From Reclinomonas americana ATCC 50394 (Eukaryota): a stretch of 57,192 nt of DNA. The notes under the pieces are model-generated. The model worked only from the letters and a program-made list of their open reading frames with translations. It had not been told where the DNA came from and ran no database searches. Both the position numbers and the translations under genes were made by a program. Below, one piece after another: positions 1-57,192 of the stretch. Location of the stretch: positions 22,300 to 79,491 of the forward strand of contig PS015262.1 of assembly GCA_048213135.1 (NCBI GenBank), given 5' to 3'. How positions within the stretch are numbered: the first letter of the stretch is position 1; each line of letters starts with the position of its first letter.

Positions 1-474
1 AGTTGCGCCATCGCTCCCCCGGACTCTCGCAACTCGGCGCCATCTGTCGCCGTGCTTCGCCACCTGATCGACGCTGTGGTCGTTGGAGATGGCGATCGCT
101 CGTATCGTAGAGATAGCCACCACAATTGCCGTTCCGAGTTGCCGCTTGTGCAAATGCTGGCACCTGGAGGTGTCTTGCGCGGCCTGTCGCGGATGACGCT
201 ACACCGGGTGCTGCTGTACGAGATCTACCACGTACTGCTGGCCGACAAGTTGCGGGCCAGCCTGGGTGTTGTGTTGCCGTCGGACTTGTGGATGCATATC
301 GTGCTCTTTGTTCGACTGCGTCGAGGTCGGGAAGGGGTGCGGGAGACCGTATGGCTGTGTTGATATCGACCGCACGCGATCGCGATCTCTGGCTGGCCAT
401 GCGCACCACAGTTCTTGCTGCGCAACGTCGACGTCGACTATGTTGATGATGTGGACAGGGTTTGTCTCGGCCAT
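1..474 (-). CDS. 5' part of a hypothetical spliced gene running off the left edge
   Basis: ATG at 474 (MAETNPVHIINIVDVD), then a putative GTTGCG..CAG intron 355-426 and an in-frame exon PYGLPHPFPTSTQ...; head-to-head with the cyclase gene. No recognisable homology. Confidence 0.35.
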
Positions 475-563
475 CAACGCCGCTGCTTCTTCAAGTGCCT
501 TATTAATTAAACGAACTTCGCCTTTTATTGCCACCAGTTTTCGCCAAACCGAGAAAAGAGAGC

Positions 564-3500
564 ATGGAAGGCAACGGGCCTCCGCCACCTCTCCCACCAC
601 TTCCTCCCACTGCCACACAGCATGAAGAGGACGATGCGCAGCCACTGAACACACAGCAGTCGCCAAGTGCGCGACGACGCCAACAACAACAGCCAGAGCA
701 GCAGTCAAGCAGGCAGAGAGAACGAGCGACAAGGGTGTGTGTGTGTGTGTGTGTGTGTGCGTGTGCGTGTGTGTGTGTGCGTGTGTGTGTGAGAGAGAGG
801 AAAGANNNNNNNNNNNNNNNNNNNNNNNNNNNNNNNNNNNNNCTCTCTTTCTCCGCCTCCATTCTCACCCTTTCCATCTTCCCAGCGACTGGTCAAGAAG
901 CCGCTCGTGATTGGCGACACCTCAGTCGAGGATGTGGTGGTGAAGGAGCGTGTCAAGCGCCCGACTTCGCCACCCGCACCCGCCAAGGTGTGCCCCCGTC
1001 ATCTTCCTCACTCTTGTCTCTTGCCATCACTGCTCACCCAGTCGGCATCGCAGGTCAGTCGCCGTCGCTTCCGCTTTCCCATGTCGGCAACGGTGACGAC
1101 CTTTCTGGCGGTGTTGCTGCTTGTCGAGCTGGCCATTCTTGGTGTGTCGCGCTCTTTCACCCCCGCCCTCCCTTCCTCGACCTTGTGCGCTCACTTCTTG
1201 GCCCATCGTCTGCAGCTGCCGTGTTGACCACCGGCAGCTCCTCGTCGGTCGGCTTGGTGGCGCAGCGACTGATCAACTGCGTGCAGAAAGACGCACACGA
1301 GGCCGTTGTGCGCATGTTCAACGATGAGGTAACTCGGTGCTGCGGCGAGGTCGGAGTATGAATGTCTCACAGTGTGACGTGCCAGGCCACGCATCTGCTC
1401 GGTATCGCAAGACAGACGATTCAGGCGGGCAAAGTGGGCGTCAGTCCCACACAACTGGTGGCCACTCGCGAGCACATGCGCGAGGTGGCCAACGTGCAGT
1501 TTGGCGCCCTCAACGCATACGTTTTTAACGAGATCGGTCAGAAGTTGGTGGCCTACATTGAAGGCTCGGCTGTGGTACGTGTCTCGCACCTGCACATCTA
1601 TGCTTCTGGCAGTCCTCTCGTTGGAAAGAAAAGCAGCTTTGTGCTCGTCATCCAGTCTGTGCATATGGCCTCCATTCAGAACTCTGCTTCTGTATTCTCT
1701 CTTTTCTTCTCTCTCTCTCTCTCTCTCCTACTCGCTCTGTGATACATCCGTGCCCGTTTTCGTCAGTGCGAACAGAGTCCTCCCTTTTTCTCACCACCCC
1801 CACCTCCTCGCAGACCAAATCCTTCAGCATCTTCATCAACAAGTACGATCGTGCCAACATGTACGACCGCCACTTCCTCGTGGACTCCACCGGCGAGTGG
1901 CGCAATCCACCGTTGCAGGTGGCCAAGCTGCCGCAGTTTTACATTTTCGATTCGGTGATCATGCCTGCCACTCATAATCGCCCCTGGTGCATTCACTGAC
2001 TCCAACCATGGCACGGCGCCGCAGTTCCTCCAAGTGATTCCGCCGTATGCGGACTTGATGCATGGCATTCAAGGGCGCTGGGAGGCCGTGCAGTTTGTCA
2101 AGAACCCAGAGTTCAATTTTGCGGAGCTCGCCCTGCCCATTGTTGGTGGATATTATTCGCAAGTTTTGTGGGGAAAGAAGGGAGGGAGGGAGGGCGAAGG
2201 CAGGGTGAGTAGAGGGATAAGTGGCTGTAGACACAGATACGAGATCCAGATGCTGCTGGCGTCTTTTGTCACTCGTGCACTGGCATGCGGCGCCATGTTG
2301 CACGTTCCATTGATAGAGCATGTTATATTGGGTCTTGAGTTGCAGCTTGCGTCTGTGTCGTCCACCGTGCACAGACATTTACCGTCTTGCAAATTTCGTA
2401 CGTGGTGGTGGGACTGTAGTTGCAGCTGGGATTGGTATAGTCGCCTATGCACTTGCACGTGCCGCCTGTCTTGCACTGTCCATGACCCGAGCGTGCACCT
2501 GTTATCGCCTGGGTAGATGCCTTTCTCTCTCTCTCTCTCTCTCTCTGTCGGGGCAGGGAGGAGGAGACAAAAGACGCACTTGCTTGTATATGATGTGATT
2601 GCCGTCAGCGAGTCAAAAGCTTTCCCCCTCACTTGCCTCTCTGTCTCCTTCCCCCTCCTACCTCACCCCGCTGATCAGGACCCCACCACCGGCGCCTTCT
2701 CCGTCGCTCGCGGCGTCATCATCCTCGCCATGTATCTGCGCCGCGCCGCCGATGTCCTGCGCACCCTGGCTCCGTTCTCGGACGCGGAGATCTTCATCTT
2801 TGAGGCGTCGGGCCTGCTGGTTGCGCATCCAACGCTGCCAATCATCACACCGGATGGACGGATCCACGCCTTGGACTCTAGCGATCTCGTGCGTATTTCC
2901 TATCAGGAGATGGTCAAGGTGTGCATTGGATTTCGTTTGTACCTTGTTCACAGGTGAAGGCTCATCTTTCCGTCCTCGCAGCGATTCGGCGCCAACATGG
3001 CCAGCATCGAAGACACCGACATGGAGATTGAGGTCAACGGCAAGCGGTACCTGCTGTTGGTACGTTGGAGTGTGTGTTCTTTCCCCCCCAGCGCACGCTG
3101 AGTCACAGATATGCCACAGGCGAGTCTGCTTACGCAGGAAGACATGGCGAATTTCCACGGCGACTTCACGTGGATCTCGGTGGTGGCCGTTCCGCGTGCT
3201 AGCATTTACGCCGTGGTCGAGCGCAACTACTACATTACCAGCATCATTGCGGTGTGCATCTCGCTTGTCACTGTGGCCGTAACCGCCTTTGTCATGTATG
3301 GCTTTGTGCGACCCCTGGTGACCATCAGGTATGCAGCGAGCAGGCGCGTTGTTCATGTCTCTGCGCGTGCAACTCACGTCTCTCTCTCTCTCTCTCTGTG
3401 CGCGCGTGCGTGTGTGCGTGTTGCAGTAATGACATGCTCAAGTTATCGGACTTCCAGTGGAGCTTCGAGTCGGACCACAATCGCTTGTCACGCTTCACGG

Positions 3501-4139
3501 AGATCGAGACGACAGAGAAGGCACTCATTCGTGTCGTGAAGGCCATCAAGTCGTTTGCCAAGGCATGTGAATCGAGCCCGATTTGCTGGCCGTGGAAACG
3601 CTCGCTGAATCCCTGTCGCGCAGTTCGTGCCGGTGCCCGTCGTGCGTGATCTCATTCAGAGCGATGCCGTGGCCGAGCTTGGCGTGGAGGCGCGCGTCCT
3701 CACTGTCCTTTTCTGGTGAGCTGCGATGGCCTTCTTGGTGGAGTCTTTTACGCGATCGAGTACTGACGCTGTAATGCGCAGCGATATTTCCAACTTCTCA
3801 TTTTTGGCCGACCGCTTGCCGGCCAACGATCTGCTGGCTGTGATCTCTGACTTTCTGCAAACCATGTCGTCTGTGATTGCTGCCAACGAGGGCACCGTCG
3901 ACAAATACATTGGAGATGGCATTAGTTGCGATGGCTGCGCCAGCCACGATGACAGTGTGCAGAGATGTCTGACATTTTTCTCACGACTATTACAGTGGCG
4001 TTCTGGAACGCACCCAACCCTGTGCTTCAGCACGCCTGTCGAGCGTGCACGTCAGCACTTCAGGCGCGTCGAGTGCTGGAGTCGTTGAATGCGGTGAGTG
4101 GCAGTGAACTGAGAGAAGCTTTCTTCTCTCTCTTTCGCT

Positions 4140-4173
<34 letters not shown>

Positions 4174-4604
4174 NNNNNNNNNNNNNNNNNNNNNNNNNNN
4201 NNNNNNNNNNNNNNNNNNNNNNNNNNNNNNNNNNNNNNNNNNNNNNNNNNNNNNNNNNNNNNNNNNNNNNNNNNNNNNNNNNNNNNNNNNNNNNNNNNNN
4301 NNNNNNNNNNNNNNNNNNNNNNNNNNNNNNNNNNNNNNNNNNNNNNNNNNNNNNNNNNNNNNNNNNNNNNNNNNNNNNNNNNNNNNNNNNNNNNNNNNNN
4401 NNNNNNNNNNNNNNNNNNNNNNNNNNNNNNNNNNNNNNNNNNNNNNNNNNNNNNNNNNNNNNNNNNNNNNNNNNNNNNNNNNNNNNNNNNNNNNNNNNNN
4501 NNNNNNNNNNNNNNNNNNNNNNNNNNNNNNNNNNNNNNNNNNNNNNNNNNNNNNNNNNNNNNNNNNNNNNNNNNNNNNNNNNNNNNNNNNNNNNNNNNNN
4601 NNNN

Positions 4605-4651
<47 letters not shown>

Positions 4652-5313
4652 TCTCTCTCTCTCTCTCTCTGAGCTGCAGGAGTCTGCATTCCGAATCTCA
4701 CTTCTTTTCTTCAGTTGGGTGACACGGTCACCCTGGCCAGTCGTTGCCACGCACTTAACAAGAAGCTGCTGACATCAGTGGTGGTCACGGAGGACGTTGT
4801 CGCACAAGCCAACTCTCTCTTCTTGTTCCGCGCCCTGCAGCCGATTCCCACCAAGGGCGGGCGAGGATACACCACTGTTGTTGCGTTTTCTGCCCTCTCT
4901 CACGACTTCTCCCCTTTTCAATCCTCACACGCCGACAACAAAACAGTACGAACTCGTGACGTCCCTATCGGAGGCGACAGCCGAGGAGCGTGCACGAGTG
5001 GCGCTGGCAAACAGCGCTGTCGACGCGTACAATGCCCGCCGCTACGCCAACGCAATCGCACACGCTCGTGTGTTCTTGGCCACCGAGCCGGGCGATGTGG
5101 CGATGCGACTGTTGCGTCCTCATTGCATGCGCGTGATTCTTGCCCCCTCTTTCTGTTCCCCCACCGTCTCGCGCGCGCGCACACACACACAGTTTGTTGG
5201 ACGAGTGCGAAACATTGCAGGCCAGTGAGGAGGCCGAATCATCGCCAGCCGAGGCCAAGGTCAGAGCGTACTCGGCGGCCGCAGACGGCACCATCGTCAG
5301 CGTAGGCAGATGA
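564..5313 (+). CDS. Receptor-type class III nucleotide (probably adenylate) cyclase: TM, Cache-like sensor, TM, HAMP-like linker, cyclase domain, helical tail; about 16 introns; gap inside
   Basis: Spliced translation gives SFAK|FVPVPVVRDLI, VLTVLFCDISNFS, GTVDKYIGDGIMAFWNAP, GDTVTLASR and PTKGGRGYTTV|YEL, with two hydrophobic segments (about 1081-1140 and 3235-3310). The K in VDKYIGD is the ATP-specifying residue typical of adenylate cyclases. TGA at 5311-5313. Confidence 0.85.
2268..2497 (-). pseudogene. Frameshifted tandem EGF-like (tenascin-type) repeat relic, antisense inside cyclase intron 2142-2678
   Basis: Three different minus frames read SGHGQCKTGGTCKCIGDYTNPSC, QDGKCLCTVDDTDASCNSRPNITCSINGTCN and HGAACQCTSD, with EGF-like cysteine spacing broken by frameshifts. 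Confidence 0.6.
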
Positions 5314-5394
5314 AAAACAAGATTAGCCACAAATTGTACATTGTTTGGATTAGCCAAGAGGAAACAAGAGCGGCGGCAGCGGCGGCGGCGGCGA

Positions 5395-8300
5395 TCACGG
5401 AGCAAATTCAATCTCCTCCGTCGCGTCGAAACCGTGTATTGGTGGCAGTCGCTCTCGTGACTGCGGCCGGTGCAGGCCCTCGAGCTCCTCAATGCGTGCT
5501 CGCAGCCGCTGAATCTCGGCCTTTTGCAACTCGATCTCGCGAAGCGGATCGAAATCCTGTGCGCCATGTGAGAACTGAGTGTGGAAGAGGGGCTTGCCGG
5601 GCAAACATCCCCTGACGCAACGTCAAAGCCTCCACCCGCTCCCCCGCCAGCGTGCTGTGTGCCGTCCTGTTGCGTGACAAAGAAGCTCTGTCGGCGGTGC
5701 GAGCTACCGGCACCGGGTCGTTGGCCAGCGCCCATGCTGCGCAGTGCCTTGTTTTCTCTTCTCAACTCGTTGATTTCGTGAATCAGAGTGATGTTTTCTT
5801 GGAGAATCTGTACGACACAAAGTCAGACCACGCATAGAAGAGTTGCGGTGCCAGCGACATCACGAAACTCTTCTGTTCTCCTTGCGCTGCGTCTCCGTGT
5901 CCTTGGCCAGCTTCTTCTTCAGCGACTCCACTTGCTTCTCCAGATACTCGCGCTGCCGCGAGTACTCGTCACGAAGCGGCTCGTCACCACCAGCCGTCTG
6001 TACAGTGATGAAAGGCGCACGTGAGTCCACATGACGGCAACTACCCAGCGCCCGAGCAGGCAAAGAAGACAGAAAATGAAGAAGAGAGAATGAGGGAGAG
6101 AGTGCTTCTTCAAGAAATAAACAAATCGTCTCCAATATCAGATATCTCAAGCTCTCTTCTGCAGATCATCGCCTTCTCATTCTCGAGTCTTCCCCCCATT
6201 GTTGCTCATCTCACTTCGCCCTCACTTACAATAAACCCTCCGTGCGTTTCCTATCCTCTCCACTTTCCTTCACTCTCTCCTCATCCCCTTGCTCTCTCCC
6301 TCTCATCTCAGTCGCATTCTTTGCTGTCCATCTCACCCATTTCTCTCATTTCTCCACTCTCCTTTCATCAACCTTTTCCTCTCTTCCCATCTCCCTTCCC
6401 CTTTCCACCCACCTGCTGCGGCTGCTCCACATACAACTCGTGCAGCTCACGCACGCGCTCCTTCAGCGCCCGCGGATCCTGAATGACCGTCAACAGGTCG
6501 TGCAAATCGCGCTCGAAGCGCTGTTGCAACAGCGCATAGTCGCGCAGTTGGAATTGGAGGCGCTTGTTCTCCTTGCGCGCACCGTGCACCTTCATCTTGT
6601 AGTCGTCGTTCTTGGTCTTCAACAAGCTGTTCTCCATCACGTAGCGCTCCAATTCCTGCTCAAACATGTGAGCACCATATCACACAACCCACCTATCCTC
6701 TTCCCACACTCAACACACCTCATTCATGCCGACGATTTCGCGCTCCATCTTTTCGATTTCGGCATTCTTCGGCCCGACTTGGCTCTCCAGCTCACGGAAA
6801 CGGTGCTCCGACACGTACTTGAACTTCTCCAGCTCCTGTTTCTCCTTGCGCAACTCGGTGGCCTTGCGTTCCTTCTCCATCAAGTTCTTGTCCTTCTCCG
6901 CCGCGTCCTTCTTCAACCGATTAATCTCCTTTTCGTAGTCGCGTTGCTTGTTGATCATCTCGGCCACCAGGTCCTCCTTGCGCTTCAGCTGCTCCTGCAG
7001 CTTCTTCACGTCCTGCTCGGCCTTGGTACGTCGGTTGATTTCCAGTGATTTGGCGCCCTTTTAGAGAAAGAGTGAGACCACGGCATGACTGGCAAGGGAA
7101 AACAACAGACACGAAGCGTACCTTTTCTTGCGCAAAGTCCTCCTTGGCCTTGCGGCTCTCGAGCAGGGCCTTCTCCTTGGAGCGCTGCAGTTGTGTGTCG
7201 TGGTCGTCCTGCATCTGCTTCATGCTCTCCTCGTGGCACTTCTTCTGGAACTCGAGCATCTCCTTGTGGTTGTGAATGGCCAGATCGCACTCCCGCAACC
7301 GCTCATGGAAAGCCTCGCGTTGCTGCGTCAACTCCTCCTGATACTTGGCCTCGATCGCCGCCATGTCCTCCGCGTGTTGCCGTTGCAGTTCCTCGATGCG
7401 CTCATTCAGCTCCTTGATGCGCAGATTCATCGCTTCGCTCTTCTCCTTGAACTCGTTCTTCTTGCGCGTCATCTCCTCTTCGTGCAGGCGCTCCGCGTTG
7501 TGAATCTCGCTCCGCAGACGCACAATCTCGGCCTCTTTTCTGTGCTCCTCCTCCGAGGCTTGTTGTTGTAATTGGTCGAGCTGGAGATGGCAAGATGGAT
7601 GAGTCCAAGTGTGCACACAAAAACATCTCCCTTCTCTCTCTCACACACACACCTTTTGTAACAACTTGCCCTTGTCCATCTCGTGCGCCAAGTGCAGCTC
7701 ACGCTCGCGAGTCTTCATGTTCACGTCGTACTGCTGCATGTTGGTCTCAATCGTCTGCTCCAGGCCCGCAATAATGGTGCGCAGATGCTCCAACTCCGAG
7801 TGCGAAATGAGCACCTCGTCCGAGAAGGCCACCTCCAGTTTCTTGGACTGCTCGGAAATGTCGCGCACGTCAAACACCATCACACAGCCGTCGCGACCGA
7901 CAGTCACCAGCGTCGACTCGTCGTACGACATGGTGATGGAGAGGATGCTGTTCTGGTGAGCCACATAGTCCTCAAACACATCTGTGCGATTGGGACGTAA
8001 AGGTTTCAGAAGGGAATAAAGTTGAGAAGAGGACGCAAACACTCTATTCTTTTTGCACTCACCTCGCTCCAGCGGGAACGGATAAAACCGAATCAGACCA
8101 TCCTCCTTGCCGGCGTAAATGGCACGATTGTTTTGCGCGTATTGCAGCTTGTACAACGCTACTCGACTGTTGATGACCTCGATCTCCTGGCCCTCGCTGC
8201 CGTTGAACTCTTGAAAGTAGTGTCGCCGCACGGGCTTGTCAGCGCCAACGGCGAAAATGGTGTCGCCGGGGCCGTACACGACTGACGAGTATCGACAGTT

Positions 8301-10626
8301 GGGTGTGGAGTGTTCGTGCAGCAGACCAAAGTTGCCGACTTGCCACTCGAAGAGCGAGCCGTCCTCCGCGCAGCTGCGCAAGCGAAAAGGAAGACCATGA
8401 GCACCAAGAGACGCTCTTTTCTCCATCAATCTCTGCCCTCACCTCACGAGCGATGCATCGTCGGCCTTCCATGCCACCGACTGAATCAATGACATGTGAC
8501 GCAGTGACTTGAGCAACTCGCACGTGTAGGTGGCGTACACTTGCACGTTGTGTTGATTGACGGCCGCGAAGAAGCTGCCACCGTGCGAGAAGCGGCACTG
8601 CGTAAAGACGGGGGGGGGGGGGGAGTGTGAGCAAGTGCTCTTTCGTACATCCCTCTTGCCGTTAAACACACACCTCTCGACATTCGCGCACTGAAAACTC
8701 CTTCACAATTCTCAAATCGTCATCGAGAATGTCCATGAGCTTCAACTTGGTTTTGAAGCCGACCAGCATGTGATGACCTGCGCCAAGAGGAAAAAAAAGT
8801 GAGTCGCGCATTCACCCAGCAAACCGGCGCACGAGCGACACTCACCCGAGGGGTGAATTGCGACAGCAGTGGCCTCCTCGGGGAAGAAGCGCACAATATT
8901 CAACGAGTGGTCGTGGTAGTTCCACACACGCACACTCTTGTCGACGCCGCACGTGACAATGAGTGGCTTCCGAATGCATGTGTCGACAGCTGTGATGCCG
9001 TCAGAGTGCCAGCTTTCGGCCAGAAGCGACACGTCCTGTGTATAAATTGGCATCACGTGATGAGCATGCACCCAGTGCAGTGGACGAACTGCTGCTGTGC
9101 TTGCACGCAACATTCTCAATGTCCTGGTTGAGGGACACCAAAAAGATTTGGTGATTGGCCGTCGACACAGCAATCATGGTCTGCTCCGGATTGACAGAGA
9201 GGCCCACCACGGCCGGCCGTGGATCCGAAAACAGCTGGTTGCCGTTCTTGTCCTTGTCCAGCAGCTTGACGGTGCGTACGCGAGAGTAAAAGTCGCCGGC
9301 ATCGGAGCGATCGTAAATCGCCACCTTGCCCGTGTCGGTGCCCACGATAAAGCCCTGCACGAAGCAGAGTGGTGAGTCGCCGCGCGCGTCTGCGAGGTTG
9401 GAGTGGCGCCAAACCTTCTGGAACGGGTAAATGACGCGCACAATCTCGCCCATCGCATCCTGCGTGTGAATCGTGCCCTTGAATTCGCCATTCTCAATCA
9501 GCAGCAACTCGCCCTGATCGGTGGCCGCCACAAACCGGTGGTCGTCGGTGCCACGCAGCCACGCCTGTGCCACAATGTTCTTGGGCTCGCGCAGAGCTGA
9601 GGCGGCCAGCACGCGGAAGCCATTGGCCTCGGCGCGGAGGAATCTCAGTGCACCGTTGCCGACGACCGCAATCAGCGACGAGTCAGCCGGGCAGAAAGAG
9701 CACTGGGTCATGACGGGGAGAGGAGTGCCGGCTGCAAGGGAAGAGAGAGAGAGGTGAGGAGGTGGATGGGAAAGAGATTTTGAGAGCAAGACTCGATGCC
9801 CATTTGCCCGCCTGTCGACTCACATTGGTAGGGCTTGGAGAGATCCTCCTGCGCCACACACTCGGTGGAGGCCAGCACCTTCTTTGCGTCCAATCCCCAC
9901 ACAGTCAGGCCGTAATTCGGTGCGCCTCCCAGCGTCAACAGCTTGCCATCGTGGCTAAAATCGACCGACACGTACTCCTTGGCCTTGTCGTTCGAGTTTG
10001 ACGAGGTTACAGTTTTCTTTCGTCGGCCTGAGACGCACGTGAGACAGAGCAGCAAAGGGCTGGAGAGTCTCGGAGTCGTCACAACTCACCAGTAGCCACC
10101 TCGTAAATGTGCACCATGGCCGCCTCGCTGCTGCGCTCCGCCACAGCAAGATACTTGCGCTCCTTGCGCTCGTTCTGCGATCCCATCAACGACATGGCAC
10201 TGATGCCTTCGCTTTTTGTCGCATGCTGTGCCGAGGGGACTGCGTGGAGAGGAGAGGAGANNNNNNNNNNNNNNNNNNNNCACACACTCCTCCTCCTCCT
10301 CCTCTCTCTCTCTCTCTCTCTCACTCTCTCTCTCCTCTATCCCTTTTCTCCTCCAACCCACTCACCAATGAACCGCTGCACTCTTGTTTGCAAATCCATA
10401 TTGACAATGCACCGGCCGGCCGGGTACAAGCACGTGGTCTCATTCAACAAGTGCACACTGCCTTGCACATCCGACTGCATACCAAACACATGACTGAAGA
10501 AACAGACAATGAGTGAGACACACAGGGAGAGAGAGAGAGACACCATGAGTGTGAGAGTGTGTGAGTGATTCAGAGACGCAACCGCAAGGTCAGCGCCGGC
10601 TTGACATCCTCCTCAGGCGCCGCCAT
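5395..10626 (-). CDS. CFAP57: Cilia- and flagella-associated protein 57 (WDR65): WD40 repeats plus C-terminal coiled coil; about 17 introns
   Basis: RHVFG...YPAG, YLAVAE, HSDGITAVDTCIRKPLIVTCGVDKSVRVWNY, AVAIHPSG, CRFSHGG, FSDEVLI, KQELEKFKYV, EYSRQREYLEKQVESLKKKLAKD and ILQENITLIHEINELRRE all match recalled CFAP57 family motifs. Confidence 0.92.
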
Positions 10627-10773
10627 TCTCTCCTTGTTCCTTTCGCGACACAACGCAAAAAGACAAATCAACGGTCGCGTGACTCACCGTCGCATCTGTC
10701 CGTGTCTGTCCATCGCGAGCAGATATCCATTGTTTTTTTTTTCCCCCTTGCTCGATAGCGCAAGTAGTTCATC

Positions 10774-11235
10774 ATGGCTCAGCATTCGTCGATTGTTGTA
10801 TTGTTCGCGTTGCTGCTGGCTGCAGTGTTGATTGCGTGCACATGTGTGCATGCACGTGAAGTCGAGGGTTTGCCTTCTGCATGCAACTGCGCACACTGTT
10901 TGTGTGTAGTTTGATTGCCTCAGTTGTCTCGTATAGAGGACGATGACGTGGACTTTGAGGCGTTCTTGCAGCAGTTCAACGGCATGTCGGAGGAGGAGGT
11001 GGAGCGGGCGCTGGATGAGCTGCTCGAGGAGGAGGATGAGGATGATGAGGGGATGAGCTTGGCGGACGCGCAGTCGAGTGCGTTGGCGGGCGACATTCTG
11101 CAGGTGCTGCAGAGTGCGGCGGATTTGCTGCCGGTGGATGAGGCCATCAAGAAGGCCAAGAAGATTGTGTCGGATGAGCGCATGCAAATTTCGAAGCAGA
11201 ATGCGATGGAATATGAGTTCCCAGGTGTGTATAGG

Positions 11236-11275
<40 letters not shown>

Positions 11276-12613
11276 AGAGAGAGATGTTCGCTGTTCGTCA
11301 CTATGGTTTGCTCACGACGTGGTTTGTGTCACGCAGCGCAAGACATTGAGACGTCGGTCAGGAAGATGCAGGAGATGTGGGTGAGTGCATCTACGTAGTG
11401 TATGCGATTGTCGCGGTGCTCTGTTCGCTCACGGATCGCGCTTGCAGGAGGAGGAGGTCAACAACGGTTTGCATGTCGATATATCGTGCAGGGTTTTCCA
11501 TTGTGCCGGTGAACTCACGCTCCGAGTGCAGACTTGCGACAGACGCTGCAGGACATTGAGGATGATCAGAGCAAGCGCAAGCAGATGCGCTCGGAGTCTG
11601 TCGGCCTGCTCTCTGGTCAGGTGATCACCGCCAAGGACTTGGTCGACAACTCGATCGTTGGTCAGGCCGTGTCGCGCCTCGTCAACCGCGAGACCCTGAT
11701 CAAGAAGCTCACCGTCAAGTGGAACACCTCCATGTGCCGCCGAGTTGCGTTGGCGTGCAAGTGAGAAGCGCCGTTGGCCTATACTGCTCACACGAGACGC
11801 GCATTTTGCAGAAAGTGCGTTTCAACAAGACCGGAGGGAAACACGCCAATCGCTACTCTTGCATCGGCTTTGCGTGCATGCAGAAGGTGAGACGCAGAAG
11901 TGCCACGAAGACGTATTGCTGTGTCAATGGTTTCTGACAGTGTATGTAAAATCCTCCCAGTGCCGCTCGGACAGCGTCTACAAGGTGAGCATCATTCTCC
12001 CCTCAATGTCAGTGCTTTTTGTTGTGCATTGCGGTGGGCTAACGACGTTGTGTGCAGTACTCGTGTGGACCGGTGTGCTTGAAGGACATTAGCGGGTGCA
12101 AGAACGGCATCAAGGCCGGCGTGAAGTCGACGATGAAGTGGGTGGCCAAGACTGGTACGAGTCGCACATCTCTCTAGATCAGTCTGTTTGTCTTGTCTCC
12201 TCATATGACGCGCACAGCCATCAAGGCCGCCATCTCCGGCCAGCTGAGCCTGGTATCGGATGCCAAGGACGTCGGCAAGACGATTCTGGAGCACGCCATC
12301 AAGGTGCGTTGTTTATTTTGACTGCATGACGTGTGAAGCCACTGACTGATCTCCATGTGCTGTAGTTTGCACTGCTTAACACGTGCCCAGAGGGCTCTGG
12401 CACCTACACCGAGGACCAGTACCTGGCCGACCACAAGGCCTGCTACGATCAGGCGATTGACGAGAACCCGAAGCAGAAGAGCACCAAGGGTGAGGCGTCT
12501 CTTTCTTCGCTGCGATTCGTGTGCGTGAGGCTCACGTTCGTTTCGCAGGCTCGTACGTCAAGCTGATGGACGACCCGAACATTTCGCTCCAGGAGTGCCT
12601 GGAGAAGTTGTAA
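10774..12613 (+). CDS. Predicted secreted protein with acidic N-terminal region and Cys-rich central module; function unknown; about 9 introns
   Basis: Signal-like MAQHSSIVVLFALLLAAVL; consistent spliced frame MCRR|KVRFNKTGGKHANRYSCIGFACMQK|CRSDSVYK|YSCGPVCLKDISGCK; TAA at 12611-12613. Confidence 0.65.
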
Positions 12614-12818
12614 TAGCTGAACGGATGGATGTTTTTTTTAGTGTGTGTTGTTGTTTTTTCATGCTTCTTGCGTTACGCAGTGAGTCAACTGCACAGTGAA
12701 AATGTGCAGAAGTGTGCTTTATATACTCCCAGCAGTCGTCTCAAACAAACATCCTCTGTTGATTATCCTTTCTCCTCCCCCGCCCTTCCTCCCTCCCTCC
12801 CTCCACCTCTTCCCCTTT

Positions 12819-14318
12819 TCACGTTCTGAGTATATTGTCGAGATCCTGCTGCCCCAACTGCTCAGTCATCAGGCCGGCAACCATCGGCAGCACTGCGTAG
12901 GGGACGCTGACCACTGCATACGAGAGGAACGTGCGGACCGCAAACTCTACCATTTGCTCCCGCTGCATCCTCTCGTCCTGCTCTGGGGTGATGGCGACAC
13001 CGCTCGAGGTCCACGCCGCGCGTCGGTCAATCAGGCGCTCTACGCCGAGACCGTAGGTGCCGAGTGCGGCAGCCGCCGCCGCCCAGAAGCCGTTGCGTAT
13101 CGCCTGTCGCTGAACAGGCGGCAAATCACCAGTGACGACCTCGCCGAGAGCGCGCAGATACCGCCGCGCTCGATACTTGGTGCGACAAAAGGCCCACAGA
13201 AACGCCACACACGCCGATGCGCAGACGGCCACCACGGCCGAGTTGGCATTGCGCCGCCGGGCCTCGTCGACCGATGCAGGCGACATTTGAATCACGGGCG
13301 GTGTCAGCTGTCTTCGCACCTCCAACAGCGACACACCGCCACCACCACCACCACCATCATCGCCGCCCGCCTGTAGCGATCGACGTGCCATGTCGGTGGC
13401 CAGAGATTTGCTCTGCGACAATTCGAGGGCGGCCAACAGCGGCGCCGCAGCCTCAGGTCGCTCCCTGTGAACTGCATCACCCGCGGTGTCAGCTGGCGAA
13501 CCAACTCAGTGCATCTGCCATCACACGATCGCAACTCCACGGCGCCATGTGGCACACGACCCACGCAATGTTCATCTGCGACTCGGGCGCTCGCTCCTCC
13601 ATCACGAGACGCGCCACCACCTCCACGTAGTCGACCATGAGTCTCGCCTCGCTGTCCGACTGCGCCAGCACCGCCAACAACTCAGTGCTCTCGTGGCCAC
13701 CACGCCCGCTCGCCTGCAGACCCGCCAGCACCCGTCGCGTCATTGCCTCGCGCAGTGCAGCACCCATCGGCGTGGAGAACTCGTACTGCGCCACATTGCG
13801 CAGCGTCCGCATCGCCAACGAGTAGCCTGTCGACGACACGGATGGATGATCGACGAGTGCGGCCACGGAGGCAATCATGTGCCCACCGTCGTCGTTGTCG
13901 GCCAATGACGAGGCAAATACGCGCAGAAAGATCCGATTGGCGAGGAGATCGTTGGGATTGACGCGACTGATGCGTTCCAGCTGCTCGAGAGCGCGGCATT
14001 GTCGCGGCTGGTCGTCGGAGTCAGCGAGGCCCGTGCGGAGTGATGTGAGAAGCGATGATTGGTCTGCACGTACGCACATTGTGTGTGTGTGTGTGAGAGA
14101 GAGAGGATGAGTGCAGCAGGGTGGGAGACGCACCTTTGGTGGAGTACAGGTGTGCAGCGGAGAGGCCGACACCGCCGAGCCACGCAGCTCGCCAGGCCCA
14201 CAGAGTGCGCGGTCCTCGCACGGCCTCTGTGTGTGTGTGTGTGAGAGTGAATGAGCGAAGGATGCATGCTGTGCTTGTGTGCACACTCACCCAAGGCCAG
14301 GGCGTTCAGGCGCTCCAT
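12819..14318 (-). CDS. Hypothetical protein: helical (possibly ARM-like) N-terminal half, 2-3 C-terminal hydrophobic segments; 3 introns
   Basis: ATG at 14318; GT-AG introns (including 13472-13535) join ORFs 13489-14286 and 12819-13436 in frame. No family recognised. Confidence 0.6.
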
Positions 14319-14529
14319 TCTTGTCTCACGTATTGAGGGGAAGTGCGATTATCGCCCTCGACGTCGAAGTTCGCTGCGATGAACGATTTGCAGATGGGCT
14401 CTCGAAGGCTTGGTGCACAGGTGGGTGCTGATTAGTTAGAAGAAGACGATGCCAAATGTTCACTGACCGACCACGCCCTCCCCCCACCCCCATTTCCCCC
14501 CAAGAAAACCAAAGAACAGGCGCCGGCGC

Positions 14530-17011
14530 TCACACCGGCAGGCACTCTCCATTCGGGCACCTGCCACCAAACATCTGCGGCACAATGTCTGGCTCGCACG
14601 ACTGCACCAGCGCGTTAGGGAAGACGGCCGTCTCAATGGCACCCGCAGAGTCCACGGTGATCTCGGCAACACGCCACCAACGGTAGTTGTTGGGGTTGCT
14701 GGTAGGCACTGCCAACGTGGTGGTGAAGCCGCGCTCGTCAAAGTACAGAACCGAGGCTGCCGAGGTGTGCAAACGCCGCTCGGTGTTGTAAGTGATGGGC
14801 TGGAAGACGCAGTAGACATATCTGCCGCTGAGCCCAAGCTGAGCGATCTCGGTGACCTCGGGGCCGAAGCCAGCGGTTTGGTCCGTGCTCAGAACGGCAT
14901 ACGGCTCCTCGTTGAAGGCGCCAAAGTTGTAAGGCATCGGCTGCCCCGTCTCCCTCGCTCGCACAGGTGCCGACGGCTCCGCCTCCAGCTTCTCGCCGGT
15001 CACGCTGAAGTTTCCGTCAAACTTGTAAACTGGCGACGCCACGATGTAGTTGTAGGGCGTGGACAAGTAGGCGTCCAAGTCGAGTGGTTGCTCGCCCCAC
15101 GTAAGGACAAAGCTGGCGGGGAAGCTGCCTGGAAGCCCGTCCAGCACCACGTCGCCCAAGTCCACAACCGAGCCAACCGGGGGCGTAGTAAGCGTCTGCT
15201 CGGCGTTCTTGATGCCACGATAGTCGACCTGCAATTTGACCGTCTCACCGCCGCCCTTGACAATCAGCGAGAAGCGACCATCGGAGTCAGCCGTGGCCCA
15301 GTAGCTCCCGATGTACGAGACGCCAGTTTGGATCACACTAGCGCCGGCGATGGGGGAGCCAGTGGGGGACACAACGCGGCCAGTGAAGCGAGCGACCGTC
15401 CACACCTGGTCGTAGTTCCAGAAGGTGAAATGGGTCACCCTGCGGGAGACACCACAGAAGGGTCATTAGAAACTTTGCGCTCGCGAAACAGCTTACAACG
15501 GGACGAGTAATCGTGACTCAACTGGCCGACCAGTGCACCATTGCTGTCCTTGGTGGCCACTCCGTCCTCGATCCAGATGCCGAGGTCCTCGTCAAAGTAC
15601 CAAAGCGGCACAGTGCTGGGCGCCGAGGCGGCCAAGGATGACGACAATGAGATTGTGGCGCCGACATTTGGATCCAGCTTCGGCACCACTCCGGACGGCA
15701 GAGGCGACAGCGTGAGCACGAAGAAGCCGAAGCTCTCGATGGGAGCGTCAGCGCCGGCCTGGGTGCGGCCAACGAAGAGACCGGGGAAGGCCAGGATGTC
15801 GGTGGGCGAGCTGTAGTCGAAGGCAGCCAGGTTGACCGTGACAGGGTCGGTAATGGGCGCCCCGGTCGCCTCGTCAATGAAAGCGTTCGGTGGGAAGGTG
15901 ATGTTGTGGGTGGAAGCGGTCACGTCTCCACCTGTCGACGGGTCGACAGATTGGATGACCTGCGCCGCGGTCATGCGCAAGACGGCCTGGTTGATCTCGC
16001 CCGCAAGCACAGCCACCACTTGGAAGCCATCGATGTAGCTCGACGGATTCGGCGCTGAGCCGAAGCTGGCGCCGATGACAACTTGGGGGCCTGCCTCCAC
16101 CGCGGCCAGGAGGAAGGATCCATCGAGGCCAGTGATGGTGCTGAGTGACTGGCTCTTTACAGAAACAGTGACGCCGATCAGTGGAAAATCGGACACGCTG
16201 TCGAGAACATAGCCGCGCAAGACTCCTCGGGCAACAGAGCTGAAGCCGCAATCAGTGAGTTCACAGCAAAAAAACCTTCATCGATCCCACGTACCATTCA
16301 CGATCCGAGGTGGCGGTGGGCGGTGCCAACTCCTGTTGGCCCGCCCCACACACCGTCCACACCTGGCACGCTCGGCTGGTGCCAGTCGAAACGTTGCAGG
16401 CAGTCTTGAGGAACTGGCCATCGGGGCACGCGCTGCAGTCCACCGTCACGGCCGGCTCAGTGAACGCCACGCAGGCGCTGGCCGAACCGCAAATGTTGTT
16501 GAAAGCGTAATTGTTGGGAAACTGGGCGCCGTTGCACTGGCCCTGTTGCCCTCCAGCGAAGCACTGGCAAAATGAGCCTCGGTTCAGGTTGACCGAGAGG
16601 TCCGAGCGGTTGCCGCAGAAGCACTTGCCATTGGTGTGGCAGAAGCCAAACCTGCAGAGGGTCGGGAAAAACTTTGAGACATGGACTCGCGCAACACACA
16701 CGCGACACATGTGTCTGAGTTGACGCAACGGGAAGCTGCACTGAGAGTCCACCGTGCAGGCACCACCACCAATCGGCAGCGCAGGCGCAATGGGCGACGC
16801 CGGTAGATCAGTGGCAGCGATGCACGCCGTGGCCGACAAACAAGTGCCAGCGGGAGCGCCGGCATACGAGTAATTGTCGGGGAAAGGGAAGCGATTGCAC
16901 TCGCCACGCAGGCCACCAGCAAAGCACTGGCAACGATCTCCGCGGTTGAGGTTCAAGCTGCCGTTGCTGCGGTTGCCACAGACGCAAGCCGAGGTCGCAC
17001 TGCGCGCGTCG

Positions 17012-17062
<51 letters not shown>

Positions 17063-17237
17063 TGTGTGTCTGCTGATCATGAAACAAAAGAAGAGGCGCA
17101 CACCTGTCGCAATAGCCAAACGGTGCGTTGCACTGATCGTCAGCTGAGCATCGGAAGGCGGCATGCGCGGAGACGGCCAGCATGATAGTCAGTGCGGTCA
17201 GCGAAACCGCCAAGAACATCGTCCGAGCCATTTTCAT
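14530..17237 (-). CDS. Secreted mosaic protein: signal peptide, two Cys-rich repeats, TNFR-like Cys module, carboxypeptidase-regulatory-like beta domains, YfaP/DUF2135-like C-terminal domain
   Basis: MKMARTMFLAVSLTALTIMLAVSAHA; repeated CxCGNRSxxSxNLNRGxxCQCFAGGxxGxCN; CSACPDGQFLKTAC...PTATSDREC; GYVLDS...PLIGVTV...DGSF; PLWYFDEDLGIWIEDG...VTHFTFWN; LTWGEQPLDLD...DQTAGFGPE. Domain names are from motif recall, not a search. Confidence 0.75.
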
Positions 17238-17819
17238 GTCTGCGCACACGCACGCACACACACGCACGAAACCCGCCTGTGAGCAGCGAGTAACACGGTG
17301 TCGTGATGACACAGCACACACTCCACCGAAATGTGAAGTGGGTCCGCAGAGCTGGAGTGGTATGCTCTCGCGAGGGGGAACTTAATCTGTGGATGTTCCG
17401 CTTCTTCCTGATTGCATTGTTTTTTCCGACGGCCGCAACCACACGCGAATTCTTCCGGTGGTGATAAGTACACTTGTCCCACACTTAACGTTGAGGAGGC
17501 CTATGCAGCTAATACACATGTCAACTGTGCTTCTTGTGCTTCTTGCAAGCATGTGCGTGGTATGAGCTGAACGCACTACGTATATTACATGCAGAACGTC
17601 GACGTCGACGTCGACGTCGATCTCAAAGCTTCCAGTTGGGGCTCTTCACGTCAAGAAGAGACGCCTACATCGTGTGCACCAGCAGGCGATTAAGCAAGGA
17701 AGCACAACGTTGCGGGGGACACCACGTGAGCCACTGTGTTTCCGAACAATCCGCCGGCGTCTTGTCGTCCAGATTTTTTGCATTTCGTTTTTTTCCTCAC
17801 TCGTGTGAGAGACACCACC

Positions 17820-18273
17820 ATGGGTCTTCCTCACCTATACACGGTGTTCCTCTGCATTCCACTGGCCGTGTTTGTGCTCACCGTGGCCGACATCTCGCAC
17901 GTGGAGAGCGAGGCACCGCATGTGCACAGTGGTGTGCCGGATTCCCCCTCTGCGTATGCATGGAAAGCGCTCTCACGGTCACAAGCCGACGAGGTGATCT
18001 ATGAGCAACGCGCACGCGCAGCAGTGATGGCGCGCGATCATCATCGGCAGCGACAGTCGGGATTGGGATTGCGCGGAATCGGACCTTCTTCGTATGCATT
18101 GTTGGGCAACTCGACGCATTGTGGGTCGAGCACGCTGTTGCCGACGATGCTGGGTCGCTCGTCGTTTCTGCTGGTGATGGGAGTGTTCAGCTGGGTGGCC
18201 GCGCTGGCGGGGATTGGCGCGTTTGCGGTGCGTGCGGGGTTCGGAAGTGGAGTGACTGAAGCATGCATGGCGC

Positions 18274-18319
<46 letters not shown>

Positions 18320-20697
18320 TGCTGTCATCCTCAGTATTGCTGCTGCCGGGTTCACTGTTATCTTTCGTTTTGTTGTCTGCCGTGCTTTATCTCAATACGC
18401 AATCCTCTCTGTTGCCCATTCTCCAAGTCTTCGCTGTGGCCTGGGGAAACAAGAGTCAAAGAGTCCTTTGACGCCTGTCCTTGGTGATTCCACCTCAGCT
18501 TTCCTCCACGCTGCGCAGACCATTCTCCTCGCGCGCAAGTCATTTCCCCCCCTCGTGGACGACTTTGTGTTGACAGAGTCGCTATTGAGCATTCTGCTCT
18601 TTGCGACCTCATTTGCCGTGTGTGTCTGGGGCGCCTTTATCATCGAGCAAGTGGACCACACGTTTGATGCGTACGAGATCACCTTCTTTAGCGGCCACCT
18701 GGCGCTTCTCTCCAGCTGCCTGCCACTGGCCATTTTGCTTCTCCGATTGCGGGCCTGCGAAAGGACCGTGTACACGGCTTTTGAGGAGTCGCCAACGAGG
18801 TTAGCTGTGTTGACGCCGCTTCTTCTCGTGCACATGTCAATCGTGGGTTCGCTGGGTGTCATGTACACTCTCGGACACCACTTGCAAAAGTTTCGTGTGC
18901 GAGAGATGGAGAGTGAGAGGAAGAGAAAGAGAGCGAGCTTGCTTATTTGTTTCTGTGCTATCGCAGCTGGGTGGAGTCCACTGGTGCGTCGGCGAACGCA
19001 CAGCGACTGTTTGGGTTCACTGTCGCGTGGCTGTCGTTTTACTACCTCCACGAGTTCTTCACTGTTTACAAGGCGTTCACCGCGCCTCCCAAGAAACCAA
19101 AGGGGCATACCAAACACAGTCCTGAGACCAGCGACAAGGAGCCTTCATCTCAACACAGTTACGCGACCTTTCTGGCCGGCTTAATCAGCGGAGCGGTGCT
19201 GCCCCCGACGCTGATTGTGGTAGCACTCATGGGCGGTGTGGGTGTTCTGGCGGCGCTGTATCCCGGTGCGTGTAGTATTCTTTGCCTGTTTCCCATGTCA
19301 TGCCGCTCATCGTCACCTCTGCCCTCAGACGTGTTGGATTTCTTTGGCGAGCAGACCAAGCCAGTGGGCGGCTTTATTGTCGCTCTGTGTTGCGTGGCAG
19401 GAGTTCTCGGCGTGTTTCTGCCGCTGTTGCGCGTGGATGCGGCGAAACACAACGTGGGAGCGGTGGTGGTTCGTCAGTCGTTGTCGCACTCACGTGTAGT
19501 GTCGCTCACTCTTCAACGAACGCAGCAACGGCAACCGGAGCACCCACCGCGTGGAGGCTCTAGATCTGAGACAGTGTCTCCACGACAGAATACGTTGTCG
19601 CGAACGTCTAGTGCTGCCACAAGTGCCTCTGGAGATGTAGATTATGATGACAGACGCATGTCAACTTCAACCGAGCCCAGCCAGGTGCGGTCACTTTTTT
19701 TGCACGCCGATGAATATCGAGCAACGCTTCTGACTCCTACAAACAGCGCGAATCGAATGCGAAAGCGCATGATCATGATGACCACCACGAATTCAACATG
19801 GACACGTTCTTCTTGATCGGCTGGCTGGCCGAGATATTGTCGTGCACCTGCAACTTGATTTACTTTTTGGGGTGAGACTTGCGAGTACTAAGAAGCTGTG
19901 CAACTGTGAGGCGTATGCGCTCACCATTGTGTGCAGTGGTGACGCGTCCCTCCTGGACCCCGCGCCGGTGAACCGAGTGGCAAACAGTTGTGTGCGCATT
20001 TTTTTGTTGGAGTGTTGCGCTGTTTGCTGACCTGCTAACAGGTATCAGTACCGCCATTCACTTGATCGGCGCCCTGGCAATTGTCGTTCCACTCGTGGCC
20101 TTTGAGCACAATCCACTGTTGCGTGAGTGATCGTGGTGCATACTTGCAGTAGCATCCGCACTGACCTGTCGCGCGCACACACACAGCAAGGTGTTGACGT
20201 ACTGTCAGGAGAAACTGTGGCGAAAAGCGGTGGTGGTGATCGGCCTGACGATTTTGCTGTTTGGTGCGTTCGTGTTGGTCTCGGGTCGATGGGCCTGGGG
20301 GAAGCAACACCGCCCACTGTCGCGTAATGCTCACAGGCCAAGTGGTGCGACTGGGTCTGACGTACGTGGACAAGCTGCACCCCGACATTTCTGTGATTGT
20401 TTATGGCGGTGCGCAGTGCTTGCTGCTCGTGCTTGATATTTGATTATCTCACTTGTCCACTGGAACACAGACTTGCATTCCAAGCTCACCCCACTCGTCT
20501 TCAAGTTCCACGTGACGGCCATTGAGGTCATCACGGTGTTCCTGGTGACGCTGCTGAGGCGCACGAAAGCCGACAATGCTCCACAGTCTGTTGCTCTCGC
20601 GGTTGTTCCCGTGAACGAAACGGGCCGGAATCCCGAACAACAGAGACTGTTGCCAGCAGCTCGAGCACGGTCTGCAGCTGCAGGAGGTTCTTTGTAA
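17820..20697 (+). CDS. Multi-pass membrane protein of unknown family; exact exon structure uncertain
   Basis: ATG at 17820, long ORFs 17736-19184 and 18947-19816 with many hydrophobic segments, short GT-AG introns, TAA at 20695-20697. Confidence 0.55.
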
Positions 20698-20985
20698 TCC
20701 TGTGTCGCTTGTTACTGAATGCATATGGCGAATGATGATGCTGTCGGTAAGAGCAAGATGCTTTCTCTGTGTGTTGGATCACGTGCACCTTCAAGACGTC
20801 GCAAACTCGGCGCCGGCTGTCACGTCTTGTCACCATGCAGAAATGCCAGTATTCGACACTTCGACTTTCACATTGTTTTCGCGATCTTTCAGCTGCTGGC
20901 GTGCTCAAGATGGTGATCATGCAGCTTGCCGCGTTGCTGTGGTGATTTTCCGCGAAATTTCATACGAATATCGGACGACTTCGTA

Positions 20986-22235
20986 ATGTCTCACGCGCGA
21001 GGGCGGCCCAAAGTACGCCACCCTGACACACACACACACTCTCTCTCTTTAAGCTCCCCTCCATCACGCACACACACACTCTCTGTCTCACGCGCGCGTG
21101 TATGCTCACTGGACTTCTCATTTCACAGTGGCGCAAGTTGCACCCAACGATCACCGGCTGGGAGCAGCTTCTGCACCCGCGTGAGCGACCCACGCACATT
21201 CCGCCGATCCGTCTTCCACTGGTCACCGATGCGCGCAGTGTGGTGACGGGAGTGAAGCGCCTGCAAACACCGCCACCACCTCCGCCGCCGNNNNNNNNNN
21301 NNNNNNNNNNAGAATGCCAGGAGCAGAAGAAGGATTTGACGATGGAGAGACGGACACTGAGATGAGAAAGAGAAACACAGTGGAAGAGAGAGGTGACAGA
21401 AAAGCGATTGAGGGTTACTCAGGAAACGAGATACAGCCTTGAGTTAGTGCGACACAGGATACACATGATGGCAGGCAAGCAACGAGAAGAGATAAACACC
21501 AGCAAGATGAGAGACACTGCAAAGGGTCCAGAACGATTTAGAAGAAGGCCTTGAGAGAGGTCGTGTCTGCGCTGAGCAGCAACAGCAGCCGTTGCCATCC
21601 CTGTTGGTATCCCCCTCTTTGTGTTTCTCCGACAGCACTTTGTTCAGCGCATCTGTCTTCGAGTTGATGGCAGTTTAACTCTTTTCACACGCGTATGCGC
21701 TCTCTTCCCGCATGTTTCTCTCCGTCTTTTGCATCCCTTTCCCTCTTCCTCCTCCTCTCTTCCCTCCTCTGCACTCTTCTCTTTTCTTCTCCCCTCCCTC
21801 TCTCCCGCTCTGTGCCTCGTCGCCTTCTTGTTACACTCACCACCGCTGTCCCCCCTCTCCTCACAGCTCTCCGTACCACCGAGAAACCGTGTCGCTGATC
21901 GCCCAGGAAGTGGGCACACTGGCCAGCGATCTCAAGTGGGATGCCGAGGTCTCGTCCCGTGTCCATCTCCCTGATCCTGCATTCTGCAAACATGCTGACG
22001 GTTTTCTTTCTTCTTCTTCTCCACCGCCACAGGCACCTCCCGATGACCCTTTCGAGGACATGCGTGGAGTGCCGATGCCGCCGATGCGGTGGAATCACTG
22101 TGCGTTCCGCCTGTCGGCCACCGAGATGGTGTTGTTTGGCGGGTGGGATCGGCAGCGGTGGATGAATGACACGTTTGTGTTCAACGTCGGTGTGTGTATG
22201 TGTGGTCGTGTCAGTCGTCTGTGGCCAAGGGCACT

Positions 22236-22266
<31 letters not shown>

Positions 22267-24799
22267 CACTGTGCGCTCACCAGAGCGAAACACTGTGCGA
22301 CGGTGCGAGTGCACGGGCATTGTGCCGTCGGGCCGTGATGGAGCGGCCATGGTTCCCGTGGTGTCGTCGGCCGGTGATCCCACACGCAAGGCTTTTATGT
22401 TTGGAGGTGTGCGCATGCCGGGGCGGCAGACGCGCGAGGCTTTTATTTTGGACTCGGTGGTGGGCGAAGGTGCGAGTGTGCACATGCAGTCCGCATTCGG
22501 GGTGTGTGTATGTTCACGTTTTGCCACGCTCACACAGTGTCCAATCGCCCGCCGATATGGTCCGGTGTACATTTTTCGGGCGAGATGCCGAGTGCGCGCG
22601 ATGGCCACTCTGCGGTACAGATTGGTCGTGGACGCGTGTTTGTTTATGGTGGCGCTGACGGAACCGGCATTGCGTTTGAGGATGGATTTGTGTTTGACTT
22701 GAGTTGCGTTCCGTCAGACTGAGAATGTGGGAGCTCGCTCGCTCACCGTGCCCGCAGACACTATGACGTGCCGTCGTGTGCAATTCTCGGGCGACGTCCC
22801 CGGTCCTCGTGCATTCCACATTGCGAGGATGATCAGCAAGAATCGCATGCTGATGGTCGGCGGTCGACCGGATTTGTGTGACACTTTCGTGTTGAATACG
22901 AGTTGCGTGTCGTGTGACGCACTGTCGCCCATTCTGCTGTTTCCAGTCCTCATTCCTCCTCCTGCACAGAAACGTGGGTGTGGTCGCGTCTTGTTTGCAC
23001 CGGCATCACTCCGCCTGTGATTGGTGGTGCGGCCGCAGTGATAATCGAATCCGACCGCCGCTTCCTGATGTGGGGCGGCGTCGACCGGGCGAATCCGTCC
23101 TCTCAAAAACGCTGCTGCTACGAGCTGGATTTGGGTTGCGTGCACGTTCATCTCTCCCTCTCCCGCCCCGATGATTACTCACCGCAGAATCGCCACCCAG
23201 CTTCTCTGGTGTGGTACGACCTCACCGACTATTCGCCGCTGGAGGACACACACTCATCGCCGTGCGCACGTTGGGGCCACACAATGGTGATGATCGAGCC
23301 GCGTAAAGCAGTTTTGTTTGGCGGTTGCTCACTGGCCGATGCCACCAATGCGAGCGCCTTGAACGACTTTTGGGAAGTCACCCTTCGTTGCGTTTCCTAC
23401 GTGCACTCCTTCTCTCCTCCTTTGTCGCTCACCATATTCACGCGCGCTCCCAAACAACAGCCGATGCGCCATTCACGTTCGAGGAGGCATATTTCAGTGA
23501 CGAGGAGAGCGCTGGCGGTGAGATATTGTCGGACGACGAGCGCGGCATATCCGCTGCCGAGGCCGTGGTGCGAGCCAACGAGGTGGCAGCTGGTCACTCG
23601 CCGCGACCTCCCAACATGTTCGACGGCATCTTCAAGCCGCGCTCACCGCGCTCGCCGCGCTCGTCGACGTTTTCCGCAGTCGACCCCTCGGCTGCCGCAC
23701 CTGAGCCACTTAGGCAGTCTGGTATGCAGCTGCACCCTTTTGTTGCTCCTTCCTTGTTGCTCACCACCAAAATTATCCGTGCAACACAGAGTCGCCGCCG
23801 CTATGGCATGATTCCGAGGCGCTGGCAAATGAGCACGGAGGCCGTGAAGGTGAATTCCGCCCCCATTTGCCTGCGTAGGGAAAGCGTCGCTCGACCGACT
23901 ACTCACTCCACACGGTTGCAGCCTTCCGGCAACGCTTGCAACCGCTGCATGGTGTCGGTGCAGAGAATCCTCCGCCTCTGCAGATGGCCGAACCAGTCGC
24001 TTCGCCGAGCGCCGCTGGCTCTCCGGTGCCTGTGCCGCTGCTGAACTTGACGGAGCTCGGCATTGGCGGTGGCCAGCACCAGCCTCCAATCTCCGTCTCG
24101 CCGGTTCCACCTTCACTTGCGGAGCCGGATGAGCCCTCCTCCGTGGCTGTGCCATTTGATCTGGACGAAGACGACGAGGAGGAAGAGGAGGACGAAGTGG
24201 AGGAGGAGGAGGAGGACCAGGGAGCGGGAATCGAGGCCGCGGCGAGCGATGTGCACGCTGGCAATGGCGAAGCGTTTGGCGCACCCGTCGCACCACCAGT
24301 GGCCAGTGGGTCGGAAGAGCCTCCTGTCGCCGACCGCTCGTCAATGGTCGTAGCAACAGTCATGTCCACGCCGCAAAGACGAGTGGCTCGCACGCGCAAG
24401 CACATGCGCCGCATGCTCACGCGCTTCGCTGAGGTACTCAGCGACTCGCCGTCGTTGAGAGAGGAGTTGTTGTCTGTGCGCGCCAGCGTGCAGCGTGTGA
24501 ACGACGCGCTGCCGCGCGATCCACAGCCGCCGCCGCAGTGGCTGTGGGTGTGTCCAATCACGCAGCAGATCATGGTCGACCCGGTCATCTCGTCACTCGG
24601 CCACACGTACGAGCGGGCGGCTCTCGAACTGTGGCTGCGTGACCATGCGCGATCGGACCCCATGACACTGGAGACCATGCCGTCGGATCAAGTTACTCCG
24701 AATTTGGCGCTGCGACAGGCGATTCAGGAGTGGCGGGCGGAGAACGGAGCGCGCCTGCTGGATTTCCCGGAGGTGGAGAAGAGGAATGAGAGCGAGGCC

Positions 24800-24833
<34 letters not shown>

Positions 24834-24853
24834 GCGGAAGTGGAGAGAAATAG
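20986..24853 (+). CDS. Kelch-repeat plus C-terminal U-box protein (probable E3 ubiquitin ligase)
   Basis: Kelch blades RWNH..LFGGW..WMND, PSARDGHSA..VYGG, FDL|NTMT, PGPRAFH, RWGHTMV..LFGG..LNDFW; U-box PPQWLWVCPITQQIMVDPVISSLGHTYERAALELWL...DPMT...PNLALRQAIQEW. The start codon is tentative (small gap at 21291). Confidence 0.82.
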
Positions 24854-24926
24854 TGCACAATGCAGTCTAATATGCATTACTGTCACACGTTTCCATCCCT
24901 GTCAACTACGTCGTCTACGATGATCA

Positions 24927-25581
24927 TCACAACGAGTGCACCTTCCAAGCAGGATCGGCGCGCAGCTGCTCGCCCATGGCTCGCGTACCAAAGATGACGG
25001 ATGCCGAGGGCATCACACCGGGCAACAGATACGACCGCGCCACACGACGCACGTCGTCGGCAGTCACCTCGAACAGCAGATTACGTCGCCTGTACAGATA
25101 TGTTGAGTGGATACCCAAGTCTATCAACATGCACGACAGCCAAAGAAAAAAAAGAGGCTCACCGCAAGCGCATCTCGTCCGTCAGCTGGAACGAGAACAG
25201 TGCACGGCCACGCAGCTGCACCGGCACGGGCGCATCGAGCTGTTTGAAGACGCCCAACTTGGCCTCTTGCAGGTCGCGATCGGTGAGTGGTGCCTCCTCG
25301 GCCACCCACCGACCGGCATCCTCCATCACTCGCAGAGTGGCCAGGGCTTGCGGGTCGCGGAACGAAGAGAACGAGAACACGCCGTCCAGACCCAGGGAGC
25401 ACCCGCTGCCATAGGCGCCACCCTTCTCACGCACAGCTGCGTGCAGATAGGTGCGACTGACGAGCTGTGACAACACCTCCAGGGCCGGCTGGTCCGGGTG
25501 TGTGTATGTAGTGCCCGTGTCAATGCTGCCAGTCAAAAAAGGCAATAGTTGGTACTCAAAAGGTCATAGCGTGAAACGAAT

Positions 25582-25646
<65 letters not shown>

Positions 25647-28600
25647 NNNNNNNNNNNNNNNNNNNNNNNNNNNNNNNNNNNNNNNNNNNNNNNNNNNNNN
25701 NNNNNNNNNNNNNNNNNNNNNNNNNNNNNNNNNNNNNNNNNNNNNNNNNNNNNNNNNNNNNNNNNNNNNNNNNNNNNNNNNNNNNNNNNNNNNNNNNNNN
25801 NNNNNNNNNNNNNNNNNNNNNNNNNNNNNNNNNNNNNNNNNNNNNNNNNNNNNNNNNNNNNNNNNNNNNNNNNNNNNNNNNNNNNNNNNNNNNNNNNNNN
25901 NNNNNNNNNNNNNNNNNNNNNNNNNNNNNNNNNNNNNNNNNNNNNNNNNNNNNNNNNNNNNNNNNNNNNNNNNNNNNNNNNNNNNNNNNNNNNNNNNNNN
26001 NNNNNNNNNNNNNNNNNNNNNNNNNNNNNNNNNNNNNNNNNNNNNNNNNNNNNNNNNNNNNNNNNNNNNNNNNNNNNNNCAATAGCAGCAGAAGCAGCAG
26101 CAGCATCAGCAGCTCATACTGAAATATGCTATACCTGCAACTTGCTGGTGACTTCCTCCAGTGGCTGCTCGCACAGGCTAAGCATAAAGTTCACTTGTGT
26201 GATGCCTGATTCACGTTCCGCCAACCACTGCGCACGCGCAAGAGACACATCGGTTTGAGACGACTACATCCATGTCATTGAAAACGCAGGCACGCAACAC
26301 CACCCGGCGACAAGTACGAGCGAGCACGAGTCACCGCCAGCTGATGGCCTGAATCCGGCACCGCATTCGTCATGCGGTTCTGCAGCGACATGAGGAGGCT
26401 CTTCAGCTGGTCGTGGTCGGCAAAGTTTGGCTCTGTCACCACGCGTGCCAACAGCGACATCATCTCCGGTACTTTGCGCTCCAGTGCCGCGCCACCGAGG
26501 ACAAACTCTTCGCGAATGGTGCGACCGTCTGCTCCACAGGGAAAAAACACACAGTAATTAACCGGCAATCACATCCCAGCGTGCAGCAGCAGCAGCGCAT
26601 CGCACCATGGTAATCCACACGGGAGCGCACAGAGGCCGACACACCACCCGACACGTTCAACTCGAGCTCGCTGCACACAAAGAAAAATGTGAGTCACGAG
26701 CAGAGACTGCGCAAAATATCTTTCGACAGCGCGCATAACTGCATATCGTAGTATGGCAGGGAGACGAGGCCGACCGACGTGAGAGCGTCGGCGTAGAGCG
26801 GCACCAGCATGCGCTCGTCGGCTGTCAGGAGCTTCGGCACCGGTAGCGAGCACACCAAATACCACAGCGAGTTAGTTGGCTGGTGGCTCACGTTGAGCTG
26901 AATCGGCACGCCCGACTTGCCGTCCGTCACGTGCTGCTGCAGCTGCGACGGCGACGGGAGCGAGCGGGACACGTCGTTGAGGGTGAGGGAGGGAAGGAGG
27001 GTGGCATCTGTGGAGGGGAATGCAGGACAGTGGGAAGGGGGCATAGAAGAGCGCGCTGACGATCACAAGAAATGGCGCCCCCTCCGGCAACACCACCGCG
27101 GTCGGGTCGACGACGGTGGCGTAGCATGCTCAAACACTGCGATTCTTCCTTTCCTGCATGGTGATGCGACATCTCTCGCATCCATCTCTCTCTTCCCCAC
27201 ACGGCTCTCCTCTCTCTTCCTCTCCCGCAAATTCCCCACGCACCCTGCAACGACTCCTGTCTCTTCTTCAACTCGACGGCCATGGCGCGCAGCCACAGCG
27301 CCTCGTCCTCTCCCAAGAACTTGGTACGCGCGACCAATCGCTGCGACTCCTCCTGCCTCTCACGCTCCTTGAACTGACGATCTGGCAACATCGTCACCGT
27401 CACCTTGCGCTTGTTATTCAGCAGGTGGACCGAAACGAGTTGCTGGAAGAATGGCTCAGACTTGCAGCGCTTGGTGAGCATCTCCACTTTCTGCTCAAAT
27501 ATCAATGTCAATGCAGCTGTGTGAGTCAGCGCACCCAGCACCTGGGTATTTCACACCTTGTTGACGGAGAACAGTCGCGCTGGATCGCCACCGTGCAGCC
27601 AGAAAGGCATGACGCGCGCGGCTGCGTTGATACCAAACGAAGTGCCGACCTACGCCTCACACAGTGAGGCAAAGCTCGCCCACCACCCACCACGACCGCG
27701 GCATGGACGCAACGTTCTTCTGCCCGAGCTCGATCTGGTGCAGGCACGCATCGATGGTCTGCTGCGGGAAACCCTGGCGGGCAACCGACTGCAGCGTGGA
27801 CTCGATGGCGGCCTCGATGGCCGGGAAGTCGTCGGCCGACGCTCCCTGCACGCCAATGCCAAAGAACGGTTGCCTGCGCCACGATAAGCGATCGGATGGA
27901 GACACAGAGTGCGTGCGAGAAATCCACTCACCGCAGCTGGCTCTCAAAGCCAGTGGCCGGCGCAAAGTCGCTGCCGAGATGCGATTGCAGCAGTGCCTCC
28001 GGAAGAGCACGTGTGAACAGCAACTGGGAGAGCATGGACAGGGAGAAGCACTCAAAGTCGTCCTGCAAGAGGTCGACTGATGGATGAGGACAAGGGGTGT
28101 CGCACCGAGAGGAAGGGAGAAGACCGCTCACCAGCACATGAGCTGTCGGGTAGATGTTAATGTAGCGTGCTTGGCGATTGGCATCCGACACTGCAAACAG
28201 TGTGTGGGTTTCGGGGCGTGGGTGAGGAGAGAAAGAAATCAGGCGTGCCGCCACAGCCACGCAACAGTCATCAAGCGGCCCCTGGAGATCCACACGCGAG
28301 CTACGCTGCGTGCTCTCCGACACGACATTGCGATACATCGCGCTGATGCGTCGGCTCATTGGTGGATACAGCACTTGGCGCCCGTGCTGACGCAGAGCGT
28401 CAACCACTGCCGTGTTGATGGTCTCCAGGTGCTGCTCGAGCGGGAAGTTGCCGTACGTGTACAGGAATGCGTTGGACAGGTTGTAGTAACGCTGGTAAAA
28501 GCCGACGAGCTCCTCTCGATCGAGATTGAGAATCTCCAACGGGTCGCCACCGCTGCACCGAGGTTTTGGTGATGGGAGGGGAAAGGAGGCAAAGGGAGAA

Positions 28601-30315
28601 GGCGACTGCACCTGTTGAAACCATAGGGGGAATCGGGGAACACAGCCGCCAACATGCGCCGGTAAAACAGCGAATTCGGGTCACTCATGGCGCCCTTCAT
28701 CTCGTTGAACACGACGCCTTTGAACTCAAACGGCGAGTGTTTGTCTGTCCACGCTTGAAGGTGAGGGTATTGTTTCAACGACAATAGTAACAAGGAATCC
28801 ATTACCGTCGGGGTTCTGCGGCTCCAACCGATGACCCTCCTGCATAAAGTCCATCGGGTGCAGCTTCGGGAAGAAGACGGCGTCCAGGTAGACATTCATC
28901 AAGTTGCGAAAGTCGGCAGCATTCTGCGTGGAGAACGGGAACATGGTGAAGTCTTGCGCTGCGCATCGTGGAGAGAGAGAGAGGGAGTGAAAATGAGAGC
29001 AGTGCAGGAGAAAGCCAAGGGTCAGAACCTGTCCACGCATTCATGTACTGCGTGACGTGGGCGGGTGAGCACCAAACACAAACAATGATGCTGACCATGA
29101 CAAACCGTCTGCATCGACCGGTTGATCATCTTCATGAACGGATCGCGCACCGGGTACCGCTCCGAGCCGCACAGGAGAAGGTGCTCGAGAATGTGCGGAA
29201 TGCCCTTGCTGTTGGTCACTGGGGTGCGAAAGGCCACACTGCAGATTGACGGTAAGGAGGGGAAGGAGGAGGAGGAAGAGGAGGAGGAGGTGGTGGTGGT
29301 GGTGGTGGAGGAGGAGGAGGAGGAGGAGCAGAAGGAGAATGAGAAGAAGAACAACAAGAAGAAGAACACGAAGAACAAGAAGAAGAAGAACAGAAGCAAG
29401 GAGGAGGAGGAGGAGGAGGAGGAGGAGGAGGANNNNNNNNNNNNNNNNNNNNNNNNNNNNNNNNNNNNNNNNNNNNNNNNNNNNNNNNNNNNNNNNNNNN
29501 NNNNNNNNNNNNNNNNNNNNNNNNNNNNNNNNNNNNNNNNNNNNNNNNNNNNNNNNNNNNNNNNNNNNNNNNNNNNNNNNNNNNNNNNNNNNNNNNNNNN
29601 NNNNNNNNNNNNNNNNNNNNNNNNNNNNNNNNNNNNNNNNNNNNNNNNNNNNNNNNNNNNNNNNNNNNNNNNNNNNNNNNNNNNNNNNNNNNNNNNNNNN
29701 NNNNNNNNNNNNNNNNNNNNNNNNNNNNNNNNNAGAAGAAGAAGAAGAAGAAGAAGAAGAAGAAGAAGAAGAAGAAGAAGAAGAAGAAGAAGAAGAAGAA
29801 GAAAAAGAACAAGGAGGAGAAGAACAAGAGATGCCGAAGAAGAAGATGATGAAGGAAAATGAATAGGAAGAGAAGAATGAGAAGGAAGCGAAGAAGAGAG
29901 AAGGAGGAGGACGAGGGAGAGGAGGAGGAGAAGAAGAAGAAGGAGAAGAAGAGAAAGAAGAAGATTAAGGAAGGCAAGAAGAAAGAGGAGGAGAAGAAGA
30001 ATAAGAACATGCAGGAGGTAAGAGAGAAGAACAAGAACAACAACAACAGGAGAAAGGAGGAGTACTTCCCTCACTGCCTCACCTAAACGCATTGTTCTCA
30101 TCATCACGCTGCACGTGCATCAGTCGCGCTCCACTCTCCGTGTGTCGCAGCTGATACACCACCGCGTTGAAGTCGGGCGCCGGCCGCACCTACAAACAAC
30201 CAATGAGCACAAAGACAAGAAGAGAAAGAGAGAAAGAGAAGAGTGGATAAACAAAGCACCTTCTTCACTTCCCATCCAAGCACCGCCTGACCAGCGCGGA
30301 ACAGCGGAGTCGGAG
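24927..30315 (-). CDS. PITRM1: Mitochondrial presequence protease (pitrilysin family M16C); 5' end lost in a gap
   Basis: [22 protein letters not shown] (inverted Zn motif HxxEH), [82 protein letters not shown]. Confidence 0.93.
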
Positions 30316-30850
30316 CTGAGAGACAACATAATGAGAGAGTGAGAGACAACAAGATGATGTGCAAGTCTCATTCTCTGTGTGTGAATGACCAGCTGTCTTT
30401 GTCTCTCACGTGTGTGTGTGTGTGTACGTGTGCAAAGATCAAAGCATTGTGTGCTTTCTTCTTCTTCTTCTTCGTCTTTCTCTTCTTGTTCTTGTTCTTG
30501 CTCTTGCTCTTGCTCTTGCTCTTGCTCTTACTCCTCCTCTTCTTCTTCTTCTTCTTCTTCTTCTTCTTCTTCTTCTTCTTCTTNNNNNNNNNNNNNNNNN
30601 NNNNNNNNNNNNNNNNNNNNNNNNNNNNNNNNNNNNNNNNNNNNNNNNNNNNNNNNNNNNNNNNNNNNNNNNNNNNNNNNNNNNNCCCTCCTTCCCTTCC
30701 TCACCTCCTCTCTCTCTCTCCCTCTCCCTCCGTCCCCTCCCTCTCCCTTTCCCTCCTTTCCCTCCCGCGCCTCTCTCTGTTTCTGTGTCTCTTGCTTCCT
30801 CTCTCCCCCTCGTCTCCCTTTCCCTCCCTCCCTCTCTCTCTCTCTCGTGC
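29251..30850. repeat. Long (GAA)n/(GAG)n/(TTC)n low-complexity intronic tracts flanking assembly gaps; representative of (CT)n, (GT)n and (CA)n tracts throughout the window
   Basis: Directly visible; many of the N runs abut a microsatellite or a repeat. Confidence 0.95.
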
Positions 30851-30852
30851 AG

Positions 30853-32533
30853 CTATGGACTGCTGCTGGCCATGATGGTGCTGGTGCCTGTGTTTGCGGC
30901 CGCCAAGCTCGGCTTGACGTTCAGTCTGATGGTCACCCTCGGCGGTGTTCTGGTCATTGGAGCGTGCGGAGGCGTGCTGCAGGGCACACTGGTTGGCTTT
31001 TTCACGCAGGTGTGTCTCCTCTGCTTCCTCTCTCGTTTCTCGCACCTACCTCATGCACCTTGCAGATCTCGCCGTTGCTCATCCAGGGTATTCTCAGCGG
31101 CGAGGCCATCTCCGGAGCCATCGTCTCCCTCCTCAAGATCGTCACCAAGTTCTCGCTGCCGTACACGGAGCAAGGTCAGTTGTTGGTGTGCTGATCGTGC
31201 TCGCGACCTGAACTCACTCGTGACGAGCAGGACTGCTGACGAGCTCACTCATCTATTTTNNNNNNNNNNNNNNNNNNNNGTCGCGGCTTTCCTGGTCGTG
31301 GTGGGCGGCACCGTCGCCTTTTACGCCACCACACGCATGAAGTGGGTGCTGGAGACGATTTCCAAGCAAAGAAGACAAGACGACGAGTCGTCTGTGGTGC
31401 GTAGCCGTGTTCTCTTCAGGTCCATTCTTCCTCCGGCTTGACGCATGTGCGTGCTACTCGTTGCAGCGGCAAGAATTGCGGCCATCAACACGCTCTGATC
31501 AGCTGCACGCGTATTCCGATCACAACGACGCGAGTCAGCACGAGGGCGATACGAGTCCGGCCAGCGAAGTAGTGTCGGTGCACGAACACTCGCTGCACGT
31601 GGCCACTGCGCCATTAACTTGTGAGTGGATGGGTAGGCGTACTCAGTATTCGTGGTGATTCGCCGGCGGTGCGACTCATTGTACTCTCTCTCTCTCTCTC
31701 GTGTACTCATATCCTGGACTTTTTCTCTTCTTGTGCAATTCTCTCAGTCTCGCTTCCTTCCTCCCTCCTCTCTTCGTCTCCGCATTCCCCGCCTCCTCTC
31801 CAGTTGCGGATCCCTCCTCACCCCTTCTCTCCCTCCCAGTGAAAAAAGCCGGCACCATCTTCCGCAAAGTGTGGGTCTCCGGCATCTTTGTGGCCCTCAA
31901 CTTTATGCTGACCCTCACCGTGTTTCCGAGTCTGTTCACGGAGATTGACACGAACTTGTTGCCGCACGACTGGTTTGCCACAATCCTTATTGTTGCGTCC
32001 GCTACCCGTGCTTGCGGACGTTTCAAAAAGCCACTCATCCTCCTTGCGTGTGTGTGATTTGCAGACGCTGTTTAACCTTTTTGATCTCGTGTCGCGCTTC
32101 CTCCCGAGAGTGTGGATGATGCCGCTAAAGTGGTGCTACTGTTGCGTTCCATTCTGCACCGTTAACTGCCTCTCTTCGACACCGCGCTCATCACCCCTCG
32201 CGCAGTCACCGTGACCATGCGAGTGGTCATCTTCCTGCCCCTGTTCTTAATGCTGGTGCGTGGCACCATTGTCTCCGACTCGCTGGCCATTATCGGCGCC
32301 ATTCTCGTGGGTCTCACCAATGGCTACTTTGGAGGTTTGATTGTCTCAGTTCTGCCGTGCCCACCCGCCCGTCATCTCACTCGCTGCGCACAGTGGTGCT
32401 CATTGTGCTGGCCTCCTACACGGTCGATCCGGAGGAGCGCGAGACCGCCGGCAATTTGTTGGTCGTGGCCATTTTGGTTGGCGTGGCGTCTGGAGCGCTC
32501 ATGGCCTACGGCCTCGACTCCCTAATTCATTGA
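30853..32533 (+). CDS. Equilibrative nucleoside transporter (ENT/SLC29 family); N-terminal part missing in a gap
   Basis: GVLQGTLVG, QGILSGEAISGAIVS, NFMLTLTVFPS, TLFNLFDLVSRFLP, GLTNGYFG and ERETAG motifs; TGA at 32531-32533. Confidence 0.88.
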
Positions 32534-32772
32534 CACCCACACACCCACCCCCTCGGTGCACGCACACAACTATAAAGTACAATCTGTGTAGACCAAAATG
32601 TTTTCTCTTCTTCACTCGGCAATAAACAAATTTTCTCTCCCACCCCCTCCCCCGTCCTTGTTTCGCACGTGAGCATGTCTCTCAGCGTCAGGACAACCGA
32701 CACCGAGCGGGGCACACACGCGTGCTATTTCTCCAAACCCAAAAGGCATTTTCTCTCTCTCTCTACACCTCC

Positions 32773-35700
32773 TCATCTCGGATTCCAGCCCAACGGCCGC
32801 GGCGTAACCAAACTCGACTGCGGCGTGGCCGCAACGACTGGCGGACCACCACGCCCGTTGACTGGCTGCGCGCGATTCGCCGCAGCCGCTGCGGACTGCT
32901 GCGCATCGGTCGCACCACCCGTGTCCACCATGACTGAGAATGCCGGCTGCTCCGACTTTGCCTGCTGCTTCTGCTGCACGAGGGGCTGCGGCTCCATGTC
33001 ACGCGTCGGCAGAGTGCCGGTATCTGGCAACTCATCGACGCCGACCTTGAACTGCGGCAAGACATACGACGCAGACTGCGGAGCCACCGCACCACGCAGA
33101 CGCATCGACTCGGCAGGCGTGAACGACCGACCGGCCTGCATCGACTCGATGGAGAGCGGCATATGCGAACCGCCGACGCCGCCATACGCCGGGTAGGCAT
33201 ACGGCGACACGGCAGCCGGCGGCATTGGGCGAACCTGCTGTTGCTGCTGCTGCTGCTGTTGCTGCGGCTGATATGCGGGTCGGCCCATGTGCACTGTGTT
33301 GGCGCGGTTGTGTCAGCAACATCAAACACAAGACTAGGGATTTTTTTGCTCACAACAGACGCAACTCGGCTGGGTGGCTGGTGCCTGTCGGGGCAACTGC
33401 TGCGGCTGCACGGCAGGCGGTGATCCGGCGTCGGAGGAGGACCACGAATCCGGGCTGGCCATGGTGGACGGACCAATGGCACTCGGCTGCATGCCACTCG
33501 AAGCCAGCGGCAGCGGCGGCACCACTGGTCGAGTCTTCTGCTGCGAGCCACCACCTGTGCGACGAGCTAGCGCCGCCACACGCTCAAACAGCTGGCCCAT
33601 CGCTTGTTCGATCTTGCCAGACTCGGTGTCTACCCACTTCTTCAGCTGCGTGGTCGATGCCGAAATGTCGCGGCTGACATTGGCAATGGCCTCGCTCTCC
33701 CCAATGGCACTCGCACCGGAACCACCAAACTGATGCTGTCGGCGCAACTCCTCGTACTTGGTGCGCATGGTCTTGAGCTCCATCTGGCTCTTCACAAGCC
33801 TCTCCTTGAGCTCCGATACAGAGCCGCTCGTCAGGCTCGCCAACGAGCGGTCGTCGGCGGCACTCGATACCGAGGACGATGACGACGAGGACGACGACGA
33901 CGATGACATGGCCGCGGCACCGGCCGGCGGATTTGTGTAAATTGTCGTCGAGCCAGTAGTCGTACGAGGTGGCGGCATGGGCAGGTCGGGCAAGCCGAGG
34001 CGGCTGCGCAACTGACGAATTTCCACTCGCAGCTGCATCATCTCCTCCTCGGCAGCCAGACGGCGATCGCGCTCCTCATGCACTTGCATCTCGGTGACGG
34101 TCATGGTGCCGCGCAGGAGGCCAGAGCCCAGCTCTGAATTGGCCTCGCGACGCCGTGCCTCGTGCAGCGTTCGCTTAAAGTCATCGAGGGTGTCGGTGAG
34201 GCGGCGAATCTCCGCATCGTCTTCCACCTTCATGCGGCGCATCTCCTCCACCAACTGCTTGCTGGTAATGTGCTGCTGCCGGGCATCGTCACGCTCCGAC
34301 GTCAAGCGCGTCGTGCGCTGCTCCATCATCTCAAGCTGCGCAGCCTTGCGCTGCAACTCGTCCTTGGCGTTCTCCACCACCACTCGCAACTCGGCCACCG
34401 AGGCGCGTGCGATTGCCAGCTCGTTCTCGCGCTCAGTATCCAGCATACCGCCCTGGTCGCGCTCCCGATCGGCATACTCCTTGGTCATGCGCACCAGCGT
34501 CTCCCGAGCGTCGTCCAGCTTGTCGCTGAGCTCGGCATTCTCCCGGCACTGCTGCACGAGGCTCTCCTCTTTGCGTTGCACTTGATCCTCGGCCTGCTGC
34601 CACAACAGACGCAAGCNNNNNNNNNNNNNNNNNNNNNNNNNNNNNNNNNNNNNNNNNNNNNNNNNNNNNNNNNNNNNNNNNNNNNNNNNNNNNNNNNNNN
34701 NNNNNNNNNNNNNNNNNNNNNNNNNNNNNNNNNNNNNNNNNNNNNNNNNNNNNNNNNNNNNNNNNNNNNNNNNNNNNNNNNNNNNNNNNNNNNNNNNNNN
34801 NNNNNNNNNNNNNNNNNNNNNNNNNNNNNNNNNNNNNNNNNNNNNNNNNNNNNNNNNNNNNNNNNNNNNNNNNNNNNNNNNNNNNNNNNNNNNNNNNNNN
34901 NNNNNNNNNNNNNNNNNNNNNNNNNNNNNNNNNNNNNNNNNNNNNNNNNNNNNNNNNNNNNNNNNNNNNNNNNNNNNNNNNNNNNNNNNNNNNNNNNNNN
35001 NNNNNNNNNNNNNNNNNNNNNNNNNNNNNNNNNNNNNNNNNNNNNNNNNNNNNNNNNNNNNNNNNNNNNNNNNNNNNNNNNNNNNNNNNNNNNNNNNNNN
35101 NNNNNNNNNNNNNNNNNNNNNNNNNNNNNNNNNNNNNNNNNNNNNNNNNNNNNNNNNNNNNNNNGCTTGACCTCGTCATTGGCCTCCTGCAGTGCGCGCT
35201 GAACCTCTGACACGGCAACCTCGCGGTGTGAGGCGTCCAGATCCCGCTGCTGACACGCTTCCTCGGCCTTGGCTCGCGCGAGGGCCTCCTCACGCAAGCG
35301 GGACACCACTCGCTGCATCTCGTCTCGATCCGCCGCAATCTGATCGCCGGCCTGCTTCAAGTCGTCGCGCGCGGTCGCCAGTGCCGTCTCCGACTGCTGC
35401 AGGTTGGCCGACGTGTGTGCCATGTCATTGCGCATCCTCAACGCTTCCACCGTCATCTCCGACACGCTGGCCTTCTCGCTGGCCAGCGCCTCCTCCAACT
35501 GCCGCACACGCTCCGCCAGCGGAGTTCCATCGTGTGCGTTGAGTTGTTGCCGCAGCTGCGCAGCCTCTGCAGTCGCTTCCGCGGCCTCCTGCGTAACCTT
35601 GGCCAACTGCGACTGCTGCTCACTCAGGCGATTAGCAGCAGCGGCGGCCTCCTCCTCGCGCTGACGAAGTGACTCGGTGGCCGTCGACAATCTATCGGAA

Positions 35701-38700
35701 TGAAGAAGGGGGGGGGGAGTGAGTTCCGATTATTGACAGGGGTTTTGACTGCATGCCAACGCAACTGCTGGGTGGCATCGCTGAGCTTTTGCGTAGCATC
35801 GTTCAGCTTTTGCGTGACGGCGGTCAGTTCGTCGCGCACCGAAGAAAGCTCGCCCTCGGCGGCCTCCAATGCTGAGCGCTGGAGCGACATTTCCGTTGAA
35901 GCCCTACACCNNNNNNNNNNNNNNNNNNNNNNNNNNNNNNNNNNNNNNNNNNNNNNNNNNNNNNNNNNNNNNNNNNNNNNNNNNNNNNNNNNNNNNNNNN
36001 NNNNNNNNNNNNNNNNNNNNNNNNNNNNNNNNNNNNNNNNNNNNNNNNNNNNNNNNNNNNNNNNNNGACAAAATTGTGTGAGAAGGAATGGAAAATACAC
36101 AAGTGGCCACGAGTGACAGACAATACCTTGCCGCAGCAGTGCTCATCTCGGCATTGGCCTTGCGCAGCTCCTCCAGCTCGCTCTCGAGCGTCGTCACTTG
36201 GGACAACAGGCTGTCGCAAAGCACATCAGCAAACACAATCGCACTTGCGGCACCCTCTCACAACACACGGCACTCACGCTTTCTCGGCATCGCCCGACGA
36301 GGCAGTCAACTCACGCAGGCTATCGCGCTCCTGCGTCATGGTTGCCAGCGACGCTACCGTTGCGTCGTGTGTAGCTTGCAACGCAGCGAGCCGCTCCTGA
36401 CCGTCCTTCTCACGAGCTCCACTCTCCTCCAGCTGCTGCAACAGCTGAGTGCACTCGGCCGTGCGGTACTCCAAGTCACCCTCCACTGTTGACTTGTCGA
36501 GCTGTGCAGCAACGAGCTGTTCTGCTGCCGTCGCCAGCTCGGCAGCGAGCTGCTGGCCGTGCTCCTCGCTCGTCGCCAACTGCTGCTTCAAGGCGGCAAT
36601 CTGTTCGCCCAACTGGTGGCCCTCCTGGCCACTAGCCGCAAGCTGCTCGCGAGCCGTCGCCAGCTCGCCGGTAAGCTGCTTGCCGTGCTCCTCGCTCGTC
36701 GCCAGCTGCTGCTTCAAGGCGGCAATCTGTTCGCCCAACTGGTGGCCCTCCTGGCCACTAGCCGCAAGCTGCTCACGAGCCGTCGCCAGCTCAGTGGTAA
36801 GCTGCTGGCCGTGCTCCTCGCTCGCCGCCAACTGCTGCTTCAACGTGGCAATCTGTTCGCCCAACTGGTGGCCCTCCTGGCCGCTGGCCGCGAGCTGCTC
36901 ACGAGCCGTCGTCAGCTCGGCTGCGAGTTGCTCGCCGTGCTCCTCGCTCGTCGCCAACTGCTGCTTCAATGTGGCAATCTGCTCGCCCAGTTGGTGACCC
37001 TCCTGGCCGCTGGCAGCAAGCTGCTCACGAGCCGTCGCCAGCTCGGCAGTGAGTTGCTGACCGTGCTCCTCGTTCGTTGCCAACTGCTGCTTCAAGGTGG
37101 CAATCTGTTCACCCAACTGGTGGCCCTCCTGGCCGCTGGCCGCAAGCTGCTCGCGAGCTGTCGCCAGCTCGGCAGTGAGCTGCTTGCCCTCCTCTTCGCT
37201 CGTCGCCAGCTGCTGCTTCAACGTGGCAATTTGTTCGCCCAGCTGGTGGCCCTCCTGACCACTAGCCGCAAGCTGCTCACGAGCCGTCGCCAACTCGGCA
37301 GTGAGTTGCTTGCCCTCCTCCTCGCTCGTCGCCAGCTGCTGCTTCAACGTGGCAATCTGCTCGCCCAATTGATGGCCCTCCTGGCCGCTGGCCGCGAGCT
37401 GCTCGCGAGCCGTCACCAGCTCGGCTGCGAGTTGCTTGCCCTCCTCCTCGCTCGTCGCCAGCTGCTGCTTCAACGTGGCAATCTGCTCGCCCAGCTGGTG
37501 ACCCTCCTGGCCGCTGGCAGCAAGCTGCTCGCGAGCCGTCGTCAGCTCAGCAGTGAGCTGCTGATCGTGCTCCTCGCTCGTCGCCAGCTGCTGCTTCAGT
37601 GCGGCAATCTGCTCGCCCAGCTTGTGGCCCTCCTGGCCGCTGGCCGCAAGCTTATCGCGAGCCGTCGCCAACTCGGCAGCAAGCTGCTGACCGTGCTCCT
37701 CGCTCGTCGCCAATTGGTCCCTGACATCTGCAAGGTCGCTCTCCAGCACATTGTTGCTCTCCTCACGAGCCGCCAATTGTTGCGAGAGCGCAGCAATCTG
37801 CGCGGCCTGCTGACTGCGCTCCTCCTCGTTGACGGTCAGCTGGGTTGCAAGTTGTTCGCACTGCTGCTTGCTGGCGGCCAGTCCCTCTGCCGAAGTGGCG
37901 AGCTCAGCACGGAGGTCCTCTTCTTGCTTCCGGCTGGCAGCCAACTGAGTACGCATCGACTCCAGGTCGCCTCGCGCGGCGTCGAGATCGTCAGTCAGTT
38001 GCGTGACGCGTTCGCCTGATGCCTGCAGCGCACGCGACGACTCCTCGCACTTGGAGTTCCATTCGTGGACCGACTTGTCGAGCGAAGCCGCCCGCTGCTC
38101 CGATCTACGCACCCCCACAATTCGCATGAGCGCGGTGTAACAACACGGAAAGAAACAGAAATCGATAACGCAACGATTCAAGATCGGATCGAGCCGCAGC
38201 CAGTTGCTTCTCCAGATCGTCGACGCGCTGCGATTGCACAGAGAATTGTGATTGCAGCTGCGCGTGCGACACCTGCAATGTGGCGAGCTCCGAGCCGCGG
38301 TTTTCGGCATCGGAAGCCGAGCTGAAAAACACACAACAGTCAGACAAATGCAATCACCATGCGGCTACTGGACATGCACACGAACCTTTGCAACAAATCG
38401 CGGAGCGACTTGAGTTCCGTTTCTTGTGCCGTCACCGTCGCCGTGGCCTCTGCAAGCTCATTGGTGGTCGTGTCAAGCTGGCGACGCAGCTGACCAGCTT
38501 TCTCTTCGAGATCAGCAATGGTGTTGCTGAGTTCGTTCTCCTGACGAGTGAGCTGCTGCTGGAGCGCCATGATCGAGTCGTCACGTGTCTGGATGCCGGC
38601 GTGCGCCTCGGCGAGTTCCGCAGACACACTGAACACGATTTGAATGTGAACGAAACTATCAATCAAGGCACACGAGGCATGTCACGCTACCGTCCAAGCT

Positions 38701-41700
38701 CCTCGGTCTGCGTCGCCAATCGGGCATTGACAGCGTCCAACTCTCCGCGAATCTCGTCACGCTCGGCCACCGTCCTGTGCGTGAGTCGCGCCAAGTTAGC
38801 GTCGGAAAAAGTCGGAAACAACTGCAAAGCAATAAACACACTTCTCCAGCGAAGCCTCAGTGCGGTGAACCAGCTCCTTTTCGCTGGTCAATTCGCTGGT
38901 CAGCGTCACAGTGCGATCCTGCAAATTGTCGACATCGCGGCATGCGGCATCCAGCTCCGCCGACAGGCCAGAGAGTCGGTTGGTGAGTTGCGTATTCTCC
39001 TCAGCCGACTTGACCACTTGTGCGCGCAACGTCTCGCACTCGGCGGTCGAGCTGTGGGACCTCTTGAGTACAAACATAGGAGGAAACGCTGGNNNNNNNN
39101 NNNNNNNNNNNNNNNNNNNNNNNNNNNNNNNNNNNNNNNNNNNNNNNNNNNNNNNNNNNNNNNNNNNNNNNNNNNNNNNNNNNNNNNNNNNNNNNNNNNN
39201 NNNNNNNNNNNNNNNNNNNNNNNNNNNNNNNNNNNNNNNNNNNNNNNNNNNNNNNNNNNNNNNNNNNNNNNNNNNNNNNNNNNNNNNNNNNNNNNNNNNN
39301 NNNNNNNNNNNNNNNNNNNNNNNNNNNNNNNNNNNNNNNNNNNNNNNNNNNNNNNNNNNNNNNNNNNNNNNNNNNNNNNNNNNNNNNNNNNNNNNNNNNN
39401 NNNNNNNNNNNNNNNNNNNNNNNNNNNNNNNNNNNNNNNNNNNNNNNNNNNNNNNNNNNNNNNNNNNNNNNNNNNNNNNNACAAACAAACGCACTTGTTG
39501 AGCGCCTCTGTCAGCTCGACGACTTGCGCATTCTGGTTCTGCATCTCCTTGTAGTTCGACTCAATGGTGGCACGCAGAGCGCTCATCTCCTGCTGATGGC
39601 GCGCGAATTCGGCTGTGGTGCTCGCGAAGTCGCCAGAGAGCGCTTCCAACTGTTGCAGTTGCGACGCTGACTTGCTTTCGGCCTCCTCCAAGTTGTGCTG
39701 CAGTCTGCATGTCCGCGTACACGTGAGCAGGGACGCCAACGCGAATCACATGGAATGGATAAACGACGCAACTCTGCCACTTCCTTCTCCAACGCATCGC
39801 ACTTGGACTCGTGCTGCGACAACATCATGGTGATTCTGGCGTGCATACAGTGTAAGTGACGTACGCAGAACCAAAACACAAGGCGTGCACGCTACACAAC
39901 TGCGACTGCAACGTGGCAGCCTCCTTGGTGGCCGCGTCGCGCTGCTCCGTCACCTCAGCCTTCTGTGCCAGCTCGCGCTCCAAGTGGGCGCGCACCTCTG
40001 CCAAATTGGCTTCGAGACTCGACCGGTGCGAATCACTGCGTTCGGCCGTCGCCTGCAGCGACGTATGGGCACTCTGCAGCGTCTTGTGCTCCTCATTCAG
40101 CGACGCGTGCTGCTGTTGCAGAGACGCGTGCTTGACAGAGAGCGCCTGGAACTGCTGTTGGGACTCTTNNNNNNNNNNNNNNNNNNNNNNNNNNNNNNNN
40201 NNNNNNNNNNNNNNNNNNNNNNNNNNNNNNNNNNNNNNNNNNNNNNNNNNNNNNNNNNNNNNNNNNNNNNNNNNNNNNNNNNNNNNNNNNNNNNNNNNNN
40301 NNNNNNNNNNNNNNNNNNNNNNNNNNNNNNNNNNNNNNNNNNNNNNNNNNNNNNNNNNNNNNNNNNNNNNNNNNNNNNNNNNNNNNNNNNNNNNNNNNNN
40401 NNNNNNNNNNNNNNNNNNNNNNNNNNNNNNNNNNNNNNNNNNNNNNNNNNNNNNNNNNNNNNNNNNNNNNNNNNNNNNNNNNNNNNNNNNNNNNNNNNNN
40501 NNNNNNNNNNNNNNNNNNNNNNNNNNNNNNNNNNNNNNNNNNNNNNNNNNNNNNNNNNNNNNNNNNNNNNNNNNNNNNNNNNNNNNNNNNNNNNNNNNNN
40601 NNNNNNNNNNNNNNNNNNNNNNNNNNNNNNNNNNNNNNNNNNNNNNNNNNNNNNNNNNNNNNNNNNNNNNNNNNNNNNNNNNNNNNNNNNNNNNNNNNNN
40701 NNNNNNNNNNNNNNNNNNNNNNNNNNNNNNNNNNNNNNNNNNNNNNNNNNNNNNNNNNNNNNNNNNNNNNNNNNNNNNNNNNNNNNNNNNNNNNNNNNNN
40801 NNNNNNNNNNNNNNNNNNNNNNNNNNNNNNNNNNNNNNNNNNNNNNNNNNNNNNNNNNNNNNNNNNNNNNNNNNNNNNNNNNNNNNNNNNNNNNNNNNNN
40901 NNNNNNNNNNNNNNNNNNNNNNNNNNNNNNNNNNNNNNNNNNNNNNNNNNNNNNNNNNNNNNNNNNNNNNNNNNNAGTTGCGTCATTGGTCGCCGTCGTG
41001 CACTCCTCTCCGTCTGTCCACTCACCGTCGTCGTCCATCGCAGACTCAACAGCGAGCTGGGTACGACTCGTGCCGATATCATGTCACTGAGTTCGAATGT
41101 GCAGCAGTTTCGTATGACTCCCCAAGTTCTACGAAAGCACAAATCGTCTCGTGTTCCTCACACCCGCGTGATGCGAACAGGTTGAAGAGCGAGATTGGCT
41201 CGCTTCAGTCCACTGTTCAGCAGCTGGAAGGAGACAAGGCTCGCGCGGAGAAGACGCTGAGTGAGACCGAGCAGCAGGTCAGCACGCTCCACTTCCAGCA
41301 CCGGGCGGTGGAGTCGGCGAAATCGCGACTGGAGAAGTCGTTGGCGGACGCCGAGAAGGCTCAGCAGGCGCAAAGCGCTGAGCTGGCGGAGACGAAACAG
41401 GCGCTCGATTCGCTACGGGCGCAATATGCGGCGCTGCAGGGTTCACTCGGTGACACGTCGCAGTCTCTGGCCGCCACCGTGGAGCAGCTGCNNNNNNNNN
41501 NNNNNNNNNNNNNNNNNNNNNNNNNNNNNNNNNNNNNNNNNNNNNNNNNNNNNNNNNNNNNNNNNNNNNNNNNNNNNNNNNNNNNNNNNNNNNNNNNNNN
41601 NNNNNNNNNNNNNNNNNNNNNNNNNNNNNNNNNNNNNNNNNNNNNNNNNNNNNNNNNNNNNNNNNNNNNNNNNNNNNNNNNNNNNNNNNNNNNNNNNNNN

Positions 41701-44700
41701 NNNNNNNNNNNNNNNNNNNNNNNNNNNNNNNNNNNNNNNNNNNNNNNNNNNNNNNNNNNNNNNNNNNNNNNNNNNNNNNNNNNNNNNNNNNNNNNNNNNN
41801 NNNNNNNNNNNNNNNNNNNNNNNNNNNNNNNNNNNNNNNNNNNNNNNNNNNNNNNNNNNNNNNNNNNNNNNNNNNNNNNNNNNNNNNNNNNNNNNNNNNN
41901 NNNNNNNNNNNNNNNNNNNNNNNNNNNNNNNNNNNNNNNNNNNNNNNNNNNNNNNNNNNNNNNNNNNNNNNNNNNNNGATGGTTCACGGCGCGATCCTTC
42001 TCGAGCTGTTGCGTCAGCGCGGCAGATTCCTGGCGCGAGCTCGCCAAATCGGTCTCCACTGCAGCCTTACTCGCCTCGAGCGTTTGAATCGTGGCACGAG
42101 CTGCGGCGAGATCTTGACGCAATCTGGCGGAATGTTACATCAGTAACTGTCGAGCTCAGCCACGGATGACGGATGACATTGTAGACAACGCAACTGTTGT
42201 TCGGCAGCACGCACAGCACCCAGTTCTTGCTGTCCGGCACCCACGCTGCTCTCCAGCTCCACCTTTGCGGCACTGAGAGTCTGCACGGTGTTTTGCGTGG
42301 TGGACAGTTCGCTCTTGAGGCTGTGGAAGGGAAAGTGTGAGGAACCCTTCACCAAGATAGTCCAAGAAGCGAGGTGCTGACAGACCTGGCCACGACATCT
42401 CGCTCCGCGTGCAGTTGCTGCGACAAGGACGAGCACTCCTTTTGTGACGTTCCCAGTGCGCCTTCCAGCTCCACCTTCGCAGCACTCAGAGTCTGCACGG
42501 TGCTTTGCGCGGTGGACAGTTCGNNNNNNNNNNNNNNNNNNNNNNNNNNNNNNNNNNNNNNNNNNNNNNNNNNNNNNNNNNNNNNNNNNNNNNNNNNNNN
42601 NNNNNNNNNNNNNNNNNNNNNNNNNNNNNNNNNNNNNNNNNNNNNNNNNNNNNNNNNNNNNNNNNNNNNNNNNNNNNNNNNNNNNNNNNNNNNNNNNNNN
42701 NNNNNNNNNNNNNNNNNNNNNNNNNNNNNNNNNNNNNNNNNNNNNNNNNNNNNNNNNNNNNNNNNNNNNNNNNNNNNNNNNNNNNNNNNNNNNNNNNNNN
42801 NNNNNNNNNNNNNNNNNNNNNNNNNNNNNNNNNNNNNNNNNNNNNNNNNNNNNNNNNNNNNNNNNNNNNNNNNNNNNNNNNNNNNNNNNNNNNNNNNNNN
42901 NNNNNNNNNNNNNNNNNCTCTTGAGGCTTTTGAAGGGAAGTGTGAGGAACTTTCACCAAGAACAGTCAAGAAGCGAGGTGCTGACAGACCTGGCCACGAC
43001 ATCTCGCTCCGCGTGCAGTTGCTGCGACAAGGACGAGCACTCCTTCTGTGACGTTCCCAGCGCGCCTTCCAGCTCCACTTTCGCAGCACTCAGAGTCTGC
43101 ACGGTGGTTTGCGCGGTGGACAGTTCGCTCTTGAGGCTACGAGCATACGACAATGGTCAGCGTCACGCACGCACGCAGAGCTGCACAGACAACCAGCAGC
43201 ACACCTGACCACCGTCGCCTGATCTGCACTCAGCTGCTGCGCCAGTGTGGAACACTGCTGCTTGCTGTCAGTCAGTGCCGCATCCAGTGCAGCTCCTCGC
43301 TGCAACGCTTCGTCCTTGGCGACCGTAGTGGACGAGAGCATTTCTCGCGTCTCCTGCAACGTGGCTTGCAGCCTACGGTAGATGTTAGCCGTGGAGCAGA
43401 AATCAGTGCGCAACAATGTCAGTCATCCACGCACTGTTGTGATTGTGCGCTGCTCTGCCGCAGCTCCGCATCCAGCTTGCTGTGCGCCGCCTGTGCACTC
43501 TCCAACTGACCGTTCAGGCGCTCAACAGAAGCCTTTTCTTCACCCAGCAGCCGTCGAAGCCTGGTTGCAAGAACTGTAAGCACATTTGCGCCTCACGCAC
43601 AGGCAAATGGCGCGAGTACGCAACTCCTCCATCTCCTGTTCGCTCTTGGCGCGCAGGCTAGTCAAGGCGCCCTCCAGCTGCGATTTGGCCTCACTCAGAG
43701 CCTTGATTTGCGAGGCTTGCCTGTGACACAGATTCAGTCAGTGTTTGAGCAACAAACGGGTAGGATTTCAACCACAGTCACCCAACTCGGCGAGTTGAGT
43801 GTCCTGCAATTTGCCGCGCTGCTCCAGCTGCGTTGCATGTTCCTTGAGCTGCGCATTTTCGCTCGCTGACGCCTCGTTCTGCTGCATCGAGCTCACAAGC
43901 TTGGCCGAGGTTCTGCGCGTGTAGAATCATGGGTAAGACACAAAACACGGAGAGCAAATAAACATGGAGGCACTCAGCGCAACTGCTCAAAGCGTGAGCG
44001 CAACGCCGCGATTTCCTCGCCACGTGCGGCCACTTGCCCTTGCAAACTGCGCGCAGCACACGAGTTAAGCACCAACATCAATAACAAATATCAGCGTGAT
44101 CTTCTATAGATTTCCTCTTCCGCAACTCGTGGACCTTGTCGGTGCTCTCCTTCAGCTGAGCTCGCACCGCTGTCAGCTCGCCGCGCGTAGCCTGCAATTC
44201 ACCCTCCTGCAAGTGCTTGGCGCTGCTGGCGGCGTCCAGCTCGCTCTGCAGTCGCGTGCATTCGTGTCGGCTGGCTTCGATGCGCGTCTCGGCGGCGACC
44301 AGTGCCGCCTCCTTGGAGGTCAGCACCTCCGACCGCAAATCAAGTGTCATGGTGAGCTCCTCCACACGCGACTCGGCCGCCTCCAGGCCCTCGGCCAACT
44401 CCACGAGCTGCGAATCGCGCTCGGCCAGATTCGCCTGCGCAGCGGCGAGCTCGTCGGCACGTGCCTTGAGCGCCGCCGTTGCCTTGCTCAGCTCCTCCTC
44501 GGCCTTCTTCAGCTTGTCGCCGGCCGCTTTCGCCGCCTGCTGTGCGTCGGTCGCCCGCTGCTCGCTCTCCTTGGCACGATCCTCGGCAATGGAGGCCCGT
44601 GCCGACAGCTCGCCCACATGCGTCTGCAACGACGCGATCGTCTCCTTCTGGGACGACATGGCGGCCTCGCGCCGATGCAGCGTCTCCGCTACCACCTCTG

Positions 44701-47700
44701 CCATGCGTTTCTGCAACTGCGCGTTGGTCTCCTGTTCGCGAGCGAGGCGCTCGCGAGTAGCCGCCAGTTCCTGTTGTGCGACTTGCAGCTCGTCTTCCAG
44801 TACCTGGCGTTCCTCGTGTACGCCGCGGACCTGGGAGGATAGAGGGGAGGGAGGGGAGAAGGGGGAAGGAGGGGGAAGGGAGGGGAGAAGGGGAGGAGGA
44901 AGGAAGAAGGTGAGCAACAAGGGAGGGAGAGGGAAACAGAGAAAAGAGAGAAAATAGGGGAAAGGAGAAGGGCGCAAGAGGGAAAGAAATGAAGAAGACA
45001 AAGGAGAAGGGGAAAAAGTAGAAGAGGCAGGAGAAAGGAAACGGAGTGAGCGGGACAAATAGAATGGAGGGAGAGGAAATGACAGAAGGAGAGAAACGGA
45101 CATGAAAGGAGGGGAGAATGAAGGGGGCATGAGAAAAAGAGAGAATGAAGACTTCGGGAACGGAGGAGGCAAAGGATAGGGGCAGAGGAAGAGGAAACCA
45201 GCGATTCGAAGGAAGACGAACGCAGATGACGGGAAAGAGAGTGGAAATAAAGAACCCACCAGAGACAGCGATGACAGACTACATGTGAATGGATCAAGCA
45301 GGAGATAGGAAGTAGATGTCGCACGCAAACAGAGGGGAGAGAGATATGAAAGAGAGATATAGGAAGAGAGACAGAGAGAATGGAAGAGAGAGAAAAAAAG
45401 AGAGTTAGGAAGAAGAGAGAGAGAGATTGAGTGCGCGCGCGACAGGGAGAGTGACAGAGAGAAAGAAAAAGAAAGTAGAATGGCGCTGCGAACAGAGAGA
45501 GAGAGAGAGAACAAAGGAAGACGAGAGATAGAGAGAGAAGAAAGACGGGAGAACGAGAGAGAGAAGAGCGCTGCAGAACCATGACAGCGACAAGCAACTG
45601 AAGGACAGAGCAAGCGCCCACTTCTGCACCTGCACCTCACCCCCCACCCCCTCACCTCCTGCTCCACCAAGTGATAGCGCTCCTGCACAGTNNNNNNNNN
45701 NNNNNNNNNNNNNNNNNNNNNNNNNNNNNNNNNNNNNNNNNNNNNNNNNNNNNNNNNNNNNNNNNNNNNNNNNNNNNNNNNNNNNNNNNNNNNNNNNNNN
45801 NNNNNNNNNNNNNNNNNNNNNNNNNNNNNNNNNNNNNNNNNNNNNNNNNNNNNNNNNNNNNNNNNNNNNNNNNNNNNNNNNNNNNNNNNNNNNNNNNNNN
45901 NNNNNNNNNNNNNNNNNNNNNNNNNNNNNNNNNNNNNNNNNNNNNNNNNNNNNNNNNNNNNNNNNNNNNNNNNNNNNNNNNNNNNNNNNNNNNNNNNNNN
46001 NNNNNNNNNNNNNNNNNNNNNNNNNNNNNNNNNNNNNNNNNNNNNNNNNNNNNNNNNNNNNNNNNNNNNNNNNNNNNNNNNNNNNNNNNNNNNNNNNNNN
46101 NNNNNNNNNNNNNNNNNNNNNNNNNNNNNNNNNNNNNNNNNNNNNNNNNNNNNNNNNNNNNNNNNNNNNNNNNNNNNNNNNNNNNNNNNNNNNNNNNNNN
46201 NNNNNNNNNNNNNNNNNNNNNNNNNNNNNNNNNNNNNNNNNNNACGCGACAGCTCCTGCAACATGTGCTCCGAGTTCTCCACTCGCGGCACCAGCTTTTG
46301 CGTCATCGAGTCGAACTCGGCCAGTGTGTTGAGACTGGCCTCGTACATGTTCATCACGCGCTCCAGCTCCTCGCGATGCTCCGCACGCACACGATGGAAC
46401 GAGGCGACCTCGACCAGCTGCGAACGGAACGAGTGCTCGCGGGTGGAGATTTCGCGCTGCAGACGCTCGATCTCGGTGCGCTGCTCGCCAATCAGCTTCT
46501 CGTACTGCGCCTTCTCCTCCGAGGCCACCGTGCGCTCCACCTCCTGCAGTGTCTGCCGCGAGCGGTACTCGACGAGCAGTGACTCGGCGGCACGTTGCCG
46601 CTTGGATCGTTGTTCCGCTGTGTGATGAGCAAGGGTGAGTGACGAGTGGGTACAGCAGTGGACGACTGGACTGCGAAGTGNNNNNNNNNNNNNNNNNNNN
46701 NNNNNNNNNNNNNNNNNNNNNNNNNNNNNNNNNNNNNNNNNNNNNNNNNNNNNNNNNNNNNNNNNNNNNNNNNNNNNNNNNNNNNNNNNNNNNNNNNNNN
46801 NNNNNNNNNNNNNNNNNNNNNNNNNNNNNNNNNNNNNNNNNNATGATACCCTTGGTCTCGCCGGAACTCTCGTCCGCCGTCAGTGCCTCCAGACGCCCCA
46901 TGGTAAGCGTCAACTCATCCTGCAGGCTCTTGGCGCGCTGCTCGGCCTCTCGCAAGGCGGTCTGTTGGGAGAAACGGTGTGAGAGAATCGAGCGTGACAC
47001 CTCCCTGCACAAAAAATCAATCACTGCACCTCATTGTGCTCGAGGCGGGCAGTCAGCTTGCCGTTCTGATCACGCAGCGACACAATCTCCTCGGCGCGCG
47101 ACTCCAGCTGCGCTCGCTGCTCGTTCTGCGAGTGCAACAGCACATCGCTGCCGGATACACCGCCGGCCAGGCGCTTCTCCAACTCTTGCAGACGCGCGGC
47201 ATCGTTTTGGAAAATCAGCAGCTGCGCCTCGGTACGGTTGAGGCGGTCGCGAGTGCGATGCAATTCGGACTCGGTGCTGGCCAGGCGGTCGAGGGCGACT
47301 TTTAGCTGGCCTTCCAGGGCGACCACGAACTAAAAGGGGGGGGGGGTAAGAGGAAGGGGTTAGGGGGAAGGGGGACACAGGGGAAAGGGGAAGGGAGATG
47401 GGGAAAGGAGGAAAAAAAGAGAAGTGAAAGAAAGTGCACAGAGAGGGTATGCGCGTGTCCAGTGGACCAGGAGCCGGAGAGAGAGAAAGAGATGGAGGAA
47501 GAGTACGTGTACAGAATAGAGAGTGACACGCAGAGCGCTCGTGTGTTTGTGCAAGACAGTGTAAGCGTGTGCAACGGATCAGGAGCCGGAGAGAGAGAGA
47601 GACACACACACACGGAGGAAGAGTGTGTGCAGAATAGAGAGTGACATGCAGAGCGCAGCGGTTTGTGCGAGAGAGTATGCGCCCAATGGACCAGCAGCCA

Positions 47701-48265
47701 GACAGACACATACGCAGAGTGCGTAAGGGAGAGCAGAGAGCGAGTGTGTTTGCAAGTGCTCAGTTGGTCGAGCACTCTCATCTATACTCTCTTCTCTTCA
47801 CACGCCCTCAACATATGCGTCTGTCTAGCTGATGGTCCATTGTGTACGTGAGAGTGTCTCCCTAGTGCACTCTCTTCCCTCTCATTCTCTCCCCCACTTT
47901 CTCTGCAACATGCGTCTCTGGCTGCTGGTCTATTATGCACTCACGCACTCTCTCTTTTTCTTTCTCTCTTACCTCTTCCGCATCATCCGCCACTGTCGGC
48001 GACGAGACCCCCGATGCACCAGCAGCAGCAGCAGAGGGACCCGACGGCGAGGTGACACCAAGGGAGGCCAGCACAGCTTGCGACGCGTCCGGCACTGTGC
48101 CGCCGCATTCGCGAATCGTGTGCTCGAGACGCGACAGTACGCGCGCCTGCTCGTCGACTTGTGCGCCCAGCGTGCGATCGCCAGTGGCGATGTATTGCTG
48201 GCGGAGGGCAGTGAAGCGGTCCAGGGTGGTGGCGAACTCGCGGAGGGCGGATTCGAGGGCGGCGC
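32773..48265 (-). CDS. Giant coiled-coil protein with internal tandem repeats and Pro/Gln/Ser-rich tail; many gaps; 5' end missing
   Basis: More than 20 exons encode continuous E/L/A/Q-rich heptads (e.g. ORFs 33334-34614, 36274-38334 and the exon at 44110-44830) joined by frame-preserving GT-AG introns. It could be more than one gene. Confidence 0.75.
36510..37707 (-). repeat. Coding tandem repeat, about 9.5 x 126 bp (42 aa made of two 21-aa halves)
   Basis: Unit TSEEHGQQLxAELATAREQLAASGQEGHQLGEQIATLKQQLA is directly visible in the ORF. Confidence 0.95.
40977..41491 (+). other. Gap-flanked contig carrying a coiled-coil exon opposite in orientation to its host gene (probable scaffolding inversion)
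   Basis: Plus-strand exon LKSEIGSLQSTVQQLEGDKARAEKTL... resembles minus-strand exons at 41979-43136; bounded by N runs on both sides. Confidence 0.75.
42248..43136 (-). repeat. Tandem exon+intron duplication (about 210-bp unit: 147-nt exon plus 63-65-nt intron)
   Basis: Near-identical exons LKSELSTAQxTVQTLSAAKVELEGALGTSQKECSSLSQQLHAERDVVAR and near-identical introns 42321-42385 and 42927-42989; the gap interrupts the array. Confidence 0.9.
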
Positions 48266-49161
48266 CTGGAAAGGGGAGAGGGATAAAAGGGGAAAGGAGA
48301 GGGGTGAGAATGAGAACGAAACAGGCATTTAAAGGATGTGATAAGGGCAGCGAAGAATCGGAAGAGATGAGGGAAAAGAATGGGGAGAAGTGGCGAGGCA
48401 ACTCAAGATGAGAGTCGAATGAAAGGAAGGAGAAAAGGAATGAGAACCAGGCAGTCAAATGAGGGCACCGAAGAGAGAGGGGAAAGAAAAGTGGCAAAGA
48501 AAGGAAACAGAGAAGAAAGAGAGGGGAGAGAAACAGTGAGACAAGAGAAGAGCGCGACGTGAACGGAGAAGAGAAGAGGGAAAGGAGGAAGAGAACCAGA
48601 GGAAGGGGAAGAAAGAGTGGAAAGAGACAGGGAAGAACAGCCCTTCCTCCCCCCAGCTTGTTTCGTTCGCTGTCTGGTCTCTTGCCTCCCCCGTCCCCTT
48701 CCAGTTGCCTTTCACCTGCTGTCGTGGACTGTTTCTTTCTCATTCTCTCTCTCTCTCTCTCTCTCTGTGGAAACAGAAGAAAGAGTAAAAGGGTGAATCG
48801 AGAATCAGTGAGTGTCTCGCAACAACCGTCGAGAAACAGAAACTGAAGCATGCGAACGACAGAGTGCAACGAATCAATGCATGCAAGAGCACACCACACG
48901 CACTCTCTTCTCTCTCAACGAACGCATACGCGCGCAAGAGAGACACTCAATACAATGCGTCACCTCAGACTCACACACAACGCGCGCAATCTCACTCTTC
49001 TCTCTCTCTCTCTTTCTCTCTCTCNNNNNNNNNNNNNNNNNNNNNNNNNNNNNNNNNNNNNNNNNNNNNNNNNNNNNNNNNNNNNNNNNNNNNNNNNNNN
49101 NNNNNNNNNNNNNNNNNNNNNNNNNNNNNNNNNCTCTCACACTCACTCACACTCTCACTCC

Positions 49162-49202
<41 letters not shown>

Positions 49203-49204
49203 AG

Positions 49205-52200
49205 TACGCCGACTCCTTCAGCCCTGTGGACACTGCCGCCACTGGAGCAACGCCGCCTCCTCCTGTGGTTCCTCCGCTCTTGCTCTCCTCCTCGCAGCCA
49301 CCCTCGTCCTCTCTCGCTGCTGGTTCTGCGGCGCCTGCGGCGGTGGGCGCGGCAGTGGCGGCGGGTGTGGCGGTGCAGCCACGACGGTCGCCGCGTGGGG
49401 TGCCGTATGGTGAGTCAGGGAGGGAGAGAAGGAGGGAGGGAGGGAGGGAAAGGGAGAGGGAGAGAGGGGAGGGAGAAAGATTGTTGCTGTGTACTGTGAG
49501 ATGAAGACTTGAGGTCGGCAGAGAGACGCAAATTGCGATTGTTGCTGCTGAGAGATACCTGTTGTCACGGACGTGAGGGAGGCTCCAGAGAAACGCCGTG
49601 TGTATGGTGAATGAGCTGCCTCGTTCGCGTGGTGAGCAGAGGCACAGATTGCGATTGTTGCTGTTCACTGTGAGATAGCTGTTGTCAAGGACTTGAGGGA
49701 GCCTCAGAAGGATCACTGCCTTTGTTTGCGTGGTGGGCAGAGAGGCGCAGATTGCGGTTGTTGCTGTGCATTGTGGGTTAGATGTTGTCGAGGACTTGAG
49801 AGAGAGCCTCAGAAGAAGCACCTTGCAGGGGTGAAATATCTGCCTCGTTCGCAAAGTCCTTGACAACAGCTATCTCACAGTGAAGTGCTGCATGTTGCGA
49901 CTGTTGCTGTGCACTGTGGGTTACCTGTTGTCAAGGACTTGAGAAAGGCTCAAGAGGAACACCTTGAGCAAAGTGAGATAGAGCTGCCTGAGACTGCTGC
50001 TGTGCATTGTGAAATAGCTGTTGTCGAGGACTTGAGAGAGAGCCTCAGTAGAATCACCATGCGCAGTTAGAAATTTTTTGCCTCGTGTGGATACTTCCGA
50101 AGAGTCTACATTGCGTGTTGATGCCATGCACTCGTTGCCAAGTCCCACTGTGACTAGCATGCCCCTATCGAAAGTGAGGCAGTGACAGAAGCTGCTGCCA
50201 CTTTGCATGCGTGGGCGGTACCCGCTCTCTCCCCTGATGTGTTATTGTTGCTCTGTCTCTCTATTCGTCTGTGCCCATTTGTTTTCCGAGCTTGTCCTTA
50301 TTTTTCCTCTCCCTTGTACCTTCGCCTTTTCTTTCGCTCTCCTTCCCCCCTCCCCCTCCCTCNNNNNNNNNNNNNNNNNNNNGTACCGTCCTCTCCTCCT
50401 CTGTAGTTGTTTAGTTGTCGTCTCTCTCTCTTCTTCTTCGTTCGTCGTCGTCGTTCGTTTCGTTTCGTTCGTCTCTTCTTCTTCTTCTCTCTCGTCTTCT
50501 TCTTCTCTCCTCCCTCCCCTCCCCTCCCCTCCCCCTCCCCCCCCCCCCTCTCCCTCCCACAGCCAGCCGCACCCTGGTCAACCGCGTCCCCGCCCCGCCC
50601 GTCATTTACCAAAACTCAGCCACGCAAGCCATCGTCTCGCCTCGCATCGCCGCCTCAGGCATTCTCGAGGCGAGCGCCGACGAGATGTCGTCGTCCGCCT
50701 CGTCGTCACTGGACCGGCGGCAGAGCTCCATGTCGTCCATGTCGAGCAGCATGACGGACTTTGACAAGTCGTTTTCGCAGTTGACTGGTGGTGCTGGTGG
50801 CAGTGCTGGTGAGTTGAATCTCAAGAAAGAGAGCGAGAGGGGGAAGAGGGAAAGGGAGGGCGAAGGGAGAGAGTGATGGGAATGAGAGGGAGAAAGAGAA
50901 AGAGAGAGAGAGAGAGTGAGCACTATTCTACCCCTCCTGTCACCTGTCTCTCCTCTCTATCCACAATCAGAGAAAGAGAGAGAGAGAGGTGTAAAAGCGT
51001 GCACGTTCCTCTTATTCATCTCTTCCCTTCCCTCATCATCTCTCACTCTCTCGCTCTCTTCTTCTTCTTTCTTCTCTCTTTCACCCTTTCCCCTTTCCCC
51101 CTTCCTCACCAACTCACCTCTTCTTCGTGGCCTTTGCCTTCCACCCCAGGTGGTACGCTGGAGGAGCGACGGCGCAAGGTGGCCCTCACCGTGGAGAGCC
51201 TCAAATCGCAAACTCATACTGCGCTCCACGCGGCATCAACGCGCTCTCTCTCCACCGTCACCGAGGGCTCGGCCGGCATTCAGCGCATTCTCGACGGCTT
51301 GCGTGCACTGCGCATGTCCGCGCCTCGTTGCGTTTCGCTCACCTACTTGGCATTTTCCTGCCTCTCTTCTCAACCATGTGCACTCCAGCTGTCGACACGA
51401 CGGTGGAGGAGTGGCACGCCACATTCGATGATGTGTTCCGAACATCGGAGGGTGTCAAAATCCTTGTGCACTTTTTCAGCATCCGTTCCTCCTCCTCGCT
51501 GCGACAAGCCATTCTTGAGTTTCTCGAGATTCTCGGTGCGAGGGCTGTCCGCTACCCAGACAGAGATATATGCTTTGATGAGTGACTTTTTCTTTCCTTG
51601 CAGCGCACAGTGACGCCCTGCAACCCAAGGACATCCGTGCTCTGGTTCCGCTGCTGATTGCAGACGAAGAGGTTCTTGAGTTGATGTGTTAGATAAGAGA
51701 CGAATATGACATGCTCACTCTTCCAACTCAACTGCAGATCAGCAAACCGGCTGCTGCGCTGATTGGATGCGCCGGTGTGTTCTTTATTTTCTGCAGCACG
51801 ACATCCACACGTTCGGGGGAATTGACATTCATGTGTTTACAGCACACAACAGGAAGCCGGTGCAAGATGCTGTGCGCAGTGAGAACGGCATTGCAGCGCT
51901 GTTGATGATATTGAAGGATCACGACAAGGATGTGCTGCATCGGCAGGCGGCGGCCGGTGCGCTTGCCAACTTGAGTTGCGCCACAACTCCCTCCCGTCCC
52001 CCCGTCGTATTCGATATGCTGCTGACCAGCCTGGCAATATATAGTCTACGAGAACTACAAGAACGCTCGTCTGGTCCTGCACTGGCTTCCGGTGGTGGTG
52101 CGCTCGCTGCTGCCGATGCCGGGTCGAGATATTGCGCCGCTGCTCTTCCGTATGATTGGCAACATTGGTGTGTGTGTACATGCACGGGTTGGCCACTCAT

Positions 52201-53275
52201 GAATGCAAGCTCGGCTAACCACGATGCAGCCGCGGATGCGCGTCTGATCAGCAAGCTGTTGAAGGAGACCGAGTTGATGATTGCTCTGTGCACGGCCTAT
52301 GACGGCTCCGATGCCCCCGATGTTGCGTCGCGTGTCTTTTTATGGTCAAGGGAGTGCATCGTGCATGACTCATCGCTGTGCTGCAGACGGCTGTGTCGGA
52401 TCCACTGTTTGTCAAGCGGCGCGCCGAGGCTGCGTGGGCGCTCTCCAACATTGGTTTGTCTGCATGCCTCCACAGTGGTGAATGTAGTTGAAGCGAACTT
52501 ACGCAGTGTCACGTGCAGTGTCTTCCAGTTGGATGAGCAAGTCGGCCGGCAAGCAGCGTGTGCGAGATGGACGCATGAGCATTCGCGCACGTCTCACCAG
52601 CGAGTCCGCGAGTCGCCACGTGGTGCTGTTTGACCAGTTGAATCTGAGTGAGAGACCACAAATCACCGAGGTCGACTTGTGTGCGGCATCTGCGGCTCTG
52701 TTTGCGTCGCTCGGTGCGTTCTGCGAAGGAAGAAAAAAGGGTAGCTTGGTCTGCAGTTGCTGATTACAATTCTCCTCCCCGGCAGCCTACGGCAACGACG
52801 ATGATCGTGCACACATGGCGCACGATTTGCCCAAGACCGTCGAGCATCTCTGCCACGCGCTCGGTGTGCAGGCATCGGAGGGTTAGTGGCGGTGGGTTTG
52901 GGCGAGATGCCAGAGCAAGGTGGTCTGACTCGCGATTCTGCAGTTCTCTCACGAAGCGCCGCGCGTGCTCTACTCAACCTGTGTTGCGTCATTGGTTCGA
53001 GTCTGCTCATGTTTCTCACGGCTGTTCTCATTCGTTGCGGTGATGCAGTCACGTTTGTGCCGTTTGGACAGGTGCGGCAGAGGGGATTGAAGGGGTTCTG
53101 CGATTGTTTTTGTTTCTCATCCACAGGTGTGCAGCCGCTACCTGCCGAGCAGCTCGGCCGAGCACGAGCGGCACTGGAAACAGCCTCAAAGAGTGAGGGC
53201 GTGTCACCCGACACACAAGAATACGCGAGGCTGGCGTTACAGGTGCCAGCATTCGCCGACGTGCAGGCAGTGTGA
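49205..53275 (+). CDS. Armadillo-repeat protein with low-complexity N-terminus; 5' end missing in a gap
   Basis: GVKILV, AAALIGCAAHNRKPVQDAVRSENGIAALLMIL, AAAGALANL, EAAWALSNI, SAARALLNL; TGA at 53273-53275. Confidence 0.75.
49479..50060. repeat. Degenerate intronic minisatellite (about 6 units of roughly 100-120 bp) containing one inverted segment
   Basis: Recurrent core ttgcgattgttgctgtgcactgtgagatagctgttgtcaaggacttgag near 49479, 49533, 49649, 49752, 49895 and 49992; perfect reverse complement at 49854-49884. Confidence 0.85.
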
Positions 53276-53392
53276 TAGGAAGGGCTGTGAGTGGCTCCAA
53301 AGTAAATGCGAAGCGATCCATCAACCCTTGATTAGGCAGCGACAAACGTCGAACATCGCCGCATGTCCTTCCCACCTGTCCCAATCAACCGC

Positions 53393-54087
53393 ATGCTTGC
53401 AAGTGGAGAGAAGAAACGCATCGGGCACGCCAAGTGCGAGGTCTGCACGGAGAACCTCTCCAAGTACAAGTGCCCACACTGCACACTGGTATAGTTGCGT
53501 GACATAAAAACACAATGCATGCACGATGAATGCTGCATGCTGACTGCAAGCAACGCATGCATTCAGCTGTTCTCTGGTGTGCTTCAAGCAGCACAAAGGT
53601 AAGAGAAAGAGCTATACCCTCTCTACCTCTCCCTCTTCTCCCTTCTCATGTCCTTGCTCAGCGGTCGACGAAGGCTCGTCAGCTCCCTGTCGCGGACTGT
53701 CATCTTCAGCAGATCAACAGTCGGCGATGGGTGCTCGAGGCACAGACAAGGCCGAGAAGGAGGAGACAGATGAGGATCGCCTCGTGTTGAGCGATGCGCA
53801 GCTGGCTTGCTTGAGTGAGTGTGTCAAGGCTTCCTTCGTGTTGTCACACACTGACACTCTCTAACGAAGGCAACCCGTCTCTCATTCGCCGCCTGGCCGA
53901 TCCGGAACTGCAACGCGTGTTGCATCTCATTGACAGCGCCGTGGAGGTGCTTCCCAACGGACGACGTGTGGATCAGCGAGAGCACGTGCTGCGCGAGTGG
54001 TTGGCGGTGCCTGAATTCCGCGAGGTGGCCGACGAGATGCTGCAGGCTGTTGGTGTGCGGCCAATCGACAAGCAGGAGATTGAGTGA
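53393..54087 (+). CDS. ZNHIT3: Zinc finger HIT domain protein 3 (Hit1 / TRIP3-like), box C/D snoRNP assembly factor; 3 introns
   Basis: CEVC...KYKCPHCTLVYCSLVCFKQHK (zf-HIT) and a C-terminal LADPELQRVLHLID...PEFREVADEMLQAV. Confidence 0.88.
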
Positions 54088-54310
54088 GCCCTTGGTACTC
54101 GGCAGCATGCAAGCGACATCACCACCAAGACGCTCGAGACAGTCGAGCATGCCTGGTCACGGTTGTGGATGAGCAACAGCTTGCGTTACATGCGTGCGCA
54201 ATGTCGCACGCGCGAGAGAGAGAGAGATAGACGAGTGTAATCCCGCCACAGCAAGTCTATGACTAACGGCAGGTTTAATTCCACTTCTGTCACCATCGGC
54301 ACGGGCCACC

Positions 54311-55596
54311 TCATGAGAGTGGGTGCCTCAATTCAAATGCTCCTGTGCCACTCTTGATCGGAATGCCCATGACCAAGTTGGCAGCCGGCGTGCGCAACGT
54401 ATCCACGTCTCCGCAACTGCACGTAGAAGGAGATCGTTTCAGTAACCTTTGTTCTCACTCGCGCACTCGCTCTCTCTCTCTCTCATTCACATGCACTCTC
54501 TCTCTCTCTCACGCACTCACTCACTCACTCTCTCTCTCTCTCTCACACTCACACACACTCCGTCATTCACTCCCTCACTCCTTTCTCTTTCTACTCGTCT
54601 CTCCTCCATTTCCTTCCCCCTCTCTCCTCCATTTCCTTCCCCCTCTCTCCTCCATTCTCTTTCTCCCCCTCGCCACCACGCAACAGTGCTGCATCCGTGA
54701 GGAACTTGACGGTAGTTTCGTACGACATTTTCAGGAACGGCGACACGTGCGCCGTCATGCCAATGCGATTGAAGCCCTTCCAGCCACCCTCGAATGTCTG
54801 CGTTCACCTCAAGTGAGCAAAGAGACGAAATCAAGTCTCTCTGCCATCATGCATCGCAAACGCACCGCATAATCGGCAATGAGCTGCAAGTGTCTCCAAT
54901 CGACAGTGATGCCGTAGGCGTCGAACACACCCTTCAGCTCACGCGTGATCAGAGTTCTGCATTACACGGACAGTGAGTATCAATCTGAGAGGTCGTAAGT
55001 GTGTGCGAGAGTACATACCTGGCCGCCTCCACGCCATAGGTGTTGAGGATGGCGCGCACATCATTGCAGTACAGCGAGTTCACGTCGAGAATGTCGGAGC
55101 GCTGCCAGATGGCCGGGAAATTGGCGCCGGTCACGTTGAGCACAAACTGTGAAGACGGGATCAGTCAGAGAGTGCATTCCAGGATCCCGCAATAACAATA
55201 CACTCCCGATCTTTTCCCAATGCAGAGTGCACTTGCTTTCCCTCTTGTCGCTCGTCTCCATCTTCGACTTTGCTCTCTCTCCCTCTCTTTCTCTCTCCTT
55301 CTCTCCGATTCCCCCCTTCCTCTCTCCCCTGTCGCTCATCTCAATCATCGACTTCCCTCTCTCTCTCTCCCTTTCCCCTTTTCTCTCACCTGTCCCCCTT
55401 CTCTCACTCTCTGCTTCCCCCTTCCTTTTCCCTTCCTTTTCCCTTCTCCCTTCCCCCTTCTCACCTGCATGGACGTGCCCTCCTGCTTCTCCGTCAGCGT
55501 GCAGTTGGAGATGCCGCGCGTGCTTGTCAGCAGCACCTTGGCCGCCACCGACTCGGCCACCGAGAGAACCAACACCTTTTTCTCCATGGCAGAGTG
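54311..55596 (-). CDS. RPA1: RNA polymerase I largest subunit, last exons
   Basis: TGANFPAIW, DVNSLYCNDVRAILNTYGVEAAR, VFDAYGITVDWRHLQLIADY, TFEGGWKGFNRIG, SPFLKMSYETT and TPAANLVMG...GTGAFEL; no Pol II heptad CTD. Confidence 0.92.
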
Positions 55597-55623
55597 CTGA
55601 CCAACACAAGAGCCCGACATGAG

Positions 55624-55661
<38 letters not shown>

Positions 55662-56128
55662 NNNNNNNNNNNNNNNNNNNNNNNNNNNNNNNNNNNNNNN
55701 NNNNNNNNNNNNNNNNNNNNNNNNNNNNNNNNNNNNNNNNNNNNNNNNNNNNNNNNNNNNNNNNNNNNNNNNNNNNNNNNNNNNNNNNNNNNNNNNNNNN
55801 NNNNNNNNNNNNNNNNNNNNNNNNNNNNNNNNNNNNNNNNNNNNNNNNNNNNNNNNNNNNNNNNNNNNNNNNNNNNNNNNNNNNNNNNNNNNNNNNNNNN
55901 NNNNNNNNNNNNNNNNNNNNNNNNNNNNNNNNNNNNNNNNNNNNNNNNNNNNNNNNNNNNNNNNNNNNNNNNNNNNNNNNNNNNNNNNNNNNNNNNNNNN
56001 NNNNNNNNNNNNNNNNNNNNNNNNNNNNNNNNNNNNNNNNNNNNNNNNNNNNNNNNNNNNNNNNNNNNNNNNNNNNNNNNNNNNNNNNNNNNNNNNNNNN
56101 NNNNNNNNNNNNNNNNNNNNNNNNNNNN

Positions 56129-57075
56129 CCGCAGCTGGTGATATGGATGATTCAAGTCTATGTGTATAAGATGGTGGCCGCCATGAGGAAGGAACTGAAG
56201 AAGAAGCAGACAAAGGAGTTGCGTGCACTTTGTGCCTTGAAAAAGTCAACAGCAGTGAGAATGACACTCGCTGTTTGCATGCAGATCCGGCGGTGATTTC
56301 GTGGTAGTCGACGCCAAGGGAGAGAGCGATGTGATGGGTGATGGCGCTGGCGACGCCACCATGGAGGTGGACGACGAGGAGAAACCGGCGGACGCGAATG
56401 CTTCGAAGAAGAAGAAGAAGAAGGCCGAAGACGAACACAAGAAGGGCATGCATGACGATGATGATGCGACCACCACGCGTTCTCGAATGCGCAAGAAGGA
56501 GAGTGCGTCGTATGATGAACCCGACGAGGCCATGGAGGCGACGGATCCTGCTGGCGACAAGACCACTGGCCTTGCGGATATCGACGCGGAGGAGTCGGCC
56601 GACGAGGAGACAGCGGAAGCAGAAGTGGCGACTCCCAAGTCATCGAAGAAGAAGAAGAAGACAGCGGCGGCACCGGCGGCTTCGCCGGCAGGCGCATCTT
56701 CCTCCACGCCAGTCTCTCGCAAGACCAGTGTGGCCAAGATGATGAAGGCGCTGGATGAGGAGTCGCCGGACAAGAAGTGGGACGTGTGCATGGACAAGTT
56801 CAATGAGCTCGTCTCGTACAACTTTGACTGGGAGCATCAGCGGTGGTTCGAGTTCACCTGGCAGGTTTGTCTTTGTCAAGAATGATGCGTGTGTGCGAGA
56901 GAGAGAGAAAGAGGTGCTCATGTCGGGTTCTTGTGTTGGTCAGCACTCTGCCATGGAGAAAAAGGTGTTGGTTCTCTCGGTGGCCGAGTCGGTGGCGGCC
57001 AAGGTGCTGCTGACAAGCACGCGCGGCATCTCCAACTGCACTTTGACGGAGAAGCAGGAGGGCACGTCCATGCAG
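56129..57075 (+). CDS. RPA1: RPA1 upstream exons (acidic insertion/expander region) on an oppositely oriented contig, including a second copy of exon 55465-55596
   Basis: Acidic/Lys-rich region with SASYDEPDE, then YNFDWEHQRWFE|HSAMEKKVLVLSVAE...RGISNC, the last exon being identical in protein to the minus-strand exon. Confidence 0.82.
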
Positions 57076-57192
57076 GTGTGAAGAGGGAAGGGGGAGAGAG
57101 CGAGAGAGAGGAGAGAAGGGAAAAGGGGAGAGAGAAGGGGGAGTGAAAGAGAGAGAGAGAGAGAGGAGGAGGAGAGGAGGAGTACGGAAGAG

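Follow-up and report, generated by a model that had tools for sequence, protein, structure and literature searches.

U12-type introns carry an RTATCCTT donor and a TCCTTAAC branch site and combine a rigid 5′ motif with an snRNA of their own and independence from a G at exon position -1. Introner-like elements were reportedly the subject of a study by Gozashti et al. in 2022. Shifted-register 5′ splice sites, in which the base pairs with U1 all move by one position, were described by Roca and Krainer (2009) according to Tan et al. (2016; PMC4856993), in whose account validated human non-canonical registers of all kinds amount to about 1.5% of 201,541 sites. Left- and right-handed 5′ splice-site classes are set by LUC7 proteins, as outlined by Kenny et al. 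(2025; PMC11842720).

The DNA analysed here, referred to as the window, is a stretch of 57,192 nt from Reclinomonas americana ATCC 50394 (contig PS015262.1). It contains numerous short GT-AG introns with a median length of about 68 nt, which fall into two donor classes. In class 1 an exon G is followed by GT(G>A,T)(T,A,C)G(T>C), usually in the form G/GTG.GT (the slash marks the splice junction), while in class 2, also denoted 'plus-T', a non-G exon base (H) is followed by GTT(G>T)CG(T>C), typically GTTGCGT. The reading favored here, with a probability of about 0.68, is that of one second donor class with its register shifted by one base and with its own C at +5, of which the plus-T sites noted in the first-pass annotation are off-consensus members.

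Two donor classes with linked -1 and +3 bases

Introns were catalogued with a home-made gene finder trained on the 57 kb, in a donor-blind version and in a version with a donor model, yielding 125 and 114 introns, respectively, only 69 of which are identical between the sets. The donor-blind finder put several introns in the wrong place, and in one instance of gene finder error 28641 was chosen where the profile places the donor at 28611. In the window catalogues class 2 (H/GTT...) makes up about 36-42% of the short GT introns.

Exon position -1 (G or H) and intron position +3 (T or V) are linked among GT introns of up to 160 nt. With the donor-blind finder, 6 T and 38 V are found after G, and 32 T and 29 V after H (Fisher p = 3.7e-5); the corresponding counts are 9 and 47 against 39 and 4 with the donor-model finder (Fisher p = 2e-14) and 4 and 32 against 22 and 3 for the introns found by both (p = 1e-9). 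The frame itself fixes the donor in 26 of 99 introns, which have no in-phase alternative GT, and these show 2 and 11 against 12 and 1 (p = 2e-4).

As a word, GTTGCGT occurs 37 times with 8.7 occurrences expected, a number reached in 0 of 100 shuffles, and the preceding base is G in 2 of the 37. GTTTCGT is found 12 times (6.1 expected; 4 of 100 shuffles reach 12), whereas GTTGAGT (8 occurrences, 8.4 expected) and GTTATGC (1 occurrence, 2.0 expected) show no excess. Among these three rarer words only GTTTCGT is therefore above chance, GTTGGT being outside the count.

The two classes are alike in length (medians of 67.5 and 70 nt) and in GC content, and share the CAG acceptor and a branch-like motif. 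YTNAY is present 8-45 nt from the 3′ end in 30/39 class 2 and 48/56 class 1 introns, and C occupies acceptor position -3 in 35/39 and 50/56, respectively. Judged by frame, homologues, branch motif and acceptor, the class 2 introns appear to be U2-type GT-AG spliceosomal introns, the check at 18890(+), 15522(-) and 2142(+) covering the reading frame.

Shifted register and cytosine at +5

The class 2 consensus is the class 1 consensus displaced by one base, exon side included, with a strong departure at +5. Comparison of class 2 positions +4..+8 with class 1 positions +3..+7 in three catalogues results in r = 0.73, 0.82 and 0.78 for a shift of +1, as opposed to -0.31 to -0.37 for the unshifted profiles. 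The related comparison of +3..+7 with +2..+6 that had been suggested in the first-pass annotation gives r = 0.85-0.87 within the window. Because donors alternate G and T, a shift of +3 correlates as well (r = 0.58-0.70), and the correlation test is thus not very specific. On the exon side, position -1 of class 2 (A 49%, C 21%, T 31%; A19 T12 C8, n = 39) resembles position -2 of class 1 (A 46%, C 21%, G 11%, T 21%).

Four of the five positions of the shifted class 2 profile agree with class 1, +5 being the sole departure. Here class 2 requires C, which is present in 34/39 donors (A0 C34 G1 T4), whereas ordinary donors use T, A or C (class 1 +4: A16 C15 G1 T24; p = 8e-8), and the same contrast is found in the donor-blind catalogue (p = 1.3e-4). 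The general register rule proposed earlier thus holds insofar as the profile, with its exon side, has moved by one base, but owing to the C at +5 it is not general across donor types.

Plus-T introns in conserved genes

All five plus-T motifs listed in the first-pass annotation are present at their coordinates, and the base before each of them is other than G (a, a, a, a and t; Table 1). GTTTCGT at 5868(-) in CFAP57 is a real donor, as the flanking exons abut residue for residue in solved CFAP57 chains. The upstream exon (5869-5997(-), aa 7-43) aligns to residues 1062-1098 of Chlamydomonas 8glv_Cp and the downstream exon (5622-5807(-), aa 1-29) to residues 1099-1127, with the junction between 1098 and 1099. 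The first residue after the intron, I (ATT), is I in 3/3 homologues among the matches listed, and moving the boundary by 1-2 nt leads to V instead. Within the 60 nt of upstream exon examined, 5868(-) is the sole in-phase GT for its acceptor.

Table 1. Introns, candidate introns and donor sites of the window (slash, splice junction; model scores in bits, best versus next).
Feature	Position	Strand	Length (nt)	Donor and remarks
Long gap between two exons, membrane receptor-like gene (frame map)	2142..2678	+		candidate donors 2142 (t/GTTGGTGG), 2163 (a/GTTTTGTG), 2205 (AGG/GTGAGTAG, textbook), or other
CFAP57-like intron	5808..5868	-	61	aga/GTTTCGTG; acceptor TACAG/att
CarboxypepD_reg/FAM171-like gene intron	15440..15522	-		acceptor firm; three candidate donors, all in phase: 15522 (a/GTTGAGTC), 15504 (c/GTCCCGTT), 15489 (t/GTTTCGCG)
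Candidate intron, multi-pass membrane-protein gene	18890..18966	+	77	aaa/GTTTCGTG
PITRM1 intron	26228..26298	-		ggt/GTTGCGTG; top of 26 models, 69.7 vs 65.9
Presequence protease (PITRM1/PreP) intron	26671..26739	-	69	gca/GTTATGCG
PITRM1 intron	27650..27713	-		aac/GTTGCGTC; top of 8 models, 84.0 vs 79.2
PITRM1 intron	28191..28265	-		act/GTTGCGTG; top of 230 models, 106.3 vs 104.3
G/GTTCGT ordinary donor	38385	-		donor-model set only
Predicted intron, further GTTTCGT donor	41107..41180	+	74	gca/GTTTCGTA; both gene finders
RNA polymerase I largest-subunit gene intron	54417..54684	-	268	act/GTTGCGTG; main plus-T type

GTTATGC at 26739(-) in PITRM1 is likewise supported. Scored by a profile of 32 presequence proteases alone, it is at the top of 637 two-intron GT/GC..AG models with 109.7 bits, a margin of 2.4 bits over the next (107.3 bits). 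The site is picked by both gene finders, other in-phase GT sites being located at 26778 and 26727, and Pfam M16C_assoc matches the exon upstream of the intron. With the 11 PITRM1 introns removed, an uninterrupted frame of 640 aa results, which obtains 612.5 bits with the protease profile, and among the 12 profile-placed donors of this gene 8/8 after G are GTG or GTA and 4/4 after non-G are GTT. The profile margins of the PITRM1 donors are only 2-5 bits. Since a joint displacement of the two boundaries by up to 3 nt alters the score by at most 9 bits, and by less than 3 bits for the four plus-T introns, the exact boundaries rest on the GT-AG rule, CFAP57 excepted. In the RNA polymerase I gene, the exon upstream of 54684(-) (aa 1-37) aligns to 7aoc_A 1613-1649 and the downstream exon (aa 2-32) to 1652-1682; the split codon L plus C fill residues 1650-1651 exactly, as they do in the human chain 7ob9_A.

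GTTTCGT at 18890(+) is a plausible donor: the putative intron joins frame 2 to frame 1, is picked by the donor-model finder only, and uses one of four in-phase GT sites for its acceptor. At the CarboxypepD_reg/FAM171-like gene, the gene finders chose 15504 or 15489 and neither took 15522(-), and the spacing in the distant homologue P0152 is 27 residues as compared with 23, 29 and 34 for the three candidate donors. The gap at 2142(+) offers many in-phase GT..AG pairs, and a Pfam search of its flanking exons gave no match. GTTTCGT is thus a recurrent, real variant of class 2 and GTTATGC a well-supported single outlier of it, while GTTGAGT at 15522(-) and GTTGGT at 2142(+) are candidate donors, each with in-phase rivals.

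Alternative explanations

An intron start three bases later, at GC (GTT/GCGT...), would turn the class 2 introns into GC-AG introns. An in-phase GC three bases downstream does rank second among the models at 27713 and 28265 and third at 26298, but in 3/3 cases the profile favors GT, with margins of 2.0 to 5.0 bits over GC. A start at GC would also insert an extra residue into the RNA polymerase I subunit that is absent from two solved homologues, and neither GTTTCGT nor GTTATGC offers a GC at the required position, which makes this explanation next to impossible. A different proposal follows from the first-pass annotation, which took GTTGAGT, GTTTCGT and GTTATGC for one-T-longer versions of donors ordinary elsewhere in the window. 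This is correct for G/GTGAGT, a common donor, and G/GTATGC is a donor once (3329+), but G/GTTCGT is one at most once. Generalized, every ordinary donor type would have a plus-T twin after a non-G exon base, in proportion to its own frequency. Agreement of the shifted profile at 4/5 positions is in line with this, as are single GTT donors continuing with ATGC (26739-), TCGT (5868-), GTGT (19987+, 39900-) and GGGT (43786-). The frequencies of the twins in the window, however, fail to follow those of their parents: GAG is found in 12/56 class 1 (GTGAG donors) and 0/39 class 2 introns (p = 0.0012), GTG in 15/56 and 2/39, and GCG in 9/56 and 26/39 (p = 9e-7), with the same direction in the donor-blind set (10/44 vs 0/32, 11/44 vs 1/32 and 6/44 vs 15/32, respectively). 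A pure shift predicts 8.4 GTTGAG, 10.4 GTTGTG and 6.3 GTTGCG among the 39, as compared with 0, 2 and 26 observed. TCG is present in 5/39 class 2 and 1/56 class 1 introns, so that GTTTCGT outnumbers its supposed parent. Word counts, which are free of gene models, amount to 54 for GTGAGT (40 expected), 8 for GTTGAGT (8.4 expected) and 37 for GTTGCGT (9 expected). Proportional twinning is therefore improbable. In view of the demand for C at +5, the mismatch in frequencies and the excess of GTTTCGT over its parent, the listed sites are better read as variants of H/GTT(G>T)CG(T>C), and because class 2 adds its own requirement at +5 they are not evidence for a plus-T population per donor type. The rarer plus-T starts are accordingly better read mostly as minor variants of one second class and not as twins of every donor type.

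Class 2 could also consist of relics of a mobile intron (introner) with a GTTGCGT 5′ end, the variants being decayed copies. The single, sharply defined 5′ heptamer and the lack of preference for an insertion site ending in G would fit, and introners may bring splice sites with them or recruit them, as noted in bioRxiv 10.1101/2020.10.14.339549. An all-versus-all blastn search of the intron interiors, however, shows no excess within the class, with 31 HSPs for the 741 pairs of the 39 class 2 introns of the window and 90 for 2184 between-class pairs (counts include repeats of a pair); the best matches among introns are microsatellites in class 1. Target-site duplications of at least 4 nt between 5′ splice site and downstream exon are found in 0/39 in either geometry, and terminal inverted repeats are absent (mean terminal complementarity 2.8/12 nt). 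Retention of C at +5 despite fully diverged interiors argues for selection rather than recent descent. The earlier view that no mobile intron has spread the motif is thus upheld as regards a young family, given the lack of class-specific similarity, target-site duplication and terminal inverted repeats, and an introner origin is very improbable.

Recognition of the class 2 donor

For one second class in a shifted register, the recognized 7-mer, aligned across the classes, would be G[G/T]TG.GT. The G that ends the exon in class 1 would open the intron in class 2, so that the cut falls one base further upstream with respect to the other positions of the signal. The 7-mer may be read in one register by a U1-type RNA with an arm unlike the human type (e.g. 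with G facing C), the cut presumably being set at the first GU. The A-rich, G-poor exon position -1 fits a shifted register, where it faces U1 nt 10. A +2/+3 bulge register was considered and rejected, as -1 would face U1 C9, favoring G, yet G precedes only 2/37 GTTGCGT. With a human-type U1 5′ arm, which may not be that of this organism, class 2 sites are computed to pair with a mean of -1.1 kcal/mol as compared with -2.8 kcal/mol for 300 random GT sites, and 6/39 adopt the shifted register. Given this weak pairing, the shifted-register mechanism would work only if the U1 of the organism differs. An Rfam scan of the window found no snRNA.

Instead, a dedicated reader, either a second U1-like snRNA or a protein, might match GUUGCGU, the likeness to a shifted donor being partly coincidental or historical. 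The class 2 heptamer is far more constrained than class 1, and its poorer-than-random pairing with the human-type arm (-1.1 vs -2.8 kcal/mol) points in the same direction. Pairing reaches -8.1 kcal/mol for a hypothetical arm in which nt 5 is G and nt 8 is A, with +1G on nt 9 in 37/39, and this arm binds class 1 poorly (-3.6 kcal/mol). On the other hand, branch site, acceptor, length and base composition are alike in both classes, so that only 5′ recognition would differ, and one and the same arm, carrying G and C at nt 5-6, is computed to pair with either class (-9.5 and -6.5 kcal/mol), with little margin over a background of -5.4 kcal/mol. A dedicated reader is unlikely. Possible, though doubtful, is that the lineage runs two parallel 5′ splice-site systems in its major spliceosome, one with ordinary U1 and the other with a U1-type snRNA of a second kind, or a re-tuned arm, that pairs with GUUGCGU, sets the cut one base upstream and serves more than one third of the introns.

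Comparison with known systems

If donors are scored with a single matrix that presupposes an exonic G at -1, about one third of the introns of this organism would be overlooked or misplaced. For annotation, the sites to accept are those of one second consensus and not those of any donor extended by T. In human, out-of-register use of 5′ splice sites is known from rare cases only, and this genome would provide a natural example of it on a large scale. The C at +5, being nearly invariant, offers a clear and testable hint at what reads the site.

Like the U12 type, class 2 forms a second kind of intron, its rigid 5′ motif being independent of a G at exon -1. Assignment to the U12 type was rejected, as the donor is GTTGCGT and not RTATCCTT and the branch region and CAG acceptor are those of class 1; with about 36-42%, class 2 is also far too abundant for such a minor class. 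With introner-like elements, as characterized in bioRxiv 10.1101/2020.10.14.339549, class 2 shares a large number of introns with a common defined end outside an AG/G exon context, but it differs in having no sequence family, duplicated target site or inverted ends. The bulge +2/+3 registers (Roca et al. 2012, as cited in PMC4856993) likewise contain one extra U after GU; there, exon -1 lies opposite U1 C9 and G is favored, whereas class 2 rarely has G at -1. The LUC7-dependent classes, as outlined in PMC11842720, likewise form a pair of U2-type donor classes, of which one leans on the exonic and the other on the intronic flank of GU. Their difference is gradual and lies within a common register, while class 2 is displaced by one base and nearly invariant. 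The shifted-register sites as presented in PMC4856993 are alike in that the first intron G replaces exon -1, as it would in class 2, and the cut still precedes GU. In contrast to these human sites, class 2 has a fixed consensus with a C left unpaired by a human-type U1 arm, and in contrast to the approximately 1.5% given there for human non-canonical registers it accounts for about 36-42% of the short introns of the window.

A second class of donor sites

The word GTTGCGT occurs 37 times in the window, where 8.7 copies are expected and 37 were reached in none of 100 shuffles, and most copies are followed 55-90 nt downstream by a CTCAC-like motif and CAG. Exceptions to the rule that the preceding exon base is not G are found at 2 of the 37 positions, 23135(+) and 10582(-); the former has CTCAC and CAG about 50 nt downstream and looks like a real intron start. 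Among the 80 metagenome loci kept, which include no close relative (best identity 50%), GTTGCGT is at background, with one to three copies in 26.

Introns were catalogued with a hidden Markov gene finder covering both strands, which combines a coding model with an acceptor matrix and a prior on intron length and learned its parameters from the window itself. A donor-blind run, in which GT or GC was the only donor information, yielded 125 introns, and a donor-model run, with donor matrices split by the last exon base (-1), yielded 114; the gene finder is crude, with known errors, and 69 introns are identical between the two (the shared set). For short GT introns (160 nt or less), the -1 base (G, not G) was tabulated against intron base +3 (T, not T), giving [[6,38],[32,29]] in the donor-blind set (p = 3.7e-5), [[9,47],[39,4]] in the donor-model set (p = 2e-14) and [[4,32],[22,3]] in the shared set (p = 1e-9). 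Between a point 45 nt upstream and the first in-frame stop, 26 of 99 introns have no other in-phase GT, so that a donor consensus is unnecessary there, and these give [[2,11],[12,1]] (p = 2e-4).

Ordinary donors follow an exon G and read GT(G>A,T)(T,A,C)G(T>C), and those that follow another base and carry an additional T are denoted here as plus-T donors. Behind GT in the ordinary and GTT in the plus-T donors, GAG is found in 12/56 versus 0/39 cases, GTG in 15/56 versus 2/39, GCG in 9/56 versus 26/39 and TCG in 1/56 versus 5/39, with the same directions in the donor-blind set. Word counts, independent of any gene model, are 8 observed versus 8.4 expected for GTTGAGT, 1 versus 2.0 for GTTATGC, 12 versus 6.1 for GTTTCGT and 54 versus 40 for GTGAGT; none of the eight GTTGAGT copies was picked as donor by either run. 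The plus-T donors therefore have a consensus of their own, H/GTT(G>T)CG(T>C), with H denoting any base but G and the slash the exon-intron boundary. Its most frequent variant is GTTTCGT, with GTTATGC a lone outlier.

Plus-T donors in individual genes

The 57,192 bases are a draft scaffold with 19 N runs and a G+C content of about 55%, carrying intron-rich eukaryotic genes (see table); an Rfam search of the whole window returned zero families at gathering score. A run of coiled-coil genes at about 32.8-47.3 kb contains a very long exon, 36277-38104 (-), encoding about 13 tandem repeats, nearly identical to one another, of a coiled-coil unit of about 42 amino acids (...ATSEEHGQQLAAELATAREQLAASGQEGHQLGEQIAALKQQL...). 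A candidate GC-AG intron, 3563-3623 (+), caag/GCATGTGA...CGCAG, was picked by both gene-finder runs.

Genes, introns aligned with homologues and predicted plus-T donors other than GTTGCGT
Feature	Position	Strand	Sequence	Basis
CFAP57-like ciliary protein	10195-5398	-		Pfam and solved-structure searches
Presequence protease PITRM1/PreP	30189-24930	-		Pfam and solved-structure searches
RNA polymerase I largest subunit, C-terminal end	55587-54313	-		Pfam and solved-structure searches
CarboxypepD_reg/TNFR-repeat protein	17231-14533			Pfam and solved-structure searches
CFAP57 intron	5868..5808	-	61 nt, A/GTTTCGTG...TACAG/A	Residue-exact in 8glv_Cp
RNA polymerase I intron	54684..54417	-	Donor T/GTTGCGT, main plus-T type	Homologue alignment
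Predicted donor	2163	+	A/GTTTTGTG	Gene-finder frames only
Predicted donor	19987	+	A/GTTGTGTG	Gene-finder frames only
Predicted donor	39900	-	A/GTTGTGTA	Gene-finder frames only
Predicted donor	43786	-	A/GTTGGGTG	Gene-finder frames only
Predicted donor	12308	+	C/GTTGTTTA	Gene-finder frames only

The first-pass annotation had listed plus-T donors at 15522(-), 5868(-), 18890(+), 26739(-) and 2142(+), and the five predicted donors of the table are absent from it. The listing is confirmed in part: all five motifs are present, each after a non-G base, and the donor at 5868(-) is borne out by the protein it interrupts, while nothing favours 2142(+). In the Chlamydomonas CFAP57 chain 8glv_Cp, residue 1098 aligns with the last residue of CFAP57 exon 5869-5997 (-), which ends in ...ENRR, and residue 1099 with the first residue of exon 5622-5807 (-), starting ILQEN...; the exons abut and the intron between them is therefore exact. 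The first codon downstream encodes I, as in the three homologues displayed, and V would result if the boundary were slid by one or two bases. At the CFAP57 GTTGCGT junction 9111(-), comparison with human CFAP57 and T. brucei CMF6 chains is consistent but inexact, the window protein being five residues shorter in a loop.

A third gene allows the main plus-T type to be checked exactly: the RNA polymerase I intron joins ...FLTDAA to (L)CGDVDTL... gapless against S. pombe and human RNA polymerase I. This intron (268 nt), full of GGAGAGAGGGGGAAGGAAAT-like repeats, and 27008-27243 (-) (236 nt) are well above the 55-90 nt norm, and both are homology-supported. In the same region, an inverted repeat of 182 nt (55445-55626 and 56914-57095, 97% complementary) lies on either side of the N run 55662-56128 and copies onto both strands an exon of RNA polymerase I (peptide MEKKVLVLSVAES...); either an artefact of assembly or a recent inverted duplication could account for it.

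In PITRM1, donors were placed with a profile from 32 full-length sequences among 150 relatives obtained in a full HMMER search, all frame-compatible GT/GC..AG introns being scored by the profile only, without a donor consensus. Of the twelve donors placed, eight are due to single-junction scans, nine of which yielded candidates, and the other four to two double-intron scans; the junction 29106 to 28959 is ambiguous within 2.5 bits and two further junctions are lost in N runs. Eight of the twelve follow G (GTAATG, GTGCAG, GTGAGC, GTGAGT, GTGTGA, GTGCGT, GTGCGA and GTGAGC) and four a different base, namely GTTGCGT three times (after T, C and T) and GTTATGC after A at 26739(-). The latter model ranks first of 637 (109.7 bits, runner-up 107.3), the margins of the PITRM1 plus-T donors being 2-5 bits. 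When both boundaries are slid together, over a distance of at most 3 nt, the score moves by no more than 9 bits, and in the four plus-T introns by less than 3; such sliding fails to place a boundary to the nucleotide. Homology therefore fixes the PITRM1 introns and their length class, and the GT-AG rule the nucleotide. Word-indexed protein searches with a CFAP57 and a PITRM1 exon as queries and a PDB search with a PITRM1 micro-exon of 21 amino acids gave zero matches.

The remaining sites are candidates. At 18890(+), two open frames in a gene for a membrane protein are linked by a 77-nt candidate intron, whose octamer is that of the verified donor 5868(-); there are three other in-phase GT sites, and it was picked in the donor-model run only. 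At the 15522(-) locus one good acceptor faces three in-phase donors, 15522 (GTTGAGT), 15504 (GTCCCGT) and 15489 (GTTTCGC), of which the gene finder chose 15504 or 15489. The word-indexed search with the last exon of this gene gave three distant matches, none of which fixes the junction: the match P0151 covers the C-terminal domain only, and in P0152, at 32% identity, the spacing is 27 residues, compared with 23, 29 and 34 in the three donor models. A FAM171-like Pfam profile stops nine residues short of the junction and leaves the next exon uncovered. Around 2142(+) many in-phase models exist, among them one starting at 2163 (A/GTTTTGTG) and a textbook donor at 2205 (AGG/GTGAGTAG); no evidence favouring 2142(+) over these was found, and Pfam gave no match on the surrounding exons.

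Register shift and alternative explanations

Plus-T positions +4..+8 correlate with ordinary positions +3..+7 (r = 0.73, 0.82 and 0.78 in three catalogues; bootstrap 95% interval 0.68-0.89 in the donor-model set), while the unshifted profiles give r of -0.31 to -0.37. In the formulation of the first-pass annotation, which had proposed a general one-base register rule, r is 0.85-0.87. A shift of +3 also correlates (r = 0.58-0.70) because donors alternate G and T, and the profile correlation is thus only moderately specific. On the exon side, plus-T position -1 (A 0.49, C 0.21, T 0.31) resembles ordinary position -2 (A 0.46, C 0.21, G 0.11, T 0.21), as predicted by a shifted register and not by a bulged U. 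Four of five shifted columns agree (p = 0.18-0.96, donor-model set); the fifth deviates, ordinary +4 being A16 C15 G1 T24 and plus-T +5 A0 C34 G1 T4 (p = 8e-8; donor-blind p = 1.3e-4). The proposed rule is hence half right: the one-base shift stands, whereas a twin for every donor type does not, given the strict C at +5 and the missing GAG. The plus-T donors form a single second consensus, strict for C and shifted by one base in register, rather than any donor plus T.

A hexamer spread by a mobile intron had already been doubted in the first-pass annotation, and rightly so. Ordinary and plus-T introns have median lengths of 67.5 and 70 nt and G+C contents of 0.53 and 0.54, and share the CAG acceptor and a branch-like motif. 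Among the window introns, plus-T interiors are no more similar to each other than between-class pairs, and a search of the plus-T introns for duplicated flanks and inverted ends found none; they do not form a young mobile intron family. The only strong similarities between introns are due to the (CA)n, (GT)n or (CT)n microsatellites present in many of them. GTGTGT itself occurs 200 times in the window against 36 expected. A reading in which plus-T introns start three bases later at GC (GTT/GC) was rejected.

Pairing with U1

Folding of each donor (-4..+9) was computed against the U1 arm given in PMC4856993 (11 nt, unmodified), which may not be that of R. americana. With this human-type arm, ordinary donors reach a computed mean of -6.9 kcal/mol with +1G always on nt 8, and plus-T donors -1.1 kcal/mol; 300 random GT sites pair more strongly (-2.8), and only 6 of the 39 plus-T donors take the shifted register. 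Of the two words, GTTGAGT pairs better (-4.1, against -1.8 for GTTGCGT) and yet is missing among the donors, so that standard U1 in a shifted register fails to explain the C. Hypothetical arms with one or two changes were also screened, and their values are calculations rather than findings: an arm with G at nt 5 and A at nt 8 would give -8.1 for plus-T donors, 37 of 39 in the shifted register, and only -3.6 for ordinary ones, and an arm with G and C at nt 5-6 would give -9.5 and -6.5 for the two classes versus a background of -5.4. No published description of such a donor class was found in the literature searched by motif, although one may exist. In human, U1 pairing in a shifted or bulged register has been established at rare sites (PMC4856993; review PMC9311317), validated non-canonical registers amounting to about 1.5% of sites (PMC4856993).

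Follow-up and report, generated by a model that had tools for sequence, protein, structure and literature searches.

Introns in a 57,192-nt stretch of Reclinomonas americana DNA (hereafter the window) repeatedly appear to begin with GTTGCG(T), which raises the question of whether this motif marks a genuine class of 5' splice sites and, if so, how such sites might be recognized. The host is an intron-rich protist with short introns.

GTTGCG is the most frequent start of predicted introns in the window

The original prediction had listed 31 introns of this kind. All 31 GTTGCG hexamers were found at their coordinates and on their strands, with T at +7 in 27/31 and a last exon base of A in 13, T in 10, C in 6 and G in 2, and the introns at 23135 and 52983 are indeed in frame. 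The window was then annotated with a gene finder, a joint-strand dynamic programme that combined three models, one for coding sequence (self-trained), one for branch and acceptor (learned) and one for length; the donor was constrained to GT only and the search was blind beyond it. GTTGCG was the top donor hexamer in this run (23 of 123 introns), followed by GTGTGT (10), GTGAGT (8) and GTGCGT (5). Of the 31 claimed donors the blind run re-found 21, and it added 35765(-) and 44126(-), which the original prediction does not list; each of the ten donors that it missed has a frame-consistent acceptor ending in AG. After filtering by length (43-115 nt) and 3' signal, 101 introns were left, comprising 22 with GTTGCG, 50 with G at +5 and 29 others. 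Because the blind run still includes spurious calls (the 'other' class), the GTTGCG share of 19-22% is only approximate, and GTTGCG(T) introns account for between about a fifth and a third of all those in the window. At least one is held by 12 of the 17 gene models.

When GT was replaced by each of nine decoy dinucleotides, the total score of the gene finder fell from 2401 to 1960-2257, and each decoy hexamer was used at most 6 times. In a coding-free test, which took GT sites and looked at 45-100 nt for a 3' signal scoring 10 bits or more, 6.5% of the 5989 GT sites passed as background, and GTTGCG was the top hexamer (17/71, p = 2e-6). The heptamer GTTGCGT was observed 37 times in the window, where an order-3 Markov model predicts 11.6, and no more than 3 times per locus in 80 unrelated metagenome loci used as a control.

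Table 1. Introns with a GTTGCG start in the window. For introns on the minus strand the donor lies at the higher coordinate.
Intron	Strand	Start	Length (nt)	Gene or context	Evidence and remarks
3925..3995	+	GTTGCGA	71	receptor-type class III cyclase; phase 1	blind gene finder, ends checked
4880..4946	+	GTTGCGT	67	phase 0	targeted frame test; ambiguous by one codon (blind run: GTTGTT 3 nt upstream, same acceptor)
5111..5192	+	GTTGCGT	82		blind gene finder, ends checked
5557..5621	-	GTTGCGT	65	CFAP57	blind gene finder
9036..9111	-	GTTGCGT	76	CFAP57	blind gene finder
10494..10582	-	GTTGCGT	89	5' part of CFAP57 gene; -1 G	targeted frame test
11744..11811	+	GTTGCGT	68		blind gene finder
13472..13535	-	GTTGCGA	64		targeted frame test; blind run took GTGCCA at 13555
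16652..16729	-	GTTGCGT	78		blind gene finder
20118..20186	+	GTTGCGT	69	probable; unlisted in original prediction	targeted test; acceptor that of blind-run GTGATC donor 9 nt downstream
22703..22757	+	GTTGCGT	55	between Kelch blades; phase 1	blind gene finder
22902..22969	+	GTTGCGT	68	between Kelch blades; phase 1	blind gene finder, Kelch repeats
23135..23200	+	GTTGCGT	66	between Kelch blades; in frame; -1 G	blind gene finder
23387..23460	+	GTTGCGT	74	after last Kelch blade	blind gene finder, Kelch repeats
26119..26298	-	GTTGCGT		presequence protease; acceptor uncertain	donor 26298 found blind
27650..27713	-	GTTGCGT	64	presequence protease	blind gene finder
28191..28265	-	GTTGCGT	75	presequence protease	blind gene finder
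31992..32064	+	GTTGCGT	73	nucleoside transporter	blind gene finder
32141..32205	+	GTTGCGT	65	nucleoside transporter	blind gene finder
33294..33365	-	GTTGCGT	72		blind gene finder
35692..35765	-	GTTGCGT	74	unlisted in original prediction	blind gene finder only
38105..38174	-	GTTGCGT	70	coiled-coil gene	targeted frame test, score 31
39705..39772	-	GTTGCGT	68		blind gene finder
40977..41043	+ (gene strand uncertain)	GTTGCGT	67	possible; right after N run	targeted test
42124..42194	-	GTTGCGT	71		targeted frame test
43561..43624	-	GTTGCGT	64		targeted frame test; blind run took GTACTC 5 nt downstream
43913..43983	-	GTTGCGC	71		blind gene finder
44047..44126	-	GTTGCGG	80	unlisted in original prediction	blind gene finder only
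51327..51388	+	GTTGCGT	62		targeted frame test
51975..52044	+	GTTGCGC	70	armadillo-repeat gene	blind gene finder
52322..52386	+	GTTGCGT	65	armadillo-repeat gene	blind gene finder
52983..53126	+	GTTGCGT	144	in frame; weakest case	targeted test, low score
53494..53566	+	GTTGCGT	73	splits HIT zinc finger; phase 2	targeted frame test
54417..54684	-	GTTGCGT	268	RNA polymerase I largest subunit; GA-rich repeats	exact junction
56218..56284	+	GTTGCGT	67	RNA polymerase I largest subunit, inverted piece	blind gene finder

Homologues and domains place the junctions

Several of the introns in Table 1 interrupt genes with recognizable homologues, and three junctions, at 54684, 27713 and 28265, agree exactly with them. 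At 54684, in the gene for the largest subunit of RNA polymerase I, the junction runs through residues 1649, 1650 (the split codon) and 1651 of S. pombe 7aoc_A and through 1685, 1686 and 1687 of human 7ob9_A. The piece of this gene that holds 56218..56284 lies inverted relative to the rest. In the presequence protease gene, tblastn coordinates across the 27713 junction are contiguous in 3 homologues, and the junction is gap-free in 8/8 aligned homologues, with a 3-residue insertion just upstream in 3; the 28265 junction has length parity with most homologues and lies within a variable loop, and the exon downstream of 26298, beside an N run (25647-26079), gave no homologue match. The exon upstream of 3925 matches PDB class III cyclases as far as ..IGDG. 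The exons around 9036..9111 match human CFAP57 (8j07_i4) at 294-367 and 387-442, where the loop at the junction is longer by about 5 residues in the human protein and the junction is not placed to the residue.

Domain and repeat matches add to this picture. Each of the exons flanking 22703..22757 matches one Kelch repeat unit; beyond the blind call, what backs 23135..23200 is repeat periodicity alone, and an alternative acceptor there gives 53 nt. The exons flanking the two nucleoside transporter introns match Pfam Nucleoside_tran in order. The exon upstream of 53494 matches positions 3-19 of 30 of Pfam zf-HIT (E 1.4e-5) and read-through of the intron yields TAG; searched alone, the exon downstream of 53566 gave no match.

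Apart from their donors, these introns resemble the ordinary ones. Their length is the same, a CT.A[CT] branch motif (CTCAC-type in both classes) occurs in 26/32 against 43/56 ordinary introns, the 3' end is CAG in 28/32 against 48/56, and the two classes are interspersed within the same genes. Taken together, the results demonstrated at the level of genomic sequence that GTTGCG(T) marks where real introns begin, that these introns look ordinary (U2-type, GT-AG), and that the signal is a near-fixed heptamer with G neither at -1 nor at +5.

GTTGCG donors are not ordinary donors moved by one base

While the observation made in the original prediction was confirmed, its interpretation, a register shift by one nucleotide, was only partly supported. 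As claimed, the +5 G is missing, C occupying this position in 33/33 GTTGCG donors, and so is the strong -1 G of ordinary donors (2/33 versus 42/56, Fisher p = 8e-11). At -1, the composition (A15, C6, G2, T10; n=33) is close to that at -2 in ordinary donors (A25, C8, G13, T10; n=56; p = 0.15), T stands at +7 in 28/33, and G+6/T+7 do mimic the ordinary G+5/T+6. On the other hand, the supposed exclusion of -1 G was not borne out, because G is already rare before GTTG window-wide (12% of 566 cases); 2/33 is no significant depletion (binomial p = 0.23), and 3/38 non-donor GTTGCG sites carry -1 G.

Nor is the class simply the ordinary one displaced, since its +5 C is invariant while ordinary donors are mixed at +4 (T26, A16, C11, G3). 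Its -2 base (G 13/33) does not mirror the ordinary -3 base (G 9/55, p = 0.06). GTTGAG (1/29) and GTTGTG (0/35) are followed by a 3' signal at background frequency and are thus not donor-like. In the +1 register, standard U1 would place a U opposite +5 C, and A would be the expected preference there, as at human GTTAAGT. Neither a shifted nor a bulged standard U1 explains an invariant +5 C combined with GTTGAG and GTTGTG that are not donor-like.

A possible U1 with an altered 5' end

The GTTGCGT class points to unusual recognition of intron starts. We tentatively favour, as a possibility that falls somewhat short of an even chance, that the heptamer is paired by a non-standard U1 5' end lying one nucleotide off the usual register. 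The pairing was worked out manually, starting from the ACUUAC motif (Roy and Bowser, bioRxiv 10.1101/2022.06.08.495308) and the bases on either side of it; no snRNA genes were found within the window. Intron G+1 would lie opposite the U1 C that usually faces exon -1, U+2 would be unpaired, and U+3, G+4, G+6 and U+7 would occupy the places of +2, +3, +5 and +6. If this U1 carried G where standard U1 has U opposite canonical +4, the +5 C would be Watson-Crick paired. Because U+2 would be mismatched in the shifted helix, all other positions would have to pair, and this obligate pairing would explain a fixed heptamer beside degenerate ordinary donors. The cut would remain between H and GT, presumably fixed at a later step, through U5/U6 and the invariant GU. 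With a standard U1 backbone in the +1 register four positions already match (G+1, U+3, G+6 and U+7), and the shift is the most economical geometry, but only given a U1 with G opposite +5 C.

Besides the -2 base and the background rarity of G before GTTG noted above, two further points count against this scheme. If one G-bearing U1 served both classes, GTGCGT should lead the ordinary donors, yet it accounts for 5/123, fewer than GTGTGT (10) or GTGAGT (8); and U6 ACAGA pairing in the cleavage register would be poor for G+4, C+5 and G+6, which the scheme does not explain. Donor statistics are a weak guide to U1, because many lineages keep standard U1 despite atypical +4 bases (bioRxiv 10.1101/2022.06.08.495308). 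The same preprint describes altered U1 5' ends matched to atypical donors in Entamoeba, with ACAAAC and GUUUGU donors, and in Mastigamoeba, with ACGUAC (not ACUUAC) and GUGCGC donors. The present class resembles these co-evolved systems of Archamoebae in that its donor is likewise atypical, either in its T at +3 or in a C placed opposite an altered U1 base, and a Mastigamoeba-type ACGUAC would pair exactly the +5 C in the +1 register; in those lineages, however, the atypical donor is near-universal and read in the normal register, whereas here two discrete classes share the same genes.

Alternative explanations

The main proposal of the original prediction, that standard U1 reads these donors much as it reads rare human sites, either shifted by +1 or with a bulge at +3, now appears quite improbable. 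The mimicry by G+6/T+7 and the likeness of -1 A (15/33) to the ordinary -2 A (25/56) favour it, and both registers are established for human U1. Roca and Krainer reportedly described in 2009 atypical human 5' splice sites of the GUUAAGU type, at which U1 pairs in a register shifted by +1. As at those sites, U follows GU, the usual signal at +3 to +6 has moved by one base, the cut still precedes GU and -1 G is not needed; the human sites, however, are rare and set A against U1 uridines, whereas here the share is 19-22% or more and the position holds an invariant C, with which standard U1 cannot pair. Besides the misfit at +5, the shifted helix would be limited to 4 Watson-Crick pairs and one wobble, with mismatches at two positions. 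Bulged-nucleotide U1 registers were reportedly described by Roca et al. in 2012, and GT-T-GCGT can likewise be written as GTGCGT plus one extra U. A bulge, however, retains the -1 G:C pair and predicts a -1 G preference, which is lacking here (2/33), and bulged counterparts of GTGAGT and GTGTGT are missing. Non-canonical U1/U6 registers are also discussed for the STAT3 tandem donor (PMC11162779). A dedicated second snRNA that pairs GUUGCGU in the normal register, in line with the variant snRNA offered as an alternative in the original prediction, for instance a U1 paralogue with several changes and possibly a U6-like partner, is rather unlikely; were it true, two 5' splice-site recognition systems would feed one U2-dependent machinery. 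The classes are discrete (in the blind run, 23 GTTGCG versus 3 GTTTCG and one each of GTTGTG, GTTGCA and GTTGGG), the heptamer equals a U12-type donor in tightness, no preference above background is seen on the exon side, the ordinary class resembles that of organisms with standard U1, and Physarum is said to hold standard and modified U1 variants together (bioRxiv 10.1101/2022.06.08.495308). By hand pairing, however, the U1 5' end would need five changes to become fully complementary in register 0, whereas one to three are needed in the +1 register, and the 3' signals of both classes are indistinguishable, unlike in the U12 system. U12-type introns, too, are a second class, whose donor is long and tight and shows no preference for G at -1, and they can become abundant, having expanded to >20,000 in Physarum according to Larue, Elias and Roy (bioRxiv 10.1101/2020.10.12.336362); here, in contrast, RTATCCTT is absent from the window, a TTCCTTRAC-like branch site occurs in 0/32 GTTGCG introns, and branch and 3' end are those of the ordinary class.

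That there is no functional class, the introns being mis-called, GC-AG introns cut 3 nt inward (GTT/GCGT) or introner relics, is extremely improbable. With GC forced as donor the gene finder did use GCGTGC 6 times, but the residue-exact junctions at 54684 and 27713 fit a cut before GT, since cutting 3 nt inward would add one residue, and the motif occurs in all three phases (6/9/7). GTTGCG intron bodies are no more alike than ordinary ones (mean local score 7.61 vs 7.74, p = 0.99), and no donor complement was found inside them. A protein-defined donor with minor RNA pairing, in which UGCGU immediately within the intron is read by a zinc finger of the U1C or LUC7 type or by some other RNA-binding protein, seems very improbable. 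It would account for a motif that is short and fixed and whose invariant C neither standard U1 nor U6 explains, but seven fixed positions including G+1 to U+3 are more in keeping with a helix than with recognition by a protein. In animals and plants, LUC7 paralogues divide 5' splice sites into two classes, 'left-handed' and 'right-handed' (PMC11842720). The two classes here likewise differ by the side of U1 pairing, the GTTGCG class being wholly intron-sided; as that source presents them, however, the LUC7-dependent classes differ in U1-pairing balance without a new fixed motif and are overlapping tendencies around one consensus, whereas the window holds a separate fixed heptamer.

A class of GTTGCG donors in predicted introns

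The original prediction held that 31 introns in the window begin with GTTGCG. All 31 hexamers lie at the positions given for them, and the reported counts are right: T at +7 in 27 of 31 donors, and a last exon base of A in 13, T in 10, C in 6 and G in 2. To avoid judging the donors by eye, we used a gene finder in which only GT was required as donor and every GT received an equal score (the blind run). In the finder, joint-strand dynamic programming was applied to a self-trained three-periodic model of coding sequence, a learned model of branch plus acceptor and a model of intron length. After four rounds, the blind run gave 123 introns (median length, 69 nt), and the branch and 3' end it had learned were CT[C>G]AC and CAG. 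Among donor hexamers, GTTGCG was used most often (23 of 123 introns), followed by GTGTGT 10 times, GTGAGT 8 times and GTGCGT 5 times. The blind run recovered 21 of the 31 claimed donors and called two extra ones (see table). A filter on length (43-115 nt) and 3' score (4 bits or more) was passed by 101 introns, among which 22 had GTTGCG, 50 had G at +5 and 29 had other donors, many of the last group being probably spurious.

The ten claimed donors missed by the blind run have acceptors that keep a long open frame on both sides in a targeted frame test. For four of them the finder had instead taken a neighbouring donor that shares the acceptor or frame (4877 for 4880, 13555 for 13535, 38156 for 38174 and 43619 for 43624), and 20127 was a further substitute donor. 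Gene finders trained on one donor matrix would be expected to misplace GTTGCG junctions, and the blind run itself picked such substitutes.

Swapping GT for nine decoy dinucleotides lowered the total score from 2401 to 1960-2257, and the finder used none of the decoy hexamers more than 6 times; because the finder chose substitute sites near real donors in these runs, the decoys measure hexamer specificity and not the number of spurious introns. In a coding-free test, a 3' signal of 10 bits or more lay 45-100 nt downstream of 6.5% of 5989 GT sites, and GTTGCG had the highest rate of all hexamers (17 of 71, p = 2e-6). On both strands together there are 37 copies of the heptamer GTTGCGT, against 11.6 expected under an order-3 Markov model, while 80 unrelated metagenome loci have at most 3 copies per locus and 52 of these loci have none. 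Claimed or blind-called donors account for 28 of the 37 copies, and a further two or three are donor-like (20118, 40977 and perhaps 13092); about 30 of the 37 heptamers in the window look like donors.

Homologous proteins and splice junctions

Removal of the GTTGCG introns was residue-exact at 54684 and 27713 and kept length parity at 28265, and the other junctions were frame-consistent except that at 26298. At 54684, the upstream exon matches S. pombe RPA1 (7aoc_A) up to residue 1649, the split codon is 1650 and the next exon runs from 1651; the corresponding residues in human RPA1 (7ob9_A) are 1685, 1686 and 1687. At 27713, the tblastn coordinates are contiguous in 3 homologues, and the junction is gapless in the MAFFT alignment of the spliced protein with 8 of the 15 homologues. 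The length parity at 28265 was found in a variable loop of the MAFFT alignment. A GC-AG reading (GTT|GCGT), raised by the run with GC as decoy, was rejected, since the residue counts at 54684 and 27713 exclude a cut three bases further in.

In the Kelch gene, four exons bounded by GTTGCG introns each correspond to one Kelch repeat unit. Six introns separate blades in this gene, four with GTTGCGT and two with ordinary donors. The exons flanking 9111 match CFAP57 in order, but the junction is not fixed to the residue because the human and trypanosome proteins have about 5 more residues in the linking loop. The exon upstream of 3925 matches class III cyclases as far as their IGDG motif, and that upstream of 53494 encodes a HIT zinc finger over its first two thirds (Pfam positions 3-19 of 30, E 1.4e-5). 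Pfam searches with the single short exons 3998-4171, 53568-53687, 54687-54803, 54314-54415 and 10340-10492, and a PDB search with exon 3998-4171 alone, gave no match; thus the junctions at 3925 and 53494 rest on frame plus one-sided matches. Reading through 53494 gives a stop. The original prediction was right that 23135 and 52983 are in frame, the latter being the weakest case. At the level of DNA and protein homology the predicted GTTGCG class is confirmed, and the interpretation first put on it is partly supported.

Features of the GTTGCG introns

The GTTGCG introns were like the introns with G at +5 in every feature measured. All 34 listed introns with assigned ends start with GT and end with AG. 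The median length was 70.5 nt for GTTGCG introns and 67 nt for +5 G introns, and the median branch distance 20 and 19.5 nt, respectively. The branch motif CT.A[CT], of the yUnAy type, was found in 26 of 32 GTTGCG introns and 43 of 56 ordinary introns, and the CAG end in 28 of 32 and 48 of 56. Intron phases were distributed 6/9/7 in the GTTGCG set and 20/19/17 in the +5 G set (p = 0.75). Twelve of 17 gene models have GTTGCG introns intermixed with ordinary ones.

Three other explanations of the class were rejected. For U12-type introns, RTATCCTT is absent from the window, a TTCCTT[G/A]AC-like branch site was found in 0 of 32 introns, and the donor is GTTGCGT. For a mobile intron family (introner), local alignment of intron bodies gave a mean of 7.61, against 7.74 for ordinary introns (p = 0.99). 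For a hairpin, complementarity to the intron's own donor inside GTTGCG introns was not beyond chance.

Base composition of GTTGCG donors

We compared 33 GTTGCG donors (the 31 claimed and two more) with 56 ordinary donors. The last exon base of the GTTGCG donors was A in 15, C in 6, G in 2 and T in 10, while 42 of the 56 ordinary donors had G (Fisher p = 8e-11), which shows that the usual G preference at -1 is absent. The proposed exclusion of G from this position was not borne out: G precedes only 12% of the 566 GTTG in the window, and the 2 of 33 among these donors do not depart from expectation (p = 0.23). Before GTTGCG sites in the window that are not donors, G was found in 3 of 38. At -1, GTTGCG donors have a composition similar to that of ordinary donors at -2 (p = 0.15), and their -2 base has a weaker likeness to the ordinary -3 base (G in 13 of 33 and 9 of 55, p = 0.06). 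T at +7 is present in 28 of 33, more fixed than the ordinary T at +6 (28 of 56).

Position +5 is decisive. Ordinary donors at +4 have T in 26, A in 16, C in 11 and G in 3, so that many GTTGTGT and GTTGAGT would be expected if the class arose from the same recognition moved along by one base. The blind run had GTTGTG once, GTTGAG never and GTTGCG 23 times, and in the coding-free test GTTGAG (1 of 29) and GTTGTG (0 of 35) were at background. The idea that the GTTGCG class is the ordinary class moved by one base is thus not supported. The few GTTGCG-like variants that were seen keep C+5, G+6 and T+7 (three GTTTCGT in the blind run). These three and a GTTATGC donor at 26739 have T+3, no G at -1, and their G at +6 rather than +5, and might belong to the GTTGCG class as minor variants.

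Possible recognition by U1

The U6 ACAGA box is a donor-pairing element, and in human GTTAAGT sites an A stands at the position facing a U1 uridine. We worked out the pairing of the heptamer with U1 by hand, taking the ACUUAC sequence from bioRxiv 10.1101/2022.06.08.495308 and adding the flanking U1 bases. In the +1 register, in which the U1 5' end is shifted by one nucleotide, standard U1 pairs with G+1, U+3, G+6 and U+7 and forms a wobble with G+4, leaving U+2 and C+5 mismatched. This makes four Watson-Crick pairs and one wobble, compared with two and one in the normal register. Standard U1 alone in a shifted or bulged register, as the original prediction had suggested, is nevertheless quite unlikely, since the +1 helix is weak and should prefer A at +5, and a bulge has the same problem at +5 and also predicts G at -1. 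The U6 ACAGA box explains C+5 in neither register. A G in U1 opposite C+5 would be the simplest way to make C+5 obligatory. One such change in U1, to ACGUAC, would give the +1 register five Watson-Crick pairs and one wobble and leave a single mismatch. A helix interrupted by a mismatch would depend on pairing at every other position, in keeping with a fixed heptamer. From the donor statistics of one window, we tentatively favour the +1 register on a non-standard U1, to which we would give somewhat less than an even chance. One observation speaks against a single changed U1 serving both classes: GTGCGT is not the favoured ordinary donor (5 of 123).

The discreteness of the class would be accounted for most naturally by a dedicated snRNA reading GUUGCGU in the normal register, but five changes in the U1 5' end would be needed, and we consider this unlikely. 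In its wider form, two parallel systems of 5' splice-site recognition would exist within the major spliceosome: a U1-type snRNA complementary to GUUGCGU, possibly with a matching U6 variant, would serve a fifth to a third of introns, and ordinary U1 the rest. Such an arrangement, which we likewise regard as doubtful, would amount to a third intron class beside the U2-type and U12-type, defined at the donor only. It is very unlikely that a protein reader defines the donor, and extremely unlikely that the class is an artefact.

Relation to known systems

Recognition of the donor by the U1 5' end and the following hand-over to U6 are among the most conserved steps of gene expression, and donors that have neither -1 G nor +5 G are as a rule weak and seldom used. 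The GTTGCG donors present a fixed heptamer in a large share of predicted introns, beside ordinary donors in the same genes. If a changed or second U1 is responsible, the organism would offer a natural system for asking how far the U1 and U6 registers uncouple from the cleavage site and how a new donor class spreads. The co-evolution of snRNA and splice site could then be studied in an intron-rich genome, and not only in intron-poor ones such as Entamoeba.

Shifted and bulged U1 registers are already known. Variant U1 genes and co-evolved U1 5' ends have also been described: bioRxiv 10.1101/2022.06.08.495308 reports a U1 5' end of ACGUAC in Mastigamoeba balamuthi and a doubly changed U1 in Entamoeba, and states that standard and modified U1 variants coexist in Physarum. 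U12-type introns are reported as an abundant second intron class in Physarum (bioRxiv 10.1101/2020.10.12.336362), and donor classes defined by LUC7 are known (PMC11842720). In Entamoeba and Mastigamoeba, however, the atypical donor is a near-universal consensus, whereas here it is found in 22 of 101 filtered introns, with ordinary +5 G donors in 50 of 101. Our search of the literature on the literal motif GTTGCG or GUUGCG, on unusual protist donors and on U1 changes returned no bimodal donor pattern of this kind, although patterns given only in logos or supplements could escape such a search. We found no description of discrete fixed-heptamer donors lacking -1 G and +5 G that serve at least a fifth of ordinary-type introns in a genome rich in introns.

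Genes and repeats of the window

The window is nuclear DNA with a G+C content of 57.5% over 51,739 called bases. It has 19 N runs, four of them of exactly 20 N. Gene density is high on both strands, and short introns are numerous.

Genes, donors and other features of the window
Feature	Position (strand)	Evidence or remark
Receptor-type class III cyclase gene		PDB match
CFAP57, flagellar protein gene	exon 9112-9354 (-)	PDB matches; exon's top single-stretch score CMF6 chain, PDB 9e5c, 21.7 bits; human CFAP57 16.1 bits
Kelch plus U-box protein gene	22060-23460 (+)	one blade per exon; at least four inter-blade GTTGCGT introns in phase 1
Mitochondrial-type presequence protease gene		homologue alignments
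Equilibrative nucleoside transporter gene		
HIT zinc-finger protein gene		Pfam
RNA polymerase I largest subunit, C-terminal part	earlier part 56147-57081 (+); later part from 55587 down (-)	PDB alignments
Long coiled-coil protein genes, several	including 36274-38364 (-), 42140-44704 (-)	these two very long, built of near-identical tandem units
GTTGCG donor	54684	268-nt intron, full of GA-rich repeats
GTTGCG donor	26298	blind-called; tentative acceptor, beside N run
Unlisted GTTGCG donors	20118 (+), 40977 (+), perhaps 13092 (+)	good acceptors and frames
Unlisted GTTGCG donors	35765 (-), 44126 (-)	blind-called
A|GTTTCGT donors	5868 (-), 18890 (+), 41107 (+)	blind-called
A|GTTATGC donor	26739 (-)	blind-called; junction gapless against presequence protease homologues
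Stacked sub-threshold Rfam matches	50841-51099 (both strands)	miRNA precursors, snoRNAs, UTR element
Inverted repeat	55445-55626 / 56914-57095	182 nt, 97% complementary, either side of N run 55662-56128
Long N runs (examples)	4174-4604, 25647-26079, 55662-56128	mostly flanked by (CT)n, (GT)n or simple repeats that code for leucine/serine

These searches brought up no close relative. With a conserved exon of the presequence protease as query, the top matches among proteins and metagenome contigs had 45-50% identity, and none exceeded 50% among the 15 protein hits and 80 metagenome loci kept. The full-length protein had a flat 30-35% identity to all 8 aligned homologues, and the named protists matched in the protein search were heteroloboseans only. 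Like the higher score of the CFAP57 exon to the CMF6 chain, this hints weakly at affinity and does not place the organism. A word-based search with a CFAP57 exon gave no match. Andalucia, which has few introns, and Diplonema, with 1.6 introns per gene and a median intron below 1 kb though some are much longer, do not match the window; Mastigamoeba, an anaerobe with 60.7% GC, 3.4 introns per gene and a mean intron of 137 bp, may or may not be its source.

No snRNA gene was found in the window at Rfam gathering scores, no U1 at E up to 1, and no tRNA gene. Rfam at E up to 1 gave only 10 weak look-alikes of miRNAs, snoRNAs and cis-regulatory elements, 8 of them in one low-complexity hairpin region. 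The stretch 50841-51099 is purine-rich (GA)n and then pyrimidine-rich (CT)n, so that a long hairpin of low complexity is more probable here than an RNA gene. The most over-represented heptamers in the window are (CT)n and (GT)n.

One and the same segment of the largest subunit of RNA polymerase I is encoded by both arms of the 182-nt inverted repeat. Since the two parts of this gene lie on opposite strands, the right-hand piece looks like a misoriented contig join or a real inverted duplication. One of the two tandem coiled-coil genes has a unit of about 38 residues in more than 10 repeats, and the other has units of about 49 residues with introns between units. The strand calls of these two genes are less safe because the opposite-strand frames are open.
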